From Candidatus Cryptobacteroides sp. (GTDB taxonomy: Bacteria > Bacteroidota > Bacteroidia > Bacteroidales > UBA932): DNA of 64,000 nucleotides. Positions within the stretch are counted from its first letter, which is position 1. Each line of letters starts with the position of its first letter. The DNA is taken from positions 10,313-74,312 of the forward strand of contig JAZRGY010000083.1 of assembly GCA_045644485.1 (NCBI GenBank), written 5' to 3'. Position numbers and translations under genes: made by a program. This document shows positions 1-64,000 of the stretch, in pieces. The notes beneath the pieces are model-generated. The model did not search any database. It saw nothing but the letters and a program-made list of their open reading frames with translations, and was not told where the DNA came from.

Positions 1-402
1 ATTGGCTACAGTATTGAGCAGACAAACCGAAAATCCGCATACAAATGCACCCAAGAGATAGATAAAGAAATTGGCAGGAAGACCGGCAAGAGAGAAGCCT
101 ACACCTATTCTTCCTGAGAGGAACTGAATCAGCACTCCCACAAATCCGACTCCCACACCTGTCAGAACGGTCTTCTTGTAACCGATTCTTGTGATTAGTC
201 TTCCGGCCGGCAGTCCCATGAACAGGTAAGCAAGGAAGTTCATCATGTTACCCATCATTCCCCATGCATTGGAACCTTCGATACCAGGCTGGTATTTCCA
301 GATAACTCCGATAGGAGCGGCAAGATTAGTCACAAACGCAATCATTCCCATAAGGAAAATCATCGTAAGGACAGCAATCCAGTTTGTCTTATTCTTATTC
401 AT
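1..402 (-). CDS. MFS sugar:H+ symporter, FucP/GluP family (N-terminal part; runs off window start)
   Basis: Not in the ORF track. Read manually from ATG at 402: MNKNKTNWIAVLTMIFLMGMIAFVTNLAAPIGVIWKYQ...NFLAYLFMGLPAGRLITRIGYKKT...LLGAFVCGFSVCLLNTVAN, with hydrophobic helices and the FucP-type 'IGYKK' loop. Confidence 0.85.
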   Translation of the reverse strand, partial: MNKNKTNWIAVLTMIFLMGMIAFVTNLAAPIGVIWKYQPGIEGSNAWGMMGNMMNFLAYLFMGLPAGRLITRIGYKKTVLTGVGVGFVGVLIQFLSGRIGVGFSLAGLPANFFIYLLGAFVCGFSVCLLNTVAN

Positions 403-479
403 TTTGATAATGTTTATTAAATTTTCCAAAAAAGCGCGTCTAAGTTACAAAATTTATTTGAAACATACGTCCTTAATAA

Positions 480-569
480 CAAATTAGCAGGCATCCCTCC
501 CCAAGGATGCCTGCCGTATATAAAACGAACTTAACAAATAGACACGAAAAAATATTTTTCTGATGTCTG
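480..569 (-). ncRNA. candidate small RNA (or terminated leader of the MFS gene)
   Basis: A perfect -7 element (TAACTTTG, 574-581, minus) is followed by a weak 5' hairpin, a U-rich stretch and a GC-rich 10-bp hairpin with a T-rich tail. No convincing ORF. Ends are approximate. Confidence 0.45.
487..514 (-). terminator. intrinsic terminator-like hairpin
   Basis: GCAGGCATCC-N8-GGATGCCTGC perfect 10-bp stem, followed on the minus strand by TAATTTGTTATT. Confidence 0.6.
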
Positions 570-573
570 CATG

Positions 574-581
574 CAAAGTTA
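574..581 (-). promoter_or_regulatory. Bacteroidetes housekeeping -7 promoter element (TAACTTTG)
   Basis: Exact match to TAnnTTTG in an AT-rich intergenic region. Confidence 0.6.
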
Positions 582-658
582 ATGATTTTAATGAAAATGG
601 CAAATTTTATGTCAATATTTCAAAGAGACCCCCTCTATTCGGTTAAAAATAAAATCAG

Positions 659-666
659 TATCTTTG
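659..666 (+). promoter_or_regulatory. -7 promoter element (TATCTTTG)
   Basis: TAnnTTTG match 8 nt before ATG 675. Confidence 0.65.
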
Positions 667-674
667 CACACGCT

Positions 675-1289
675 ATGAAACACAGAAATTCTATCATCCT
701 GATAATATCTTTGCTTCTGTCAAGCATCACATGCCTTGCAACCAGCAAAGACAATAAGACAATAAAAGGCTTCTCCGGCGGAATGATGGTTCACACCGGA
801 TATCTCACAGGCTGCGACAACCCTTTCAACTACAACGCTTCCGGAGCCACATTCGGTATCGGCGGTGTAGCAAAACTCCACCTTACAGACCATTTCAGAG
901 CCGGTTTTGAAGGATATTTCTCCAGCATGGGACTCAGCAGAAACATCAGCAGCGGCAGTTTCAACAAGGTTTTCTGGACGGGAGCCCTGGCTGACTGGTA
1001 CTGGAAGATCGGTAAGTTCTACCCTTACGTAGGTGCGACTGTGGGAGGAGGAATGGAAACGGCATTCTATATGTTCGAAGGAGACAAGCATGACTGGATT
1101 CCCGAAACCAGTGCAGTCTACAACAAGAAGCCGTTCTTCGCTTTCGATCCTTTCATAGGTGTGGAGTACGCTGTAGGATCTGCCCTTCACCTAACCCTGA
1201 AGGCTGATTGGCTGCTCGCCGTAAACAAGGACGGACTGAACCGTCCTATGGGTCCGCGCATTTATTTCGGATTCATTTTCTCCCATTAA
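675..1289 (+). CDS. small outer-membrane beta-barrel protein (hypothetical)
   Basis: Start moved to 675 ([22 protein letters not shown] signal peptide, downstream of the -7 element). Gly/aromatic alternating beta-strands and C-terminal [10 protein letters not shown]. Confidence 0.7.
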
Positions 1290-1344
1290 TCAAAACAGGT
1301 CTGATAATTGCCTGTGTCTGGCTGAACTTCAAACAGACACAGAA

Positions 1345-2181
1345 ATGATCTATACATTACCCCCGCTTCCTTACGCGTCAGACGCATTGGAGCCAAGAAT
1401 GAGTCAAGAGACCATCGAGTACCACTACGGAAAACATCTCCAGACCTATATCGACAATCTCAACACCTTGATTATCGGCACCCCCTACGAGAACATGAGT
1501 CTGGAATCAATCATCATGACCGCTTCCGGACCTGTATTCAACAATGCCGCCCAGGTGTGGAACCACGCCTTCTTCTTCGATTCTCTTTCTCCAGATCCTA
1601 AATCCATGCCTCTGGAACTTAAGGACTTCCTTATCAGAGACTTCGGTTCCGTAGAGACATTCAAGGAGCAGTTCAAGAAAGCCGCAACAAGTCTTTTCGG
1701 ATCCGGTTGGGTATGGCTGGTACAGGACGAGGGTGGAAAACTGCACATCATTCAGGAATCAAACGCTGGAAATCCTCTGCGCAACGGCTACAAACCCCTT
1801 CTGACAATCGACGTTTGGGAACATGCCTACTACATAGACTATCGCAACAGAAGGGCGGAATTCGTAGACAGGTGCTGGGAACTCATCAACTGGAAAAGAG
1901 TCATCAAAAGAATGCATAAGCCCATGCCCGTAAGCGACGAAACAATTGTCGTGGCAGAGACGACCAGAGACGGAGTGACAGAAGTCATGGCAGAAGCGAT
2001 TCTGGAAGACGAAAATGACATGCAGAAGTACGTATGCGTGACTTGCGGCTGGATTTACGACCCGGCAGAAGGAGATCCCGAGAACGGAGTTCCTCCTGGC
2101 ACACCGTTCAAGGACCTGCCTGATGAGTGGACTTGTCCCGCATGCGGAGTCGGCAAGGAATACTTCGAACCTGAGAGATAG
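1345..2181 (+). CDS. sodB: Fe-type superoxide dismutase fused to a C-terminal rubredoxin domain
   Basis: [20 protein letters not shown] and [11 protein letters not shown] motifs, then a ~37-aa linker, then [15 protein letters not shown]...WTCPACG rubredoxin (2020-2178). Confidence 0.93.
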
Positions 2182-2224
2182 AATAACCGGTCGGATGACA
2201 AGATTTGTCATCCGACCGGTTATT
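2182..2224. terminator. perfect 20-bp hairpin between convergent genes (bidirectional terminator or REP-derived)
   Basis: AATAACCGGTCGGATGACAA-GAT-TTGTCATCCGACCGGTTATT directly after the sod stop. Confidence 0.75.
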
Positions 2225-2248
2225 TCACTGTTCTGTCATTCAGATAGA

Positions 2249-4159
2249 CTAGAGCGAAGCAAGGTTCATATCATTCACGATATTCTTGCCTTCCGGAGTG
2301 TAGGCATACTCCATATTAGCCTTGTAAGCCTCCTCTACTCTTCCTCGTACGACCTTCATCGAACTGTTGAGGAAATGGTTCTGCTCTGTCCAAGGTTCAG
2401 GAAGAACGCAGACTGCAGCAGGAAGCCACCTTTCAGGGAACGCTCCGTAGAGACGCCCACCCTTACGATACATATTTACTTCAGACTCAAGAAGTTCCAA
2501 CATCTTTACCTTAGCCTCTCTTGTTGAAGGATCGAGTCCGAGTCCCTTTGCATAAGCCTTGAGGGCATCCTTGTTAGGAGTAATGAGCGCAATGGTATAT
2601 GGATCCTGACTGTTATGCAGAATCGCTCCGTCGATATATTTAGAACTCTCGACAAGGTTCTCCTCGATTCCCTCCGGTGAATATTTCTCTCCGTCAGCAG
2701 CGATAAGAAGTGACTTGAATCGTCCCACTACATAAAGCATCTCCGAATCACGCATGTATCCCATGTCACCTGTATGAAGCCATCCGTCAACGATTGTATC
2801 TGCTGTAGACTTAGGATTCTTCCAATATCCTGCCATCACATTCTCACCTTTGATGCAGATCTCACCCTTGGATCCGAACGGCTGCTCCACTCCGTCAGCA
2901 TCAAGAATCTTGATTTCCATAGGAGAAACCACCTTTCCTGACGAACCGAAGATATGTTTTACAGGAGAGTTTGCAGAAATGATAGGTGTTGCCTCCGAAA
3001 GGCCATAACCCTGATACATAGGAATGCCGATGGCATAATAATATCTCTGGAGGTCAATGTCAAGAAGCGCACCACCACCGACAAAGAACTTCATCTGACC
3101 ACCGAGACCCTCGCGGACAGCCTTGAAGATGATCTTGTCGAAAAGAGCCATAAGAGGCTTGCGGAAGATATCAGCAAACTCAGTACCCTTGTTGTATCCT
3201 TCCTTGTTGTATGCAATAGCGTTCTTAAGGGCAAAATTATAAAGTTTCTCGACAGTCTTTCCCTTTCTGGAAATAGTGCTCTCAATACTCTTCTTGAAAT
3301 TCTTGGCAAGTGTAGGGACCGAAAGCATAACATTAGGCTTGAGTTCCTGGATACTTGGAGAAATGTTTCTGAGAGCCTCCTTGCCGCTCTTGCCTGAAGG
3401 AACTGTACCGAAAGATGCACCGTAAGACATCATCGTATACATACCTGCCACATGAGCGAAGCAATGGTCCAAAGGAATGATTATGAGCATCTTGTCTGTC
3501 TCGTCAACACCGATGACCGAATGGGCCTGCTCGACATTGGCAGTATAGTTCCTGTGAGTCAGGAGAATACCCTTAGGATCTGCTGTCGTACCGGAAGTGT
3601 AACTGATGTTGGCATAATCGTCCGGACCGACTGACTTATATCTCTGGATGAACATATCCTCGTGTTCCGCAAGGAAGGCATCTCCCATCTCCATGATCTC
3701 GCTGATATAGATCTCATTGTCCTGCTTGTCAGGAACCTCATCAAAGATGATGACCTTCTCCACCATCGGACACTCCGGAAGGATTGCCCTGACCTTAGGA
3801 AGTTGGAACTTCGAGGTTATTACATATTTCGAATCAGAATGCTTTACTCTGAATACAAGGTCATTGGTCTCACCAAGTTTTATGGATAGTGGCACATTCA
3901 CGGCACCGGCATAAAGAACACCGAGTTCTCCGATTACCCACATATCACGACCTTCGCTAAGATAAGAGATCTTCTCTCCCTTCTGCACTCCAAGAGCCAT
4001 GAGTCCGGCTGCAATACGCTTTGCCTTGGCCAAGGTCTCTTCATAAGTGGTAGACTCCCATACATTGGTATCAAGGTTCTTCTCCCACAGATATGGATTC
4101 TTGGAATACTTGGCAACATACTTCTCTACGAAGTCAATGATTGTCAATCGTTCTGTCAT
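2249..4159 (-). CDS. fadD: long-chain fatty acid-CoA ligase (AMP-binding)
   Basis: YTSGTTADPKG, GYGLSE and GWLHTGD adenylate-forming motifs. Confidence 0.9.
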   Translation of the reverse strand: MTERLTIIDFVEKYVAKYSKNPYLWEKNLDTNVWESTTYEETLAKAKRIAAGLMALGVQKGEKISYLSEGRDMWVIGELGVLYAGAVNVPLSIKLGETNDLVFRVKHSDSKYVITSKFQLPKVRAILPECPMVEKVIIFDEVPDKQDNEIYISEIMEMGDAFLAEHEDMFIQRYKSVGPDDYANISYTSGTTADPKGILLTHRNYTANVEQAHSVIGVDETDKMLIIIPLDHCFAHVAGMYTMMSYGASFGTVPSGKSGKEALRNISPSIQELKPNVMLSVPTLAKNFKKSIESTISRKGKTVEKLYNFALKNAIAYNKEGYNKGTEFADIFRKPLMALFDKIIFKAVREGLGGQMKFFVGGGALLDIDLQRYYYAIGIPMYQGYGLSEATPIISANSPVKHIFGSSGKVVSPMEIKILDADGVEQPFGSKGEICIKGENVMAGYWKNPKSTADTIVDGWLHTGDMGYMRDSEMLYVVGRFKSLLIAADGEKYSPEGIEENLVESSKYIDGAILHNSQDPYTIALITPNKDALKAYAKGLGLDPSTREAKVKMLELLESEVNMYRKGGRLYGAFPERWLPAAVCVLPEPWTEQNHFLNSSMKVVRGRVEEAYKANMEYAYTPEGKNIVNDMNLASL

Positions 4160-4184
4160 AATATTCAGTTTTAAGTTTCAGTTT

Positions 4185-4805
4185 CTACTCATTAGGGAAA
4201 AGACCGAAAAGTTCAGCATCGATCTTGTCCACAACTTCCTGAAAGTCTTCAGGACGGTTCTCGAACTTGATACGGTCCACATCAAGGATAAGAAGTTTAT
4301 GCTTGTAATCCTTGATCCAGTTTTCATAACGTTCGTTAAGGCCTGTGATATAGTCGATTCGGATGCTCTTCTCGTATTCACGTCCCCTTTTCTGGATCTG
4401 ACCGATAAGGTTAGGGATGGAACTTCTGAGATAGATGAGAAGATCAGGAGGATTGACCAGAGACATCATAAGGTCGAACAAGTCCGAATAGTTTTCGAAA
4501 TCCCTGGTGGTCATCAGACCCATGCCGTGCAGATTAGGAGCAAAGATACGTGCATCCTCATAGATCGTGCGGTCCTGGATTATGACTTCGTCAAGTTTCG
4601 ATATGTCCACGACATCCTTGAAGCGTTTATTGAGGAAATATACCTGAAGGTTGAATGACCACCTTTCCATATCCTCATAGAAATCCGCGAGATATGGATT
4701 ATAATCTACAGACTCAAACTTGGGAGTCCAGCCATAATGGGCTGCAAGCATCTTGGTAAGAGTTGTCTTTCCACTGCCTATATTACCTGCTATCGCTATA
4801 TGCAT
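4185..4805 (-). CDS. deoxynucleoside kinase (dAK/dGK family)
   Basis: IAIAGNIGSGKTT P-loop, QDRTIYED and RGREYE lid. Confidence 0.92.
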   Translation of the reverse strand: MHIAIAGNIGSGKTTLTKMLAAHYGWTPKFESVDYNPYLADFYEDMERWSFNLQVYFLNKRFKDVVDISKLDEVIIQDRTIYEDARIFAPNLHGMGLMTTRDFENYSDLFDLMMSLVNPPDLLIYLRSSIPNLIGQIQKRGREYEKSIRIDYITGLNERYENWIKDYKHKLLILDVDRIKFENRPEDFQEVVDKIDAELFGLFPNE

Positions 4806-4835
4806 GATTATTGTAATTTAATTCAAAATAGTTTA

Positions 4836-4864
4836 CAAACATACTGATTTTTAATGTAAATTTG
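4836..4864. promoter_or_regulatory. back-to-back divergent -7 elements
   Basis: CAAACATA (minus-strand TATGTTTG)-N13-TAAATTTG. Confidence 0.65.
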
Positions 4865-4885
4865 TATGTTTTAAAAAATTTTTTG

Positions 4886-5587
4886 ATGATACACATAGAA
4901 CATTTCACATTCAATTCCTTCCAGACCAACTGCTACATCACATGGGACGAAAACGGACAATGCGCAATCGTCGACCCTGGATGCTCTTCTGAAGCAGAAA
5001 TTTCAGCACTCACAGATTTCATCGAAAAGAAAGGACTCGAACCGGTCTGCATCCTCCTGACACACTGCCATTTCGACCACATCTACGGAATGTCGGCACT
5101 CGCCAAGGCGTATGAAATCCCGGTCCATGCCGACATGAAGGAAATGTTCTCAATCGATGTCACTAACCCACAGATCTGCAAGTCTCTCGGATTCGAACTT
5201 CCGGAAACATTCCCTATCATCAAGACCATAAGGGAAGCGGCTATCCCAAGCAGGGCTGAATTCGTGTGGGAAGGGGATGTGATAAGCGTAGGAAATCTCA
5301 ATTTCGAGGTCATTTCCACTCCCGGTCATTCAAAGGGAGGCGTATGCTATCTTGAACGCAACGAAAAGGTCCTCTTCTCAGGAGACACACTTTTTGCCGG
5401 CGCCATCGGACGCACAGACCATCCGGGCGGTGACTATGACCAGATGATGCGCAGCATCTTCGAGAAACTTCTGATGCTCGAAGGAGAGACCCGCATCCTT
5501 CCGGGACATGGTCCGTCAAGCGACATCTCCACAGAGCGAATGACCAACCCTTTCCTGATGCCGTTCAACGAACCTTACGAAGACTAA
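4886..5587 (+). CDS. MBL-fold metallo-hydrolase (glyoxalase II/YcbL-like)
   Basis: THCHFDH, TPGHS, SGDTLF and PGHG motifs. Start moved to ATG 4886, downstream of the promoter. Confidence 0.88.
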   Translation: MIHIEHFTFNSFQTNCYITWDENGQCAIVDPGCSSEAEISALTDFIEKKGLEPVCILLTHCHFDHIYGMSALAKAYEIPVHADMKEMFSIDVTNPQICKSLGFELPETFPIIKTIREAAIPSRAEFVWEGDVISVGNLNFEVISTPGHSKGGVCYLERNEKVLFSGDTLFAGAIGRTDHPGGDYDQMMRSIFEKLLMLEGETRILPGHGPSSDISTERMTNPFLMPFNEPYED

Positions 5588-5590
5588 AGC

Positions 5591-7276
5591 CTATAAGGTC
5601 TGACCGTCGATGAATTCGCGGAGGATGGAAGTAGGGGGTATTGCGTCTATTTCAGAAGGGGACAAAGCGACTATATAGCCCAGGAACTTCAGCAGACGGG
5701 TAGCCTCGACATATGCAGGAGAAGTCGGAGATATCCTGCGAAGAAGCGGTTCCGCATAATATTTCAGCACAGGAAGTTCGAATATATGAGCCGAGTTAAA
5801 CACTACATCGGCATTCTCCTGATAAGGGAATATGTTCCTGTTCTCGCCGCGACGCACGCTCTGCCATCTCATTATCGTACTTTCGGGAGAGACTCCGCGG
5901 GTGCGGTTGTCGCGTATCATGCGTCGAAGCATGCGGTTGTCCGAAGTCGAAATGTTGTTATTCTCGTCGATTGAAAGAGAGGTGAGGGCTGAAGCATAGA
6001 CACGGAAGACTTTCGACTGGTCGACCCCCGGAATCATGGCAGGATTCAAGGCATGGATACCTTCCATGATGAGAATATCCTTCTCACGGAGTTGCATCAT
6101 ATTTCCCTCGAAATATTTACGACCTTCCTTGAAATCGAAGCGCGGAATCTCCACTTCCTTGCCATCAAGCAGGTCGTTGAGTTGACGTCCGAGAAGTTCC
6201 AGATCCATGGCACCGAGACATTCAAAGTCATATTCACCATTTTCGTCCTTCGGAGTCATCTCTCTTTCGACGAAATAGTTATCGAGTTCGATTACCTTAG
6301 GATTCAGTCCAAGAATCCTGCACTGAAGTGCCAGCCTCTTGGATGTGGATGTCTTGCCGCTGCTTGAAGGCCCCGCTATGAAAACAATCTTCACACCACC
6401 TCTACGGGCATATATCTGATTTGCAATATCCGCATATTTCCTTTCGTGAAGAGCCTCAGACAGGTTTATCAGGTCGACAACCTCTCCAGAAAGCACCTTT
6501 TCATTCAGTTTTCCTATTCCACGGACACCCATTATCGAACACCAGTCCGAGTGTTCATCCAGAGCGGTAGCAAGTTTGGACTGCCTTTTCATCGGAAGCA
6601 CCTTGTCCGGACAACCATCCATAGGATACTGAAGACAGAATCCGTCATTGAAGCCCATTATATCGAATATCTTCAGCAGTCCAGTAGAAGAAACAAGGGG
6701 ACCATAGAATGTATCAACTTGACTATCAAGAAAATAAGCATTATTATATGGGCGACTGAGGGCTCTGAAGAGATTGACCTTCTCATACTGATGATTGGCT
6801 GAAAAAAGTCTTTCACACTCTTCTAGTTCCAGTACCTTCTTAGAGAAAGGAAGGTCTGCTTCGACCTTCTCTCTCATCCGGGAAGCAATCTCAACAATCT
6901 GGTCATCGGTCAGAAAATAGACTTTGGGGCGACCGTCCTCCATAGGATCAAGTTCCCTTATCTCACAGTAAAGTCCGCTAGGAAGCGAATAATCTATCGC
7001 AAGTACCTTGTCAGGAAACATTTCCCTGACCACATTCTGAAGCACAAAGCACAGAGACCTGATGTATGTACGACGACCGTCAGGATGGTCATATCCGACA
7101 AAACGCACATTGTGAGGATTTATGACTCTGAAATCCAACGATTTGAGTTTATTATCCACCAATGCCGCAAGAGGAGTGTATGAACATGCATTCTGAGAGA
7201 GTTCTTTCAAGGTCGTACCCATCGGTACCACAACATATGCCCCCGTATTCTCGCAATAGACTCGTATACTTTCCAT
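5591..7276 (-). CDS. udk: uridine/nucleoside kinase with N-terminal ThrRS-like (TGS/second additional) domains
   Basis: AGPSSSGKT P-loop, LDNYF, EGIHALNP and RRMIRD. The N-terminus resembles the ThrRS N-terminal region. Confidence 0.8.
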   Translation of the reverse strand: MESIRVYCENTGAYVVVPMGTTLKELSQNACSYTPLAALVDNKLKSLDFRVINPHNVRFVGYDHPDGRRTYIRSLCFVLQNVVREMFPDKVLAIDYSLPSGLYCEIRELDPMEDGRPKVYFLTDDQIVEIASRMREKVEADLPFSKKVLELEECERLFSANHQYEKVNLFRALSRPYNNAYFLDSQVDTFYGPLVSSTGLLKIFDIMGFNDGFCLQYPMDGCPDKVLPMKRQSKLATALDEHSDWCSIMGVRGIGKLNEKVLSGEVVDLINLSEALHERKYADIANQIYARRGGVKIVFIAGPSSSGKTSTSKRLALQCRILGLNPKVIELDNYFVEREMTPKDENGEYDFECLGAMDLELLGRQLNDLLDGKEVEIPRFDFKEGRKYFEGNMMQLREKDILIMEGIHALNPAMIPGVDQSKVFRVYASALTSLSIDENNNISTSDNRMLRRMIRDNRTRGVSPESTIMRWQSVRRGENRNIFPYQENADVVFNSAHIFELPVLKYYAEPLLRRISPTSPAYVEATRLLKFLGYIVALSPSEIDAIPPTSILREFIDGQTL

Positions 7277-7308
7277 AGCGTATTTTATATTATAGCAATA
7301 ATCAACAT

Positions 7309-10125
7309 TTAAAAGAGTATTTCCTTAAGGAACGGTCCGGTGACCGACGAAGGATCTCCGGCGATCTGTTCCGGCGTACCTTCAGCAACTATCATTCCTC
7401 CCTTCTTTCCTCCTTCAGGTCCCATGTCGAAGATATAATCGACGGACTTGAGGACATCGAGATTATGTTCTATGACAATGACTGTATTGCCTTGATCCAC
7501 CAACTGCTGAAGGACATCCAGAAGGACCTTTATGTCATCGAAGTGCAGACCTGTTGTGGGCTCATCCAGGATGTACAATGTATTTCCTGTGCTGCGCTTG
7601 GCCAGTTCTGAAGCAAGTTTCATTCGCTGGCTCTCCCCTCCTGAAAGGGTGACAGCCGACTGACCGAGTCTCACATAGCCCAGACCCACGTCCACCATAG
7701 CCTTGAGTTTCTGCGCTATCGACGGGATATTCGAGAAGAACTCGTACGCCTCGCTTACAGGCATCTCAAGCACATCGTTTATATTCTTTCCCTTGTACTT
7801 GACCGCCAAAGTGTCATTCTTGTATCTCCTTCCCCGGCATTCGTTGCATACGACATTGACCGAAGGAAGGAAGTTCATCTCTATGACCTTTATTCCTGCA
7901 CCCTTGCATTCCTCGCATCTTCCTCCTGGTACATTGAAAGAGAAGCGTCCGGCCTTGAAACCTCGTACCTTGGCATCCGGAGTGGCCTCGAAGAGGGTAC
8001 GGATATCATTGAACACTCCTGTAAATGTAGCAGGATTGCTTCGCGGAGTACGTCCTATCGGACTCTGGTCGATCTCGATAAGTTTATCTATATTGTCTAT
8101 CCCCACAATGCTGTCATATGGCAGAGGCTGCATCTTGGCGTTGTAGAACTTGTTCTTCAGTACAGGCATGAGCGTCTCGTTTACCAGAGACGACTTGCCG
8201 CTTCCGCTGACACCGCTTATTCCTATGAGCATCCCAAGAGGAAAATCCACATCGATATTCTTGAGGTTGTTTCCCCTTGCTCCCCTTACGCCTAGAGTCA
8301 GTCCGTTTCCAAGACGTCGTTCCTCCGGGACCTCGATCTTCTTCTCTCCACGCAGATACTCCAGAGTGGTAGAATGCTGAACATTGCCTGAATGCCTGCT
8401 CTCCATGGATTCTTGCGAAGCGGATGCCGGGACTCCGGCAACACCGATGTCTGACACCGGTCCGCTGTAACATATGCGTCCTCCTGCCTCACCGGCTCCC
8501 GGACCAACATCCACAAGCCAGTCAGCCGCCATCATGGTCTCGGCATCATGCTCGACGACCATCACGGAATTGCCCTCGTCACGCAGTTTCTTCAACGACG
8601 CTATGAGTTTGCGGTTATCCCTCTGATGCAGACCGATGGAAGGCTCATCCAGAATATAAAGGACATTGACCAGTTTTGAACCTATCTGTGTAGCAAGCCT
8701 GATACGCTGACTTTCGCCTCCGGACAAGGATGCTGTCGCACGGTCCAGAGAAAGATAGTCCAGACCCACATCCAGAAGAAACTGAACCCTGTCCTTGAGT
8801 TCCTTCAGAATATCACGTGCGATCGTGCTCTCCCTCTTGCCGAAGATATTGTCCAGAGAATAGAGCCATTCCTTGAGTTGAGAAACCTCCATTGCGGAAA
8901 CTTCCGATATGGTCTTCCCGTCTATCTTGAAATATGAGGTCTCCTTGTTCAGACGCGTACCGCCGCACACCGGACATACGATCTTTTCATTGATATCTCC
9001 GACTATGCCGGAAAACGACACCATCTCCGAAGAAGTTCCCTCCCCCACTCTGAAGAGTTCGTCAGATCCGAACACGATGAGGGAGACCACCTCTTCCGGA
9101 AGTTCTTCGATAGGGTCATAAAGAGAAAAATTGTATTTACGGGCAATGGACCTTATCACATCGAACTTCTTGGTCTCTCTGATCTTGCCGAGAGGAACGA
9201 TACCGCCTTCTGCGATGGAAACAGAACGGTCAGGAATGATCGTATCCATATTCACATCCACTATGATTCCAAGACCCTTGCAATGAGGACAATATCCCTG
9301 CGGAGAGTTGAATGAAAACGAATGGGGAGCCGGTTCGGCAAGCGAAATGCCGGTATCCGGGCACACCAGGTGCTTGGAATAATGGTGGACAGTTTCCGTC
9401 TCCATATCCATGACAGCGAGAGATCCCTTTCCGAAATTCAGGGCCGACATCACGGAAGTCTTTATGCGTTTCTCATCCTTCTGCGAAGGCTTGAGACGGT
9501 CGACCACGAGTTCAATGAAATGGGCCTTGTATCTGTCCAGAGAAGTGACTTCATTAAGTTCGCACAATTCCCCGTCAATACGTACCTGGGTGTATCCCCT
9601 CTTGCGCATCTGCTCGAGAAGTTCCTTGTAATGACCTTTGCGTCCTTTGACCACAGGAGCAAGAAGATAACACTTACGGTCCTGATAGTTCTCCATGATC
9701 AGATTGACGATCTGCTCATCCGTATAACGGACCATCGCATTGCCGGTCTGAGGAGAATAGGCAGTGGATGCCCTCGCATAGAGAAGTCGGAGGAAGTCAT
9801 AGATTTCAGTGATGGTACCGACAGTGGAACGGGGATTGTTGCCGGTTGTCTTCTGCTCGATGGCGATTATAGGGCTCAGACCTGTGATCGACTCCACTTC
9901 CGGTTTTTCCAGAATACCCATGAAATGCTTGGCATATGTCGAAAGGGTATCCATGTATCTGCGCTGTCCCTCCGCATAAATCGTGTCAAATGCAAGAGAT
10001 GACTTGCCGCTGCCACTAAGTCCTGTCACAACCACAAAACTATCGCGGGGAATCGACAGTGACGCCCCCTTAAGATTATGGGCCTTCGCCCCTTTTATCT
10101 CGATATAATCCTTCTTCTTGTCCAT
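7309..10125 (-). CDS. uvrA: excinuclease ABC subunit A
   Basis: [23 protein letters not shown], two LSGGE signatures and Zn fingers. Start set at MDKKK (10125), downstream of TATATTTG (10133-10140). Confidence 0.97.
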
Positions 10126-10188
10126 AGGCTTACAAATATAAGGATTTATTCGTAAATTTAGCACCGCTAACATTTAACGGATAGACCG

Positions 10189-12603
10189 ATGAAAAGGATT
10201 TTGATCACACTTATGGCTGCCACGTGTCTTTCTGCAGCCATGACAGACGCACAGGAAAGACTGCCGGAGTATCTCCAGGCAGAAAAGTTCACCCAGGACA
10301 AACTCAACACAATGCTCTTCTCCACCACAGTAGACCCTCACTGGTTCCAGAAGGGCAACTGCTTCTGGTATGAGTATAAGACAAGCGACGGAACTCAGTG
10401 GTATGTGGTAGACCCGTCAAAGAAGACAAAGACTCCCCTTTTCGACAGAGACGAACTGGCCGCACAACTTACCGAAACCGTACATGACCCCTATGATGCA
10501 CTACACCTGCCTATACGTAATCTCAAGGCAAAGGAAGACGGAAAGACATTCACCTTCGAGGTGACATCCACAAAGGAAGTAAAGAATGAGAAAGGAAAGA
10601 TGGAGAAGGAAGTCTTCTACTTCTCTTACGACTACCCTACAAGGAAACTTACTCACCTGAAGGACAAGGAGAAGGATCCTAAACGTCTCAGTTGGGGTTC
10701 CATCTCCCCAGACAAGAAGACTGTAGTCTATGCAAAGGACCTCAACCTGTACAGGATGAGTTACGAAGACTACCAGAAGGCCCGCAAGGATGAAAAGGAC
10801 TCTACGATAGTCGAAATCCAACTTACTACAGACGGAGTCAAGGACTTCGGTTATGGCATGCCGTACAAGACAGTCAACACAGACACCCTCCTCAACGGGA
10901 AACGTCGTGCCGTACCCGGCTTGTGGTCTCCTGATTCACGCCATTTCGTCACCATCCTCACTGACGAGCGCGAAGTCAAGGACCTCTGGGTACTGAACGT
11001 GATGTCAAAGCCACGACCTACCCTGGAGACATATAAATATCAGATGCCTGGAGAAAAGGAAGCGCCTGTAGAGCATCTCCATATCTTCGACATGCAGGAC
11101 AACAGCCGCAAGGAGATCAAGACATCCGCCTACAAGGACCAGACTCTCGGTATAGAAAGAAAACCTCTTCTGCAGAAAGACAGGGACAAGGAGGAACGCT
11201 CTTCCGTGTGGCTAGGAGACAATGAAAGATTCTTCCTCACCCGCAGCAGCCGCGACCTCTATCGTATCGATGTATGCTCATACACCGTGGGGCAGGACAC
11301 TCTCGTACCTGTCATCGAGGAAAGGATGAACACATATCAGGAAACACGTGCACTGAAGGCTCTTGCAGACGGAAAGGAACTCATCCACTGGAGTGAACGC
11401 GACGGATGGGCCCACCTTTATCTCTACGACGACAAGGGCAACCTCAAGAACCGCATCACCAAGGGTCCATGGCATGTAGAGGAAATCCTCAAGGTCGACG
11501 AGAAGACCCGCACCGTATATTTCACTGCAAACGGCAGGAACAAGGACGAGAACCCGTATTACGAACACCTTTATAAGGTAAACCTCGACGGAACAGGCCT
11601 CACCCAGATCACACAGGGAGATTTCTTCCACCAAAGCGAGGTCGATGACGACGCGAAGTTCGTTGTTGACAATTATTCAAGGATCGACACAGTCCCTATG
11701 TGCGTCCTTCTGGACAATGCCGGAAACAAGGTCATGGACATCCAGGAGAGTGACTTCTCACAACTTTTCGCCAACGGCTACAAGTTCCCTGAACTCTTCA
11801 AGGTAAAGGCCGCAGACGGCATAACAGACCTCTACGGAGTGATGTACAAGCCGTACGACTTCGACCCCACAAAGGTCTATCCTATAATCGATTACGTATA
11901 TCCTGGTCCGCAGGTCGAGGCTGTATATTATCCGTTCACACGCATGAGCGTCCGCACGGACCGCCTCGCACAAGCCGGCTTCATCGTGATTTCCGTAGGT
12001 CAGCGCGGAGGCCATCCGAGCAGATCGAAATGGTATCATAACTACGGATACGGAAACATGAGGGACTATCCTCTGGCCGACCATAAATATGCGATTGAGC
12101 AACTTGCGAACCGCCATGACTTCATCGACATCAACAAGGTCGGAATCCACGGTCATTCGGGCGGAGGATTCATGACCACAGCGGCGATGTGCCAGTATCC
12201 GGACTTCTTCAAGGTGGGAGTATCATGCGCAGGAAACCACGACAACACGATATATAACAGATGGTGGAGCGAGACCCACCACGGAGTCAAGGAGACCGTC
12301 AGCGACAAGGGAGACACTACATTCGTATATAAGATCGGAACGAATCCTGAGATAGCAAAGAACCTCAAAGGTCATCTTCTCCTAGTCCATGGAGACATCG
12401 ACGACAATGTCCATCCTGGAAATACAATCCGCGTTGTAGACGCTCTTATCAGGGCCGGCAAGCGCTTCGACATGCTCATGCTCCCACAGCAGAGACACGC
12501 CTTCGGCGACATGAACGAATACTTCTACTGGCGACTCGTCGACTACTTCTCCGAGCACCTCAAGGGTCAGAGCGAGAAGTCTGTGGACATCCCGAAACGT
12601 TAG
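10189..12603 (+). CDS. S9B dipeptidyl-peptidase IV family peptidase
   Basis: Signal peptide, DPPIV_N propeller (WSPDS), GHSGGG nucleophile, DDNVH Asp and QRH His. Confidence 0.9.
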   Translation: MKRILITLMAATCLSAAMTDAQERLPEYLQAEKFTQDKLNTMLFSTTVDPHWFQKGNCFWYEYKTSDGTQWYVVDPSKKTKTPLFDRDELAAQLTETVHDPYDALHLPIRNLKAKEDGKTFTFEVTSTKEVKNEKGKMEKEVFYFSYDYPTRKLTHLKDKEKDPKRLSWGSISPDKKTVVYAKDLNLYRMSYEDYQKARKDEKDSTIVEIQLTTDGVKDFGYGMPYKTVNTDTLLNGKRRAVPGLWSPDSRHFVTILTDEREVKDLWVLNVMSKPRPTLETYKYQMPGEKEAPVEHLHIFDMQDNSRKEIKTSAYKDQTLGIERKPLLQKDRDKEERSSVWLGDNERFFLTRSSRDLYRIDVCSYTVGQDTLVPVIEERMNTYQETRALKALADGKELIHWSERDGWAHLYLYDDKGNLKNRITKGPWHVEEILKVDEKTRTVYFTANGRNKDENPYYEHLYKVNLDGTGLTQITQGDFFHQSEVDDDAKFVVDNYSRIDTVPMCVLLDNAGNKVMDIQESDFSQLFANGYKFPELFKVKAADGITDLYGVMYKPYDFDPTKVYPIIDYVYPGPQVEAVYYPFTRMSVRTDRLAQAGFIVISVGQRGGHPSRSKWYHNYGYGNMRDYPLADHKYAIEQLANRHDFIDINKVGIHGHSGGGFMTTAAMCQYPDFFKVGVSCAGNHDNTIYNRWWSETHHGVKETVSDKGDTTFVYKIGTNPEIAKNLKGHLLLVHGDIDDNVHPGNTIRVVDALIRAGKRFDMLMLPQQRHAFGDMNEYFYWRLVDYFSEHLKGQSEKSVDIPKR

Positions 12604-12615
12604 CAACATTGCTTT

Positions 12616-12725
12616 ATAGAACAGTTCCCGCTGGTAATATCCGGTGACCCCCGCCTCCCTTTCGGGAGGCACCCCTAGCCGGGGATGGCATGTCACCTAT
12701 ATATTACCAGCGGGAACTGTTTTAT
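12616..12725. repeat. branched palindromic element with 21-bp terminal inverted repeats (MITE-like)
   Basis: AACAGTTCCCGCTGGTAATAT (12620-12640) pairs with ATATTACCAGCGGGAACTGTT (12701-12721). Inside are a GGTGAC/GTCACC stem and two small hairpins. Confidence 0.7.
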
Positions 12726-12735
12726 TAGGGAAAAG

Positions 12736-14967
<2,232 letters not shown>

Positions 14968-14969
14968 TT

Positions 14970-15015
14970 AAGATTTCTCGTCATTTCGAGCACCCGAAGG
15001 GTGTCGAGAAATCTT
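14970..15015. repeat. CGTC-tagged REP-like palindrome
   Basis: CGTCATTTCGAGCACCCGAAGGGTGTCGAGAAATCT, plus an outer AAGATTTCTCG/CGAGAAATCTT stem. Abuts the stop of the upstream GH13 gene. Confidence 0.7.
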
Positions 15016-16946
15016 CATCGCCTGTATTCAACGATAAGTACGCTCTGCGGACCGACGACAGTTGCATCCGAAACCTCGCAAGGCTCACCCGTCATCACGT
15101 CCACACCGTCCTTCAAGCCGGCAGAAATCTCCTTGTAATATGTCCAAGGAATGTTCTTAGGCTCGTTGGAATTGTTTATATACACAAAGATAACATCATT
15201 ATCGTCATAACGAAAATATCCGTAAGTATTATCACGTGTCATGAAATGCATAGTCTTTCCGTTGTGGATGACATCCTTTGTCTTTCTCCACTGGAAAAGG
15301 TGGCTCACGAAGTCGAAAAGGTCGGCTGCCTGTCCCTTCGGAACGGCAAGTCCGTCGGTATTTCTTGATGCATCCGCACGTCCTTCCGCCGAGAAGAGGT
15401 CCATCTCATCCCCTTCCCATCCTCCTGGGAAGTCTACGCGGAGTCCGCCGTGGTCACCGGCATCCTTGAGATTGTTGGAAACGAACATGAGTTCGTCACC
15501 GGCAAATATCTGCGGATAACCTCGCATTGTAGCCATCATCGCCATAGCGATCTTAACCCTGTCCGGATTCTTGCGAAGAACATCTCCAAGACGTGCTGTG
15601 TCATGATTTCCCGGGAAGATCATCATATTGGACAGATCATGATACACAAAGTCATGCGAAAGTATGTCGTACACACGTGTCATACCTTCTCCCCAACCTG
15701 GATTGTCCTCATTCAGCCCTGCACGCATTGCATCGTGAAGAGGGAAGTCCATGATGGACTTGAGGTGCGAATTGAAACCATCCTTATTCTCATTGTCACC
15801 CTGCCAGTATGCAAGTTGCGGGATGGAAGCGGTCCAGCATTCTCCTACGATATTGAAGTTCGGATACTCATCCATCACAGCCTTGCACCATGCAGCCATA
15901 GGATCTTTCTCGTTGTACGGATATGTATCCACGCGGAAACCGTCAAGGTCAGCCCATTCGATCCACCATATGGCCCACTGCTGGAAATACTTGAGGACAA
16001 ATGGATTATCAAGATTCATATCCACCATTGAAGTGTCGAACCATCCGCTCTCCTGGATATAGAGATCCTGCTTTGAAGCATTAGGGTCCATGTTGGTAGA
16101 GAAGGCGATGTTCGAACCTGTATATGTATCGAACACATGGTACCAGTCCTTGAAAGGAACGTCCTTCATCCACCAATGTCCTGAACCTGCATGGTTAGGA
16201 ACTATGTCCATGATTATCTTGAGGTCCTTTTCGTGTGCCTTCTGCACATATGTCCTGAAAAGTTCGTTGTCACCGAAACGAGGGTCGATATGGTAATAGT
16301 CAGTACATGCATAGCCATGGTATGTGGTCACAGGCAGGTTGTCTTCCAGAAGAGGGGTACACCATATTGCTGTGGCTCCCAGTTCGCTGATATAATCCAG
16401 ATGGTCTATTATACCCTGGATATCACCTCCGTGACGTCCGAAAGGCTGGTTACGCGCTGCCTTATCAAGGGTATTGTCGGTCGAATCGTTCGACGGGTCG
16501 CCGTTTGCAAAACGGTCCGGCATGATAAGATAGATCATGTCTGCAGTAGTGAAACTTGTACGTTCCGCCGAGCCTTCCCTACGTGCAGAGATCTGGTAAG
16601 GGTACTTGAAGGACTGGCCGTCCTTTGAGAACACGAGGTAGTATGTACCTGGAGTCGCATTTGAAGCGATGCTTACATCTACGAAAAGGTAGTTGGGACT
16701 GTCTGCCTTGTTGACCTTCTCCACTTCCACACCTTTACCACCTTCTATCGTCACATCATAATCCGAGATACCCTCTCCCTGAACAAGGATCTGAAGAGGC
16801 ATCTTCATTCCTGTCCACCATGAGAGAGGCTCCACCCTTGTGACCTGCTCCGCAGTCGCATCTGCGACTGCAGCAGGGTCGAAAGCCGGCTTGCCCGCGC
16901 ATGCTGCGAGTGCTATGAGGGTCAGTATTGTCAGGATTTTTTTCAT
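15015..16946 (-). CDS. susA: GH13 neopullulanase/cyclomaltodextrinase (SusA-like), lipoprotein signal
   Basis: RVEPLSWW N-domain, IYLIMPDRFANGD, GFRVDT, GECW and NHD catalytic motifs; LAAC lipobox. Confidence 0.88.
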   Translation of the reverse strand: MKKILTILTLIALAACAGKPAFDPAAVADATAEQVTRVEPLSWWTGMKMPLQILVQGEGISDYDVTIEGGKGVEVEKVNKADSPNYLFVDVSIASNATPGTYYLVFSKDGQSFKYPYQISARREGSAERTSFTTADMIYLIMPDRFANGDPSNDSTDNTLDKAARNQPFGRHGGDIQGIIDHLDYISELGATAIWCTPLLEDNLPVTTYHGYACTDYYHIDPRFGDNELFRTYVQKAHEKDLKIIMDIVPNHAGSGHWWMKDVPFKDWYHVFDTYTGSNIAFSTNMDPNASKQDLYIQESGWFDTSMVDMNLDNPFVLKYFQQWAIWWIEWADLDGFRVDTYPYNEKDPMAAWCKAVMDEYPNFNIVGECWTASIPQLAYWQGDNENKDGFNSHLKSIMDFPLHDAMRAGLNEDNPGWGEGMTRVYDILSHDFVYHDLSNMMIFPGNHDTARLGDVLRKNPDRVKIAMAMMATMRGYPQIFAGDELMFVSNNLKDAGDHGGLRVDFPGGWEGDEMDLFSAEGRADASRNTDGLAVPKGQAADLFDFVSHLFQWRKTKDVIHNGKTMHFMTRDNTYGYFRYDDNDVIFVYINNSNEPKNIPWTYYKEISAGLKDGVDVMTGEPCEVSDATVVGPQSVLIVEYRR

Positions 16947-16967
16947 TTTTCTTCGTTATATTTTTAA

Positions 16968-16993
16968 AGATTCCTCGACTTCGCTCGGAATGA
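16968..16993. repeat. REP-like palindrome (same family as 14970)
   Basis: Minus strand TCATTCCGAGCGAAGTCGAGGAATCT, 7 nt after the amylase stop. Confidence 0.65.
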
Positions 16994-17000
16994 TATATAA

Positions 17001-18224
17001 TTACTCAGCAGTTATTTCCCAACCCCATGGAGCCTTGAGTTCAACCTTTACGGTAACCTTGTTCTCCGGAAGGGTACGTGTGAATACAAGCACACCGTCT
17101 TCAGCGGACACAACCTCGAACTTGCCGCCCTTGCCGCCCGCTGCAAGTGCAGGGTTTGCATGACGGATCTCACAGAGTTCCTTGTAGAAATCGAAATATC
17201 CGTTCTTCTCCCATGCAGGTACATGGTCCTTCTCAAAGAACTCGAACCTTTTGTTCCAGCCCATTTCCTGACCACTGTAGATGAGAGGCTGACCGTTAGG
17301 CAGAGTGAATGTAAGGACTGCCATTACCTTGGCAGCGTCACCCATCCTCTCGAATTCTGTACCAGCCCATGAATTCTCATCGTGGTTTGAGGTGAACATG
17401 AGACGGAATGCATCGGAAGGATGTCTTTCCAAGTCCTTCTCAAGGTATGATACAAGGTCCTCAACTCCTTGCTCTCCTCGTGCGATGGAGTTCATCATGT
17501 GGTGAAGTTCCCATGAATATGAGGCGTTGAAGTCAGAAAGGGTATGAAGCATAGGCTCCTCTCCTTCCGCAAGCCAATACATGTGCGGATAGTCTGCGCG
17601 AAGATCCGCGATGGTCTCCTGCCAGAATTCGAGGGGAACCTCGCATGCCATATCGCAACGGAAGCCGTCGATACCGCGTTCCATCCAGAAACGGAGGGCA
17701 TCCTGCATTCCCTTCCATACGTCTTTGTTCTCATAGTTGAGGTTTGCAGTGTCGGACCAGTCTGCTGTAAAGGTCGTATTACCTTCAGCATCACGCTCAT
17801 ACCAGTCTGCAGGCTTGCCGTTCACCCACACGGCGTCTGGAGAAGTATGGTTCGCCACCCAGTCGATGACCACGCGGAGTCCCAATCTGTGCGCCTCGGC
17901 CACAAAGTTGTCGAAGTCCTCGAGAGTTCCGAATTCAGGGTTGACGTCGCAATAGTTCTTCACGGCATAGTATGAACCGAGGGTTCCCTTGCGTCCCTCT
18001 ACGCCGATAGGATAGATCGGCATGAGCCATACGATATCGACTCCCATTTCCGCAAGACGAGGAAGTTCCTGCTGTGCTGCGGCAAATGTTCCCGCAGGAG
18101 TATACTGGCGTACGTTCATCTCGTACACCACTGAATTTTCAAGAGGCTGCTGCACGGATTTCTCCGTCTGCGCACATGACATGGCCATGAATGCTGCTGT
18201 AATTGCAATTATTATCTTCTTCAT
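17001..18224 (-). CDS. GH13 alpha-amylase family glycosidase, lipoprotein
   Basis: VVYEMNVRQYT, DWVANH, GFRCDMA, LAEG and NHDEN; AMSC lipobox. Confidence 0.9.
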   Translation of the reverse strand: MKKIIIAITAAFMAMSCAQTEKSVQQPLENSVVYEMNVRQYTPAGTFAAAQQELPRLAEMGVDIVWLMPIYPIGVEGRKGTLGSYYAVKNYCDVNPEFGTLEDFDNFVAEAHRLGLRVVIDWVANHTSPDAVWVNGKPADWYERDAEGNTTFTADWSDTANLNYENKDVWKGMQDALRFWMERGIDGFRCDMACEVPLEFWQETIADLRADYPHMYWLAEGEEPMLHTLSDFNASYSWELHHMMNSIARGEQGVEDLVSYLEKDLERHPSDAFRLMFTSNHDENSWAGTEFERMGDAAKVMAVLTFTLPNGQPLIYSGQEMGWNKRFEFFEKDHVPAWEKNGYFDFYKELCEIRHANPALAAGGKGGKFEVVSAEDGVLVFTRTLPENKVTVKVELKAPWGWEITAE

Positions 18225-18247
18225 ATGTTTTATGTTGTTTTTCTTTA

Positions 18248-18305
18248 AGATCCACGATCAGGTCGGGGATGACTGCTCCGTCATTGCCGGCTTGACCGGC
18301 AATCT
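18248..18305. repeat. inverted doublet of REP-like palindromes (REPIN-like)
   Basis: AGATCCACGATCAGGTCGGGGATGAC-N6-GTCATTGCCGGCTTGACCGGCAATCT. The right end overlaps the pulA TAG stop. Confidence 0.75.
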
Positions 18306-20256
18306 ACATTTCAGCAAGGATAGTTGCAGAAGTAGCGGCTGCTGCGCACCAGTCTCCGGAGTAGGCGCCGAATCCGTCAGCATCAGCATATCCGTTCTCT
18401 GCCAGAACAATGTAGTTGCCCTGAGGAATCTCGATCTTCACATTCTTCTTCGAACCGTTCAGAACTACAGTAAGAGACTTGGCGGAATCGATTCCCTCCA
18501 GACCGCTTATGCGGAATGCCACCACACATGGGTCGTCAACCTCGATAAACTGAAGTTTCTCGCGCACAAGGTCAGCATCGCCAAGGCAGAAGCCTGGATG
18601 AGCATGACGTATTGCAGCAAGTTCAGCATAATATTTCACAAGGTCGTTATACTTGGTCTTGTATGTCCAGTCAATTGCGTTGATCGAGTCCGGCTGGTTG
18701 TAACTGTTCTTCACTCCCTGCTTATGACGGTAGAGTTCCTCACCGTTGAAGATGAAAGGAATTCCCTGAGATGTATATACCGCTGTCTGAGCAAGTTTCA
18801 CCATTCTGAGACGATCCTTTTCGGTCGCCTTTGTCGCCTCTTCGAGACGGTCACGAAGACAGTGGTCGTCGTGACAACTCACATAACTGACATGCTGGAG
18901 AGGGTTGTTTGTCCATGCCTCGACCCTCACCTGCGGATGCTGCACGCCACCTGCAATACCGAACTCTACATTCTCCTTGTTTCCTGCCACGCCATCCATG
19001 AATCCGGCATTCTCGCAGCCGAGAGGACCGCGCACGGCATCACGGATATTGTCACTGAATGCTCCCACCTTGTCCAGCATGTATGTATTCGCTTTCAACG
19101 CAATCTCCTCTGCAGGGTATGCAGGAGCCTGGGCAGCCCATCCCTCTCCGTAAATGACGACGTTCGGATCAATCGCATGCAGACGCTCACTTATCTCGTT
19201 CATGGTGTCGATATCATGAATGGCCATCAGGTCGAAACGGAAGCCGTCAATATGATACTCCTTCATCCACCACTCAAGAGATTCGATCATGTATTTGCGG
19301 AACATCTCCTGTTCAGAGGCTGTCTCGTTGCCGCAACCGGAGCCGTCGAAGAAGGTTCCGTCCTCACGCATGCGGTAGAAATATCCCGGCATGGTGCGCT
19401 CGAAACCAGTGTTCGATGCGTTTGTCGTATGGTTGTATACTACGTCCAGGATAACACGGAAACCTGCATTATGGAGAGACTGGACCATCTGTTTGAACTC
19501 CTTGATGCGCGTCACAGGGTTGTATGGGTCTGTAGAGAACGAACCCTCCACTGCATTGTAGTTGAGAGGCTCATATCCCCAGTTGTACTGATTGTCCTCA
19601 AGACGGGTCTCGTCGATTGTGGCAAAGTCGGTCGAAGGGAGCAACTGGACATATGTCACGCCAAGTTCCTTGAGGTGGTCGATACCGGTAGAAAGTCCGT
19701 CAGGGTTCTTTGTACCTTCTTCGGTAAGAGCCAGATACTTTCCCTTATTACTTACTCCGGATGTCTGATGCACAGAGAAATCCCTGTGCTGAAGTTCATA
19801 GACGATTATGTCAGATGGCTTGATCTCAGGACTCTTGTCCTCTTCCCAACCTTCCGGATCGGTCTCAGCCCAGTCTATGACTGCACCACGCATGCCGTTC
19901 ACTCCGACAGCCTTTGCTGCTATACCGGCTGTCTCCTCCAGCAACTTTCCGTCCTTCTGCACCTGGAAAGTGTAGAATGCGCCCTTCACATCTTCCTTGA
20001 CAACAGCCTTCCAGAGTCCGTCCTTTGACTTCTTCATGTTCACGATCTTGAACGCAGAATCGGCAGACGCAGAATCATAGAGTCTCAACTGTGCAGACTC
20101 CGCATCAGGAGCCCATACGGCAAACTCTGTCTTGTCACCCAGATATACACACTCTTCCAGCGTTGCCTCCGGCACAGGAAGATTTCCGTCAGATGCACAT
20201 GACACCAGAGCGGAAGCAGCCAATGTTCCCATCAATAAAACCTCAAATATCTTCAT
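18304..20256 (-). CDS. pulA: type I pullulanase (GH13), lipoprotein
   Basis: FAVWAP CBM48-like region, YNWGYEP signature, DVVYNH, GFRFDLM, YGEGW and CHDD; LVSC lipobox. Confidence 0.93.
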   Translation of the reverse strand: MKIFEVLLMGTLAASALVSCASDGNLPVPEATLEECVYLGDKTEFAVWAPDAESAQLRLYDSASADSAFKIVNMKKSKDGLWKAVVKEDVKGAFYTFQVQKDGKLLEETAGIAAKAVGVNGMRGAVIDWAETDPEGWEEDKSPEIKPSDIIVYELQHRDFSVHQTSGVSNKGKYLALTEEGTKNPDGLSTGIDHLKELGVTYVQLLPSTDFATIDETRLEDNQYNWGYEPLNYNAVEGSFSTDPYNPVTRIKEFKQMVQSLHNAGFRVILDVVYNHTTNASNTGFERTMPGYFYRMREDGTFFDGSGCGNETASEQEMFRKYMIESLEWWMKEYHIDGFRFDLMAIHDIDTMNEISERLHAIDPNVVIYGEGWAAQAPAYPAEEIALKANTYMLDKVGAFSDNIRDAVRGPLGCENAGFMDGVAGNKENVEFGIAGGVQHPQVRVEAWTNNPLQHVSYVSCHDDHCLRDRLEEATKATEKDRLRMVKLAQTAVYTSQGIPFIFNGEELYRHKQGVKNSYNQPDSINAIDWTYKTKYNDLVKYYAELAAIRHAHPGFCLGDADLVREKLQFIEVDDPCVVAFRISGLEGIDSAKSLTVVLNGSKKNVKIEIPQGNYIVLAENGYADADGFGAYSGDWCAAAATSATILAEM

Positions 20257-20334
20257 AACTTTATTATAAATTTCTTAAATGCTTACAAATCTGACGAATA
20301 TACTGTATTTTCTCTTATATATTATAATATAAAA

Positions 20335-20379
20335 GATGAACGGACGTCTGAACATGACGAACGGTCGGATTTTCAGGAC
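20335..20379 (-). promoter_or_regulatory. tandem LytTR-type operator upstream of the pulA operon
   Basis: Minus strand CCGTTCGTC-N12-CCGTTCATC (20356-20364, 20335-20343), plus a flanking GGATTTTCAGGA shared with the site at 38708. Confidence 0.75.
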
Positions 20380-20483
20380 AAATATTATACTATTCAGATT
20401 TATCCTGCCGCCTGAATCCGGTTTGGTCCGAGGATTGTCTGCGGAGCCTGTTAGTAATTTGGAATAATTATAAACAGATTCAT

Positions 20484-23400
20484 ATGGACAGGATAAAGTA
20501 TATTTTAACATTGCTCGTGCTGATCTGCATGAGCGGTGCCTTTATTTCTTCTCAAGCGCAGAAGGTTCGTCAGATCAAGATCAGCAACAGTCTGTATGAA
20601 GGGTATGAGATACATGGCACCATCGTCGATGCCCTCGGACCGGTTGCAGGGGCGGCAGTAGTGGAAGCAGGTACTTCCAACGGCACCTCCACAGACCTTG
20701 ACGGACATTTCTCACTACTGGTCTCCAGTCCCCTTGCAGAAGTGGAGATAAGTTGCATAGGATATGCTGGTCAGACATTCCAGGCGGGATCCATGCCTCG
20801 GCTCATCACCCTCAGGGAAGACACGGAATTTCTTGATGAGATTGTGGTCATAGGTTACGGAACGGCGAAGAAGGACGACCTTACAGGTTCGATATCGGCA
20901 ATCAAGGCGGAAGACCTCAACAGAGGTGCAGTGGTGAACACACAGGACTTGCTCAAAGGTAAGGTGGCCGGCCTGCTCGTAACTCCCGGAGACGGCGGGC
21001 CCGGTTCAGGATCACGCATACGCATCAGAGGCGCTGCTTCATTGAATGCTTCAAACGATCCTCTGATTGTGATTGATGGAGTTCCTATCGCCCAGGGTGC
21101 CGGAGGTGCGATGTCAAATCCTCTGGACCTTCTCAATCCTAATGATATAGAGTCATTCACCATCGTCAAGGATGCTTCTTCCGCTGCAATCTATGGTTCC
21201 AGAGCCTCCAACGGAGTGATCATCATCACGACAAAAAAGGGCTTCGGAGGCAAACCTAAGGTAAGTTATACCGGCTCTTACAGTCTCCAGCACGCTTCAA
21301 AGAAGGTTCCTGTAATGTCACCGGAGGAATTGACCGACTTCTACTCCAAGACTTTCCCTGAAGGTACCCTTACAGGTGACCGTATAAAGGAACTCTCAGG
21401 AGGTGCGCGGACAGACTGGCAGGACCTTGTATTCCGTACCGCGTTTGCTACCGACCATAATGTCAGCGTACGCGGAAACATGAAGGACAGGATGCCGTAT
21501 CGAGGCTCAGTAGCGTACACCGGCCAGCAAGGAACCTTGAAAAAGTCCAGATACTATAGAGGCACAGTGGACCTGAACGCATCGCCGAACTTTCTTGACA
21601 AGCATCTCACTCTGGACATCAATGCAAAGGGAGTATATACATATTCTGATTATACTGACGGAGGTACCGTAGGCAAGGCAGCCTTCTTCAACCCCACAGC
21701 AGATCCCTACTGGCGAAATGACGACGGTTCCATCGACTATACGACCACAAACGGATACTGGAACTACGGAAACGGCAGAGGAAACGACTTCAGTCCCAAC
21801 ACCCTTGCCGGTCCGAGTCCCCTGTCCATGCTTTATGACAAGATAAGCGACGCAAGGTCATACCGATTCATAGGACGCATGGCAGCAGACTATAAGGTCC
21901 ATGGTCTCGAAGCCCTCCGTTTCAATATAAGTGCAGGCCTGGATATAACACAGACCGACTCGTATAGCGGTGTCCGCCCAGGTTCTTTCCAGGCATATAC
22001 GGACACGGAGAATCTGGGCATAGGCCAGCATACCAGGGGCATCAGCATCAGCAGAAGTCAGGTGTTTGAAGCATATGCGTCCTACAATGAGACATGGGGC
22101 AAGCACAACCTTGACATCATGGCCGGATATTCATGGCAGAACAACTGGGCCGGCAGCAGGTATGTGGACTATTTCAATGTGACAAATGAGGTCAAACTCC
22201 TGCCGGGACAGACTGCCGGATCAAGATATACATGGTCCAAGAGCGAGAACTACCTGGTGTCGTTCTACGGCAGAATAAATTACTCCATAGACTCAAGATA
22301 TGTGTTTACCTTCACAGCCCGAGGCGACGGTTCCAGCAAGTTTGCCAAGGCTTACAGATGGGGATTCTTTCCTTCCGGAGCCTTTGCATGGAATGTGAAG
22401 AAAGAGCCCTTCCTTGCCGACGTGGCCGATGTATCTGCATTGAAACTCCGACTTTCCGCAGGACTTACCGGACAGCAGGACGGAATCGGTGATTATGTGC
22501 ACCTGCCTCTATATAACATATATAGCGACACATACCACAAATACGACATGGGTGACGGCACATACATGGCGATGCTCTATCCGCAGGCATATGATCCCAC
22601 TATAAGGTGGGAGACGACGATGACTTGGAATTTCGGAGTGGATTTCGGATTCTTCCATGACCGCCTCAGCGGAAGTATCGACGCATATATCCGAGACACG
22701 AAAGATCTCCTGAATTCCGTACAGATACCGATGGGTTCTAACTTCGGAAACAGGCTCATGACCAATGTCGGTTCGATCCGTAACAAGGGTCTGGAGTTCA
22801 CAATCAGCGGAGTAGCGGTACAGACACCCGACTGGAGCGTCCAGATCGGAATCAACGGCACATTCCAAAACACGGTATTCACTAAACTGAATCCTACCGA
22901 AGACCTGAACTATTATGTCGAGACAGGTACTATCTCAAAAGGAACCGGAGGTTATCTCTGCCGGCAGATGGTAGGTTATGCCCCATATACCTATTTCCTC
23001 TACAAGCAGAAATATGACCCTGCAGGAAAACCTTTGCAGAACGAATTCGAGGATCTGGACGGAGACGGAACCATCACCGAAGGTGACAGATACATGACAG
23101 GAAAAAGCGCTGCCCCGAAATTCTATTTCGGAATGAATCTGAAAGTGACATACAAAGACTGGGATTTCGGCCTCAACGGTCACGGTTCGGCAGGGACATG
23201 GGTGTTCAACGACTTTGCCTCATCCAATTCGACAGCCTCTCTGGACCTTAATTCCGGAGCACTCCCCAATCAGGCGAAGTTAGTAAAGAATACCGGCTTT
23301 ACTGCGCCAAACAGCGGACAGCAGTGGTATTCTGACTATTTCCTTGAAAACGCATCCTTCTTCCGTCTTGACGACATTAATTTCGGATACACATTCAGAG

Positions 23401-23570
23401 GTGTCGGACACACGGAAACAGACATACGTCTGGGCTTTGCAGTGCAGAATGTATTCGTCCTGACAAGATATGGCGGAATGGACCCTGAGACCGTATCGGA
23501 AAACGGTATCGACAACACAATGTGGCCTCGACCACGGACATATTCTCTTCGTATAAATGTAAACTTCTAA
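20484..23570 (+). CDS. susC: SusC/RagA TonB-dependent transporter (second copy, inverted relative to the PUL)
   Basis: LDEIVVIGYG, DIESFTIVKDASSAAIYGSRASNGVIIITTKKG plug motif and C-terminal PRPRTYSLRINVNF. Confidence 0.95.
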   Translation: MDRIKYILTLLVLICMSGAFISSQAQKVRQIKISNSLYEGYEIHGTIVDALGPVAGAAVVEAGTSNGTSTDLDGHFSLLVSSPLAEVEISCIGYAGQTFQAGSMPRLITLREDTEFLDEIVVIGYGTAKKDDLTGSISAIKAEDLNRGAVVNTQDLLKGKVAGLLVTPGDGGPGSGSRIRIRGAASLNASNDPLIVIDGVPIAQGAGGAMSNPLDLLNPNDIESFTIVKDASSAAIYGSRASNGVIIITTKKGFGGKPKVSYTGSYSLQHASKKVPVMSPEELTDFYSKTFPEGTLTGDRIKELSGGARTDWQDLVFRTAFATDHNVSVRGNMKDRMPYRGSVAYTGQQGTLKKSRYYRGTVDLNASPNFLDKHLTLDINAKGVYTYSDYTDGGTVGKAAFFNPTADPYWRNDDGSIDYTTTNGYWNYGNGRGNDFSPNTLAGPSPLSMLYDKISDARSYRFIGRMAADYKVHGLEALRFNISAGLDITQTDSYSGVRPGSFQAYTDTENLGIGQHTRGISISRSQVFEAYASYNETWGKHNLDIMAGYSWQNNWAGSRYVDYFNVTNEVKLLPGQTAGSRYTWSKSENYLVSFYGRINYSIDSRYVFTFTARGDGSSKFAKAYRWGFFPSGAFAWNVKKEPFLADVADVSALKLRLSAGLTGQQDGIGDYVHLPLYNIYSDTYHKYDMGDGTYMAMLYPQAYDPTIRWETTMTWNFGVDFGFFHDRLSGSIDAYIRDTKDLLNSVQIPMGSNFGNRLMTNVGSIRNKGLEFTISGVAVQTPDWSVQIGINGTFQNTVFTKLNPTEDLNYYVETGTISKGTGGYLCRQMVGYAPYTYFLYKQKYDPAGKPLQNEFEDLDGDGTITEGDRYMTGKSAAPKFYFGMNLKVTYKDWDFGLNGHGSAGTWVFNDFASSNSTASLDLNSGALPNQAKLVKNTGFTAPNSGQQWYSDYFLENASFFRLDDINFGYTFRGVGHTETDIRLGFAVQNVFVLTRYGGMDPETVSENGIDNTMWPRPRTYSLRINVNF

Positions 23571-23574
23571 AAAT

Positions 23575-25203
23575 ATGAAACGAACAATATACATTATGTC
23601 TGCCGTCATCGGACTGTCCTCCTGTGTCGGCGACCTTGATACCCTTCCGCTGAACAATACGGAGCCTATTTCGGAATATGTCTACGGAAACTCCGAACAG
23701 GCTTATCTGGAAGGATTGACGCGTCTGTATTTCCAGTTCGTGACCAACGACCTCACCGATCTGCAGCAGATGGACGGAGGTGCGTCTGAACTCATCCGAG
23801 CATTCTGGTCAGTGCAGGAGACCACAACCGATGCCGCCAAATGTTCATGGGAAAACGATGCATGGGTCCGTGCGCTGAACACGAACACATGGAACGCGAC
23901 TCAGAACGACGCCGTCTATGCCGTCTATGTACGTACCCTTCAGGGTATAGCGCTTGCCAATGAGTATCTGCGTCAGACTTCTCCTTCCCGTCTTGCCGCA
24001 AGAGGCGTATCTTCCGATCTTGCCGTCAAGATAGACGGCTTCAGGGCTGAAGCAAGGTTCGTCAGGGCGTACCTTTACTGGATGGCATTGGACTGTTTCG
24101 GAAGCGTTCCTTTCACTACGGAGAACTCGCCTTTCGGCGGTACGTATTTCCCCTCACAGGTCTCACGTAAGGACATATTCGACTTCTGCATAAGTGAGTT
24201 GGAATACTTGCGTTCGGAAGAAAGTCCGATGCCTTCGGCCCGAGCCCTCTACCCTCGTGCAGACAAGGGTTCAGTCTCAGGACTTCTTGCACGTATGTAT
24301 CTGAATTCCAAGGCTTATACAGGACAGGAAAGATGGGTGGAGACAAAGAGTGTATGCGAAGACATATTCTCGATGGGCTATGCGCTTTGTCCTGACTATG
24401 CTTCCCTCTTCCGCGGAGACAACGGAGAGAACCCACATGCTCGTTCTGAAATGCTTTGGGCAGTTGCATACAACGCTGAAAAGACCCAGTCATACGGAGG
24501 AACATCCTACATTCTGAGTGCATCTCTGGCTGCTACGGACATAACAGACGAGTCGCGTCCGAACGGACAACGCAACGGATGGGCTGGTCTGCGCGTTCCG
24601 TATGAATATGTATCGAGATATTTCAACGTTTCGAATCAAGACTACTCGAGCGGTTCGTATGAAGTCTCGGACGCCCGTGGAAAACTCTTCTATATCAAGG
24701 GCAGGTCCGAGTCCATGGATGGTGCCTTGTACTCATTCATGAACGGATGGTCCTGTCTGAAATTCAACAATATCCCGTCCGGTCAGACCGACCAGTCCTT
24801 CCTGCCGGTCTCTGCGGTCAAGGCGTTTGCGGACATTGACTTTCCGATGATACGTCTGGCGGAGATCTATCTGATCTATGCGGAAGCCTGCATGAATCTA
24901 GGAAGCGCCCAGACAGCATTGCCTATGTTAGCCTTGCTGTCTGAGCGCGCCGGTGTCGCACCTCCTTCTGAGATTACGACAGATTTCCTGGTAGCGGAAA
25001 GGGCTCGCGAACTCATGTGGGAAGCCCATCGCCGTACCGACCTCATCAGACTCGGATTGTATGACTCAGGGGCTTATCTCTGGCCATACAAGGGAGGTGA
25101 TTCCTTCGCAGGCCAGGCCTTTCCTTCCTACAAAAGAATCTTCCCGATCCCACCTACCGAACTTGCCACCAATGACCTCCTCGTGCAGAATCCCGGATAC
25201 TAG
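23575..25203 (+). CDS. susD: SusD starch-binding-type lipoprotein (second copy)
   Basis: LSSC lipobox, AEARFVRA, RLAEIYL, ERARELMWE, RRTDLIR and QNPGY end; QSYG and GWAGLR as in starch-binding SusD. Confidence 0.93.
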   Translation: MKRTIYIMSAVIGLSSCVGDLDTLPLNNTEPISEYVYGNSEQAYLEGLTRLYFQFVTNDLTDLQQMDGGASELIRAFWSVQETTTDAAKCSWENDAWVRALNTNTWNATQNDAVYAVYVRTLQGIALANEYLRQTSPSRLAARGVSSDLAVKIDGFRAEARFVRAYLYWMALDCFGSVPFTTENSPFGGTYFPSQVSRKDIFDFCISELEYLRSEESPMPSARALYPRADKGSVSGLLARMYLNSKAYTGQERWVETKSVCEDIFSMGYALCPDYASLFRGDNGENPHARSEMLWAVAYNAEKTQSYGGTSYILSASLAATDITDESRPNGQRNGWAGLRVPYEYVSRYFNVSNQDYSSGSYEVSDARGKLFYIKGRSESMDGALYSFMNGWSCLKFNNIPSGQTDQSFLPVSAVKAFADIDFPMIRLAEIYLIYAEACMNLGSAQTALPMLALLSERAGVAPPSEITTDFLVAERARELMWEAHRRTDLIRLGLYDSGAYLWPYKGGDSFAGQAFPSYKRIFPIPPTELATNDLLVQNPGY

Positions 25204-25216
25204 ACTATAAGTCCGG

Positions 25217-27616
25217 TTACTTTCTGCCGCTTGCAGCGATCATGCCGGTGAGGGTTTCGTTGAACTCTCTGGCTGCAGCAAGTTTCTCGACAGTGAGATG
25301 CATGCGGTAACGCCAGTAGTGACGTGAATTCGCCGGCACGTTGATTCTCTCTTCGTTAGGATTCTGACGACGGAGAGCAGGGTCCATCGAGAGCCAGTCC
25401 TGAAGAGGAAGCACTGTCAACATGGCAGGAGACCAAAGGTGCTGGTCAAGAATCTGACGACAGATCCATGGCTCGCAGTAGTAAGGTGCGTCGCCCTGTC
25501 CTCCGAGCATCTCATGATAGAACTGTTCGGTAACCTGACGGTCTTCCTCCCACCACGCACGGATAGGGTTCATATCGTGGGTCGAAGTAGTACATACCGA
25601 AAGATATGGATACCATGCAGGATTAGCGAAATTATCATGGATAGACTTCGGCATACGTTGTATCTCAAGAGAAAGAATCCTGAGGTCAGACATCACCTGA
25701 GGCACAGTAGCGGGAATCATTCCAAGGTCCTCTCCGCAGGCAAGCATTCCTGTAGAGTCTAGAAGCGCCGGCAGTTTCATCATGGCCTTGTCCTTCCAGA
25801 ACTCATTGTTGCGACGATAGAAGAAGTCATCATAAAGTCTGTCGAATGCACCGCGACGATACGCATCGAGACAACGGTATGAATGTGTGTCGCGTGCACC
25901 GATCTTAGGATGATAATATCCTTCCTGACGCGGATCCTGAAGGAAGAGGTCAAAATCATTCACATCGAATCCCTGGCTCTGGAGTTCATGGGCAGGGAAA
26001 GGAAGCGCAGGGTTGAAGTAGCCGTTCAGACCGCTCTTTGTCCACATAGGGATCTCCCAGATACGGAAGAATCCAAGGATATGGTCGATACGGAAGGCAT
26101 CGAAATACTCAGACATCTTGGCAAGACGCGACTTCCACCAAGCGAAGCCGTCCTCCGCCATCTTCTCCCAGTTGTATGTAGGGAAGCCCCAGTTCTGACC
26201 GTCTGCAGAGAATGCATCAGGTGGTGCACCAGCCTGCGAATCCATATGGAAGAGTTCAGGATAAAGCCATGCATCCACGCTTGTACGGCTGATACCGATC
26301 GGAAGGTCACCCTTGAAGATGACACCCTTTGAGTGGGCATAAGCGCATACCTCCGACAACTGAAGGTCGAGGTGATACTGTACGAAACACCAGAAATCTA
26401 TATCTGCACGATTCTCCTCGCAGAATGCAGCGACCTTCTTCCTGCTGTATTTTGCAAATCCCTTCCACTGAGTGAAGTCAGGAGTTCCGTTCTGGTCGCG
26501 GAGGACGCAGAAGGCTGCATAAGGGATAAGCCATGAAGAGTTCTTCTGAACGAAGTTCTGATATTTCTCTGTCGCTGACAGTTTCTTGAAGGTTTTCCTG
26601 AATGCCTCACGGAGAAGTTCCCTCTTGAGGTTGTTCACCCTCTCGTAGTCGATCTGCTCGAGGGAGTTGAGTTCCGCCTGAAGAGCCTTGTACTCCTCAT
26701 CCACCTTCACTCCCACAGCGGGAAGATGCAGGAACTGCGGATGAAGGGCAAATGTCGAGTTCGGATTATATGGGTATGAGTCCTCCCATGTATGAAGCAT
26801 GGTTGTATCATTGATAGGAAGCAACTGGAGGATGCTCTGTCCGGTAGAAGCGGCCCAGTCCACCATCTTCTTGAGGTCATAGAATTCTCCCACACCAAAA
26901 TCGTCCTCAGTACGGAGAGAGAACACTGGAATGGCAGTACCTGCTCCCTTCCAGTCACGTCCGCAGAAACGCACCTGAGCGTCTGCCTCTACGGTCATCT
27001 CACCCTTTTCAGGAACATTGAGGAACCATCTGTTGTCTCCGTCTTCCCATGCCACCGGCTCGAGAGTCTTCCTGTCTGCGACAAGAATCTTGTATGAGAA
27101 CGGTTCAGCAACTTCGAGTGCAAGAGTCCATACAGGAAAACGGGCATCATCGAAAGGGACCACCTTTGTCCAGTCCTTCAATGCCTTTCCGCTACCTGCA
27201 AGTGCAAGCACTTCATTCGGACGAAGAGACGGAGCAGAAACCTGGATAACGACATTTGCATCCTTGGCAGATGCTGCCTTCGCCGCCTTTCTGCCGAAGA
27301 TGGCATCAGTGAATGCCGATGAGTAGAACGGAGAATCTGCCGGACGGTCATTCCACCTGTCATAAATATTGACCACCTTGGCCTTAGTATCTTCAGGAAG
27401 AGAAAGGACATGCTTCTTCCACTCAGTGCGCACAGTCACCCCGTCACGCACGACTTCATATGTGTACTCGGAAGACTTCGCAGGGTTGAAGCGCGCAACC
27501 TCCCCCTGCCATATACCCTCGGCAACATATGCCATAGGATAGCGTTTTCCGCCAAGACAGAGGACAATCTCTTCGCCCCAACTGGTCCTGTATTCTATGC
27601 TTAAATTAAGTTTCAT
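25217..27616 (-). CDS. malQ: 4-alpha-glucanotransferase (GH77 with N-terminal CBM20-like domains)
   Basis: GTAIPVFSLR, QLLPINDT, KGDLPIG, GAPPD, RIDHILGFFRIW, CGEDLG and THD. Confidence 0.95.
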   Translation of the reverse strand: MKLNLSIEYRTSWGEEIVLCLGGKRYPMAYVAEGIWQGEVARFNPAKSSEYTYEVVRDGVTVRTEWKKHVLSLPEDTKAKVVNIYDRWNDRPADSPFYSSAFTDAIFGRKAAKAASAKDANVVIQVSAPSLRPNEVLALAGSGKALKDWTKVVPFDDARFPVWTLALEVAEPFSYKILVADRKTLEPVAWEDGDNRWFLNVPEKGEMTVEADAQVRFCGRDWKGAGTAIPVFSLRTEDDFGVGEFYDLKKMVDWAASTGQSILQLLPINDTTMLHTWEDSYPYNPNSTFALHPQFLHLPAVGVKVDEEYKALQAELNSLEQIDYERVNNLKRELLREAFRKTFKKLSATEKYQNFVQKNSSWLIPYAAFCVLRDQNGTPDFTQWKGFAKYSRKKVAAFCEENRADIDFWCFVQYHLDLQLSEVCAYAHSKGVIFKGDLPIGISRTSVDAWLYPELFHMDSQAGAPPDAFSADGQNWGFPTYNWEKMAEDGFAWWKSRLAKMSEYFDAFRIDHILGFFRIWEIPMWTKSGLNGYFNPALPFPAHELQSQGFDVNDFDLFLQDPRQEGYYHPKIGARDTHSYRCLDAYRRGAFDRLYDDFFYRRNNEFWKDKAMMKLPALLDSTGMLACGEDLGMIPATVPQVMSDLRILSLEIQRMPKSIHDNFANPAWYPYLSVCTTSTHDMNPIRAWWEEDRQVTEQFYHEMLGGQGDAPYYCEPWICRQILDQHLWSPAMLTVLPLQDWLSMDPALRRQNPNEERINVPANSRHYWRYRMHLTVEKLAAAREFNETLTGMIAASGRK

Positions 27617-27638
27617 ATCGTGTTGTTTATTTCTTTTG

Positions 27639-27646
27639 CAAATATA
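27639..27646 (-). promoter_or_regulatory. internal -7 element (TATATTTG) for malQ
   Basis: Exact TAnnTTTG 22 nt upstream of the malQ ATG. Confidence 0.6.
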
Positions 27647-27653
27647 GCGGATT

Positions 27654-30188
27654 TTAGAAGTTCGTCAAGAGTCTGAACTCTCCGGCAGGAAGAGTTATCT
27701 GAATACTGCTGCCGTCAAATGTCTCATTTCTGTCGAAATGGTTGGTCCATGTGCCGTCTGAAGGCATTTCCGCCGTAAAGGTCTTCTGCTCCGTAGTGAA
27801 GTTACCTACCACCACGAAGGACTTGCTTCCGGCAGTACATGTGATGAAGCGTCCGTTGTCCCAATCATTTGTGTCAACCTTCCATGAGAACGAAGCAGAA
27901 GCATCGAAGAACTCCGGATTGTCCCTACGGAACTTTATGAGAGCACAATAAGTATCATAAAGGGCTTTTCTTTCAGGAACATCCAGATACTCCCACTTGG
28001 GAGCCTTCCTTCCGGTACGTCCTCCTGTCTCGATGGAAACATCATATCCTAATTCGCCGAACTGCCATATCATCTTAGGGCCAGGGACGGTCAGGAAGAA
28101 GGCCGCATTGAGTTCCAGACGCTGCATCATCACGGCAAGATCGTCCTTGACACCTGCTGCACCGTAAGTCTTTTGCCTGAAAGCGTTCCTTTCCTCGTCG
28201 TGACTCTCCATGAAACCCACATACGCACCGAACTTCATTCCGTTGCTTCCGGTCCACAGGCCTCCGAATCCGCTGTCATTCTTTGTACCCTGTGCTGCCT
28301 GTCCGTATGCATAGTTGATGTTTCTCCACACCTTCATTCCTGCTTCGGCAAGTTCCTTCTCCTCCTTGTCATCACAGAAATGCTCGAGAATCACCACGGC
28401 ACTCTCGTCAACAGACCTGATATAGTCATTGTATTCCTTGAGGATAGCCACACGACCTGCATCATAATTGGATGCAGTGGACTCATTTGACTTCTTATTA
28501 GTGAATCCTTTGGTAAGGTCAAAACGGAAACCGTCCACATTGTATTCAGTCAGAAGCCAGGCAAGACTCCTCTTCACATGTTCCACCATCACTTCATTCT
28601 CATGATCGATATCCACAAAAACACTGAACGGATGCGGAGCCGTCTTGTTGAAGAAAGGATTGATATCCAGAGGATACATCTTGCAGAAGGCATTGTTTTC
28701 TGTAAGATGATTATATACAACGTCGATAATCACAGCAATGCCCCTCTTGTGGCACTCATCGATGAACTGCTTGTACATCTCGCGTGTACCATACGCCTTG
28801 TCCATGGCGAAATAATGGTTCGGATTGTATCCCCAACTGTCGTTTCCGTCGAACTCCTGGACAGGCATGAGTTCGATTGCATTGACGCCGAGAGTCTCGA
28901 GATAATCAAGTTTCTCCATTGCAAGAGAGAGATTTCCTTCCTTGCCGCCGTTTACCGTGAAGTCACGCAGAAGCAGTTCATAGATGATAAGGTCATCCTT
29001 ATCCTCGATCTCGAAATCAGTAATCTGCCAGTCGTAGGCCTCACGTCCGATCTCGAAGGCAGATACATATCCGGAGGTTCCGGATGGGTAGGTCCTCAAG
29101 CCAGGATAGGTAGAAGAAGATATCCACTGGTCATCTCCGGAGTAAGTGATTTCCGAATAAGGGTCACTCAGGCGCAGACGTGTATCCTCGTTTCCTGTAA
29201 GATACTGGAACATATACTCCCTGCCAGTCTCAAATCCATTACATGTGATCCACCAGCATCCTGCAGCCACATCCCTCTTCATGGCATATTCGCTCTTACG
29301 TTCCCAGTTGTTGAACTCACCTATAAGGTAGCACCAGTCGTAACTGTTGCCATTCTTGTCCTTCTCATAGAACACGAAGGTCACCGAACCGTCAGCATTG
29401 TAGTTGATTCCATGCTTTGCTCCCGCAGGAACGCTCTCCTCAACGACCTCATCAGGAACAAAGGCATTCTTGTTATCCTCGACTGCAAGAAACATGTCTG
29501 AAGTCTGGGCTGAACCGTCTGAATTCCTGACTACCACACAGATACGGAACAACTCCTCATTTTCTGCACCGAACCACTCACGTACACTTGGTCCTATCTC
29601 AAGTTTCCAAAGGTTACGGGTCTCCGTCTGCTCGAGTCTGCATTTCTCAATGTTCTGTCTCCAGTCTGCCTGCACATTGGACCACTCATTGATTCCTATA
29701 TGCGCATACAGGTCAATACTCTTGTTATGGAATGGCGAGTCCTTGCCGGCGCTGAAATATAAGGTGCAAGGCTGGTCTGCATCTGGTCTGGCAGGAACGC
29801 TATGAATCCCCGTCACAATCTCTTTCTCCGGTTTCTTGTCCTGAGTGACTGCGATTTCAACATCCTTCGCGCCCTCTGCACTGAAGATTATTACAGCAGT
29901 ACGCCTTGCGCCCTCATTGACGTCCGCCTTGACAGTCACCTCTGCGTTGCCGTTACCTGTCCTGCTATCAAAGGTAAGCCAGTCTGCATTTCCCGCAGAA
30001 AGTTCCCACGCTAAAGAATTAGTCGTAACTGTAATGATCTTCTCTCCGCCTTGTTCCGTGAAAGACAGAAGAGACGGTTCCGCCTTAAGAGTGATATCTT
30101 CCGGCACTTCCACCGGTTCCGGATCCTTGCAGGAGAACACCAGTAACAAATACAGCAAAGAAAGAATAAGAAGAAAATATCTTTTCAT
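27654..30188 (-). CDS. surface GH13 alpha-amylase lipoprotein with BACON and CBM48-like domains
   Basis: VFSC lipobox followed by acidic residues, BACON-like 'W..NEGARRTAVI..VTQ', IYELLLRDF, WGYNP, DVVYNH, GFRFDLTKGF and SHDEER. Confidence 0.87.
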   Translation of the reverse strand: MKRYFLLILSLLYLLLVFSCKDPEPVEVPEDITLKAEPSLLSFTEQGGEKIITVTTNSLAWELSAGNADWLTFDSRTGNGNAEVTVKADVNEGARRTAVIIFSAEGAKDVEIAVTQDKKPEKEIVTGIHSVPARPDADQPCTLYFSAGKDSPFHNKSIDLYAHIGINEWSNVQADWRQNIEKCRLEQTETRNLWKLEIGPSVREWFGAENEELFRICVVVRNSDGSAQTSDMFLAVEDNKNAFVPDEVVEESVPAGAKHGINYNADGSVTFVFYEKDKNGNSYDWCYLIGEFNNWERKSEYAMKRDVAAGCWWITCNGFETGREYMFQYLTGNEDTRLRLSDPYSEITYSGDDQWISSSTYPGLRTYPSGTSGYVSAFEIGREAYDWQITDFEIEDKDDLIIYELLLRDFTVNGGKEGNLSLAMEKLDYLETLGVNAIELMPVQEFDGNDSWGYNPNHYFAMDKAYGTREMYKQFIDECHKRGIAVIIDVVYNHLTENNAFCKMYPLDINPFFNKTAPHPFSVFVDIDHENEVMVEHVKRSLAWLLTEYNVDGFRFDLTKGFTNKKSNESTASNYDAGRVAILKEYNDYIRSVDESAVVILEHFCDDKEEKELAEAGMKVWRNINYAYGQAAQGTKNDSGFGGLWTGSNGMKFGAYVGFMESHDEERNAFRQKTYGAAGVKDDLAVMMQRLELNAAFFLTVPGPKMIWQFGELGYDVSIETGGRTGRKAPKWEYLDVPERKALYDTYCALIKFRRDNPEFFDASASFSWKVDTNDWDNGRFITCTAGSKSFVVVGNFTTEQKTFTAEMPSDGTWTNHFDRNETFDGSSIQITLPAGEFRLLTNF

Positions 30189-30208
30189 ACTGTTTCTGAA
30201 AATTGGCA

Positions 30209-30236
30209 GACAGAAGGCCGGTCAGGGCCTTCTGTC
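30209..30236 (-). terminator. intra-operon hairpin (attenuator or mRNA stabiliser)
   Basis: GACAGAAGGCC-N6-GGCCTTCTGTC 11-bp stem after the susF-like stop; weak U-tail. Confidence 0.55.
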
Positions 30237-30243
30237 CGAAATA

Positions 30244-31377
30244 TTACTGTGGGATTACAGCGTACTGATGAGTAAGCGAGTTGAAATAAACATCATACTT
30301 ACCTGGGGCAATCTTGAGGTTTCCGCCTCCGTCTGCCTCTCCATAGTAGTTGTCCTTAGAAAGAACCCTACTGTCGTCAGCACCCCAACTGATATCCCAG
30401 CCACCGTTTGCACGGAACTTGAACTCAGCCTCGCTCTCTACTACAAAACCCTTCTTCACCCAGTTATGCTGTGACACCTCAGTCATCTCGACATCACCGC
30501 CCCAATTGTTGAAACCACCGATGAGGCCTACGAGGTCATACCTTGTAACGTCACCTGCAAACTCTTCCTGCTTGTAAGTCTTGTTCTTGATGTCAACTGT
30601 AACTGTGTACACCTTGTCAGTAGAAGTCTCAGGAACGCAGATAGAACCTGCACCGGAAGTCACGATTGTTCCTGTAGCGGAATTATCACCATCATTCGCT
30701 GTTCCATAGCAGAGATCCCATGTACCATAGTCAAATTCTTCCCAGATCTTCCATCCGGCATAACCACCGTTGGAGAACATTGATGTATAGGTATAGACAC
30801 CTTCTGTCGCTGTATCATAGAAACGGCAGTTTCTGTACTCTACACTGTCGTACCATCCGTTGTTGTCCTTTGCAGAAGCAACCTGTCCCTGGAGAGTACC
30901 AACGAGGAAATAACTTGAAATGGTCTTCTTAGGAGTTACCACCACCTCGAAATCTTCTGACTCGAAAATCATTGAAGTTCCGTTCAATATAGCGTAAGCA
31001 GTAACATAACCCTCAAGAGTCCTTGCTACAGGCTGCACACCGAACACTGAAGTAACCAGATCCTGAAGATCCTGTACCTTAAAAGCCATATCAGCACCAA
31101 CTTCGTAGACATTGTTGCCTTCGAATGTAACTGTAAACTTCACTTCCTTTGCAGCATCAAGACCGGTAGCCGAGATAGCACCTACAGATACGGTCTCTGT
31201 TGTAACGGTCTCAAGATTGATAGCCTCAGCCGCTGTTACTGACACAGCACCGTTAAGAGTTATGATCTCCTCCTGCTCATTTGTCTGAGGGTCAGCAGCA
31301 TCGATGCCATAATCACCTGCGATACATCCGGTAAGGAAAAGACCGGCAAGTACGCTCAAATATGCTAATTTCTTCAT
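30244..31377 (-). CDS. SusF-like starch-binding outer-membrane lipoprotein
   Basis: LTGC lipobox; tandem CBM-like repeats (GLIGGFNNW, EFKFRANGGWDISWG, GGNLKI..GKYDVYFN); position after susE. Confidence 0.8.
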   Translation of the reverse strand: MKKLAYLSVLAGLFLTGCIAGDYGIDAADPQTNEQEEIITLNGAVSVTAAEAINLETVTTETVSVGAISATGLDAAKEVKFTVTFEGNNVYEVGADMAFKVQDLQDLVTSVFGVQPVARTLEGYVTAYAILNGTSMIFESEDFEVVVTPKKTISSYFLVGTLQGQVASAKDNNGWYDSVEYRNCRFYDTATEGVYTYTSMFSNGGYAGWKIWEEFDYGTWDLCYGTANDGDNSATGTIVTSGAGSICVPETSTDKVYTVTVDIKNKTYKQEEFAGDVTRYDLVGLIGGFNNWGGDVEMTEVSQHNWVKKGFVVESEAEFKFRANGGWDISWGADDSRVLSKDNYYGEADGGGNLKIAPGKYDVYFNSLTHQYAVIPQ

Positions 31378-31396
31378 AATGTCAATTCTTTAATGA

Positions 31397-32614
31397 TTAC
31401 TTGATCTCACCTTTTCCCTTAGTGAAGTTGAGATAGAGTTTCTCACCCTTGGCTCCGCTTACACGATCCTGGTCTCCATTTGTACCACGGTACTCGATCT
31501 TGCCGCCGAATATCATGAACTCGGTCTTCCACCAGTCATATCCAGGAATACTTACGCATGCACGCACACCTGGATCACCGTTTACATCTGCCGCAAATGC
31601 TGGAGAAACAAACTCACCCTCTGCATCAGCAGGAACGGTAAACAGATTTTCAGGAACAGTCTTCCAGTCTGTCTGTCCTACGATTGCACCGATAAGGTAA
31701 ACCTCCGGCTTGTTGATCTGGAACTTATAGATGATGTCACGTCCTTCAACTGTGAGTTCTGCAACAACAAGGTACCAACCTGCTTTTGTAACAGCCATGT
31801 TGCCGCCGTCTTCCTTAAGACCGGCACCTGCATTGTCCACATATGTGTAAAGCGGATCATCGTTTACATATCCGACCTCGCCGCCGTCCCATGCCTTGTT
31901 GCTGTTCACCTTGAATCCTCCTTCCGGAAGGTAGATAAGTCTCCAGAAAGCACCTGTCTTACCCTTACCGTCAGTAGCATTGCCATTTACAGGAATGAAA
32001 TCAAATGCTGAGTCCCAGTCCCATTTGTTATACTCACCTACGATAAAGAACTCCTTCGGTACGAAAACTTCAGGGAGTTGGTATGGACAACGGATGCTTG
32101 CGATCGAAACCGGATTGGATACGATCTCACCCTTTTTGCTGGCAGTCAGAGACGCAACCACACGGATAGTTGCAGAAGTCTCATATGGGAACTTAGCCTT
32201 CATCTGATCCTCAGTGATGTCCTTGTCTTCCGCTACGAGATCTACCATCTTGAGTTGTGTAAGAGCAATTGCAATCTCCGAAGCAGGAACATTGATTCTT
32301 GCAGAAGAGAATTCAGTATCTAAGGTCACATAGTCTCCTGTAACCTGCTTTTCGTTGAACTCCTGTGTGAAATTACCGTCCTTAGATACCTGTACCTTAT
32401 ATGTAGTTGCGGCAGTAAAGCCGTAATCAGGCTGAGATACAGCGATTTCAATCGACTCTGAACTTGCAAGGTCGATGAAATTGTTCTTGAGAACCGGTTC
32501 GTTCAGAACGAACTTTGTCGGCTCCTGGAACACCGGTGTCGCATCCTGATCCTCACAAGCAGAGAATGCAAGGGCACCGATAAGTAAAGATGCTATAATG
32601 TAAAATCTTTTCAT
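31397..32614 (-). CDS. susE: SusE-like starch-binding outer-membrane lipoprotein
   Basis: FSAC lipobox, SQPDYG SusE N-domain and C-terminal DWWKTEF motif. Confidence 0.82.
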   Translation of the reverse strand: MKRFYIIASLLIGALAFSACEDQDATPVFQEPTKFVLNEPVLKNNFIDLASSESIEIAVSQPDYGFTAATTYKVQVSKDGNFTQEFNEKQVTGDYVTLDTEFSSARINVPASEIAIALTQLKMVDLVAEDKDITEDQMKAKFPYETSATIRVVASLTASKKGEIVSNPVSIASIRCPYQLPEVFVPKEFFIVGEYNKWDWDSAFDFIPVNGNATDGKGKTGAFWRLIYLPEGGFKVNSNKAWDGGEVGYVNDDPLYTYVDNAGAGLKEDGGNMAVTKAGWYLVVAELTVEGRDIIYKFQINKPEVYLIGAIVGQTDWKTVPENLFTVPADAEGEFVSPAFAADVNGDPGVRACVSIPGYDWWKTEFMIFGGKIEYRGTNGDQDRVSGAKGEKLYLNFTKGKGEIK

Positions 32615-32632
32615 CTTGAATAATCTTAACTA

Positions 32633-34240
32633 TTAATAACCCTTGTTCTGAACGAGGTTAGAGTTTGCGTTCTTGTCATTTTCCGGAATAGGGAAAAGGT
32701 TCAGATGATCGCTTACAGCCTTACCAGCCTTGGCACCACCTTTCCACTGCCAGAGATAATCAGCAGTAGTGAACTTACCGAAGCGGATAAGGTCTGAACG
32801 ACGCCATCCCTCAAGAGCAAGTTCGCGGGCACGCTCGTCAAGAACATTATCAAGAGTGTATTCTGACACTGCAGAAAGGCCTGCACGTTGACGGACTGCA
32901 TTGTATGCAGCAAGGCCGTCCACACCCTCAGCACCACGTACAGCACACTCCGCCTTCATAAGAAGGGCATCGGCATAACGGAATACAGGGAAGTCTGTGT
33001 TCACGAAACCAGGGTTGGTATAGGTAACCTCTCCTGTCTTCTCATCCTTATTCGCTGTCTGGTTAGGAATCTTACCCTCGCTTGTCACGTTCTTGAACTT
33101 GAGGAATGCATAACCATTGGAGAATGTTCCGATGTCATCTATCTCCGCCTGATGATCCTTGGTATAGAATATCTTACGAGCATCGTTATCAGAGAACTTC
33201 TTGTAGAAGTCAGGCGTTGTACGAAGACCACCCCATCCGGAAGAGATACCCACTTCGTCAGTGTTCATCTTACCTCCTGTACAAGCGAAGATGAGATAGT
33301 TTGTCACACCGTAACTCTGTACATTTACACCATCCTGCTCAACAGCCCAGATGATTTCCTCGGTACACTTATGGTTGTCAGCAAGGAAGAGGTCCTGGAA
33401 TGCAGAGAACTTTGCTCCGTTTGGAGTTGTATGGAGACTGTATGCGGCATCAACAACCTTGAGAGCCTCTACACACTCGTCATACTTCTTCGCACCGATA
33501 TAAACCTCAGCATTGAGATAGAGTTTTGCAAGAATCATTGCAGCGACACCCTTGTTCATACGGCCGTACTCACCCTGACCTGCTGCTGTAAACTTGGCAT
33601 CAGCAAGAAGTTCCTTAAGTTCGGTCTCGATATATGTAAAGAGATCCGCACGTGAAATCTGCTTAGGAAGATATGTACCTATAGGAGAAGTCTCGTCAGC
33701 AAACGGCACGTTTCCGTAGTTGTCAAGAGCCTCAAGCCAGCAGAATGCACGGATAGTACGAGCCTCTGCTCTCCAGAGATCTGCATCAGGAAGTTCGATC
33801 GTAGCGGTGTTCAACTTGCGGAGGAACTCGTTGACTGCAGATATCTGATAGAATATACGATAGTAGAATGCTGCCACGAACACGTCTGTAGTAGTCCATG
33901 CAAGACCATGGAGGTCCTGGAGAGTCTGGTCATTCCATCCGCAGATTGCCTCGTCTGTTGTAAGACCGTTGAGGTGGTAGCGACCACGGAAGTACTGGCT
34001 GAAACCACCGTCGATTCCGGAAATGTTGTTGTTTCCATTAGGACCATATGATCCTGAATGTGAGAAACCTGCATAGCACTGTGCGAGGAGTTCGAAATAG
34101 TCCTCTGAAGTCTTGAGTGCTGCATTTGCAGTATTCAAAGATGGGTCGATAGGAGTAACGTTGAGGTCTCCCACACAAGCATTGAGACCAAGCGCTACAA
34201 CTACAGCACCGATAATATATTTCAATGTTTTCATATTCAC
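32633..34240 (-). CDS. susD: SusD starch-binding lipoprotein
   Basis: LNAC lipobox, IDGGFSQY, AEARTIRA, QSYG, GWGGLR, ERARELALEG and QNKGY. Confidence 0.94.
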   Translation of the reverse strand: MNMKTLKYIIGAVVVALGLNACVGDLNVTPIDPSLNTANAALKTSEDYFELLAQCYAGFSHSGSYGPNGNNNISGIDGGFSQYFRGRYHLNGLTTDEAICGWNDQTLQDLHGLAWTTTDVFVAAFYYRIFYQISAVNEFLRKLNTATIELPDADLWRAEARTIRAFCWLEALDNYGNVPFADETSPIGTYLPKQISRADLFTYIETELKELLADAKFTAAGQGEYGRMNKGVAAMILAKLYLNAEVYIGAKKYDECVEALKVVDAAYSLHTTPNGAKFSAFQDLFLADNHKCTEEIIWAVEQDGVNVQSYGVTNYLIFACTGGKMNTDEVGISSGWGGLRTTPDFYKKFSDNDARKIFYTKDHQAEIDDIGTFSNGYAFLKFKNVTSEGKIPNQTANKDEKTGEVTYTNPGFVNTDFPVFRYADALLMKAECAVRGAEGVDGLAAYNAVRQRAGLSAVSEYTLDNVLDERARELALEGWRRSDLIRFGKFTTADYLWQWKGGAKAGKAVSDHLNLFPIPENDKNANSNLVQNKGY

Positions 34241-34251
34241 TTTCCCTGTTG

Positions 34252-37248
34252 TTAGAAGTTAAGTTTCAGACCAAGTACGTATGTTCTTGGACGTGGGTAA
34301 AGATTGTTGTCAATACCGCCATAAACCTCTGGGTCGAGACCGTCATACTTAGTGAATGTGCATACATTCTGTACGGTAGCGAAGATGTTGAGGCCCATTG
34401 CACGGTCAAGTTTGGCAGACTTGAAGATCTGTGGGAATGTATATCCAAGAGTGATGTTGTCAATCTTGAAGAATGAAGCATCCCTTACATAGTAGTCTGA
34501 AGTATACTGCGCTTTCTTGAAAAGTGAGAATGCGGCAGAACTGAGGCGGTTGCTGTTGAAACTGTTTGTCCAGCAGTCAGCGATCATTTCACCGTCAGAA
34601 GCAACGTTGTTGTAAACCCAGTTACCGATGCTTCCGTGTCCTGATGCAGCGAGAGTCCAGTTCTTGTATGTGAGTGTAGTATTCACACCAAGTGTAACAT
34701 CTGCAGCAGGCTTGTGGTAGAAGTAACGGTCGTCAGCAGTGATCTTACCATCACCGTCGCGGTCTACATACTCGCCTTCGATAGGATGGCCTGACTTGTC
34801 ATATACCTGCTCCCACACATAGAACGCACTTACAGGGAAACCGACCTGATGCATCTGGATAGTGTTACCCACACCACCTGAAATACCACCTGTCGCAACA
34901 CCAGTCTTGTCGTTTGGAGATGCTGTCAGTTTAGTGAACTTGGTAGCATTGTATGCTACGTTTCCCCCGAGTGACCATGTCCAGTTGCTTCTGTCGATCA
35001 CCATTGCATTGAACTCATACTCGATACCCTTGCTCTCGAGGTTACCGATATTTACGTTGAGGTAGTTTGTAAGGTTACCGAGAGCCGCTACAGGGATGTA
35101 GTTGATAAGGTCAGAAACCTCTCTATGGTAAGCGTCCACAGCCATTGTGATACGGTCGTTGAGGAAACCGAAATCGAGACCGATGTTTGCTGTTGTAGTA
35201 GTCTCCCATCTGAGGTCGGTATTATATCCGATTGCTGTGATAGGCTTTACAAGAGTACCGCCGAAGAAATAATAACTTCCGAGGTCATTGTTGTAGAATG
35301 TAGGCTGAGACTCATAACGTCCCACAACATCCTGGTTACCTGTCTGTCCCCATGAGAGACGGAGTTTCAATGTTGTAAGAGTCTCGTTACCCTTGAGGAA
35401 GCCTTCGTTGGCGATGTTCCAACCGAGAGCAACCGATGGGAAGAGGCCCCACTTGTTGTCGATGAATTTTGAAGAACCGTCACGACGGATAGTCGCTGTG
35501 ATCATATAACGGTTGTCATATGAATAGTTTACACGACCGAAGAATGAAACGAGATACAACTCTGACTTAGGAGTCTTATACTCTGCGAGAACCTTTCCGT
35601 CGCTGAGTTTGTTAGAGAAGTTTGAAGACTCGTTGTAGAAGTGCTGCCAAGAATAACCTGCCATTGCATCGATATGGTTCTTTCCGAAATCCTTTGCATA
35701 TGCAAGGTAAGCCTCGAGGGTGGTGTCCATACGCTTGTATGTGTATTCGCTATGGTATCCAGAACCTGACTGCTGAGTGTCATGAACAGACTGCTCTGCA
35801 CCTACAGGAACCTCTGCATATCCGCCAGATGAAGCGAAGTCCATACCGAGGTTGAGGTTGAATCTAAGGTCCTCGAAACCATGGAACTTGTAATCGAACT
35901 GTGCATTACCGATGAAACGGTTTGCCTTAGACTCGTCTTTCTTGTCATAAAGAAGGGCAACAGGGTTCATTGTAGCCATTGTGTTGACCTTTCCTGCCTC
36001 ATCACGCCATACAGTATAACCATTGAGACCCTTCTCAGATGCGTCGTATACAGGAAGAGTAGGGTTCATGCGGTTTGCCGCTCCGATCGCTCCCTGGTTT
36101 GCAAAACGGCTTGCAGAGAATACACCCTTACCGTTAAGGTTGAGAGTAAGGTGATTGTCAAAGAACGATGGTGAGAGATTTACCGAATAAGTCGCACGGT
36201 CCATGTGGTCTGTCTTGAGGACACCGTCCTGTGAAAGGAAGCCGGCAGAAACACGCCAAGGAAGAATACCTGCGTTGCCGAGGTTCACACGGCCGGCGAG
36301 GCTAAGGTTACCCTCGTATGCAGGAGCGATCTGATAGATCTCCTTCTGCCAGTCTGTGTCAGCAGTACCCATGGCATTCATAGCCTCAGCCTTGATATTT
36401 CCTGCATCCACCTGTGACTGTACGAAAGCCTTGTATTCAGAAGCGTTCATCACGTCAACATAGTTCGCCACCTGAGAAACAGAAGTCTGGAAGTTGAAGT
36501 TGATCTGAGGAACGCCGCTCATTGTCTTTGCACCCTTCTTGGTTGTGATCACGATGACACCGTTAGATGCACGTGAACCATAGATCGCTGTTGCAGAAGC
36601 ATCCTTGAGTACTGAGAATGACTCGATATCGTTAGGGTTGATAGACGAAAGCACGTCACCCATACCGCTGATACCGTCGTTGCTTACAGGAAGACCGTCA
36701 ACGATGATGAGAGGGTCTGAACTGATCATTGAAGACTCACCACGGATACGGATCTTTGCACCAGCACCTGGCTGACCGCTGCCCGGAGTCACAACAACAC
36801 CCGCAGACTTACCTTTGAGGAGGTCTGTAGGAGAAGAAATCATACCCTTGTTGATCTCGTCAGCCTTCACTGTGCCGACCGATCCTGTCATGTCACCCTT
36901 CTTTACTGTACCGTAACCGATGACAACGACCTCGTCAAGGAACTCTGTATCCTCGCCAAGAGTAACTGTTGCAGGCACCTGAGATGCCACGAAAGTCTGT
37001 GATGCATAACCGATGCAACTGATCTCTACAATTGCGTCAGCGCTGGAAACTGTAAGGACGTAGTCGCCGTCAAGACCGGATGAAGTACCGTTTGTGGTAC
37101 CCTGCTCGATGATTGTAGCACCGATTACCGGACCGATTGCGTCAACAACTACTCCTTTCACCTCGTATCCGCTCTGAGCGAATACATTTGCCCCTCCCAA
37201 CAGGAGTGTTGCGACAAGGGCAACGCATAGCGTCTTGATCTTATTCAT
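34252..37248 (-). CDS. susC: SusC TonB-dependent maltooligosaccharide transporter
   Basis: LDEVVVIGYG, KDASATAIYGSRASNGVIVITTKKG and YPRPRTYVLGLKLNF. Confidence 0.96.
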   Translation of the reverse strand: MNKIKTLCVALVATLLLGGANVFAQSGYEVKGVVVDAIGPVIGATIIEQGTTNGTSSGLDGDYVLTVSSADAIVEISCIGYASQTFVASQVPATVTLGEDTEFLDEVVVIGYGTVKKGDMTGSVGTVKADEINKGMISSPTDLLKGKSAGVVVTPGSGQPGAGAKIRIRGESSMISSDPLIIVDGLPVSNDGISGMGDVLSSINPNDIESFSVLKDASATAIYGSRASNGVIVITTKKGAKTMSGVPQINFNFQTSVSQVANYVDVMNASEYKAFVQSQVDAGNIKAEAMNAMGTADTDWQKEIYQIAPAYEGNLSLAGRVNLGNAGILPWRVSAGFLSQDGVLKTDHMDRATYSVNLSPSFFDNHLTLNLNGKGVFSASRFANQGAIGAANRMNPTLPVYDASEKGLNGYTVWRDEAGKVNTMATMNPVALLYDKKDESKANRFIGNAQFDYKFHGFEDLRFNLNLGMDFASSGGYAEVPVGAEQSVHDTQQSGSGYHSEYTYKRMDTTLEAYLAYAKDFGKNHIDAMAGYSWQHFYNESSNFSNKLSDGKVLAEYKTPKSELYLVSFFGRVNYSYDNRYMITATIRRDGSSKFIDNKWGLFPSVALGWNIANEGFLKGNETLTTLKLRLSWGQTGNQDVVGRYESQPTFYNNDLGSYYFFGGTLVKPITAIGYNTDLRWETTTTANIGLDFGFLNDRITMAVDAYHREVSDLINYIPVAALGNLTNYLNVNIGNLESKGIEYEFNAMVIDRSNWTWSLGGNVAYNATKFTKLTASPNDKTGVATGGISGGVGNTIQMHQVGFPVSAFYVWEQVYDKSGHPIEGEYVDRDGDGKITADDRYFYHKPAADVTLGVNTTLTYKNWTLAASGHGSIGNWVYNNVASDGEMIADCWTNSFNSNRLSSAAFSLFKKAQYTSDYYVRDASFFKIDNITLGYTFPQIFKSAKLDRAMGLNIFATVQNVCTFTKYDGLDPEVYGGIDNNLYPRPRTYVLGLKLNF

Positions 37249-37317
37249 AAGAACTTTTTTTGGTTAGTAGATTGTTTATTGTTGAACTATTATAATATTC
37301 AGTATGCTGAATCTGAT

Positions 37318-38622
37318 TTATTTCTCCTTCACGAAACGCACAGCAAGAGCACCAAGCACCAGGAGTACTCCCGCTACGAGGAACATGCTTACCTGCGCAC
37401 CTCCGACAAGTTTGAGGACAAATCCTCCGCATGCAGCGGCAGCGATCTGCGGAAGGCAGATGGTTCCGTTGAACAGACCGAGGTATGTTCCTATATGTTC
37501 GCCAGAAAGCGAGTTGGTAAGGAGGGTGAAAGGAACCGCCAGCATTGCCGCCCAAGCCACACCTATAAGAAGGAATGAGATAAAGAGGAGATACTGGTCA
37601 TGGATGAAGAACACGGATGCGAAGCCGACGGCACCGATAAGGAGGCTGACAACGTATGCGGTCTTGATGTTTCTGAACTTAGGGATCACAAGAGCCCAGA
37701 GAACAGAACCGATAGCCTGCACGGCGAAGAGGATACCCACCCAGTTTCCGGCAGTCTGATAGCCTTCTGAAGCAACGTCAGTCGTTCCCCATACGGTATC
37801 AGCGATGGCACCGTTAGTATATGTCCACATGTAGAGGAACGCAGCCCAGCAGAAGAACTGTACAAGACCTACTGTCCAGAATGTGTTTGGAGCCTGCTTG
37901 AGAAGAGTGAACATTCCAGGGCCCTTGTCACCTTCGGTCTTCTTCGAAAGGTCGATTCCATGGAAGTCCGCATACTCCTTCGGCGGCATCTCCTTCACCT
38001 TGAATGTTGTGAAGAGAACACAGAGGATGAGGATTGCAGAACCGATGTAGAATGCATATTTCACAGTATCAGGAACCTGTCCTTCCGGCGCGGTATTGGC
38101 GATTCCAAGCCATGCGAAGATGAACGGGAACACATATCCCACAAGGCTTCCGGCGTTGCAGAGGAAACTCTGGATCGAATAAGCCTGAGCCTTCTGGTTC
38201 TCTCCCACCATATCTCCCACAAGCATCTTGAACGGCTGCATCGCCACGTTGATCGAGGTATCAAGAAGCATCAGGGACACAAGACCGAAGATCATTGCAC
38301 CTCCGACAGCAAGGCCGAAGTTTCCTGCATTAGGAAGCATGCACATCACGAGGATGGCGATGATCGATCCGAGAAAAAGATAAGGAATACGACGTCCCAG
38401 ACGGGTCCATGTCCTGTCGCTGTATTTTCCTACAAGAGGCTGAACGATCAGTCCCATGAGCGGAGGAAGTATCCAGAAGAAACTCAGGTCATGAGGGTCA
38501 GCACCCAGTGTGGCAAAAATACGGCTGATGTTGGCGTTCTGAAGGGAGTATGCAATCTGGACTCCGAAGAATCCGAAACTGATGTTCCACATCTGCCAGA
38601 ATGTAAGTTTCGTTTTTTGCAT
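37318..38622 (-). CDS. MFS maltose/maltooligosaccharide transporter (SLC45/MalT-like)
   Basis: FWQMWNISFGFFGVQ, SDRTWTRLGRRIPY, VQFFCW and YLGLFNGTICLPQI; head of the starch PUL. Confidence 0.88.
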   Translation of the reverse strand: MQKTKLTFWQMWNISFGFFGVQIAYSLQNANISRIFATLGADPHDLSFFWILPPLMGLIVQPLVGKYSDRTWTRLGRRIPYLFLGSIIAILVMCMLPNAGNFGLAVGGAMIFGLVSLMLLDTSINVAMQPFKMLVGDMVGENQKAQAYSIQSFLCNAGSLVGYVFPFIFAWLGIANTAPEGQVPDTVKYAFYIGSAILILCVLFTTFKVKEMPPKEYADFHGIDLSKKTEGDKGPGMFTLLKQAPNTFWTVGLVQFFCWAAFLYMWTYTNGAIADTVWGTTDVASEGYQTAGNWVGILFAVQAIGSVLWALVIPKFRNIKTAYVVSLLIGAVGFASVFFIHDQYLLFISFLLIGVAWAAMLAVPFTLLTNSLSGEHIGTYLGLFNGTICLPQIAAAACGGFVLKLVGGAQVSMFLVAGVLLVLGALAVRFVKEK

Positions 38623-38707
38623 TTTTTACGTGTTTTGGTTATTGTTTATCACGATTTTACAAGTCCACGAAAATAAAAATAAACTTCTATACCATTATTA
38701 TGCAAAA

Positions 38708-38751
38708 GACGAACTGTCCGAAGAAGGGGATGAACGGTTGGATTTTCAAGA
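38708..38751 (-). promoter_or_regulatory. tandem LytTR-type operator upstream of the MFS-susC-susD-susE-susF-amylase operon
   Basis: Minus strand CCGTTCATC-N12-CAGTTCGTC (38729-38737, 38708-38716), plus GGATTTTCAAGA. Confidence 0.75.
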
Positions 38752-38797
38752 TGAAATCACTAACTTCGTTCCGGTTTTTCTATTGAATATTCAAGAA

Positions 38798-40144
38798 ATG
38801 AAATCTTTAGGACTGTCCTGGATCATACACATTTTCGCCCTGCTCCATGCTGGAGTAGCATTGGGGTGCCGTCTTGCCGGCATTGATGACCAGTTGTTCC
38901 TGACCATACTTACAATGGCCCTGGCCCTGATAATCTGTCTGAAGAAAGGGTTGAAGATAGAGTTTACAGCCATCATCATCATCGTAGTGAACATTCTCGG
39001 CTTCCTTTTGGGAACCTTCGGAGCAAATGTCCTTCAATCATTCATACATTCTGAGTATGCTGTACATCCGCTCTCCACATTGGTGACTACAGAAATCCTG
39101 GGATGGTGCATCGTTGCGATGACGAATATATTCGGAAACAAGGAAGATAACATCAGTTTCCGAAAATCACCTTACATGAAGTGGCTTCTGCTTATAGCCG
39201 CCGGCATCTTCGCCTTGAGGCTTCTCATTGTCCTGGGTTTTTCAAAAACTCCGATCGGGCATGACCTGGTCTTCGAAGTGGTCAGAAAGGTCATGACGAA
39301 CATGTTTTCCCTCGTCATTCTCATCTGTGTCAACATCCTGTTTGTCAGGTCCTTAGCCACAAGAAAACAGAATACATCAATATTCAGTACTGTAATCATC
39401 TATATAATCTTCATGGTTATGGCTGCTCTTCTCGAAACATTCCTTGTCGGATTGGGAGAAGAGAGTTTCCAACTTCTTTTCATTGTCTCTGTCATAGTGC
39501 AGATCACAGTCTACTGCATCATCCATATTATAAACTATGCCATCACCACCCGCATCGAGATGCAGAACGAAAGGGAAAAGGCAAACATGGCTCAGTACAG
39601 ATACCTCAAACTCAAGAGACAGGTAAACCCCCACTTCCTTTTCAATTCCCTGAACATCCTCGACTGTCTGATCTGCGAAGAGAAGTCCGAACAGGCAAGC
39701 GTCTATACCCATAAACTCGCTGGCATATACAGATACATGCTCAAGAGCGAAGACGAGGAAGTCGTCCCTCTCAGAGACGAGATGGTATTTGTCAGACTGT
39801 ACATAGACCTCCTGAAAGTACGCTTCCCCGAAGGATTCGATGTGGTCATCGATGTTCCGGAAGACAGACTGGCCCATTTTGTGCCTCCATGTTCGATCCA
39901 ACTGCTCATCGAGAATGCAACCAAGCACAATGCAGTGAGTGCAGACAATCCGCTTACTGTCAAAGTGGAGGCATCCGGAGACCAGATCAGTGTATGCAAC
40001 AACATAGTGCCTAAGGTGACTAAAAGCACATCGACCGGATTAGGACAACAGTACATCAGACAACTGTACATGGACCTGTCCGGAAAACAGATAGAAATAA
40101 AGCAAAGTGAGACATCTTATTGTGTAACCTTACCATTGTTATAA
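38798..40144 (+). CDS. LytS/YehU-family membrane sensor histidine kinase
   Basis: About 8 transmembrane segments, then LKRQVNPHFLFNSLN H-box, LIENATKHN and STGLG. Start moved to MKSLG (38798), because the track start overlaps the MFS gene. Confidence 0.9.
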   Translation: MKSLGLSWIIHIFALLHAGVALGCRLAGIDDQLFLTILTMALALIICLKKGLKIEFTAIIIIVVNILGFLLGTFGANVLQSFIHSEYAVHPLSTLVTTEILGWCIVAMTNIFGNKEDNISFRKSPYMKWLLLIAAGIFALRLLIVLGFSKTPIGHDLVFEVVRKVMTNMFSLVILICVNILFVRSLATRKQNTSIFSTVIIYIIFMVMAALLETFLVGLGEESFQLLFIVSVIVQITVYCIIHIINYAITTRIEMQNEREKANMAQYRYLKLKRQVNPHFLFNSLNILDCLICEEKSEQASVYTHKLAGIYRYMLKSEDEEVVPLRDEMVFVRLYIDLLKVRFPEGFDVVIDVPEDRLAHFVPPCSIQLLIENATKHNAVSADNPLTVKVEASGDQISVCNNIVPKVTKSTSTGLGQQYIRQLYMDLSGKQIEIKQSETSYCVTLPLL

Positions 40145-40147
40145 CTT

Positions 40148-40912
40148 ATGGCTATGAAAGTACTGATAGTGGAAGACGAGATGATGGCACAGAAAAGCCT
40201 CATCAGGACCCTCGCCCAGAACTTCCCGGACATGGAAATCGAAGGAACCACCGGCTCGGTCAGGAACACGGTGGAATGGTTGAAGACCCCGGGGAACCAT
40301 GCCGATATCATATTCATGGACGTGGAACTGTCAGACGGAGAATGTTTCGAGATTTTCCGCCAATGCGATGTCAAGGCAAAGGTGATAATGACCACAGCAT
40401 ACGACAGTTATGCAATAAAGGCCTTCGAAGCAGGAAGTATAGATTATCTTCTCAAGCCAATAGATCTGTCTGCCCTCAAAAGGGCCGTCGCGCGCTGCCG
40501 GATGAGCGGAGGCGGCATCGATGTAGAATCTCTCCTGAAGGCTATCGGAGGCAGCAATGATTCCAAGAAGACATACAAGGAGAGGTATATCATAAGATTC
40601 AATGACAGGATTGTCCCTGTCATGACGGAGGATATCGCCTACATATATTCTGAAGAAAAGACCAATTATCTGGTCACCTTCGGTGGAGACAGATACATCC
40701 TTGACTCATCTCTGGACGTCATGATGGACGAACTTGATCCGGAAAAATTCTTCAGGATATCACGAGGATGCATCATCTCGATGAAGGCCATAACCAGCAT
40801 CATAAAGCAGGCTGGAAGCCGTCTTAAGATAGAATCTGATCCGGAGGCTCCTTTCGAGATGACGGTAAGCCGATCCAGGGTCGATGATTTTCTTGAGTGG
40901 ATCGAAAGATAG
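40148..40912 (+). CDS. LytTR-family response regulator
   Basis: IVEDE, FMDVEL, TTAYD and DYLLKP receiver domain; FFRISRGCII and VSRSR LytTR domain. Confidence 0.94.
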   Translation: MAMKVLIVEDEMMAQKSLIRTLAQNFPDMEIEGTTGSVRNTVEWLKTPGNHADIIFMDVELSDGECFEIFRQCDVKAKVIMTTAYDSYAIKAFEAGSIDYLLKPIDLSALKRAVARCRMSGGGIDVESLLKAIGGSNDSKKTYKERYIIRFNDRIVPVMTEDIAYIYSEEKTNYLVTFGGDRYILDSSLDVMMDELDPEKFFRISRGCIISMKAITSIIKQAGSRLKIESDPEAPFEMTVSRSRVDDFLEWIER

Positions 40913-40913
40913 G

Positions 40914-42284
40914 TCAGGACCTGTCTTTCATCTTCTTCCAGTTAAGTACCGGAAGGATGAAGGAAATCAGGGCAGCAACAAGCCAGAACCAGGAAACAGG
41001 ACCGAAATCATACACATCGACACCATCTACCTTAGTCGTATTGAACTGTATCAGGTAACCGCTGGTTATATCCTGAAGACCGGCCGCTATGTAACTTGAG
41101 ATTCCCACCACTCCAAGGGCCGCACCTGTTGCCTTTCTTGGCACAATGTCTATAGCCATCAGGCCGGCCACTATGCAGTAGAGGACACCTATCGCAAGGC
41201 TGAACACCGACACATACAGGACATTCATCATATACCCGGAATCGGTAAAAAGGAAGAGGGCCAGAGAAACGAAACTCAGCATGCCGGCAAGTATGGCAGG
41301 CTTCACCCTGTCGCTTTTGAATACTTTGTCGGAAAGCCATCCCGCAAGCACAGTACCTACCATGCCGGAAGCGGCATAAAAGCCTATGATCTGCGTAGCC
41401 TCCTCTATCGGGAAACATTTTTCCTTCTGCAGAAAGAGGACGCCCCAGCCTGTAATCGCATATTTGGTGATGTAAATGAATGCACTCGACAACGCTATCA
41501 CCCATATTCCAGGATGTCTCAGCACATATTTCTGAAGGTCTCTCGTAGGCAGGGTGTCATGCCTGGTGACTTCCTCTCCTGAGAGTTTCTGCACAGAAGG
41601 AAGTCCCTTGCTTTCAGGTGTATCCGACACCAGCCACAAAACAATGAGGGAACCGGCAAGACCGGCTATGGAAGCAACGATGAACCCGGCTTTCCATCCT
41701 ATGGCACCAACGATAAGTCCAGTTATGATGAATGAAAGGAACTCCCCTATATAAGGAGTTGAACTGAATATGCTGTAGTAAGTGCCTCGCTTCGATTTAG
41801 GAAACCACCTGGACAGGCATATGACTCCGGGAGGAGATCCCATGGACTGCATCCATCCGTTGATTCCCCATAATATTGCAAAAGAAAAGAAGATTACAGC
41901 AGTAGATTGGGTGACTGTATCATTGACTATTCCAAGCACACCTAAAAGAAGGTTGATAAGGGCGGAAAAGAACAGTCCCACAGCCATGAAACGCTTGATA
42001 TTGCAGTAATCCGCTATGAATCCGTTCATGAACTTTCCTACCGCATATACAAAAAGAAGGGCAGAACCGATGACACCTAACTCTCCAGCGGAAAGAACTC
42101 CCTCATCGATAAGAGGCTGTTTCACGACACTAAGGCTCATCCTGCACACATAATAGAGGCTATATGCGACCGTAACCCCCCAGAATGTCCTGTTCCTCAG
42201 CAGTCTGTAAGTACTGTCCGCCTTTTCCGGAGCCACCTGCTCCGCCGACGGCTTGCTTATCCTGAAAAATGAATATACACCCAT
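40914..42284 (-). CDS. MFS organophosphate:phosphate antiporter family (GlpT/UhpC-like)
   Basis: YSLYYVCR, GKFMNGFIAD, NGWMQSMG, WFPKSKRG, DTPESKGLP and AIDIVPRKATGAA. Confidence 0.88.
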   Translation of the reverse strand: MGVYSFFRISKPSAEQVAPEKADSTYRLLRNRTFWGVTVAYSLYYVCRMSLSVVKQPLIDEGVLSAGELGVIGSALLFVYAVGKFMNGFIADYCNIKRFMAVGLFFSALINLLLGVLGIVNDTVTQSTAVIFFSFAILWGINGWMQSMGSPPGVICLSRWFPKSKRGTYYSIFSSTPYIGEFLSFIITGLIVGAIGWKAGFIVASIAGLAGSLIVLWLVSDTPESKGLPSVQKLSGEEVTRHDTLPTRDLQKYVLRHPGIWVIALSSAFIYITKYAITGWGVLFLQKEKCFPIEEATQIIGFYAASGMVGTVLAGWLSDKVFKSDRVKPAILAGMLSFVSLALFLFTDSGYMMNVLYVSVFSLAIGVLYCIVAGLMAIDIVPRKATGAALGVVGISSYIAAGLQDITSGYLIQFNTTKVDGVDVYDFGPVSWFWLVAALISFILPVLNWKKMKDRS

Positions 42285-42303
42285 GGCTTTGCTTTAAGAC
42301 ATG

Positions 42304-42311
42304 CAAAGATA
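42304..42311 (-). promoter_or_regulatory. -7 element (TATCTTTG) for the GlpT-like gene
   Basis: Exact TAnnTTTG 19 nt upstream of ATG. Confidence 0.6.
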
Positions 42312-42314
42312 TAA

Positions 42315-43682
42315 TTAATCTATGGAAATCAGCACATCCTTACTGTAGCGGACCGACAGATAGATGGTACGCGCAAGAAGATGGGCAAAATATGCCCCCA
42401 TAAGGACATGCATGGAGACAGAAGGCGACAGGTCCGGGAAGGCCAGTCCCGCAGCCCAGACGGCAAAGAATCCGACCACAGCCCATAGCATCGAGTTTCT
42501 GATAGCCTTAGAGGCTGTCGCACCGATATATATGCCATCCCATGTAAAGGCTGCACAACCTATCACAGGCATCAGGAGAAGCCAAGGAAGATATCCCTTA
42601 GCGGCAGCCACTACCGTAAGGTCAGAAGTCATCATCTTGAGCATAGGCACACCCGCAAAATGATATATAGCCATGAATATCACTGCAATGCTCATACTCC
42701 ACACAAACGTCCATCTTACAGTCTGACGGACCATCTTTCCATCTTTCGCACCGATATGCTTTCCAGTAAGAGCCTCACCTGCATATGCAAATCCGTCCGT
42801 GAAATACGAGAATATCATCAGGAGTTTCATCATTATCGAACTGACCGCCAGAAGCACATCTCCGTACCGCGCAGAGATGACAGTAAAGCCTATATATATT
42901 GCAATGAAACATAATGACCGGACAAAAAGGTCGGCATTCATGACGAAAAAGCGCCTGGTCTCACTACCTTTGAACACATACTTAAGGTCGCCTTTCCCCA
43001 TGTATGAGAAAGTGCTTCCTATATACTTGAAGACAAGGATTCCGAGAGCCGTCAGAAAACCGGAATATTGTGCAGCGACGGTTCCGGCAGCGATTCCTGA
43101 GAATCCCATCCCCTCGAAGTGCCATCCTCCCACATTTATTCCCAAGGCAAGGACAATGCTCATCAGCACATTCATTCCGTTCACAACAAGATCCACCACC
43201 ATGGCACTGACACTGTCCTGCATACCGATGAACCATCCTTTGAAGGCCATAAGACTCAATGTCGCAGGAGCAGCCCATATGCGTATGAAGAAATATTCCG
43301 ATGCAAGTTCCCTGACCTGAGGAGTACAGTCCACAACAAGAAAGGCCGTTTTTACAAAAATCCATTGTATCGCTATCAGGAGCAAGGCACAGGCCAATGC
43401 AATCCCTGTAGCGCGGGTCAGTATCTTCGCACATTCCTTGCGGTCTCCTCTTCCATATGCCTGGGCAGCAAGTCCTCCTGTACCGACACGAAGAAAGCCG
43501 AAGTTCCAGTACAGCAGATCGAAAAGCATCGTGCCTATCGCAATGCCGCCGATCATTACTGCCGCACTCGTATCCAGATGGCCGGCGACACCTATGTCCA
43601 CCATTCCTACAAGCGGCACGGTTATATTGGCCAGAATGCTCGGTATGGCCAGTTTGAATATATCCTTGTTGATTTGCTTCAT
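42315..43682 (-). CDS. dinF: MATE family efflux protein, DinF-like
   Basis: LAIPSILANITVPLVGMVD, FGFLRVGTGGLAAQAYG and DGFAYAGEAL. Confidence 0.87.
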   Translation of the reverse strand: MKQINKDIFKLAIPSILANITVPLVGMVDIGVAGHLDTSAAVMIGGIAIGTMLFDLLYWNFGFLRVGTGGLAAQAYGRGDRKECAKILTRATGIALACALLLIAIQWIFVKTAFLVVDCTPQVRELASEYFFIRIWAAPATLSLMAFKGWFIGMQDSVSAMVVDLVVNGMNVLMSIVLALGINVGGWHFEGMGFSGIAAGTVAAQYSGFLTALGILVFKYIGSTFSYMGKGDLKYVFKGSETRRFFVMNADLFVRSLCFIAIYIGFTVISARYGDVLLAVSSIMMKLLMIFSYFTDGFAYAGEALTGKHIGAKDGKMVRQTVRWTFVWSMSIAVIFMAIYHFAGVPMLKMMTSDLTVVAAAKGYLPWLLLMPVIGCAAFTWDGIYIGATASKAIRNSMLWAVVGFFAVWAAGLAFPDLSPSVSMHVLMGAYFAHLLARTIYLSVRYSKDVLISID

Positions 43683-43691
43683 CTTTCTCTC

Positions 43692-44663
43692 CTACCTGTA
43701 CTTCCCCTCTTCGTCCAGCATACCCAAGTAAGAAGAGTATCGGTCATAACTTATTTCCCCAGCCTCCACAGCATCCTTGACAGCACAACCGGGTTCATGA
43801 GTATGAGTGCATGGTGCAAAACGGCAGTTCTCGGACACCTTGAGCATCTCAGGGAAATAAAGGGCGATTTCCTCTTTCTTCAGATCCACCAGTCCGAAAC
43901 CTCGAAGACCCGGTGTATCGACAATGAATCCACCTGAGGCAAGACTGTACATCTCATAGAATGTAGTGGTATGCTTTCCCTGAAGATGGACGTCAGAGAT
44001 TTCCCCGACGCGAGGATCAAGAGATGGGTCAAGTGCCTTGATGAGAGATGACTTGCCCACACCGGAAACTCCCGAAAACAAAGACACATGTCCCTTACAT
44101 GCCTCTCTGAGAGCCTCTATACCCTCACCGGTCAGAGCAGAGACCTCCATGACGGGATAGCCAGCACCCTCATATATTTCATGGAAGGCTTCCAGCATCT
44201 CCCTGTGGGACTCCCTGTACAGGTCGACTTTGTTGAGCACGATCGTGACAGGGACATTGTACACCTCGCAGGTCACAAGTATACGGTCCAGGAAAGGAAG
44301 TTTTATTTCAGGATAATCTATAGTCGCTATGATGAAGGCCCTGTCCAGATTGGCTGCGATTATATGGGACTGCCGCGACAGGTTTGTGGATTTGCGGATT
44401 ATGTAATTCCTTCTTGGATTTACAGAAGTGATGGCGGCAGGGTTTTCCAAGGTGACGTTTCCGATGATATCGGCTCCTTCGGGAACTTCGGCCTCGAAAG
44501 CAACCACATCTCCCACTGCCACTGGATTTGTTGCAGAAGACCCCTTAAGGCGGATCTTTCCCCTTAGGACCGCAGGAAACAGTTCCCATTCAGGAAGCCG
44601 GGACAGCAGATAATGACTTCCCGTATGCTTGACTACAGTTGCTTCACCTTTCATAATCTTCAT
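43692..44663 (-). CDS. rsgA: ribosome small subunit-dependent GTPase A
   Basis: NKVD, GVSGVGKSS, GKHTTT, DTPG and CRFAPCTHTHEPGC Zn finger. Confidence 0.96.
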   Translation of the reverse strand: MKIMKGEATVVKHTGSHYLLSRLPEWELFPAVLRGKIRLKGSSATNPVAVGDVVAFEAEVPEGADIIGNVTLENPAAITSVNPRRNYIIRKSTNLSRQSHIIAANLDRAFIIATIDYPEIKLPFLDRILVTCEVYNVPVTIVLNKVDLYRESHREMLEAFHEIYEGAGYPVMEVSALTGEGIEALREACKGHVSLFSGVSGVGKSSLIKALDPSLDPRVGEISDVHLQGKHTTTFYEMYSLASGGFIVDTPGLRGFGLVDLKKEEIALYFPEMLKVSENCRFAPCTHTHEPGCAVKDAVEAGEISYDRYSSYLGMLDEEGKYR

Positions 44664-44724
44664 AATTCAAGTGCATGTACAGCACTTTTCCATAAGCGTG
44701 GGTATATAAACAATATCGAGGGTA

Positions 44725-44753
44725 CAAAGATAATGAAATATTCATTACCTTTG
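44725..44753. promoter_or_regulatory. back-to-back divergent -7 elements
   Basis: CAAAGATA-N13-TACCTTTG. Confidence 0.65.
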
Positions 44754-44781
44754 TGGGATATCGTCAAGCACTTATTTCATT

Positions 44782-45759
44782 ATGATACAGGAAAAGCATA
44801 TCGAAGCCACTCTCAAGGGAATGTTCGCAAACCTGAAGTTCACCCAGGAACCATCAGGACTTTACGACCCTCTGAGATACATGATTGAGATCGGCGGGAA
44901 AAGGATACGCCCAAGGCTCTGCCTGACCGCCTATGCCCTTTACAAGGATTCCTTCTCGGAAGAGATTCTTTCTCCGGCAGCAGCAGTCGAGGTTTTTCAC
45001 AGTTTCACACTCATCCATGACGATATAATGGACAAGGCAGATGTACGCCGCGGAGTGCCTACCGTATACAGGAAATGGGATGAGAACACTGCTATTCTCT
45101 CAGGAGATGTAATGTCAATAGAAAGTTACAAAATGGTCGCAAAGGCTCCCGCTTCCGTTCTTCCCGCTGTTCTGGCATTGTTCTCTGACACAGCGGCACA
45201 GGTATGCGAAGGTCAGCAGTACGACATGGACTTCGAGAACCTTTCTCAAGTTCCGATGGAGGATTATCTCAAGATGATCGGACTGAAGACCGCTGTGCTC
45301 ATTGCATGTTCTGCCAAGATGGGAGCCCTGATTGCCGGTGCATCCGCAGAAGACGCAGATCTGCTTTATAAGTTCGGATATGACCTTGGACTGGCATTCC
45401 AGATCGCTGACGACTGGTTGGATACCTACGGAGATCCGGCAGTATTCGGAAAGGCTATCGGAGGAGACATCGTCAACAACAAGAAGAGTTGGCTTCTTAC
45501 CAGAGCCCTCGAAAAGGACGGAACAGAAAGACTCGCAGATGCGATGACAATGCCAGTATCCACAGACACCGAAAAAGAAGCCAAGATTGCAAGAGTGAAG
45601 GCCATATATGACGAACTCGAGGTCGGAAACGAGGCAACGCATGAAATCCAGAGGCTTCATGCCCAGGCGATGGAATATGTCGAGAGACTCAATCTCGGAA
45701 AATTCAAGGCTGAAATGCTGCACCGTTATGCAGACATGTTATTAGGACGTAGAAAATGA
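44782..45759 (+). CDS. ispA: short-chain polyprenyl (FPP/GGPP) diphosphate synthase
   Basis: GGKRIRP, FTLIHDDIMD..RRG, GQQYD and FQIADDWLD. Confidence 0.85.
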   Translation: MIQEKHIEATLKGMFANLKFTQEPSGLYDPLRYMIEIGGKRIRPRLCLTAYALYKDSFSEEILSPAAAVEVFHSFTLIHDDIMDKADVRRGVPTVYRKWDENTAILSGDVMSIESYKMVAKAPASVLPAVLALFSDTAAQVCEGQQYDMDFENLSQVPMEDYLKMIGLKTAVLIACSAKMGALIAGASAEDADLLYKFGYDLGLAFQIADDWLDTYGDPAVFGKAIGGDIVNNKKSWLLTRALEKDGTERLADAMTMPVSTDTEKEAKIARVKAIYDELEVGNEATHEIQRLHAQAMEYVERLNLGKFKAEMLHRYADMLLGRRK

Positions 45760-47087
45760 TGGAACACAAAAAATTAGAGATAATGGCTCCGGCGGGCAAC
45801 TTTGAATGCCTGCATGCCGCCATACAAGGAGGTGCCAACTCCGTTTATTTCGGAGTCGAGAAACTTAACATGCGTTCGCACTCGGCGAACAACTTCAAGA
45901 TGACAGATCTTGCGGAAATCGTCCGCATCTGCTCTGAATATGATGTAAAGACTTATCTCACACTGAACATAGCACTCTTCGGGGAAGACCTCGAAGACAT
46001 GAAGCGCACCCTTGATGCTGCTAAAGCGGCGGGTATAACTGCCGTTATAGCATCAGACATGGCAGCGATCATCTATGCCAGACAGATAGGCGTCGAGGTA
46101 CATATCTCGACCCAACTCAGCATCTCAAATGCCGAGGCATTGAGATTCTACGCACAGTTCGCAGATGTCATAGTACTCGCACGCGAACTCAATCTCGGAC
46201 AGGTCAAGGAAATCAAGGCAATAATCGACCGTGATCAGATCTGCGGTCCTTCAGGACGCCTTGTCGAGATAGAGATGTTTGCCCACGGAGCCCTCTGCAT
46301 GGCTATTTCAGGCAAATGCTACCTCAGTCTCCACGAGTACGGAGCCTCGGCCAACAGAGGCTCATGCTACCAGTTGTGCCGCCGCGCATACAAGGTACAG
46401 GACCGCGAAACAGGAATGGAACTTGAAATCGACAACAAGTACATAATGTCGCCGAAAGACCTTTGCACCATAGAGTTCATGGACAAGATCATCGACGCAG
46501 GTGTGACTGTATTCAAGATAGAAGGCCGTGCACGTTCGGCTGAATACGTAAAGAGAGTTGCCTCATGCTATCGCCGTGCAGCAGATGCTGTCTGCGACGG
46601 AACATACACTCCGGAACTCGGAACATCATTCAAGAAGGAACTGGAAGAAGTGTTCAACAGAGGGTTCTGGGACGGATACTATCAGGGTGCACGTCTTGGA
46701 GAATGGTGCGACGTCTACGGCAGCACATCGACAAGAAAGAAAGTATACTGCGGAAAGATCACCAACTGGTTCGGCAAACTTGGGGTAGCAGAGATTCTCG
46801 TGGAATCCTACTCGCTCAACGTCGGTGACAAGATCCTGATAATAGGACCTACTTCAGGATGTGTAGAATACACGGTTCCTGAAATCAGGGTCGACCTCAA
46901 ACCTGTCGAGGAAGCGTCAAAAGGCACATATTGTTCAATCCCCGTCGACTGGAGCAAAGTGGTGCCTGGCGCACGCGAAGAAGCCCTCAACCTCTGCGGT
47001 GACGGATGCAGCGAGCAGGCCTGCAAGGCCATCGAGGAGACCCGTCTGCGAAGATCAGATAAGGTATATATCTGGAAAGAAGAATAA
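45756..47087 (+). CDS. U32 family protein (TrhP/RlhA-type Fe-S RNA hydroxylation family)
   Basis: EIMAPAG, HISTQ, LAREL, HGALCMAISGKC, NRGSCYQLCRR, SPKDL and KIEGR. Confidence 0.88.
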   Translation: MMEHKKLEIMAPAGNFECLHAAIQGGANSVYFGVEKLNMRSHSANNFKMTDLAEIVRICSEYDVKTYLTLNIALFGEDLEDMKRTLDAAKAAGITAVIASDMAAIIYARQIGVEVHISTQLSISNAEALRFYAQFADVIVLARELNLGQVKEIKAIIDRDQICGPSGRLVEIEMFAHGALCMAISGKCYLSLHEYGASANRGSCYQLCRRAYKVQDRETGMELEIDNKYIMSPKDLCTIEFMDKIIDAGVTVFKIEGRARSAEYVKRVASCYRRAADAVCDGTYTPELGTSFKKELEEVFNRGFWDGYYQGARLGEWCDVYGSTSTRKKVYCGKITNWFGKLGVAEILVESYSLNVGDKILIIGPTSGCVEYTVPEIRVDLKPVEEASKGTYCSIPVDWSKVVPGAREEALNLCGDGCSEQACKAIEETRLRRSDKVYIWKEE

Positions 47088-47088
47088 C

Positions 47089-47123
47089 AAAAGGCTCTTG
47101 CGTCAATTCGCGAGAGCCTTTTT
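47089..47123. terminator. bidirectional intrinsic terminator
   Basis: AAAAGGCTCTTGCG-N6-CGCGAGAGCCTTTTT between convergent genes, overlapping the end of the S41 peptidase gene. Confidence 0.75.
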
Positions 47124-48713
47124 CAACTGGTCGTCATATCTCAGACGCACCTTTATTCCTGCTTCCTGGAACCAATACCGGACTGCCAGTTCCTCCTCGA
47201 TGAAAGGAACGATCTCGTCCTTCTTCAGACGGATGAACCTTTCCTTATCCATCTCAAGAGCCTTGCCCATAGCCTCCAGTTCTGGAGCCATTGCATCAGC
47301 AAGTCCATCCCTCTCAAGTTCCTTCTTCATCTGGTCGTAAAGAGTCTTTGCGCTGCTTCTGTAGTCGAAGTCCTGAGTCTTGGCATATCTGATGAAGTCT
47401 TCGAAGTCTTCGTCAGTAAAATGGAAATCATCCACAGAAGGGATACTGTCATGCCTGCGGGCATAGTCGATGACATATTGGTCTATCACGCCTCCAAGAA
47501 CAAGGGAGTAGACCAGCCTGCTGTAATTCTGTACAGGGATATCCACGTCAGGAGTGATTCCACCTCCGTCACGCACTATCCTTCCTGATGCAGTCTTGAA
47601 CTCTTTTGTAAGAGAATCCGGAATATGGCCTACACTTCCGTCTTCATTACGGCTCGAATAGTCGATAGCCTGCACGCAACGTCCGCTCGGTGTGTAATAC
47701 TTGGCGGTCGTGACCTTTACCTGACCGTTATACGGCATAGGCAGAATGTTCTGTACAAGTCCTTTGCCATAACTACGCTTTCCCATTATCACAGCACGGT
47801 CAAGATCCTGGAATGCACCGGCGACGATTTCTGATGACGAAGCCGATCCGGAGTCTATCATCACAATTATAGGAATCTGCGTATCAACAGGTTCTGTCGA
47901 AGTACGATACTCACGATACGAATCCGGGGTATTCCCTTTCGAGGTGACCACCAAAGATCCCTTAGGGACAAAGAGGGAAAGAATGTTGACAGCCTCGCTC
48001 ATCAGGCCACCTCCGTTTCCTCGGAGGTCAAGCACAAGCCTCTTCATACCCTGCGCCTTCAGTTCATTGAACCTGGCACGGACTTCACCGGAAACATTGT
48101 CAGTGAATCCGCTCTGAAGGATATATCCTGTAGTGTCGTCAAGCATGCCTGCATATTCAACATCCGGCAGCCTGATTCTTTCTCTGACGATAGGAATATC
48201 CAGGGTGTCCCCTGTCCTGACTTTCTTTACCGTAAACACCACTGTAGTACCGGGCTTTCCCTTCATCCTGTCACTACTCTCCTTCGACTCCAGTCCTTTT
48301 GTAGGCACGCCGTCAATAGCAATGATCTCATCACCGCACACAAGTCCATACTTCTGTGCCGGAGATCCCGCATATGGCTCGTTGATTATGACATTATCTT
48401 CCTTCTTCTTGTGGATGATGGCACCGATACCGCCATAAGTCTTGGACATCAGCATCTGAAGATCTTCATTCTCCTCTTCCGGAATATAGACCGTATAAGG
48501 ATCCAGTTCCTCAAGCATGGCATCCACTCCGGCTCTCATGATTCTGTCGACAGGAAGGCTGTCGACATAAGAACGGTTAAGTTCCTTGATCAATGCATTA
48601 TGAATCTCAGCCCACTGTCCCAGTCTGAAACTCTGCGACTGTGCTGAAAGGGAATAAGATACAAGGGAGGTCGCAGCCAGGGCCACGAGCAGGGTTATAA
48701 TGTTTCGCTTCAT
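47103..48713 (-). CDS. S41A C-terminal processing peptidase (PDZ)
   Basis: LDPYT, GIGA PDZ motif, DLRGNGGG, SASSSEIVAG, GKG and TTAKYYTPSGR. Start set at the MKRNII signal peptide. Confidence 0.92.
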   Translation of the reverse strand: MKRNIITLLVALAATSLVSYSLSAQSQSFRLGQWAEIHNALIKELNRSYVDSLPVDRIMRAGVDAMLEELDPYTVYIPEEENEDLQMLMSKTYGGIGAIIHKKKEDNVIINEPYAGSPAQKYGLVCGDEIIAIDGVPTKGLESKESSDRMKGKPGTTVVFTVKKVRTGDTLDIPIVRERIRLPDVEYAGMLDDTTGYILQSGFTDNVSGEVRARFNELKAQGMKRLVLDLRGNGGGLMSEAVNILSLFVPKGSLVVTSKGNTPDSYREYRTSTEPVDTQIPIIVMIDSGSASSSEIVAGAFQDLDRAVIMGKRSYGKGLVQNILPMPYNGQVKVTTAKYYTPSGRCVQAIDYSSRNEDGSVGHIPDSLTKEFKTASGRIVRDGGGITPDVDIPVQNYSRLVYSLVLGGVIDQYVIDYARRHDSIPSVDDFHFTDEDFEDFIRYAKTQDFDYRSSAKTLYDQMKKELERDGLADAMAPELEAMGKALEMDKERFIRLKKDEIVPFIEEELAVRYWFQEAGIKVRLRYDDQLKKALAN

Positions 48714-48759
48714 ACTCGGTTTGAAATTTGCTGGCATCTGCCACGCATAATATATGCCA

Positions 48760-48788
48760 CAAAAATACGAAAATAATTTATACCTTTG
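48760..48788. promoter_or_regulatory. back-to-back divergent -7 elements
   Basis: CAAAAATA-N13-TACCTTTG. Confidence 0.65.
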
Positions 48789-48821
48789 CAGTGATTTTTA
48801 ACAGTAAGATAAGGCAGTTTT

Positions 48822-49454
48822 ATGAAATTGACATTTGCAACGGGCAACAGCGGCAAACTGCGTGAGGCATCAGAAATTCTTGGCGAGGGCTTTGTGCTCG
48901 TTTCTCTCGCACAAGCAGGCATCACCGAAGATATACCGGAAACAGGCAATACATTGAGAGCCAATTCAGTACAAAAGGCTCAATATCTATACGACAGACT
49001 CGGATGCGACTGTTTTGCAGACGATACAGGACTTGAGGTAGACGCCCTTGGCGGTGCACCCGGAGTATATACTGCAAGATACGCAGGAGACGACAAGGAC
49101 TTCAACAGGAATATGGACAAGGTCCTTTACGAACTCCAGAGACTCGAAGGAGAAGCCAATATGGCCGCATCGCTTGGACTCAATATAAAGAAGGTCTCCA
49201 GAAGAGCAAGATTCAAGAGCGTGGTCACACTTATAATCAATGGGGAGAAACATCTGTTCGAAGGCACCCTGGAAGGAACAATAGCACGCGAGAAGTCCGG
49301 AAACGGAGGATTCGGATACGATCCGATCTTCATTGCGGACGAATATCCGGGCCTTACCCTCGCCGACATCACGGAAGAACAGAAAAACGAGATTTCCCAC
49401 AGAGGCAAGGCTCTAAGAGCCATGGCAGAATGGTTAAAGTCACAGAACTCATAG
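48822..49454 (+). CDS. rdgB: non-canonical purine NTP pyrophosphatase (HAM1)
   Basis: ATGNSGK, ADDTGL, GAPGVYTARY, GFGYDPIF and KNEISHRGKA. Confidence 0.95.
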   Translation: MKLTFATGNSGKLREASEILGEGFVLVSLAQAGITEDIPETGNTLRANSVQKAQYLYDRLGCDCFADDTGLEVDALGGAPGVYTARYAGDDKDFNRNMDKVLYELQRLEGEANMAASLGLNIKKVSRRARFKSVVTLIINGEKHLFEGTLEGTIAREKSGNGGFGYDPIFIADEYPGLTLADITEEQKNEISHRGKALRAMAEWLKSQNS

Positions 49455-50083
49455 TACTCCACACCACAAAGTTCGGTGAAAATTCTCTTGTCGTCCACTC
49501 CTTGAGCAAGGAATACGGACGACGGGGATTTCTTGTCCGCGGTATAGGAAAGAAATCCGTAATGTCCCTTTTTCAGCCCCTTTCCGTCCTGGAGGCAGAC
49601 ATAATCGAATCCTCCAAGTCCAGCCTTTACACTGCCCGCAACCTTTCCCTCAAGCATCATCTTTCCGGCATCCGGGAAAATATGTTCAAGAACTCCATGA
49701 CCATGTTCATGAGCGAGGTCATCTACAGGAGCGTCAAGGATGGAGCCAATGAAGACGGGCTTTATGAATGGTGCGAGAAGAACATACTTCTGCTTGATTC
49801 GATACAGAGCGATTTCAGCAACTTCCACATCCGTTTCCTTCTCGAGTTCGCCATAGCCTTGGGATTCAGTCCTGAGTCAGAAAACCTCATCCCCTTTGCC
49901 GGAGTCCACTATCCCGTCATAGAAAGATTCATGAAGGAATCTTTTGCAGAATCCATGCTCATACCCCTTTCCGGAGCGGTCAGGAATGAGATCGCAGAGA
50001 ATATCCTACGTTATATCGAGTTCCACACAGAATCCTCCCTCAACATAAACTCCCTTAAAGTACTAAGGGAACTTTTTGCATAA
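49430..50083 (+). CDS. recO: DNA repair protein RecO
   Basis: IVLHTTKFGENSLVV, FQPLS, LGFSP and INSLKVLRELF, typical of Bacteroidetes RecO. Confidence 0.85.
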   Translation: MVKVTELIVLHTTKFGENSLVVHSLSKEYGRRGFLVRGIGKKSVMSLFQPLSVLEADIIESSKSSLYTARNLSLKHHLSGIRENMFKNSMTMFMSEVIYRSVKDGANEDGLYEWCEKNILLLDSIQSDFSNFHIRFLLEFAIALGFSPESENLIPFAGVHYPVIERFMKESFAESMLIPLSGAVRNEIAENILRYIEFHTESSLNINSLKVLRELFA

Positions 50084-50088
50084 TTTCA

Positions 50089-50096
50089 TATCTTTG
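50089..50096 (+). promoter_or_regulatory. -7 element (TATCTTTG)
   Basis: TAnnTTTG 7 nt before ATG 50104. Confidence 0.6.
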
Positions 50097-50103
50097 CACA
50101 CAT

Positions 50104-52632
50104 ATGAAACTGATAATCACATTATTGGCAGCCCTCACGCTCACAACCGGCATATTCGCACAGAATCATCGCACGGAAACCATACTGAAAGAATGGGAGT
50201 TCCGTAAAGGGCATGATATCGACGCTGCGGAAGGATGGGAGAAGGTTTCAGTCCCTCACGACTGGGCTATATACGGACCTTTTGACAAAGCCAACGACCT
50301 TCAGACCGTAGCAGTGACACAGAACGGCGAAGACGTGGCTACAGAAAAGACCGGACGTACCGGCGGCCTCCCGTATATGGGTAAGGGTACATACCGCCGC
50401 AGCATCGACATATCTGCAGAGACCCTCGACGGACGTAGACACATCCTTTATTTCGACGGGGCCATGAGCGAGGCGCAGATCTTCGTCAACGGAGAAAAAG
50501 TCTGCTTCTGGCCATATGGATACAACTCGTTCTGGTGCGACGTGACAGAAGTCCTCCAATCAGGAGATAACAAGGTCGCCGTGCTTCTGGAGAACAGACC
50601 TCAGTCTTCCAGATGGTACCCGGGGGCAGGCCTGTACCGCAAGGTAAGGTACATTACAGTTCCTCAGATTCATGTGCCTGTGTGGGGAACATACATCACT
50701 ACACCATATATCGGCAACGACTATGCAACGGTAAAGGTCTGCACGAAGGTAAACGGCGTGGAAGAGGGTACTGTCGTGACACTAAAGACAAGGGTCATTG
50801 ATGCTGAGGGCAGGGTCATCGCAGAGGAAACCGACACCAGACAGATCCATAAGGGAGAGGCCGAGCAGAATCTTTGCGTCAAATCACCGTCACTCTGGTC
50901 ACCTGAGACTCCTATCCTTTATTTCGCTGAAACTGAGATATATACCGGAGGTTCCGTCGATACAGCATGGGATATGGACAGGCCTGAGATCACAATCATA
51001 CATGGCAAAGACCTCCAGGACAAGGTCTGCACACGTTTCGGATTCAGAACCATAGAGATACGCCCGGACAAAGGATTCTTCCTGAACGGACAGGCCCGGA
51101 AATTCCGCGGAGTATGCCTGCACCATGACCTAGGTCCTCTCGGAGCCGCAGTCAACAAGGCTGCAATACGCAGGCAACTGACCATGCTCAAGGACATGGG
51201 ATGCGACGCCATCCGCACCTCGCACAATATGCCTGCAGAGGAACTTATCGAACTCTGTGACGAGATGGGATTCATGGTCATGTGCGAAAATTTTGACGAA
51301 TGGGACATAGCGAAATGCGAAAACGGATACCATAGGTTCTTCAACGAAGACAGTGGGAACGGAGTGATATGGGCAGAAAGAGACATGATGAACATGCTGC
51401 ACCATTTCCGAAACAATGCTTCGGTAGTGATGTGGAGCATCGGCAACGAAGTTCCTTCGCAGTGGAAGGAGGAAGGCCTGCAAGTAGCAGCCTGGCTTCA
51501 GGGATTATGCCACAGAGAGGATTCCACCAGACCGGTCACCTGCGGCATGGACCAATATAATTCAGTGGTGCTCAACGGATTTGCAGAGCAACTTGATGTC
51601 GTGGGATTCAATTATAAGGTGGACCGATATATCCCTGCTTACGAACTTCTGCCTCAACGAATCATCCTGGGAAGCGAAACAGCATCGACTGTAAGTTCAC
51701 GAGGAACATACCATTTTCCAGCCACCCTCGGCGCTGCCATAATGCATGAGGACCATCAGTCATCATCATATGATACAGAATACTGCTGGTGGTCAAACAT
51801 TGCGGACAATGATTTTGCGGCAGACGAGGATTATCCGTGGTGCATAGGACAGTTCGTATGGACAGGCTTCGATTATCTCGGAGAGCCTTCTCCATATGAT
51901 ACTGACGCTTGGCCAAACCATTCTTCGGTATTCGGAATCATAGACCTGGCATCCATCCCGAAGGACAGATACTATCTTTACAGAAGCCAGTGGAACAAGA
52001 CAGACGAAACACTCCACATACTCCCGCATTGGAACTGGGAAGGAAGAGAGGGAGAAGTGACCCCTGTATTTGTATATACATCATACCCGTCAGCGGAACT
52101 TTTTGTAAACGGAATTTCGCAGGGAATGCGTACATTTGCAGAATCGGACGGGGAAGTTCCATGCCTTGGAGAAAAGGCGATGAAACGTTTCCGCCTGATG
52201 TGGGACAATGTAACCTACCAGAAGGGAGAAATCCGGGTTGTAGCATATGACGCTGCAGGACAACCTGTTGCAGAAAAGACCATACGCACGGCAGGCAAGG
52301 CATCCTCCATATTGCTGACCCCGGACAGACGGGTGCTGAAGGCGGACGGAGAGGATCTCTGCTACCTCAATGTAAGTATCGTGGACAAGGATGGTAATCC
52401 TGTTCCGACCGACGACAGGCTGATCAAGGTCAAGGTAAGCGGAGCAGGTTCCTTCAAGGCCATAGCAAACGGAGACCCAACCTGTCTGGAATCCTTCCAG
52501 GAACCTCAGATGCATCTTTTCAGCGGACAGTTGACCGTCCTTGTGCAAAGCGGAACAGAGCCGGGAGACATCATCGTGGAGGTAAGCGGAAAGGGTGTTA
52601 AGAAAGCGACTATGAAAATAAAGACAGAATAG
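50104..52632 (+). CDS. GH2 beta-galactosidase family (DUF4982-type)
   Basis: VPHDWAI, SRWYPGAGLYR, GVCLHHDLG, AIRTSHN, WSIGNE (acid/base), GSET (nucleophile) and WTGFDYLGE. Confidence 0.92.
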   Translation: MKLIITLLAALTLTTGIFAQNHRTETILKEWEFRKGHDIDAAEGWEKVSVPHDWAIYGPFDKANDLQTVAVTQNGEDVATEKTGRTGGLPYMGKGTYRRSIDISAETLDGRRHILYFDGAMSEAQIFVNGEKVCFWPYGYNSFWCDVTEVLQSGDNKVAVLLENRPQSSRWYPGAGLYRKVRYITVPQIHVPVWGTYITTPYIGNDYATVKVCTKVNGVEEGTVVTLKTRVIDAEGRVIAEETDTRQIHKGEAEQNLCVKSPSLWSPETPILYFAETEIYTGGSVDTAWDMDRPEITIIHGKDLQDKVCTRFGFRTIEIRPDKGFFLNGQARKFRGVCLHHDLGPLGAAVNKAAIRRQLTMLKDMGCDAIRTSHNMPAEELIELCDEMGFMVMCENFDEWDIAKCENGYHRFFNEDSGNGVIWAERDMMNMLHHFRNNASVVMWSIGNEVPSQWKEEGLQVAAWLQGLCHREDSTRPVTCGMDQYNSVVLNGFAEQLDVVGFNYKVDRYIPAYELLPQRIILGSETASTVSSRGTYHFPATLGAAIMHEDHQSSSYDTEYCWWSNIADNDFAADEDYPWCIGQFVWTGFDYLGEPSPYDTDAWPNHSSVFGIIDLASIPKDRYYLYRSQWNKTDETLHILPHWNWEGREGEVTPVFVYTSYPSAELFVNGISQGMRTFAESDGEVPCLGEKAMKRFRLMWDNVTYQKGEIRVVAYDAAGQPVAEKTIRTAGKASSILLTPDRRVLKADGEDLCYLNVSIVDKDGNPVPTDDRLIKVKVSGAGSFKAIANGDPTCLESFQEPQMHLFSGQLTVLVQSGTEPGDIIVEVSGKGVKKATMKIKTE

Positions 52633-52636
52633 AAAT

Positions 52637-54736
52637 ATGAACAGAAGGTTTCTTGCTGTTCTGGCAGTAATAATGGCCGGAGCAGCGTGTACAAAAGTGA
52701 TTCAGGAGGCACCGGAACAGGTCACAGAGGGGGAGAAGGCTCCCCTGACAAAGATTGTTGGAGACACTCAGGGTGAATTCCAGCAGGGTTCGCTCCTTGT
52801 AAAGGTAGACGAAGAGACGGCGGCAAGCCTCGCCAAGGGGGAAATCGCTGCCGCGGCTGATATAATGGAGAGATCCGGAGCCGAAGATATATTTCCTGCC
52901 CTGATGATCCAGCCACGCAACATGGAGGTTGCAAGAAAATACGGACTCCACAGATGGTACCAGATCCGCTTTGACGAGAACATCCCGCTTCAGGATGTGG
53001 CCCTCAGGATGCAGTCTCTCCCGTCAGTGGTCTCAATCCAGTACAACTCTTTCCTTGAGCCGGTACGTTCAGACAAGGTGGTGGAATTCTCTCCGCTTCC
53101 TATGACCAAGGAAAGCGTGATGCCTTCCGGTTTCAACGACCCATATTTCAAACACCAGTGGAATCTTTCGAACACCGGTGACAAGACTGTGGCAAAGAAT
53201 GCAGTGGCCGGTGCTGACGTCGGCGTCCTTGACGCATGGAAACTCACGGCAGGAGACCCAAGTGTCATCGTAGCCATTTTTGACTGCGCTGTAAACAGCA
53301 TGCACGAAGACCTTAAGAATGCCCTCTGGGTAAATGAGGCAGAGGTCGGCGGAGAACTCAACAAGGATGATGACGGTAACGGATTCATTGACGATGAATA
53401 CGGATTCAACTTTGTCGGATGTACAAAACTGACAAAGGATCATGTAAATAAAGTCCTCAACGGACAGGCTGTCGACGCTGTGAAAGGCAACCGAATCAAC
53501 TGGACCAAGGGCAGCGGTCACGGAACCCATGTAGCAGGAATCATCGGTGCGGAAAACGGCAACGGCAAGGGAGTCAGTTCGATTGCCGGCGGAAGCGGCA
53601 ACGCGGATGGCGTACGTCTGATGACCTGCCAGATATTCGAAGGAAACTCCAATGCATCCGATGCGCAGAATGCGGCCGCATTCATCTACGCCGCCGACAA
53701 CGGAGCATGTATAGCACAGTGCTCATACGGCAATGCCAATGCCCTGACAAGCGATGAGATGTACATAAACGGAGGTGAATACAACATAGACGGCAAGAAG
53801 GTGAAGATCGACGGATCACCTCTCGAAAATGCAGCCCTGAGGTACTTCCTTGATCCGGCAAACAGCAATCACGAGTCCCTTGAAGGCAATATCGCCGTAT
53901 TTGCAGCCGGCAATCATAAACAGCCTTATTCAAGTTATCCTGGAGCGCTTCCTTATGTCATTTCAGTCACTGCATTCGGAGCGGATTTCCTTCCAGGAGG
54001 ATATACCAACTACGGCCCAGGCAGCAAGATAGCGGCACCGGGAGGAGAATATTACGACGACAAGAACTACGGAATGATGATCCTCTCTACAGGCGTATCA
54101 AATGCGGCACAGTCATCTCCTTCTGTAGAAGGAAACAGAAACTATGTATATATGCAGGGAACATCGATGGCATGTCCTCATGTATCCGGAGTCTTGGCGC
54201 TCGGAATATCATATGCAAAGAAACTGGGAAAGAAGTTCAGCAGAGACGAATTCCATTCAATGCTCCTCACTTCGGTAAACAGCATAGACTCTTATCTCAC
54301 AGGAACAAAGGACTATTATGACCTTGGTTCTTACTCCTGGACAAAGGTAGACCTCGGAAAGTACAAAGGCCAGATGGGAACGGGAGCCGTGGATGCATGG
54401 AAGTTCCTCATGGCCATCGAGGGCACTCCGACCATCATGACCCAGGCAGGAAAGAAGATGAGCATCGACATAAGCAGATACTGTAATCCTTATGATGATT
54501 ACACCGTCACTGTCGACGATGCATCTAAAACATCCCTTGGAATCGTTTCTGATCCTGTGATAAAGAACGGAAAACTTGAAATAGAATGCTCGAAGATAGG
54601 TTCTGGAAAGATAACTTTGAGTGGAAAAGTAGGAAAAGATACAGAAAAGGAGGGTGGTATAGGAGAGATGACATACTCACGCACACTTTCCATAGCATCA
54701 AGACCTTTCGCTACAAACAACGGAGGATGGCTCTAA
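52637..54736 (+). CDS. S8 subtilisin-like serine protease, lipoprotein
   Basis: GAAC lipobox, prodomain (GLHRWY), IFD, HGTHVAG, AAGN and GTSMACPHVSG. Confidence 0.92.
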   Translation: MNRRFLAVLAVIMAGAACTKVIQEAPEQVTEGEKAPLTKIVGDTQGEFQQGSLLVKVDEETAASLAKGEIAAAADIMERSGAEDIFPALMIQPRNMEVARKYGLHRWYQIRFDENIPLQDVALRMQSLPSVVSIQYNSFLEPVRSDKVVEFSPLPMTKESVMPSGFNDPYFKHQWNLSNTGDKTVAKNAVAGADVGVLDAWKLTAGDPSVIVAIFDCAVNSMHEDLKNALWVNEAEVGGELNKDDDGNGFIDDEYGFNFVGCTKLTKDHVNKVLNGQAVDAVKGNRINWTKGSGHGTHVAGIIGAENGNGKGVSSIAGGSGNADGVRLMTCQIFEGNSNASDAQNAAAFIYAADNGACIAQCSYGNANALTSDEMYINGGEYNIDGKKVKIDGSPLENAALRYFLDPANSNHESLEGNIAVFAAGNHKQPYSSYPGALPYVISVTAFGADFLPGGYTNYGPGSKIAAPGGEYYDDKNYGMMILSTGVSNAAQSSPSVEGNRNYVYMQGTSMACPHVSGVLALGISYAKKLGKKFSRDEFHSMLLTSVNSIDSYLTGTKDYYDLGSYSWTKVDLGKYKGQMGTGAVDAWKFLMAIEGTPTIMTQAGKKMSIDISRYCNPYDDYTVTVDDASKTSLGIVSDPVIKNGKLEIECSKIGSGKITLSGKVGKDTEKEGGIGEMTYSRTLSIASRPFATNNGGWL

Positions 54737-54737
54737 A

Positions 54738-54764
54738 CGTCATCCCCGGCCTGACCGGGGATCC
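54738..54764 (+). repeat. CGTC-tagged REP-like palindrome
   Basis: CGTCATCCCCGGCCTGACCGGGGATCC, 1 nt after the S8 stop; same family as the 18248 doublet. Confidence 0.72.
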
Positions 54765-54778
54765 AAACACAATATCAG

Positions 54779-55201
54779 ATGAAGAACTTACTATACATAT
54801 TATCCGCACTGCTGCTTCTGACAGCATGCGAGAAAAACGGAAAGCAGTCTCTTGAGGAAACTATATGCGGAGAGTGGCAAAGCACATCCCTGACTGTAGC
54901 AGGCAGCGTATATCTTGACTTCAACGAAGACAAGACATTCGAGATGTACCAGAAGATCGGCGAGGGGGCGTATCGTCTCTATCGAGGAACATGGAACCTG
55001 GAAGAGAAAGTCCTTACAGGAAAATACAATGACGGAGAAGATTGGGCAGCGTCATACGATGTCGCGATCGAAGGCCAGGGTCTCACCCTCACATCGAAGA
55101 ATGATGCGGCAGAGATTACAAAGTACTCGGCCTGCACCATCCCTGAGGAAGTGAAGACCGGATGTGAGGTAGTGGTAAAATCCTCGGTTGCAGGACTTTA
55201 A
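54779..55201 (+). CDS. small lipocalin-like-domain lipoprotein
   Basis: LTAC lipobox, ICGEW (GxW), 'F..DKTF' and 'GTW' beta-barrel pattern. Confidence 0.72.
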   Translation: MKNLLYILSALLLLTACEKNGKQSLEETICGEWQSTSLTVAGSVYLDFNEDKTFEMYQKIGEGAYRLYRGTWNLEEKVLTGKYNDGEDWAASYDVAIEGQGLTLTSKNDAAEITKYSACTIPEEVKTGCEVVVKSSVAGL

Positions 55202-55791
55202 TCCTCCTTCCTCATACTGAATTCACAGCCACAATACAACTGGTTATAGAAATCGTATTCCTTGATTATCTGAAGGCGGCGCTCCTGGAGCCCGCCTTTT
55301 CTCCAGTTATATGTCCAATAGACAGGCAACTGTCCTTCAGTAGCCCAAAGGCCTGCCTCATTGATCTGATCCAGGGATTTCCAGCGTGATGATGCCAGAG
55401 TCGTGGTTATCACCTTGATTCCTCTCTCGCGGGCATATTCCGCTGTACGAAGAAGACGGAGTTTAAAGCATTTCAGACACCTCCCGCCCCTTTCAGGCTC
55501 TTCTTCCAGACCTCGCACCGCTTCAAGCCACTTATCATGGTCGTAGTCCGCATCTATGATCTCAAGACCCAATGACCGGGCATATCTCGTACATTCGTTC
55601 TTGCGGATTTCATATTCTTCCCGAGGGTATATGTTTGGATTGCAATAATATATGACAGGAGTGACGCCATGCTTGAGCAATGTCTCGATTATCGCGCTTG
55701 AGCATGGAGCGCAACAGGTATGAAGGAGAACCGTAGTCTCCCCCATCGGCACCTGGAGGTCATCATTTTTCATTTTATCTTTCTTTGCCAT
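55198..55791 (-). CDS. queH: epoxyqueuosine reductase
   Basis: LLHTCCAPCS, NPNIYP, EPERGGRCLKC and YNQLYCGCEFS. Confidence 0.94.
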   Translation of the reverse strand: MAKKDKMKNDDLQVPMGETTVLLHTCCAPCSSAIIETLLKHGVTPVIYYCNPNIYPREEYEIRKNECTRYARSLGLEIIDADYDHDKWLEAVRGLEEEPERGGRCLKCFKLRLLRTAEYARERGIKVITTTLASSRWKSLDQINEAGLWATEGQLPVYWTYNWRKGGLQERRLQIIKEYDFYNQLYCGCEFSMRKED

Positions 55792-55816
55792 ATGGAACCC
55801 TGTAAGAATATCTCCG

Positions 55817-55845
55817 CAAAGATAATTCTATTTTATGTATCTTTG
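55817..55845. promoter_or_regulatory. back-to-back divergent -7 elements
   Basis: CAAAGATA-N13-TATCTTTG. Confidence 0.7.
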
Positions 55846-55864
55846 CACCCGTTAACAATTTCCC

Positions 55865-57184
55865 ATGGACATCATTCATAACAAACATATAAGCGGCTGG
55901 CTCGCCTTAAGTCCCCTGCTGGTCTTTCTGTGCATCTATCTTGTATCTTCGATAGCAGTCGGAGACTTCTACGCCATACCCATATCTGCAGCCTTCCTGA
56001 TTGCATCAATCTACGCCATGCTCATATGCAGAGGCAAAACTCTGGAGCAGAGGATAGCAATATTCTCCGAAGGTGCCGGCAACAAGAATGTCCTTCTGAT
56101 GATATGGATATTTGTTCTGGCCGGAGCATTTGCATCCACAGCCAAGGAAATCGGAGCAATCGACGCTACTGTAAACCTCGCCCTGCGCATACTTCCTGGC
56201 AGGCTTATATATGCCGGACTCTTTCTTGCGGCCTGTTTCATATCCATGTCCATCGGAACCAGCGTAGGTACTATCGTCGCCCTGGTCCCTGTAGCAGCGG
56301 GAATCGCTGAAGAACTGGCCCTCACCGGAGCGGGCGGCATGCTTTCAAGTACCCCGTTCATCACGGCAATCATCGTAGGAGGTGCATTCTTCGGTGACAA
56401 CCTGTCCTTCATTTCAGACACCACGATTGCCGCCACAAGAACCCAAGGATGCTCCATGGCAGACAAATTCAAGGTAAACATCCGCATAGTGGCTCCCGCT
56501 GCCATTCTGGTAGCCATTCTATACATCATACTCGGTTCATCCGTATCAGTAACCCCCGAAGCAGGTGCAATCGACTGGATACTTCTCATCCCTTACATAC
56601 TTGTCATCGTACTTGCCATTTCGGGAGTCAATGTAGCCGCAGTACTGACAATAGGCCTGTTCGTGAACGCCCTGATCGGTTTTCTGAAAGGAAGTCTCGA
56701 CTGGACATCCTTCCTCTCGGCCATCGGAGGTGGCATAAGCGGGATGGGAGACCTGATCATCGTGACCATGCTTGCAGGAGGAATGCTGGAACTGATCCGC
56801 GCAGGAGGAGGACTGGACTTCATCGTAAACGGAATGACACGCAAGATAGACGGCAAGAGAGGGGCTGAACTAAGCATAGCGGGTCTGGTATCACTTGCAA
56901 ATCTCTGTACTGCAAACAATACGATTGCAATCATAACGACAGGAGGAATCGCCAAGGATATAACAGAACGTTTCGGTCTGGACCCGCGTAAGAGCGCAAG
57001 CATCCTGGATACATTCTCATGTCTGATCCAGGGCATCATACCTTACGGAGCCCAACTCCTGATGGCTGCCGGACTGTCCGGTGCATCATCAATATCAATC
57101 ATAGGATACCTGTACTACCCATTCATAATGGGAGGATTCGCACTACTGGCCATTCTGTTACGCTTTCCGAGAAAATACTCGTAA
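55865..57184 (+). CDS. NhaC-family transporter (Na+/H+ antiporter or amino-acid transporter subfamily)
   Basis: GTSVGTI, GAFFGDNLSFISDTTIAA, ANNTIAI and PYGAQLL. Confidence 0.88.
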   Translation: MDIIHNKHISGWLALSPLLVFLCIYLVSSIAVGDFYAIPISAAFLIASIYAMLICRGKTLEQRIAIFSEGAGNKNVLLMIWIFVLAGAFASTAKEIGAIDATVNLALRILPGRLIYAGLFLAACFISMSIGTSVGTIVALVPVAAGIAEELALTGAGGMLSSTPFITAIIVGGAFFGDNLSFISDTTIAATRTQGCSMADKFKVNIRIVAPAAILVAILYIILGSSVSVTPEAGAIDWILLIPYILVIVLAISGVNVAAVLTIGLFVNALIGFLKGSLDWTSFLSAIGGGISGMGDLIIVTMLAGGMLELIRAGGGLDFIVNGMTRKIDGKRGAELSIAGLVSLANLCTANNTIAIITTGGIAKDITERFGLDPRKSASILDTFSCLIQGIIPYGAQLLMAAGLSGASSISIIGYLYYPFIMGGFALLAILLRFPRKYS

Positions 57185-57190
57185 AGGATC

Positions 57191-59572
57191 TTAAAGGAAA
57201 AGAGAAGCGATACGGAATGTAATGAAGGCTGCCACCCAGGCAAGAACTATCGTATAGACCGCTGTAACTATCGCCCATTTCCAGCCGCCGCTCTCATTCT
57301 TTATGGCGACGAAGGTCGCTATACAAGGGAAGTACAGAAGTATGAACACCATGTAGGCCAAGGCTCCGGCAGGAGTCACAGACTTCACCAAAGCCTTCTG
57401 CAGACGGGTCTCCGCACCTGAAGAGGCATCACCGACAGGTTCTTCACCAGCATACATGACTCCAAGGGTACTGACCACAAGTTCCTTTGCACCGACACCT
57501 GCGACAATTCCGACACCCATCCTCCAGTCAAATCCCAGAGGTTCCAGCACCGGTTCCATAGCCTTGCCCACATAACCGATGAACGAATGCTCCTGCTGAT
57601 CCTGAACCGTATTGTACGCGTCATGGTTAGGGAAATAACCCAGGAACCATATTGCCATGGAACATATGAGGATGATACCGCTCATCTTCTGCAGATACTG
57701 ACGTCCCTTCTCCCAGGTATGCCTGAAGATGGACTTGGCGGTAGGGATACGATAAGGAGGGAGTTCCATGACGAAAGGAAGATCGTCATCCTTGAAGAAG
57801 GCGCTCATGATTTTGGCAGCCACCACGGCCAGAACAATTCCCAAAGCATACAAGCCTAGCAGTACGGCACCGGCATTGCGAGGGAAGAAGGCACCTGCAA
57901 TAAGTACATATACAGGCATTCGTCCCGCACATGACATCAGAGGAATGACCAGCATGGTGATAAGTCTGCTCTTTCGGCTCTCGATGGTCCTTGTAGCCAT
58001 CACAGCAGGCACATTGCATCCGAATCCCATTATCATAGGAATGAAGGATTTTCCATGAAGTCCGATCTTATGCATCAGACGGTCCATTATGAAGGCCGCA
58101 CGGGCCATATATCCGGAGTCTTCCAGAAGCGAAATGAAAAGATACAGAAGCAGAATGTTCGGAAGGAAGACCAGTACGCTGCCTACACCTCCTATGATTC
58201 CGTCGACAACAAGATCCTTCAGCCATCCGTCCGTCATTATTGATGCCACATATGCGCCGAAGGTCTCTACTACCCATTCGATCCACCTCATAGGATATTC
58301 ACCTGCTACAAAAGTGGTATCAAAGACCACATAAAGCAGAAGGAAGAATATCGGAAAGGCAAGCCACCTGTTAGTCACGACAGCATCTATCCTCTCCGTA
58401 AGCGTATGCCACTTCCTTTTCTTTGACGAAGGCACATATGTTTCGGCAAGGGCACCCTGGACAAATGCATATTTGGCATCCACCATAGCAGATTCCAGAC
58501 CGGAGCCGATAAGTCCTCTTATCCTGTTGTTTTCTTCAAAACGAGCGGCGATGATCTCGTCTCGGTTTGACAATGTCTCCACGACTCCTTCGATCTCCTT
58601 GTCATTCTCCAGATACTTTATGGAAAGATAGCGCGTCGAGTATTTCGAACGTATGTCCTCTGTATGGGAAATCAGGTCCTTCACCCTGTTGATGCTGCGT
58701 TCCATCTCCTCACCATGATTGATATGGATATGACGTGCAAGATTCGGATCGCTTTTCTCATATATCTGGATGACGGTATCGAAGAGTTCCTCTATACCAT
58801 TTCCTGTACGGCTGACAGTCGGAACCACCGGCATTCCAAGAAGCCACCCTAACTGTCTTATATCCAAGCGGTCACCCTTTGCCTGCAGTTCATCGTACAT
58901 ATTCAGGGCCATCACAACCCTGAGGTTCATGTCTATGAGTTGAGTGGTAAGGTACAGGTTTCTCTGAAGATTCGATGCATCCACTACATTGATGACCACA
59001 TCCGGAACATCCTCGATCAGATTTTTCCGGACATAAAGTTCTTCAGGGCTATATGCAGACAGAGAATATGTTCCGGGAAGATCGACCAGACGGAACTGAT
59101 ATCCGCCATGCTCAAAGATTCCTTCCTTGGCATCTACCGTCACTCCGCTATAGTTTCCTACATGCTCATGACTACCTGACGCTACATTGAAAAGGGAAGT
59201 CTTTCCGCAGTTCGGATTTCCGACAAGGGCCACCTTGATAGTCTTGCGGAGTTCCTCCGCCAATGTATTCATCTCTCGTTCTATCCAGGCTTCGTCTGCC
59301 TCTATGGCAGGCAGTGACTCGCGTTCGGAAAGCATCTCCTTTGCTTCAGTCTCGCTGATCACTTCAATCTTTGCAGCCTCCTCACGACGGAGGGATATCT
59401 TGTATCCTATTATCTCATATTCGATAGGGTCACGCAAAGGAGCATTAAGGATCACCTTGACCTTATTGCCCCTGACAAAGCCCATCTCTATTATCCTCTT
59501 ACGGAATCCGCCGTGACCGTTTACCTTTACGATCACACCACGCTCCCCGGTCTTCAATTCCGATAATCTCAT
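57191..59572 (-). CDS. feoB: ferrous iron transporter FeoB with fused N-terminal FeoA
   Basis: FeoA (RIIEMG..APLRDP), GNPNCGKT, NYSGVT, DLPG, NMYD, GFGCNVPA and FVMELPPY. Confidence 0.96.
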   Translation of the reverse strand: MRLSELKTGERGVIVKVNGHGGFRKRIIEMGFVRGNKVKVILNAPLRDPIEYEIIGYKISLRREEAAKIEVISETEAKEMLSERESLPAIEADEAWIEREMNTLAEELRKTIKVALVGNPNCGKTSLFNVASGSHEHVGNYSGVTVDAKEGIFEHGGYQFRLVDLPGTYSLSAYSPEELYVRKNLIEDVPDVVINVVDASNLQRNLYLTTQLIDMNLRVVMALNMYDELQAKGDRLDIRQLGWLLGMPVVPTVSRTGNGIEELFDTVIQIYEKSDPNLARHIHINHGEEMERSINRVKDLISHTEDIRSKYSTRYLSIKYLENDKEIEGVVETLSNRDEIIAARFEENNRIRGLIGSGLESAMVDAKYAFVQGALAETYVPSSKKRKWHTLTERIDAVVTNRWLAFPIFFLLLYVVFDTTFVAGEYPMRWIEWVVETFGAYVASIMTDGWLKDLVVDGIIGGVGSVLVFLPNILLLYLFISLLEDSGYMARAAFIMDRLMHKIGLHGKSFIPMIMGFGCNVPAVMATRTIESRKSRLITMLVIPLMSCAGRMPVYVLIAGAFFPRNAGAVLLGLYALGIVLAVVAAKIMSAFFKDDDLPFVMELPPYRIPTAKSIFRHTWEKGRQYLQKMSGIILICSMAIWFLGYFPNHDAYNTVQDQQEHSFIGYVGKAMEPVLEPLGFDWRMGVGIVAGVGAKELVVSTLGVMYAGEEPVGDASSGAETRLQKALVKSVTPAGALAYMVFILLYFPCIATFVAIKNESGGWKWAIVTAVYTIVLAWVAAFITFRIASLFL

Positions 59573-59575
59573 CCC

Positions 59576-60448
59576 TTACGCTATCTCTATTGTATATACG
59601 CTTTCAAATCTTTCTCCGGACTTAAGATGATTCATCCAGTCCTTATCCTTATAATCGCCTTCGTATCCGACTCTGTCACATCTTCCATACCACGGCTCTA
59701 TGCAGATGAATGGTGCGACCTTTCCCGGAGGAGACCAGATGCCCACGACCGGTGCATCGAATGAAAGGGAAAGCCACGGAGTCCCGTCTTCCCTGAACAT
59801 GCACACCCTCCTGACCTGACTGTCCTGAAGCATTATAGTATCTATCGCATCAAACGTATCCTTCTCCAGTTTCAGACGCCCGTCAGGCATTTCCAGAGGA
59901 TATCTTGTCTCGGCATCCACGCATCCTTTCTCCTTGATCCGGATACACTCCAGTCCTTCCGTACGGTCAAATGTGAAGAATCCCCTTCCGGATCTTTCAG
60001 GATCGTAATCAGGATAGAAGAATGCTGGATGGGCACCTATCTGGAAATGTATTTCCTTTTCAGAAGGATTGGTCACTTCCCAGACCACATCAAGACAATT
60101 TCCACGCAGACGATATGCTATCTCCAACACAAAATGATATGGATATTTCTCAAGCGTATCCTCCGAAGATTCCAGTCTGTAACGGACTTCCGTCTCCGAA
60201 GCACTGACTAAAGCAAAATCCATATCTCGTGCAAATCCATGCTGGCCCAAAAGATACTCTCTGCCATCCACTCTGTATCTCGATTCCCAGACACTTCCGA
60301 CAATAGGGAAAAGAACCGGAGAACGTCTGCCCCAATATGTCTTGTCTCCCTGCCACAGGTACTCCACTCCATCTTTTCTGATACTTTGGAGTTCCGCACC
60401 ATGTCCACTGACCTCAACGGTCAGCACATCATTGGATAAAATTGTCAT
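59576..60448 (-). CDS. aldose 1-epimerase family (LacX-like)
   Basis: YLWQGD, PVLFPIVG, HGFARD, GAHPAF and FICIEPW. Confidence 0.9.
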   Translation of the reverse strand: MTILSNDVLTVEVSGHGAELQSIRKDGVEYLWQGDKTYWGRRSPVLFPIVGSVWESRYRVDGREYLLGQHGFARDMDFALVSASETEVRYRLESSEDTLEKYPYHFVLEIAYRLRGNCLDVVWEVTNPSEKEIHFQIGAHPAFFYPDYDPERSGRGFFTFDRTEGLECIRIKEKGCVDAETRYPLEMPDGRLKLEKDTFDAIDTIMLQDSQVRRVCMFREDGTPWLSLSFDAPVVGIWSPPGKVAPFICIEPWYGRCDRVGYEGDYKDKDWMNHLKSGERFESVYTIEIA

Positions 60449-60480
60449 ATGTCTTGGTATTTTTCTGTAAATTTAATGAT

Positions 60481-60488
60481 TATATTTG
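60481..60488 (+). promoter_or_regulatory. -7 element (TATATTTG)
   Basis: TAnnTTTG 32 nt upstream of ATG 60521. Confidence 0.6.
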
Positions 60489-60520
60489 CATTTAACCTCA
60501 TAAAAACACAAAAACAGACA

Positions 60521-61642
60521 ATGGCTAATTTCAGAACCGACTCTAGAATCGTCATGACACTTGACGCAAACAGCGCCTTGATGGTATTCGGAGCCATGCA
60601 GGGTGGTGAATTCATCGTTGAGCCGATAACGTTGGAGGCGAACTCTCACGATCTTGACCTTTGCCTGCAGACAATGGTTAAAGGCTTCAGGATGATAAGA
60701 GAACAGTTGGACAGACAGCCTGCTGCCATAAGTTTCGCATTTCCCGGTCCGGCAGACTATCCCAACGGCATCATCTACGGATACCTGCTCAACTTCCCTT
60801 CCTTCAGAGACGGTGTTGCGCTTGGACCTTATCTGAGAAAAAAATTCGGAATACCTGTATACATAAACAACGACGGAGACCTCTTTGCCTACGGAGAAGC
60901 GCTGGGAGGAGTACTTCCGGAGGTCAACGAAAGACTTGAACTTGCCGGAAGCAAGAAAAGGTACCGCAACATGCTCGGCTATGTGTTCGGAGACGGATTC
61001 GGAGTAGGAATGATTGTGAACGGAATGCTCAACAGAGGTGATAATTCATGTGTGGAAACCTGCTATTTCCCACATAGCAGGCGCCCTGACATAATCGTCG
61101 AGGAAGGCGTATCCATAAGAGGAGTAAAACGACTTTACAGGGAACTGTCCGGAGATGACCGCGACCTTGAACCCAAAGACATATTCGACATAGCGGAAGG
61201 CAAGACAGAAGGTTCGAAAGATGCCGCTGTACAGGCTTTCGCCGAAATGGGAGAACTTACCGGAGAGGTCATCCTTCCTGCCGCAAACATCACAGACGGA
61301 CTGGTAGTCCTCGGTGGCGGAATGACAGGTGCATCCAAATACATAAAGCCGGCCATCCTCAATGTAATGAGATCGAAGATAAGCACCCTGGACGGAAAGG
61401 AACTAGGCAGGATACCTATGAAGGTCTATGACCTGGACAACGAAGAGGAATTCGCTGAATTCATAAAGGGAGAGCAGCAGAAGATGAAGATCTACGACAG
61501 CGAAATCGAAGTAGACTTCGACCCTCAGAAGAGGATCGGAGTCATGGTATCGAAAATGGGCGCAAGCAAAGCAATTGCAATCGGAGCCTATGCCTTCGCT
61601 CTTGACCAACTCGACCGCAGAAACAGAATGAGCCGCTTCTAG
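60521..61642 (+). CDS. ROK-family protein (Bacteroidales hexokinase-like) with degenerate ATP-binding motifs
   Basis: ISFAFPGPADY, INNDG, GEA, GDN and LGGG are present, but DAGGT reads DANSA and LGTG reads FGDG. Start moved to MANFR. Confidence 0.85.
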   Translation: MANFRTDSRIVMTLDANSALMVFGAMQGGEFIVEPITLEANSHDLDLCLQTMVKGFRMIREQLDRQPAAISFAFPGPADYPNGIIYGYLLNFPSFRDGVALGPYLRKKFGIPVYINNDGDLFAYGEALGGVLPEVNERLELAGSKKRYRNMLGYVFGDGFGVGMIVNGMLNRGDNSCVETCYFPHSRRPDIIVEEGVSIRGVKRLYRELSGDDRDLEPKDIFDIAEGKTEGSKDAAVQAFAEMGELTGEVILPAANITDGLVVLGGGMTGASKYIKPAILNVMRSKISTLDGKELGRIPMKVYDLDNEEEFAEFIKGEQQKMKIYDSEIEVDFDPQKRIGVMVSKMGASKAIAIGAYAFALDQLDRRNRMSRF

Positions 61643-62232
61643 AGGTCCTCGGCATTGGCAGACTGGTCGACCCAGATAAGGGCATTCGTATCATAGCCTC
61701 TTCCCTCTGCTTCTTCCAGCACAAGATCCATGACCTTGTCACTTACCACAGGTGTACGGGACAGAATCCACAAGTACTTAGGACTCTTGCTTCCGACCAG
61801 AGCGACCTGATAGTCATCGTCCAGCATCAGGATATTGTAGTCACTGTAAAAGAACAGGAAGAAAGACACTTCAAGATGGGCCGGATCCTTTATAGGGTCC
61901 GGCTGCTTTGCCTTTCCCTCCGCGGTCTTGTACTTACCGTCTTTCCAGCCCGAATTCAATACATCGATCTTGCCGTCCTCTCGAAGAAGATATTCAGCAG
62001 TGACATTTTCCATTCCCCTCTCGAAACTATGGTCGAAACGGGCGATTTCGTACCATGTACCAAGGTACCTTGTCAGATCGAAATCAGAAACAGGAGAATT
62101 GTTGTACTTTGTGGTCTGCACTCCTTGGAGATTCAGAGATGTCCTGGCACTATGCGGACCAGATGGAGTCTGCGAACAGGAAAGCACAGGAAGCGCTACC
62201 GCTGCCAATGCAAAAGAAATAAGACGTATCAT
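61639..62232 (-). CDS. blc: outer-membrane lipoprotein lipocalin
   Basis: VLSC lipobox, RYLGTWYEIARF, VSFF and YLWILSRTP. Confidence 0.9.
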   Translation of the reverse strand: MIRLISFALAAVALPVLSCSQTPSGPHSARTSLNLQGVQTTKYNNSPVSDFDLTRYLGTWYEIARFDHSFERGMENVTAEYLLREDGKIDVLNSGWKDGKYKTAEGKAKQPDPIKDPAHLEVSFFLFFYSDYNILMLDDDYQVALVGSKSPKYLWILSRTPVVSDKVMDLVLEEAEGRGYDTNALIWVDQSANAEDL

Positions 62233-62277
62233 ATCACTTTTAATAACTAACCGAAACGTCTCAAGACAACTTCCGTG

Positions 62278-63213
62278 CTAGTTCTGCATGCCGCCGACAA
62301 GATCCAGAATTTCGGCGGTGATCGCCTGCTGACGTCCTTTGTTATAGGCCAGGGTGAGTTCGGCTATGAGACCCTGGGCATTATCCGATGCTACCTGCAT
62401 TGCGACAGTCCTGGCGGCATGTTCGGCAGCCGAGGCGTCGAGCGCCACAGTATATATCTTCATATTGAGGACTAGCGGAAGAAGATCGCGGACAAGTTCC
62501 AGAGGGTCAGGCTCGAGAATATAGTCCACTGGTTCCGGAGATTCATTAAAGTCCTGCATCGCAAGGGGGAGATAATTTTCCCGCACGGACGGTTGGGATG
62601 ACATCGAAGCGAAATGGTTATAGACCAGGATGACCTGCCCTACTTCCCCTGCGGCAAATCTGCTCACAAGTTCAGAAGCAAGGTCTGACGCCTTAGCATA
62701 ATCAGGCTTGTCCGAAAGGTCAGGAAGGTCTTTATAAGACTCATATCCTTCACGACGCACTGCTTCAGCCACCTTTCTGCCGACAGTATAAATATCCACA
62801 TCCTCTACAGAATACCCGCCCTCAAAAAGAAGGTGCATGGTCTGGTCGAACTTCTTTATCACATTTGCGTTGAAGGCTCCGATAAGGGACGAATTCGAGG
62901 AGAACACGACTAGCGCAACACGCGGAGTGTCTTCCTTGACAGGGACAGCATCCAATGACGTATCCTGAAGGCTCACAGGAGACTTGCCACCGTTTCCGAA
63001 TCCAAGTTCCTTCTGAAGAGACTTCTGCAGATCGTCATCCTGAAGCATTCCGGAAAGCATCTTATGGAGTTTCTGCTCGTAGGGCAACTTATTTCCAATG
63101 GCAGACTGCGCCTTGTGAAGTTTGGCTGATGCGACCATCTTCATTGCAGATGTGATCTTCAGCGTATTCTTCACCGACGCTATCCTGCTCTTTATTTCCT
63201 TCAACGACGCCAT
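62278..63213 (-). CDS. atpG: F1 ATP synthase gamma subunit
   Basis: KITSAMKMVA, EHAARTVAM and RQQAITAEILD. Confidence 0.96.
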   Translation of the reverse strand: MASLKEIKSRIASVKNTLKITSAMKMVASAKLHKAQSAIGNKLPYEQKLHKMLSGMLQDDDLQKSLQKELGFGNGGKSPVSLQDTSLDAVPVKEDTPRVALVVFSSNSSLIGAFNANVIKKFDQTMHLLFEGGYSVEDVDIYTVGRKVAEAVRREGYESYKDLPDLSDKPDYAKASDLASELVSRFAAGEVGQVILVYNHFASMSSQPSVRENYLPLAMQDFNESPEPVDYILEPDPLELVRDLLPLVLNMKIYTVALDASAAEHAARTVAMQVASDNAQGLIAELTLAYNKGRQQAITAEILDLVGGMQN

Positions 63214-63240
63214 GTTTCCTTAGGTATTCTGTTTTTCGGA

Positions 63241-64000
63241 CTACAGCAGTCCGTTCACTATAGATGCCGCCTCTTTTTCTATAATTGCCGATATTTCATC
63301 ATTGATGATGCCTTCAGACAGAGGCGCAAGCACATCCTCAGCATGGAAGGCTCTCATCTTGCTGAGGAAGGTGGTCTGGAAGTCCTCCACCATTGAGATA
63401 GGAAGATCTCTCAGAAGACCCTTTGTTCCACAGTAAAGTATGGCCACCTGCTCTCCTACAGGCATAGGGGAATACTGCGGCTGCACAAGCAGCACATTGT
63501 TCTTCCTACCTTTGTCCAAAGCCATTGCTGTAACAGGATCCAGATCGCTGCTGAACTTAGAGAACGACTCAAGTTCACGATACTGAGCCTGATCGATCTT
63601 CAGCGTTCCTGCAACCTTCTTCATACTCTTTATCTGTGCACTACCTCCTACACGTGACACCGATATACCCACATTCACAGCAGGTCGGAATCCCTGGTTG
63701 AAAAGATCCGTCTCAAGGAAGATCTGACCGTCAGTAATCGAAATCACATTCGTAGGGATGTATGCAGACACGTCACCTGCCTGCGTCTCGATGATAGGAA
63801 GGGCTGTAAGCGAGCCACCTGCCTTGACCTTACCTCTCAGGGATTCCGGCAGATCGTTCATCTGTTCAGCCACCTCCTGCTGCGATATGATCTTGGCAGC
63901 CCTCTCGAGAAGACGCGAATGAAGATAGAAGATGTCTCCAGGATAAGCCTCTCGTCCCGACGGACGGCGAAGAATCAGAGAGACCTCACGATAAGCCACT
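63241..64000 (-). CDS. atpA: F1 ATP synthase alpha subunit (C-terminal part; begins beyond window end)
   Basis: [40 protein letters not shown] and SVSRVG. Confidence 0.98.

Follow-up and report, generated by a model that had tools for sequence, protein, structure and literature searches.

A kinase and LytTR regulator pair as the probable switch of a Sus-like alpha-glucan regulon in an uncultured Cryptobacteroides

Comparative genomics supports a two-component system, consisting of a multi-pass membrane histidine kinase and a response regulator with receiver and LytTR domains, as the dedicated switch of a two-operon alpha-glucan regulon in Candidatus Cryptobacteroides sp. (Bacteroidales), an uncultured organism represented by a metagenome-assembled genome of 1.97 Mb. 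The original prediction, made from a single stretch of DNA, had assigned this role to the pair, and we would give the assignment a probability of about 0.8 on the present comparison of sequences; each of the computational checks suggested with that prediction proved favourable to it. LytTR-type control of polysaccharide utilisation loci (PULs) was not found in the open-access literature, in agreement with the earlier view that this is not a canonical class of PUL regulator.

The alpha-glucan locus and its adjoining two-component system

The window (the whole stretch of 64,000 nucleotides that was analysed) contains the following genes, identified by Pfam except where indicated.

12736..14949, minus strand: GH97 alpha-glucosidase (SusB-like), closing the putative pulA operon; GH97 N, catalytic and C domains, E 1e-97
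15015..16946, minus strand: GH13 cyclomaltodextrinase/neopullulanase-like enzyme (SusA-like); Alpha-amylase, Cyc-maltodext_N and Cyc-maltodext_C
17001..18224, minus strand: GH13 alpha-amylase; PF00128, E 7e-37
18304..20256, minus strand: pullulanase (CBM48, GH13 and pulA beta domain), opening putative operon 1
20484..25203, plus strand: second SusC/SusD pair (susC2 20484-23570, susD2 23575-25203), divergent from pulA
25217..27616, minus strand: GH77 4-alpha-glucanotransferase with CBM20, last gene of putative operon 2; E 4e-151
27654..30188, minus strand: SusG-like surface amylase (BACON and GH13)
30244..31377, minus strand: 377-aa protein without family match (no Pfam hit), beside susE/F in relatives too
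31397..32614, minus strand: SusE/SusF-like protein; PF16411, PF14292
32633..34240, minus strand: SusD-like protein
34252..37248, minus strand: SusC-like TonB-dependent transporter
37318..38622, minus strand: MFS (GPH/sucrose-symporter-like) inner-membrane sugar transporter, opening putative operon 2; MFS_1/MFS_2, NCBIfam GPH_sucrose
38798..40144, plus strand: sensor histidine kinase with about eight transmembrane (TM) helices, PF06580, His279 (HFLFN), N and G boxes
40148..40912, plus strand: response regulator with receiver (D58, T83, K103) and LytTR DNA-binding domain

Adjacent susC and susD genes, accompanied by GH13, GH77, GH97, pullulanase and SusE/F genes, define a Sus-like alpha-glucan PUL, and the Pfam assignments bear out the gene calls originally made for it and for the neighbouring kinase and regulator. 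Its minus-strand genes would form two operons, pulA-GH13-GH13(SusA-like)-GH97(SusB-like) and MFS-susC-susD-susE/F-unknown-susG-GH77. The original prediction had placed pulA at the head of an operon, but the limits then given to the locus (20283-40912) excluded the remainder of that operon, which would run to 12736. The position of the 377-aa protein suggests a surface glycan-binding function, and pairs of the susC2/susD2 type are placed after the MFS gene or after the regulator gene in relatives. As had been claimed, none of the canonical linked PUL regulators (SusR, HTCS, ECF/anti-sigma) occurs among the ORFs of the 12.7-47 kb interval; nor are SusR-, HTCS-, ECF-, LacI- or GerE-type regulator genes present on the locus contig. 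Copies of Y_Y_Y, GerE and LacI domains are encoded elsewhere in the genome, away from this contig; those of LacI and GerE type that were inspected occur in unrelated contexts.

The kinase had been described as LytS-type, which is accurate for its PF06580 domain (E 3e-22, residues 270-345, with His279 in HFLFN) and for that domain only: neither 5TM-LYT (PF07694) nor GAF was detected by Pfam up to E = 1 or by NCBIfam, and the protein, which would work in the manner of a LytS-type kinase, falls outside the LytS family proper. About eight TM helices make up its N-terminal bundle, which matches no family. HATPase_c was not detected by Pfam in the ATP-binding region, where an N-box (IENATKHN) and a G-box (TGLGQ) can be discerned, and residues 274-392 match the solved kinase 6swj (E 7.5e-11). 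In the regulator, both the receiver (PF00072, E 3e-13) and the LytTR domain (PF04397, E 4e-16, over the gathering score) are recognized, with intact phospho-acceptor residues (D58, T83 and K103, at least 90% conserved among 23 orthologs). Its structure model (pLDDT 89) is all-beta from residue 146; in Foldseek searches the model resembles most closely full-length ComE (4cbv), and it also matches the LytTR domain 3d6w (TM 0.87, rmsd 2.1) and the LytR receiver 6m8o (TM 0.85). The best full-length NCBIfam matches, LytR and BtsR, both score under the cut-off. Five further LytTR genes occur in the same genome.

Operator repeats and promoter geometry

Direct repeats of 9 bp, with consensus CMRTTCRTC on the pulA/MFS strand and an exact period of 21 bp, occupy both intergenic regions that head the starch operons, along with candidate -7 boxes (all on the minus strand, the pulA box and distal half-site read from the sequence).

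20295..20302, minus strand: candidate -7 box for pulA, TATATTCG, separated from the proximal half-site by 32 nt
20335..20343, minus strand: proximal half-site CCGTTCATC (pulA)
20356..20364, minus strand: middle half-site CCGTTCGTC (pulA), the same sequence as the AlgR 9-mer
20377..20385, minus strand: distal degenerate half-site ATATTTGTC (pulA)
38668..38675, minus strand: candidate -7 box for MFS, TATTTTCG, separated from the proximal half-site by 32 nt
38708..38716, minus strand: proximal half-site CAGTTCGTC (MFS)
38729..38737, minus strand: middle half-site CCGTTCATC (MFS)
38750..38758, minus strand: distal half-site GATTTCATC (MFS), with the start codon of the kinase 40 nt away

At both promoters 9-nt repeats alternate with 12-nt spacers, which fits the sites of LytTR regulators, described as 9-11-nt repeats with an 11-13-nt spacer (PMC4847170). 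Two half-sites per promoter had been predicted, and both motifs are found exactly where they had been placed; a third, 21 bp further out, was missed, and the flank TYGGATTTTCARGA reported as shared is indeed present at both sites but comprises the spacer and the start of this third half-site. The distal and middle pair at pulA, of which the distal member is degenerate, has a weight matrix score of 22.4. Within the window, GAYGAACKG-N12-GAYGAACGG with up to two mismatches matches only at 20335-20364 and 38708-38737, both exactly, against 0.01 matches expected in a shuffled window; the extended 23-nt flank returns the same two sites, which are also the only exact matches in the whole 1.97-Mb assembly. 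In the weight matrix scan proposed with the original prediction these sites rank first in the entire genome, with scores of 30.8, 28.5 and 26.4 (shuffle maximum 16), and what rises above noise there is confined to the two promoters and one further site, upstream of a small-RNA gene.

Since both regions lie between divergent genes (pulA and susC2; MFS and kinase), the direction of control was judged with the aid of relatives. Octamers 8-9 nt beyond TATTTTCG and TATATTCG were rejected as -7 boxes, the preferred boxes being those that sit 32 nt after the proximal repeat. This distance to the start of the box recurs (32-33 nt) in 40 of 56 related MFS promoters and becomes 43 nt, about one helical turn more, in another 11, so that together 51/56 conform; the pulA promoter of one relative (L065) has the spacing seen in the window. 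No -33 TTTG is visible in either window promoter, and if the -7 box is assumed to span about -12 to -5, the half-site centres fall near -49, -70 and -91. Judged from sequence, this is the geometry of an activator-dependent promoter.

A LytTR regulator could instead bind the repeats as a repressor, of the starch operons (which would then be induced by its release) or of its own operon only. The distal MFS half-site lies close to the start of the regulator-side gene (the kinase start codon is 40 nt away, the start of the fused regulator gene described below about 33 nt), so that occupancy could block the divergent regulator promoter. Yet on the assumed placement of the -7 box all the repeats are upstream of the -33 region, at the MFS as at the pulA promoter; their distance from that box is fixed or longer by one helical turn, and no -33 TTTG is visible in the window promoters. 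The same layout is found, moreover, at loci whose regulator genes precede the starch genes on the same strand, an arrangement in which the site cannot act on the regulator promoter. We therefore regard repression as unlikely, although the kinase operon may also be affected from the MFS site, in either direction, and susC2/susD2 may come under the pulA site as well.

Inheritance of the repeats with the LytTR domain

Across a comparison set of about 100 related species, the synteny anticipated for the kinase/LytTR pair and starch PULs is pronounced. The pair adjoins MFS-susC-susD (with GH77 or pulA) in 18/20 loci of the family, and 77 of the 80 loci compared at species level likewise have it beside an MFS-susC-susD alpha-glucan locus. 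Three gene orders occur: a divergent one, a co-directional one (kinase>regulator>MFS) and one with convergent kinase and regulator. Exact TTCRTC-N15-TTCRTC occurs on the MFS strand at 56 of the 66 divergent loci, and the exact triple at 42/66; the other ten give no match in this exact-pattern search. C at repeat position 1, left free in the pattern, is present in 55/56 and 56/56 sites. Only six other exact matches exist in 1.29 Mb, three within coding sequence and three upstream of alpha-glucan genes, these being pulA (twice) and a BACON-like lipoprotein that resembles the N-terminus of the SusG-like amylase. The association extends to a second Bacteroidales family (G208, G061), in the order kinase>regulator>pulA>MFS>susC>susD, with the repeats and a -7 box at +32 located between regulator and pulA.

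A case of the motif being kept after disappearance of the LytTR pair, which would count against the proposed control, was sought and not found: in four genomes of the family that have the MFS ortholog and no regulator ortholog (none detected in three; only a non-adjacent paralogue of 35% in G014), the repeats are absent (4/4). At two of these alpha-glucan loci (G014, G043), MFS/GH77 is preceded by an inverted repeat of LacI type, TTTCAATCGTTTGC with its complement, and in G014 a LacI gene lies within the cluster. LacI control thus appears as an alternative in the same bacterial family; neither LytTR regulator nor direct repeats occur at the LacI-type loci examined, where the two systems are mutually exclusive. 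Repeats are likewise absent at two paralogous regulators without starch genes nearby. One sublineage has a four-TM sensor fused to the LytTR domain, the core of the kinase and the receiver having been deleted, and this protein is found beside the MFS-susC-susD locus and its repeats in 16/16 metagenome contigs. Retention of the repeats in every one of these loci ties the operator to the LytTR domain. Comparison of sequences thus establishes the sites themselves, their phasing, their constant spacing relative to the -7 box and their inheritance together with this domain.

The fused protein could be an in-frame deletion product, a membrane-tethered one-component LytTR regulator of 250 aa in which the kinase's first four TM helices receive the signal and gate the LytTR domain directly, a reading that we hold tentatively, at slightly less than even odds. 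If correct, it would represent a natural conversion of a two-component to a one-component system at a polysaccharide utilisation locus, and a new membrane sensor module (marked by an invariant His, two Cys, Arg, Asp and an LTLL patch) that would sense starch products or the state of the transporter.

These patterns also bear on whether the repeats belong to an unlinked factor, such as another LytTR protein or a global carbon regulator, with the neighbouring two-component system controlling something else. The five further LytTR genes, together with similar TTCATC repeats in paralogous systems of other Bacteroidales (L220, L221), make cross-talk or a different cognate regulator possible. But gain and loss of the repeats along with this regulator clade (0/4 regulator-less genomes, all fused-regulator loci), and the persistence of their association through three gene rearrangements and in a second family, render an unlinked factor very improbable. 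The two window regions can be aligned, spacer and flank included, across some 95 nt with a single indel. The notion that they are alike merely through recent duplication of a promoter segment without specific operator function is hardly credible, as conservation in relatives is limited to the half-sites, the -7 box and an A-rich patch of the spacer while the remainder has diverged, indicating selection on a binding site rather than recent copying.

Proposed mechanism and relation to known systems

In the mechanism that we propose, the multi-pass membrane sensor of the kinase would detect a starch-derived signal, and the kinase would phosphorylate the regulator at Asp58. With a sensor of no known family and a kinase lacking 5TM-LYT and GAF, the nature of this signal is a guess, most likely maltose or a maltooligosaccharide, or else the activity of the adjacent MFS transporter. 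The regulator would then bind two or three tandem CMRTTCRTC repeats cooperatively, at their 21-bp period, and recruit RNA polymerase to promoters that are weak because a -33 TTTG cannot be recognised, although their -7 box (TAnnTTCG) is close to consensus, thereby driving the MFS...GH77 and pulA...GH97 operons. We infer binding, activation rather than repression, ligand and operon extents from sequence.

Of the systems that have been studied, YpdA/YpdB-yhjX of E. coli comes nearest. In this system and in BtsS/BtsR-btsT, as in the starch pair, a PF06580-type kinase and a REC+LytTR regulator are devoted to nutrient sensing, and the regulator acts directly on a gene for a transporter (yhjX encoding an MFS protein, like the presumed target at the starch locus). 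YpdB binds two copies of GGCATTTCAT as a direct repeat (PMC4847170), a sequence close to the CATTTCRTC variants of the starch-locus repeats. The starch system differs in targeting, by our reading, a two-operon Sus-like regulon of 11 genes (13 if susC2/susD2 are counted) and not just one transporter, in its three phased half-sites and Bacteroidota -7 type promoters, in a kinase sensor of about eight TM helices without 5TM-LYT or GAF, and in a signal that is presumably an alpha-glucan product and not pyruvate.

The predicted resemblance of the half-sites to the Pseudomonas AlgR site is also upheld: the AlgR 9-mer core, CCGTTCGTC (PMC4787818), is identical to the family consensus as well as to the middle pulA half-site. 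The AlgR consensus is nevertheless a single 11-bp motif, derived from 157 ChIP-seq loci, and not a 21-bp tandem array (PMC4787818), and AlgZ(FimS)/AlgR of P. aeruginosa, which belongs to another phylum and has another sensor, governs virulence and alginate genes globally. Among Firmicutes, AgrA, ComE (the best structural match of the regulator model) and PlnC similarly recognize a pair of 9-bp direct repeats, spaced by 12 bp and located upstream of the promoters that they activate, but respond to secreted peptides sensed via HPK10 kinases and control quorum-sensing, competence and bacteriocin genes. SusR of Bacteroides thetaiotaomicron and the HTCS proteins share with the starch regulator a position beside the locus and the switching on of a starch or glycan PUL. 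They sense through periplasmic domains, whereas the starch regulator would bind DNA via a LytTR domain under a kinase whose sensor has no large periplasmic domain.

Organization and control regions of the alpha-glucan regulon

The MAG that carries the window (on contig C83) comprises 1.97 Mb and is 81% complete; its nearest relatives are recorded as Candidatus Cryptobacteroides or as uncultured Bacteroidales, with sheep, goat, buffalo and human gut as sources. An alpha-glucan utilisation regulon spans 12.7-40.9 kb of the window and is composed as follows.

Components of the regulon (window coordinates; half-sites read on the pulA/MFS strand)
12736-14949, minus strand: SusB-like GH97 (operon 1)
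15015-16946, minus strand: SusA-like GH13 (operon 1)
17001-18224, minus strand: GH13 (operon 1)
18304-20256, minus strand: pullulanase, pulA (operon 1)
20295-20302: -7 box of the pulA promoter, TATATTCG
upstream of pulA: half-sites ATATTTGTC (degenerate), CCGTTCGTC, CCGTTCATC
20484-25203, plus strand: second susC/susD pair, divergent from pulA, with a control region in common
25217-27616, minus strand: GH77 (operon 2)
between GH77 and the 377-aa protein, minus strand: SusG-like amylase, BACON+GH13 (operon 2)
following the MFS gene, minus strand: SusC, SusD, SusE/F and a 377-aa protein without family match (operon 2)
37318-38622, minus strand: MFS sugar transporter (operon 2)
38668-38675: -7 box of the MFS promoter, TATTTTCG
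upstream of the MFS gene: half-sites GATTTCATC, CCGTTCATC, CAGTTCGTC
38798-40144, divergent from the MFS gene: histidine kinase
40148-40912, divergent from the MFS gene: REC+LytTR response regulator

A longer reading frame for the kinase, from 38582, was rejected in favor of the ATG at 38798. Two other candidate regulators in the MAG were also set aside: a SusR-like 541-aa GerE-domain protein on contig C110, which neighbors phosphate genes (PhoU-like, PHO4-like, porin O/P), and the single LacI gene (contig C81), which is partnered with a Sugar_tr transporter and not near any alpha-glucan gene.

The original prediction, that a LytS/LytTR system acts on this regulon through direct repeats heading both operons, is confirmed in its observation: both motifs lie where it had placed them, as 9-mers with an exact 21-bp period. 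Allowing up to two mismatches, the two-repeat pattern matches the window at these two positions alone (0.01 expected), and its exact form occurs nowhere else in the assembly. The pair of half-sites described at each promoter is present, but a third accompanies it, so that each has three, and what had been taken for a shared flank is really spacer plus the beginning of that third half-site. The pulA and MFS control regions can be aligned over ~95 nt with one indel. A weight matrix scan, as had been proposed, was run over the whole MAG with a matrix trained on sites from relatives, the window's own included; the two promoters stand well clear of noise, with scores of 30.8, 28.5 and 26.4 where shuffled sequence reaches 16 at most, and one independent extra site, on contig C62, scores 26.2.

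The -7 box begins exactly 32 nt after the proximal half-site in both window promoters. Among 56 promoters compared, a box of the form TAnnTT[C/T]G begins 32-33 nt past the proximal half-site in 40, and at 43 nt, about one helical turn more, in another 11; this comparison lends no support to octamers 8-9 nt further on as -7 boxes. Neither window promoter shows a -33 TTTG. With the -7 box taken to span approximately -12 to -5, the half-sites would be centered near -49, -70 and -91, which is, as judged from sequence, the layout of an activator-dependent promoter. The inverted operator at pulA may also drive the second susC/susD pair. In relatives, pairs of this second type are found as the sole SusC/D behind the MFS gene (loci L042 and L044) or directly after the regulator (L064).

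The regulator retains D58, T83 and K103, and its AlphaFold model (pLDDT 89) best matches full-length ComE (4cbv) and, in the LytTR domain, 3d6w (TM 0.87); a sequence search of the PDB returned receiver domains and a kinase core only, the LytTR fold being seen through the structure model. The kinase has His279 in an HFLFN motif and both N and G boxes. Its sensor, of ~8 TM helices, contains neither 5TM-LYT nor GAF domain nor any recognisable family, and a protein-atlas look-up of it scored 0.83, under the useful range. The designation "LytS-type" is thus apt for the transmitter only.

Conservation and replacement of the system in relatives

Regulator orthologs were fetched from 61 genomes of the same family, with 20 of these loci extended to ~15 kb, and a species-level set of 80 regulator loci was drawn from the GTDB species collection. 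The expected synteny with starch genes was borne out: kinase and regulator adjoin MFS-susC-susD in 18 of the 20 family loci and 77 of the 80 species-level loci, often with GH77, GH13 or pulA also beside them. Three gene orders occur: the divergent one of the window, a co-directional one that runs kinase, regulator, MFS, and one in which kinase and regulator are convergent and the regulator is divergent from MFS. In all three, the MFS gene is preceded on its own strand by two or three nnnTTCRTC repeats with 12-nt spacers. What the window alone was insufficient to decide is settled by this comparison, which indicates that the operator would serve the MFS operon whichever way the regulator genes point. 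At one locus (L139, RUG528 scaffold_236) two tandem kinase/LytTR pairs stand beside GH77 and a susC gene, possibly a recent duplication of the system.

The exact pattern TTCRTC-N15-TTCRTC is present in 56 of 66 divergent loci, and the exact triple in 42, with conservation extending to positions that the search left free (consensus C-[C/A]-[G/A]-T-T-C-[G/A]-T-C). The fetched DNA, 1.29 Mb in all, contains only six other exact matches. Two lie directly upstream of pulA where that gene has moved behind susC2/susD2; one is a triple upstream of a BACON-like lipoprotein resembling the N-terminus of SusG-like amylase; the remaining three fall within coding sequences of unrelated transporters.

Loci that keep the motif while lacking the LytTR pair were sought among the four family genomes that have an MFS ortholog and no regulator ortholog (G008, G043, G051 and G014, the last with only a non-adjacent 35% paralogue), and none was found: the repeats are absent upstream of MFS in all four, as they are at two regulator paralogues without nearby starch genes. 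In G043 (locus L175) and G014 (L177), which have neither LytTR system nor direct repeats, a pair of inverted LacI-type boxes (TTTCAATCGTTTGC / GCAAACGATTGAAA) flanks the divergent MFS/GH77 promoters, and the G014 cluster includes a LacI-family gene (L177 16181-17197). These two loci represent a regulator swap inside the family.

A different replacement is seen in genome G022, where a 250-aa protein (L179 9995-10747, plus strand) has neither kinase core nor receiver. The N-terminal part is similar to the first four TM helices of the kinase (residues 8-125; E 6e-19 at 31% identity), the C-terminal part to the LytTR domain of the regulator (residues 139-254; E 4e-36 at 49% identity). This length and architecture recur in at least 80 protein clusters at 43-94% identity, with PF04397 as sole domain and an invariant His, two Cys, Arg, Asp and LTLL patch in the TM part. 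The protein occurs in only one of 121 sampled family genomes; in all 16 metagenome contigs that encode it at full length (L222-L237), its gene is divergent from MFS-susC-susD with an exact repeat pair between. At the G022 locus, a third half-site, of TCCRTC type, was found by hand with a -7-like box 32 nt past it, and most fused loci show a comparable third half-site. The fused protein is a putative one-component regulator, and its retention of both locus and repeats connects the operator with the LytTR domain in particular, and with no other part of the system. Together with the two-component and the LacI-replaced loci, the fused one-component loci form a natural series for the study of regulator swaps at a conserved catabolic locus.

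Related systems and a candidate small RNA

LytTR regulators bind two repeats of 9-11 nt with 11-13 nt between (PMC4847170), and the AlgR core, CCGTTCGTC (PMC4787818), is identical to one half-site here; by these repeat and spacer sizes and this identity, the operator is a textbook LytTR site. The closest functional analogue is YpdA/YpdB-yhjX of E. coli: yhjX is an MFS gene, and at its promoter YpdB recognizes a direct repeat of GGCATTTCAT (PMC4847170). The target in our case would differ, being a Sus-like polysaccharide utilisation regulon.

Two-component LytTR control of the starch regulon is supported, with strong comparative evidence. Accounts of PUL control generally invoke SusR, hybrid two-component systems, ECF sigma/anti-sigma pairs and a small number of one-component repressors. 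Full-text searches of open-access papers found none that describes LytTR control of such loci, in keeping with the suggestion that this is not a canonical class of PUL regulator. The usual list would gain a classical kinase paired with a LytTR regulator, the operator being readable and phased and the promoter geometry fixed. The system is also a compact candidate pair of starch- or maltose-responsive promoter and regulator for Bacteroidota genetics. Cryptobacteroides and relatives are abundant in livestock, and the system is conserved in many of these uncultured gut and rumen Bacteroidales, so that the regulon of uncultured starch degraders becomes predictable from sequence alone.

Beyond the family, one genome from each of ~150 Bacteroidales families was searched with the regulator protein. 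The LytTR matches were mostly paralogues, those at 35-42% identity, which have no starch genes within 1.5 kb of them, being rejected as paralogous LytTR systems. The system is shared only by family f2 (G208 and G061; 45-46% identity), in the order kinase, regulator, CATTTCATC-N12-CACTTCATC with a -7 box at +32, pulA, MFS, susC, susD and, further on, susG. The exact triple TTCRTC-N15-TTCRTC-N15-TTCRTC was also scanned over 401 genomes of the order, only four of them from the window's family; nearly all matches fell in coding tandem repeats of 21 bp or in runs of acidic Asp/Glu, no starch-gene or regulator homologs were found in 30 fetched loci, and the pattern was dropped as too unspecific at that range. 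In another Bacteroidales family, genome G168 has a paralogous kinase/LytTR pair with similar GAGTTCATC/CACTTCATC repeats and a 12-nt spacer (L220 2979 and 4879, L221 930, all plus strand), which lie ahead of both the pair's own kinase gene and the next gene downstream; the TTCATC core may thus be shared by a broader clade of Bacteroidales LytTR systems.

The extra site on contig C62, third-best in the MAG and outside the window, reads CCATTCGTA-N12-CCATTCGTC, with a perfect -7 box, TACCTTTG, 42 nt downstream. Next comes a predicted ORF-less transcript of ~110-140 nt that has a GC hairpin and U-run at its end (site and transcript, C62:13142-13375, plus strand, equivalent to L062 5143-5375). G459, the closest relative, retains the site in altered form (score 24.5), and the transcript may be a starch-responsive small RNA. 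Most copies of this RNA have an ordinary promoter and no LytTR-like site. They constitute a multi-copy family (L062 5232-5375; a second copy in the MAG at C123:11834-11945; loci L184-L194) present in 21 of 24 genomes of the genus, with six copies in G465. Full-length Rfam matches were sub-threshold only, to the Bacteroides sRNAs BTnc049 (20 bits) and BTnc231 (18 bits). Each RNA consists of a variable 5' stem-loop, which differs in sequence by species with pairing apparently kept (by eye), an invariant ~50-nt core (96-98% identical across species) and a terminator.
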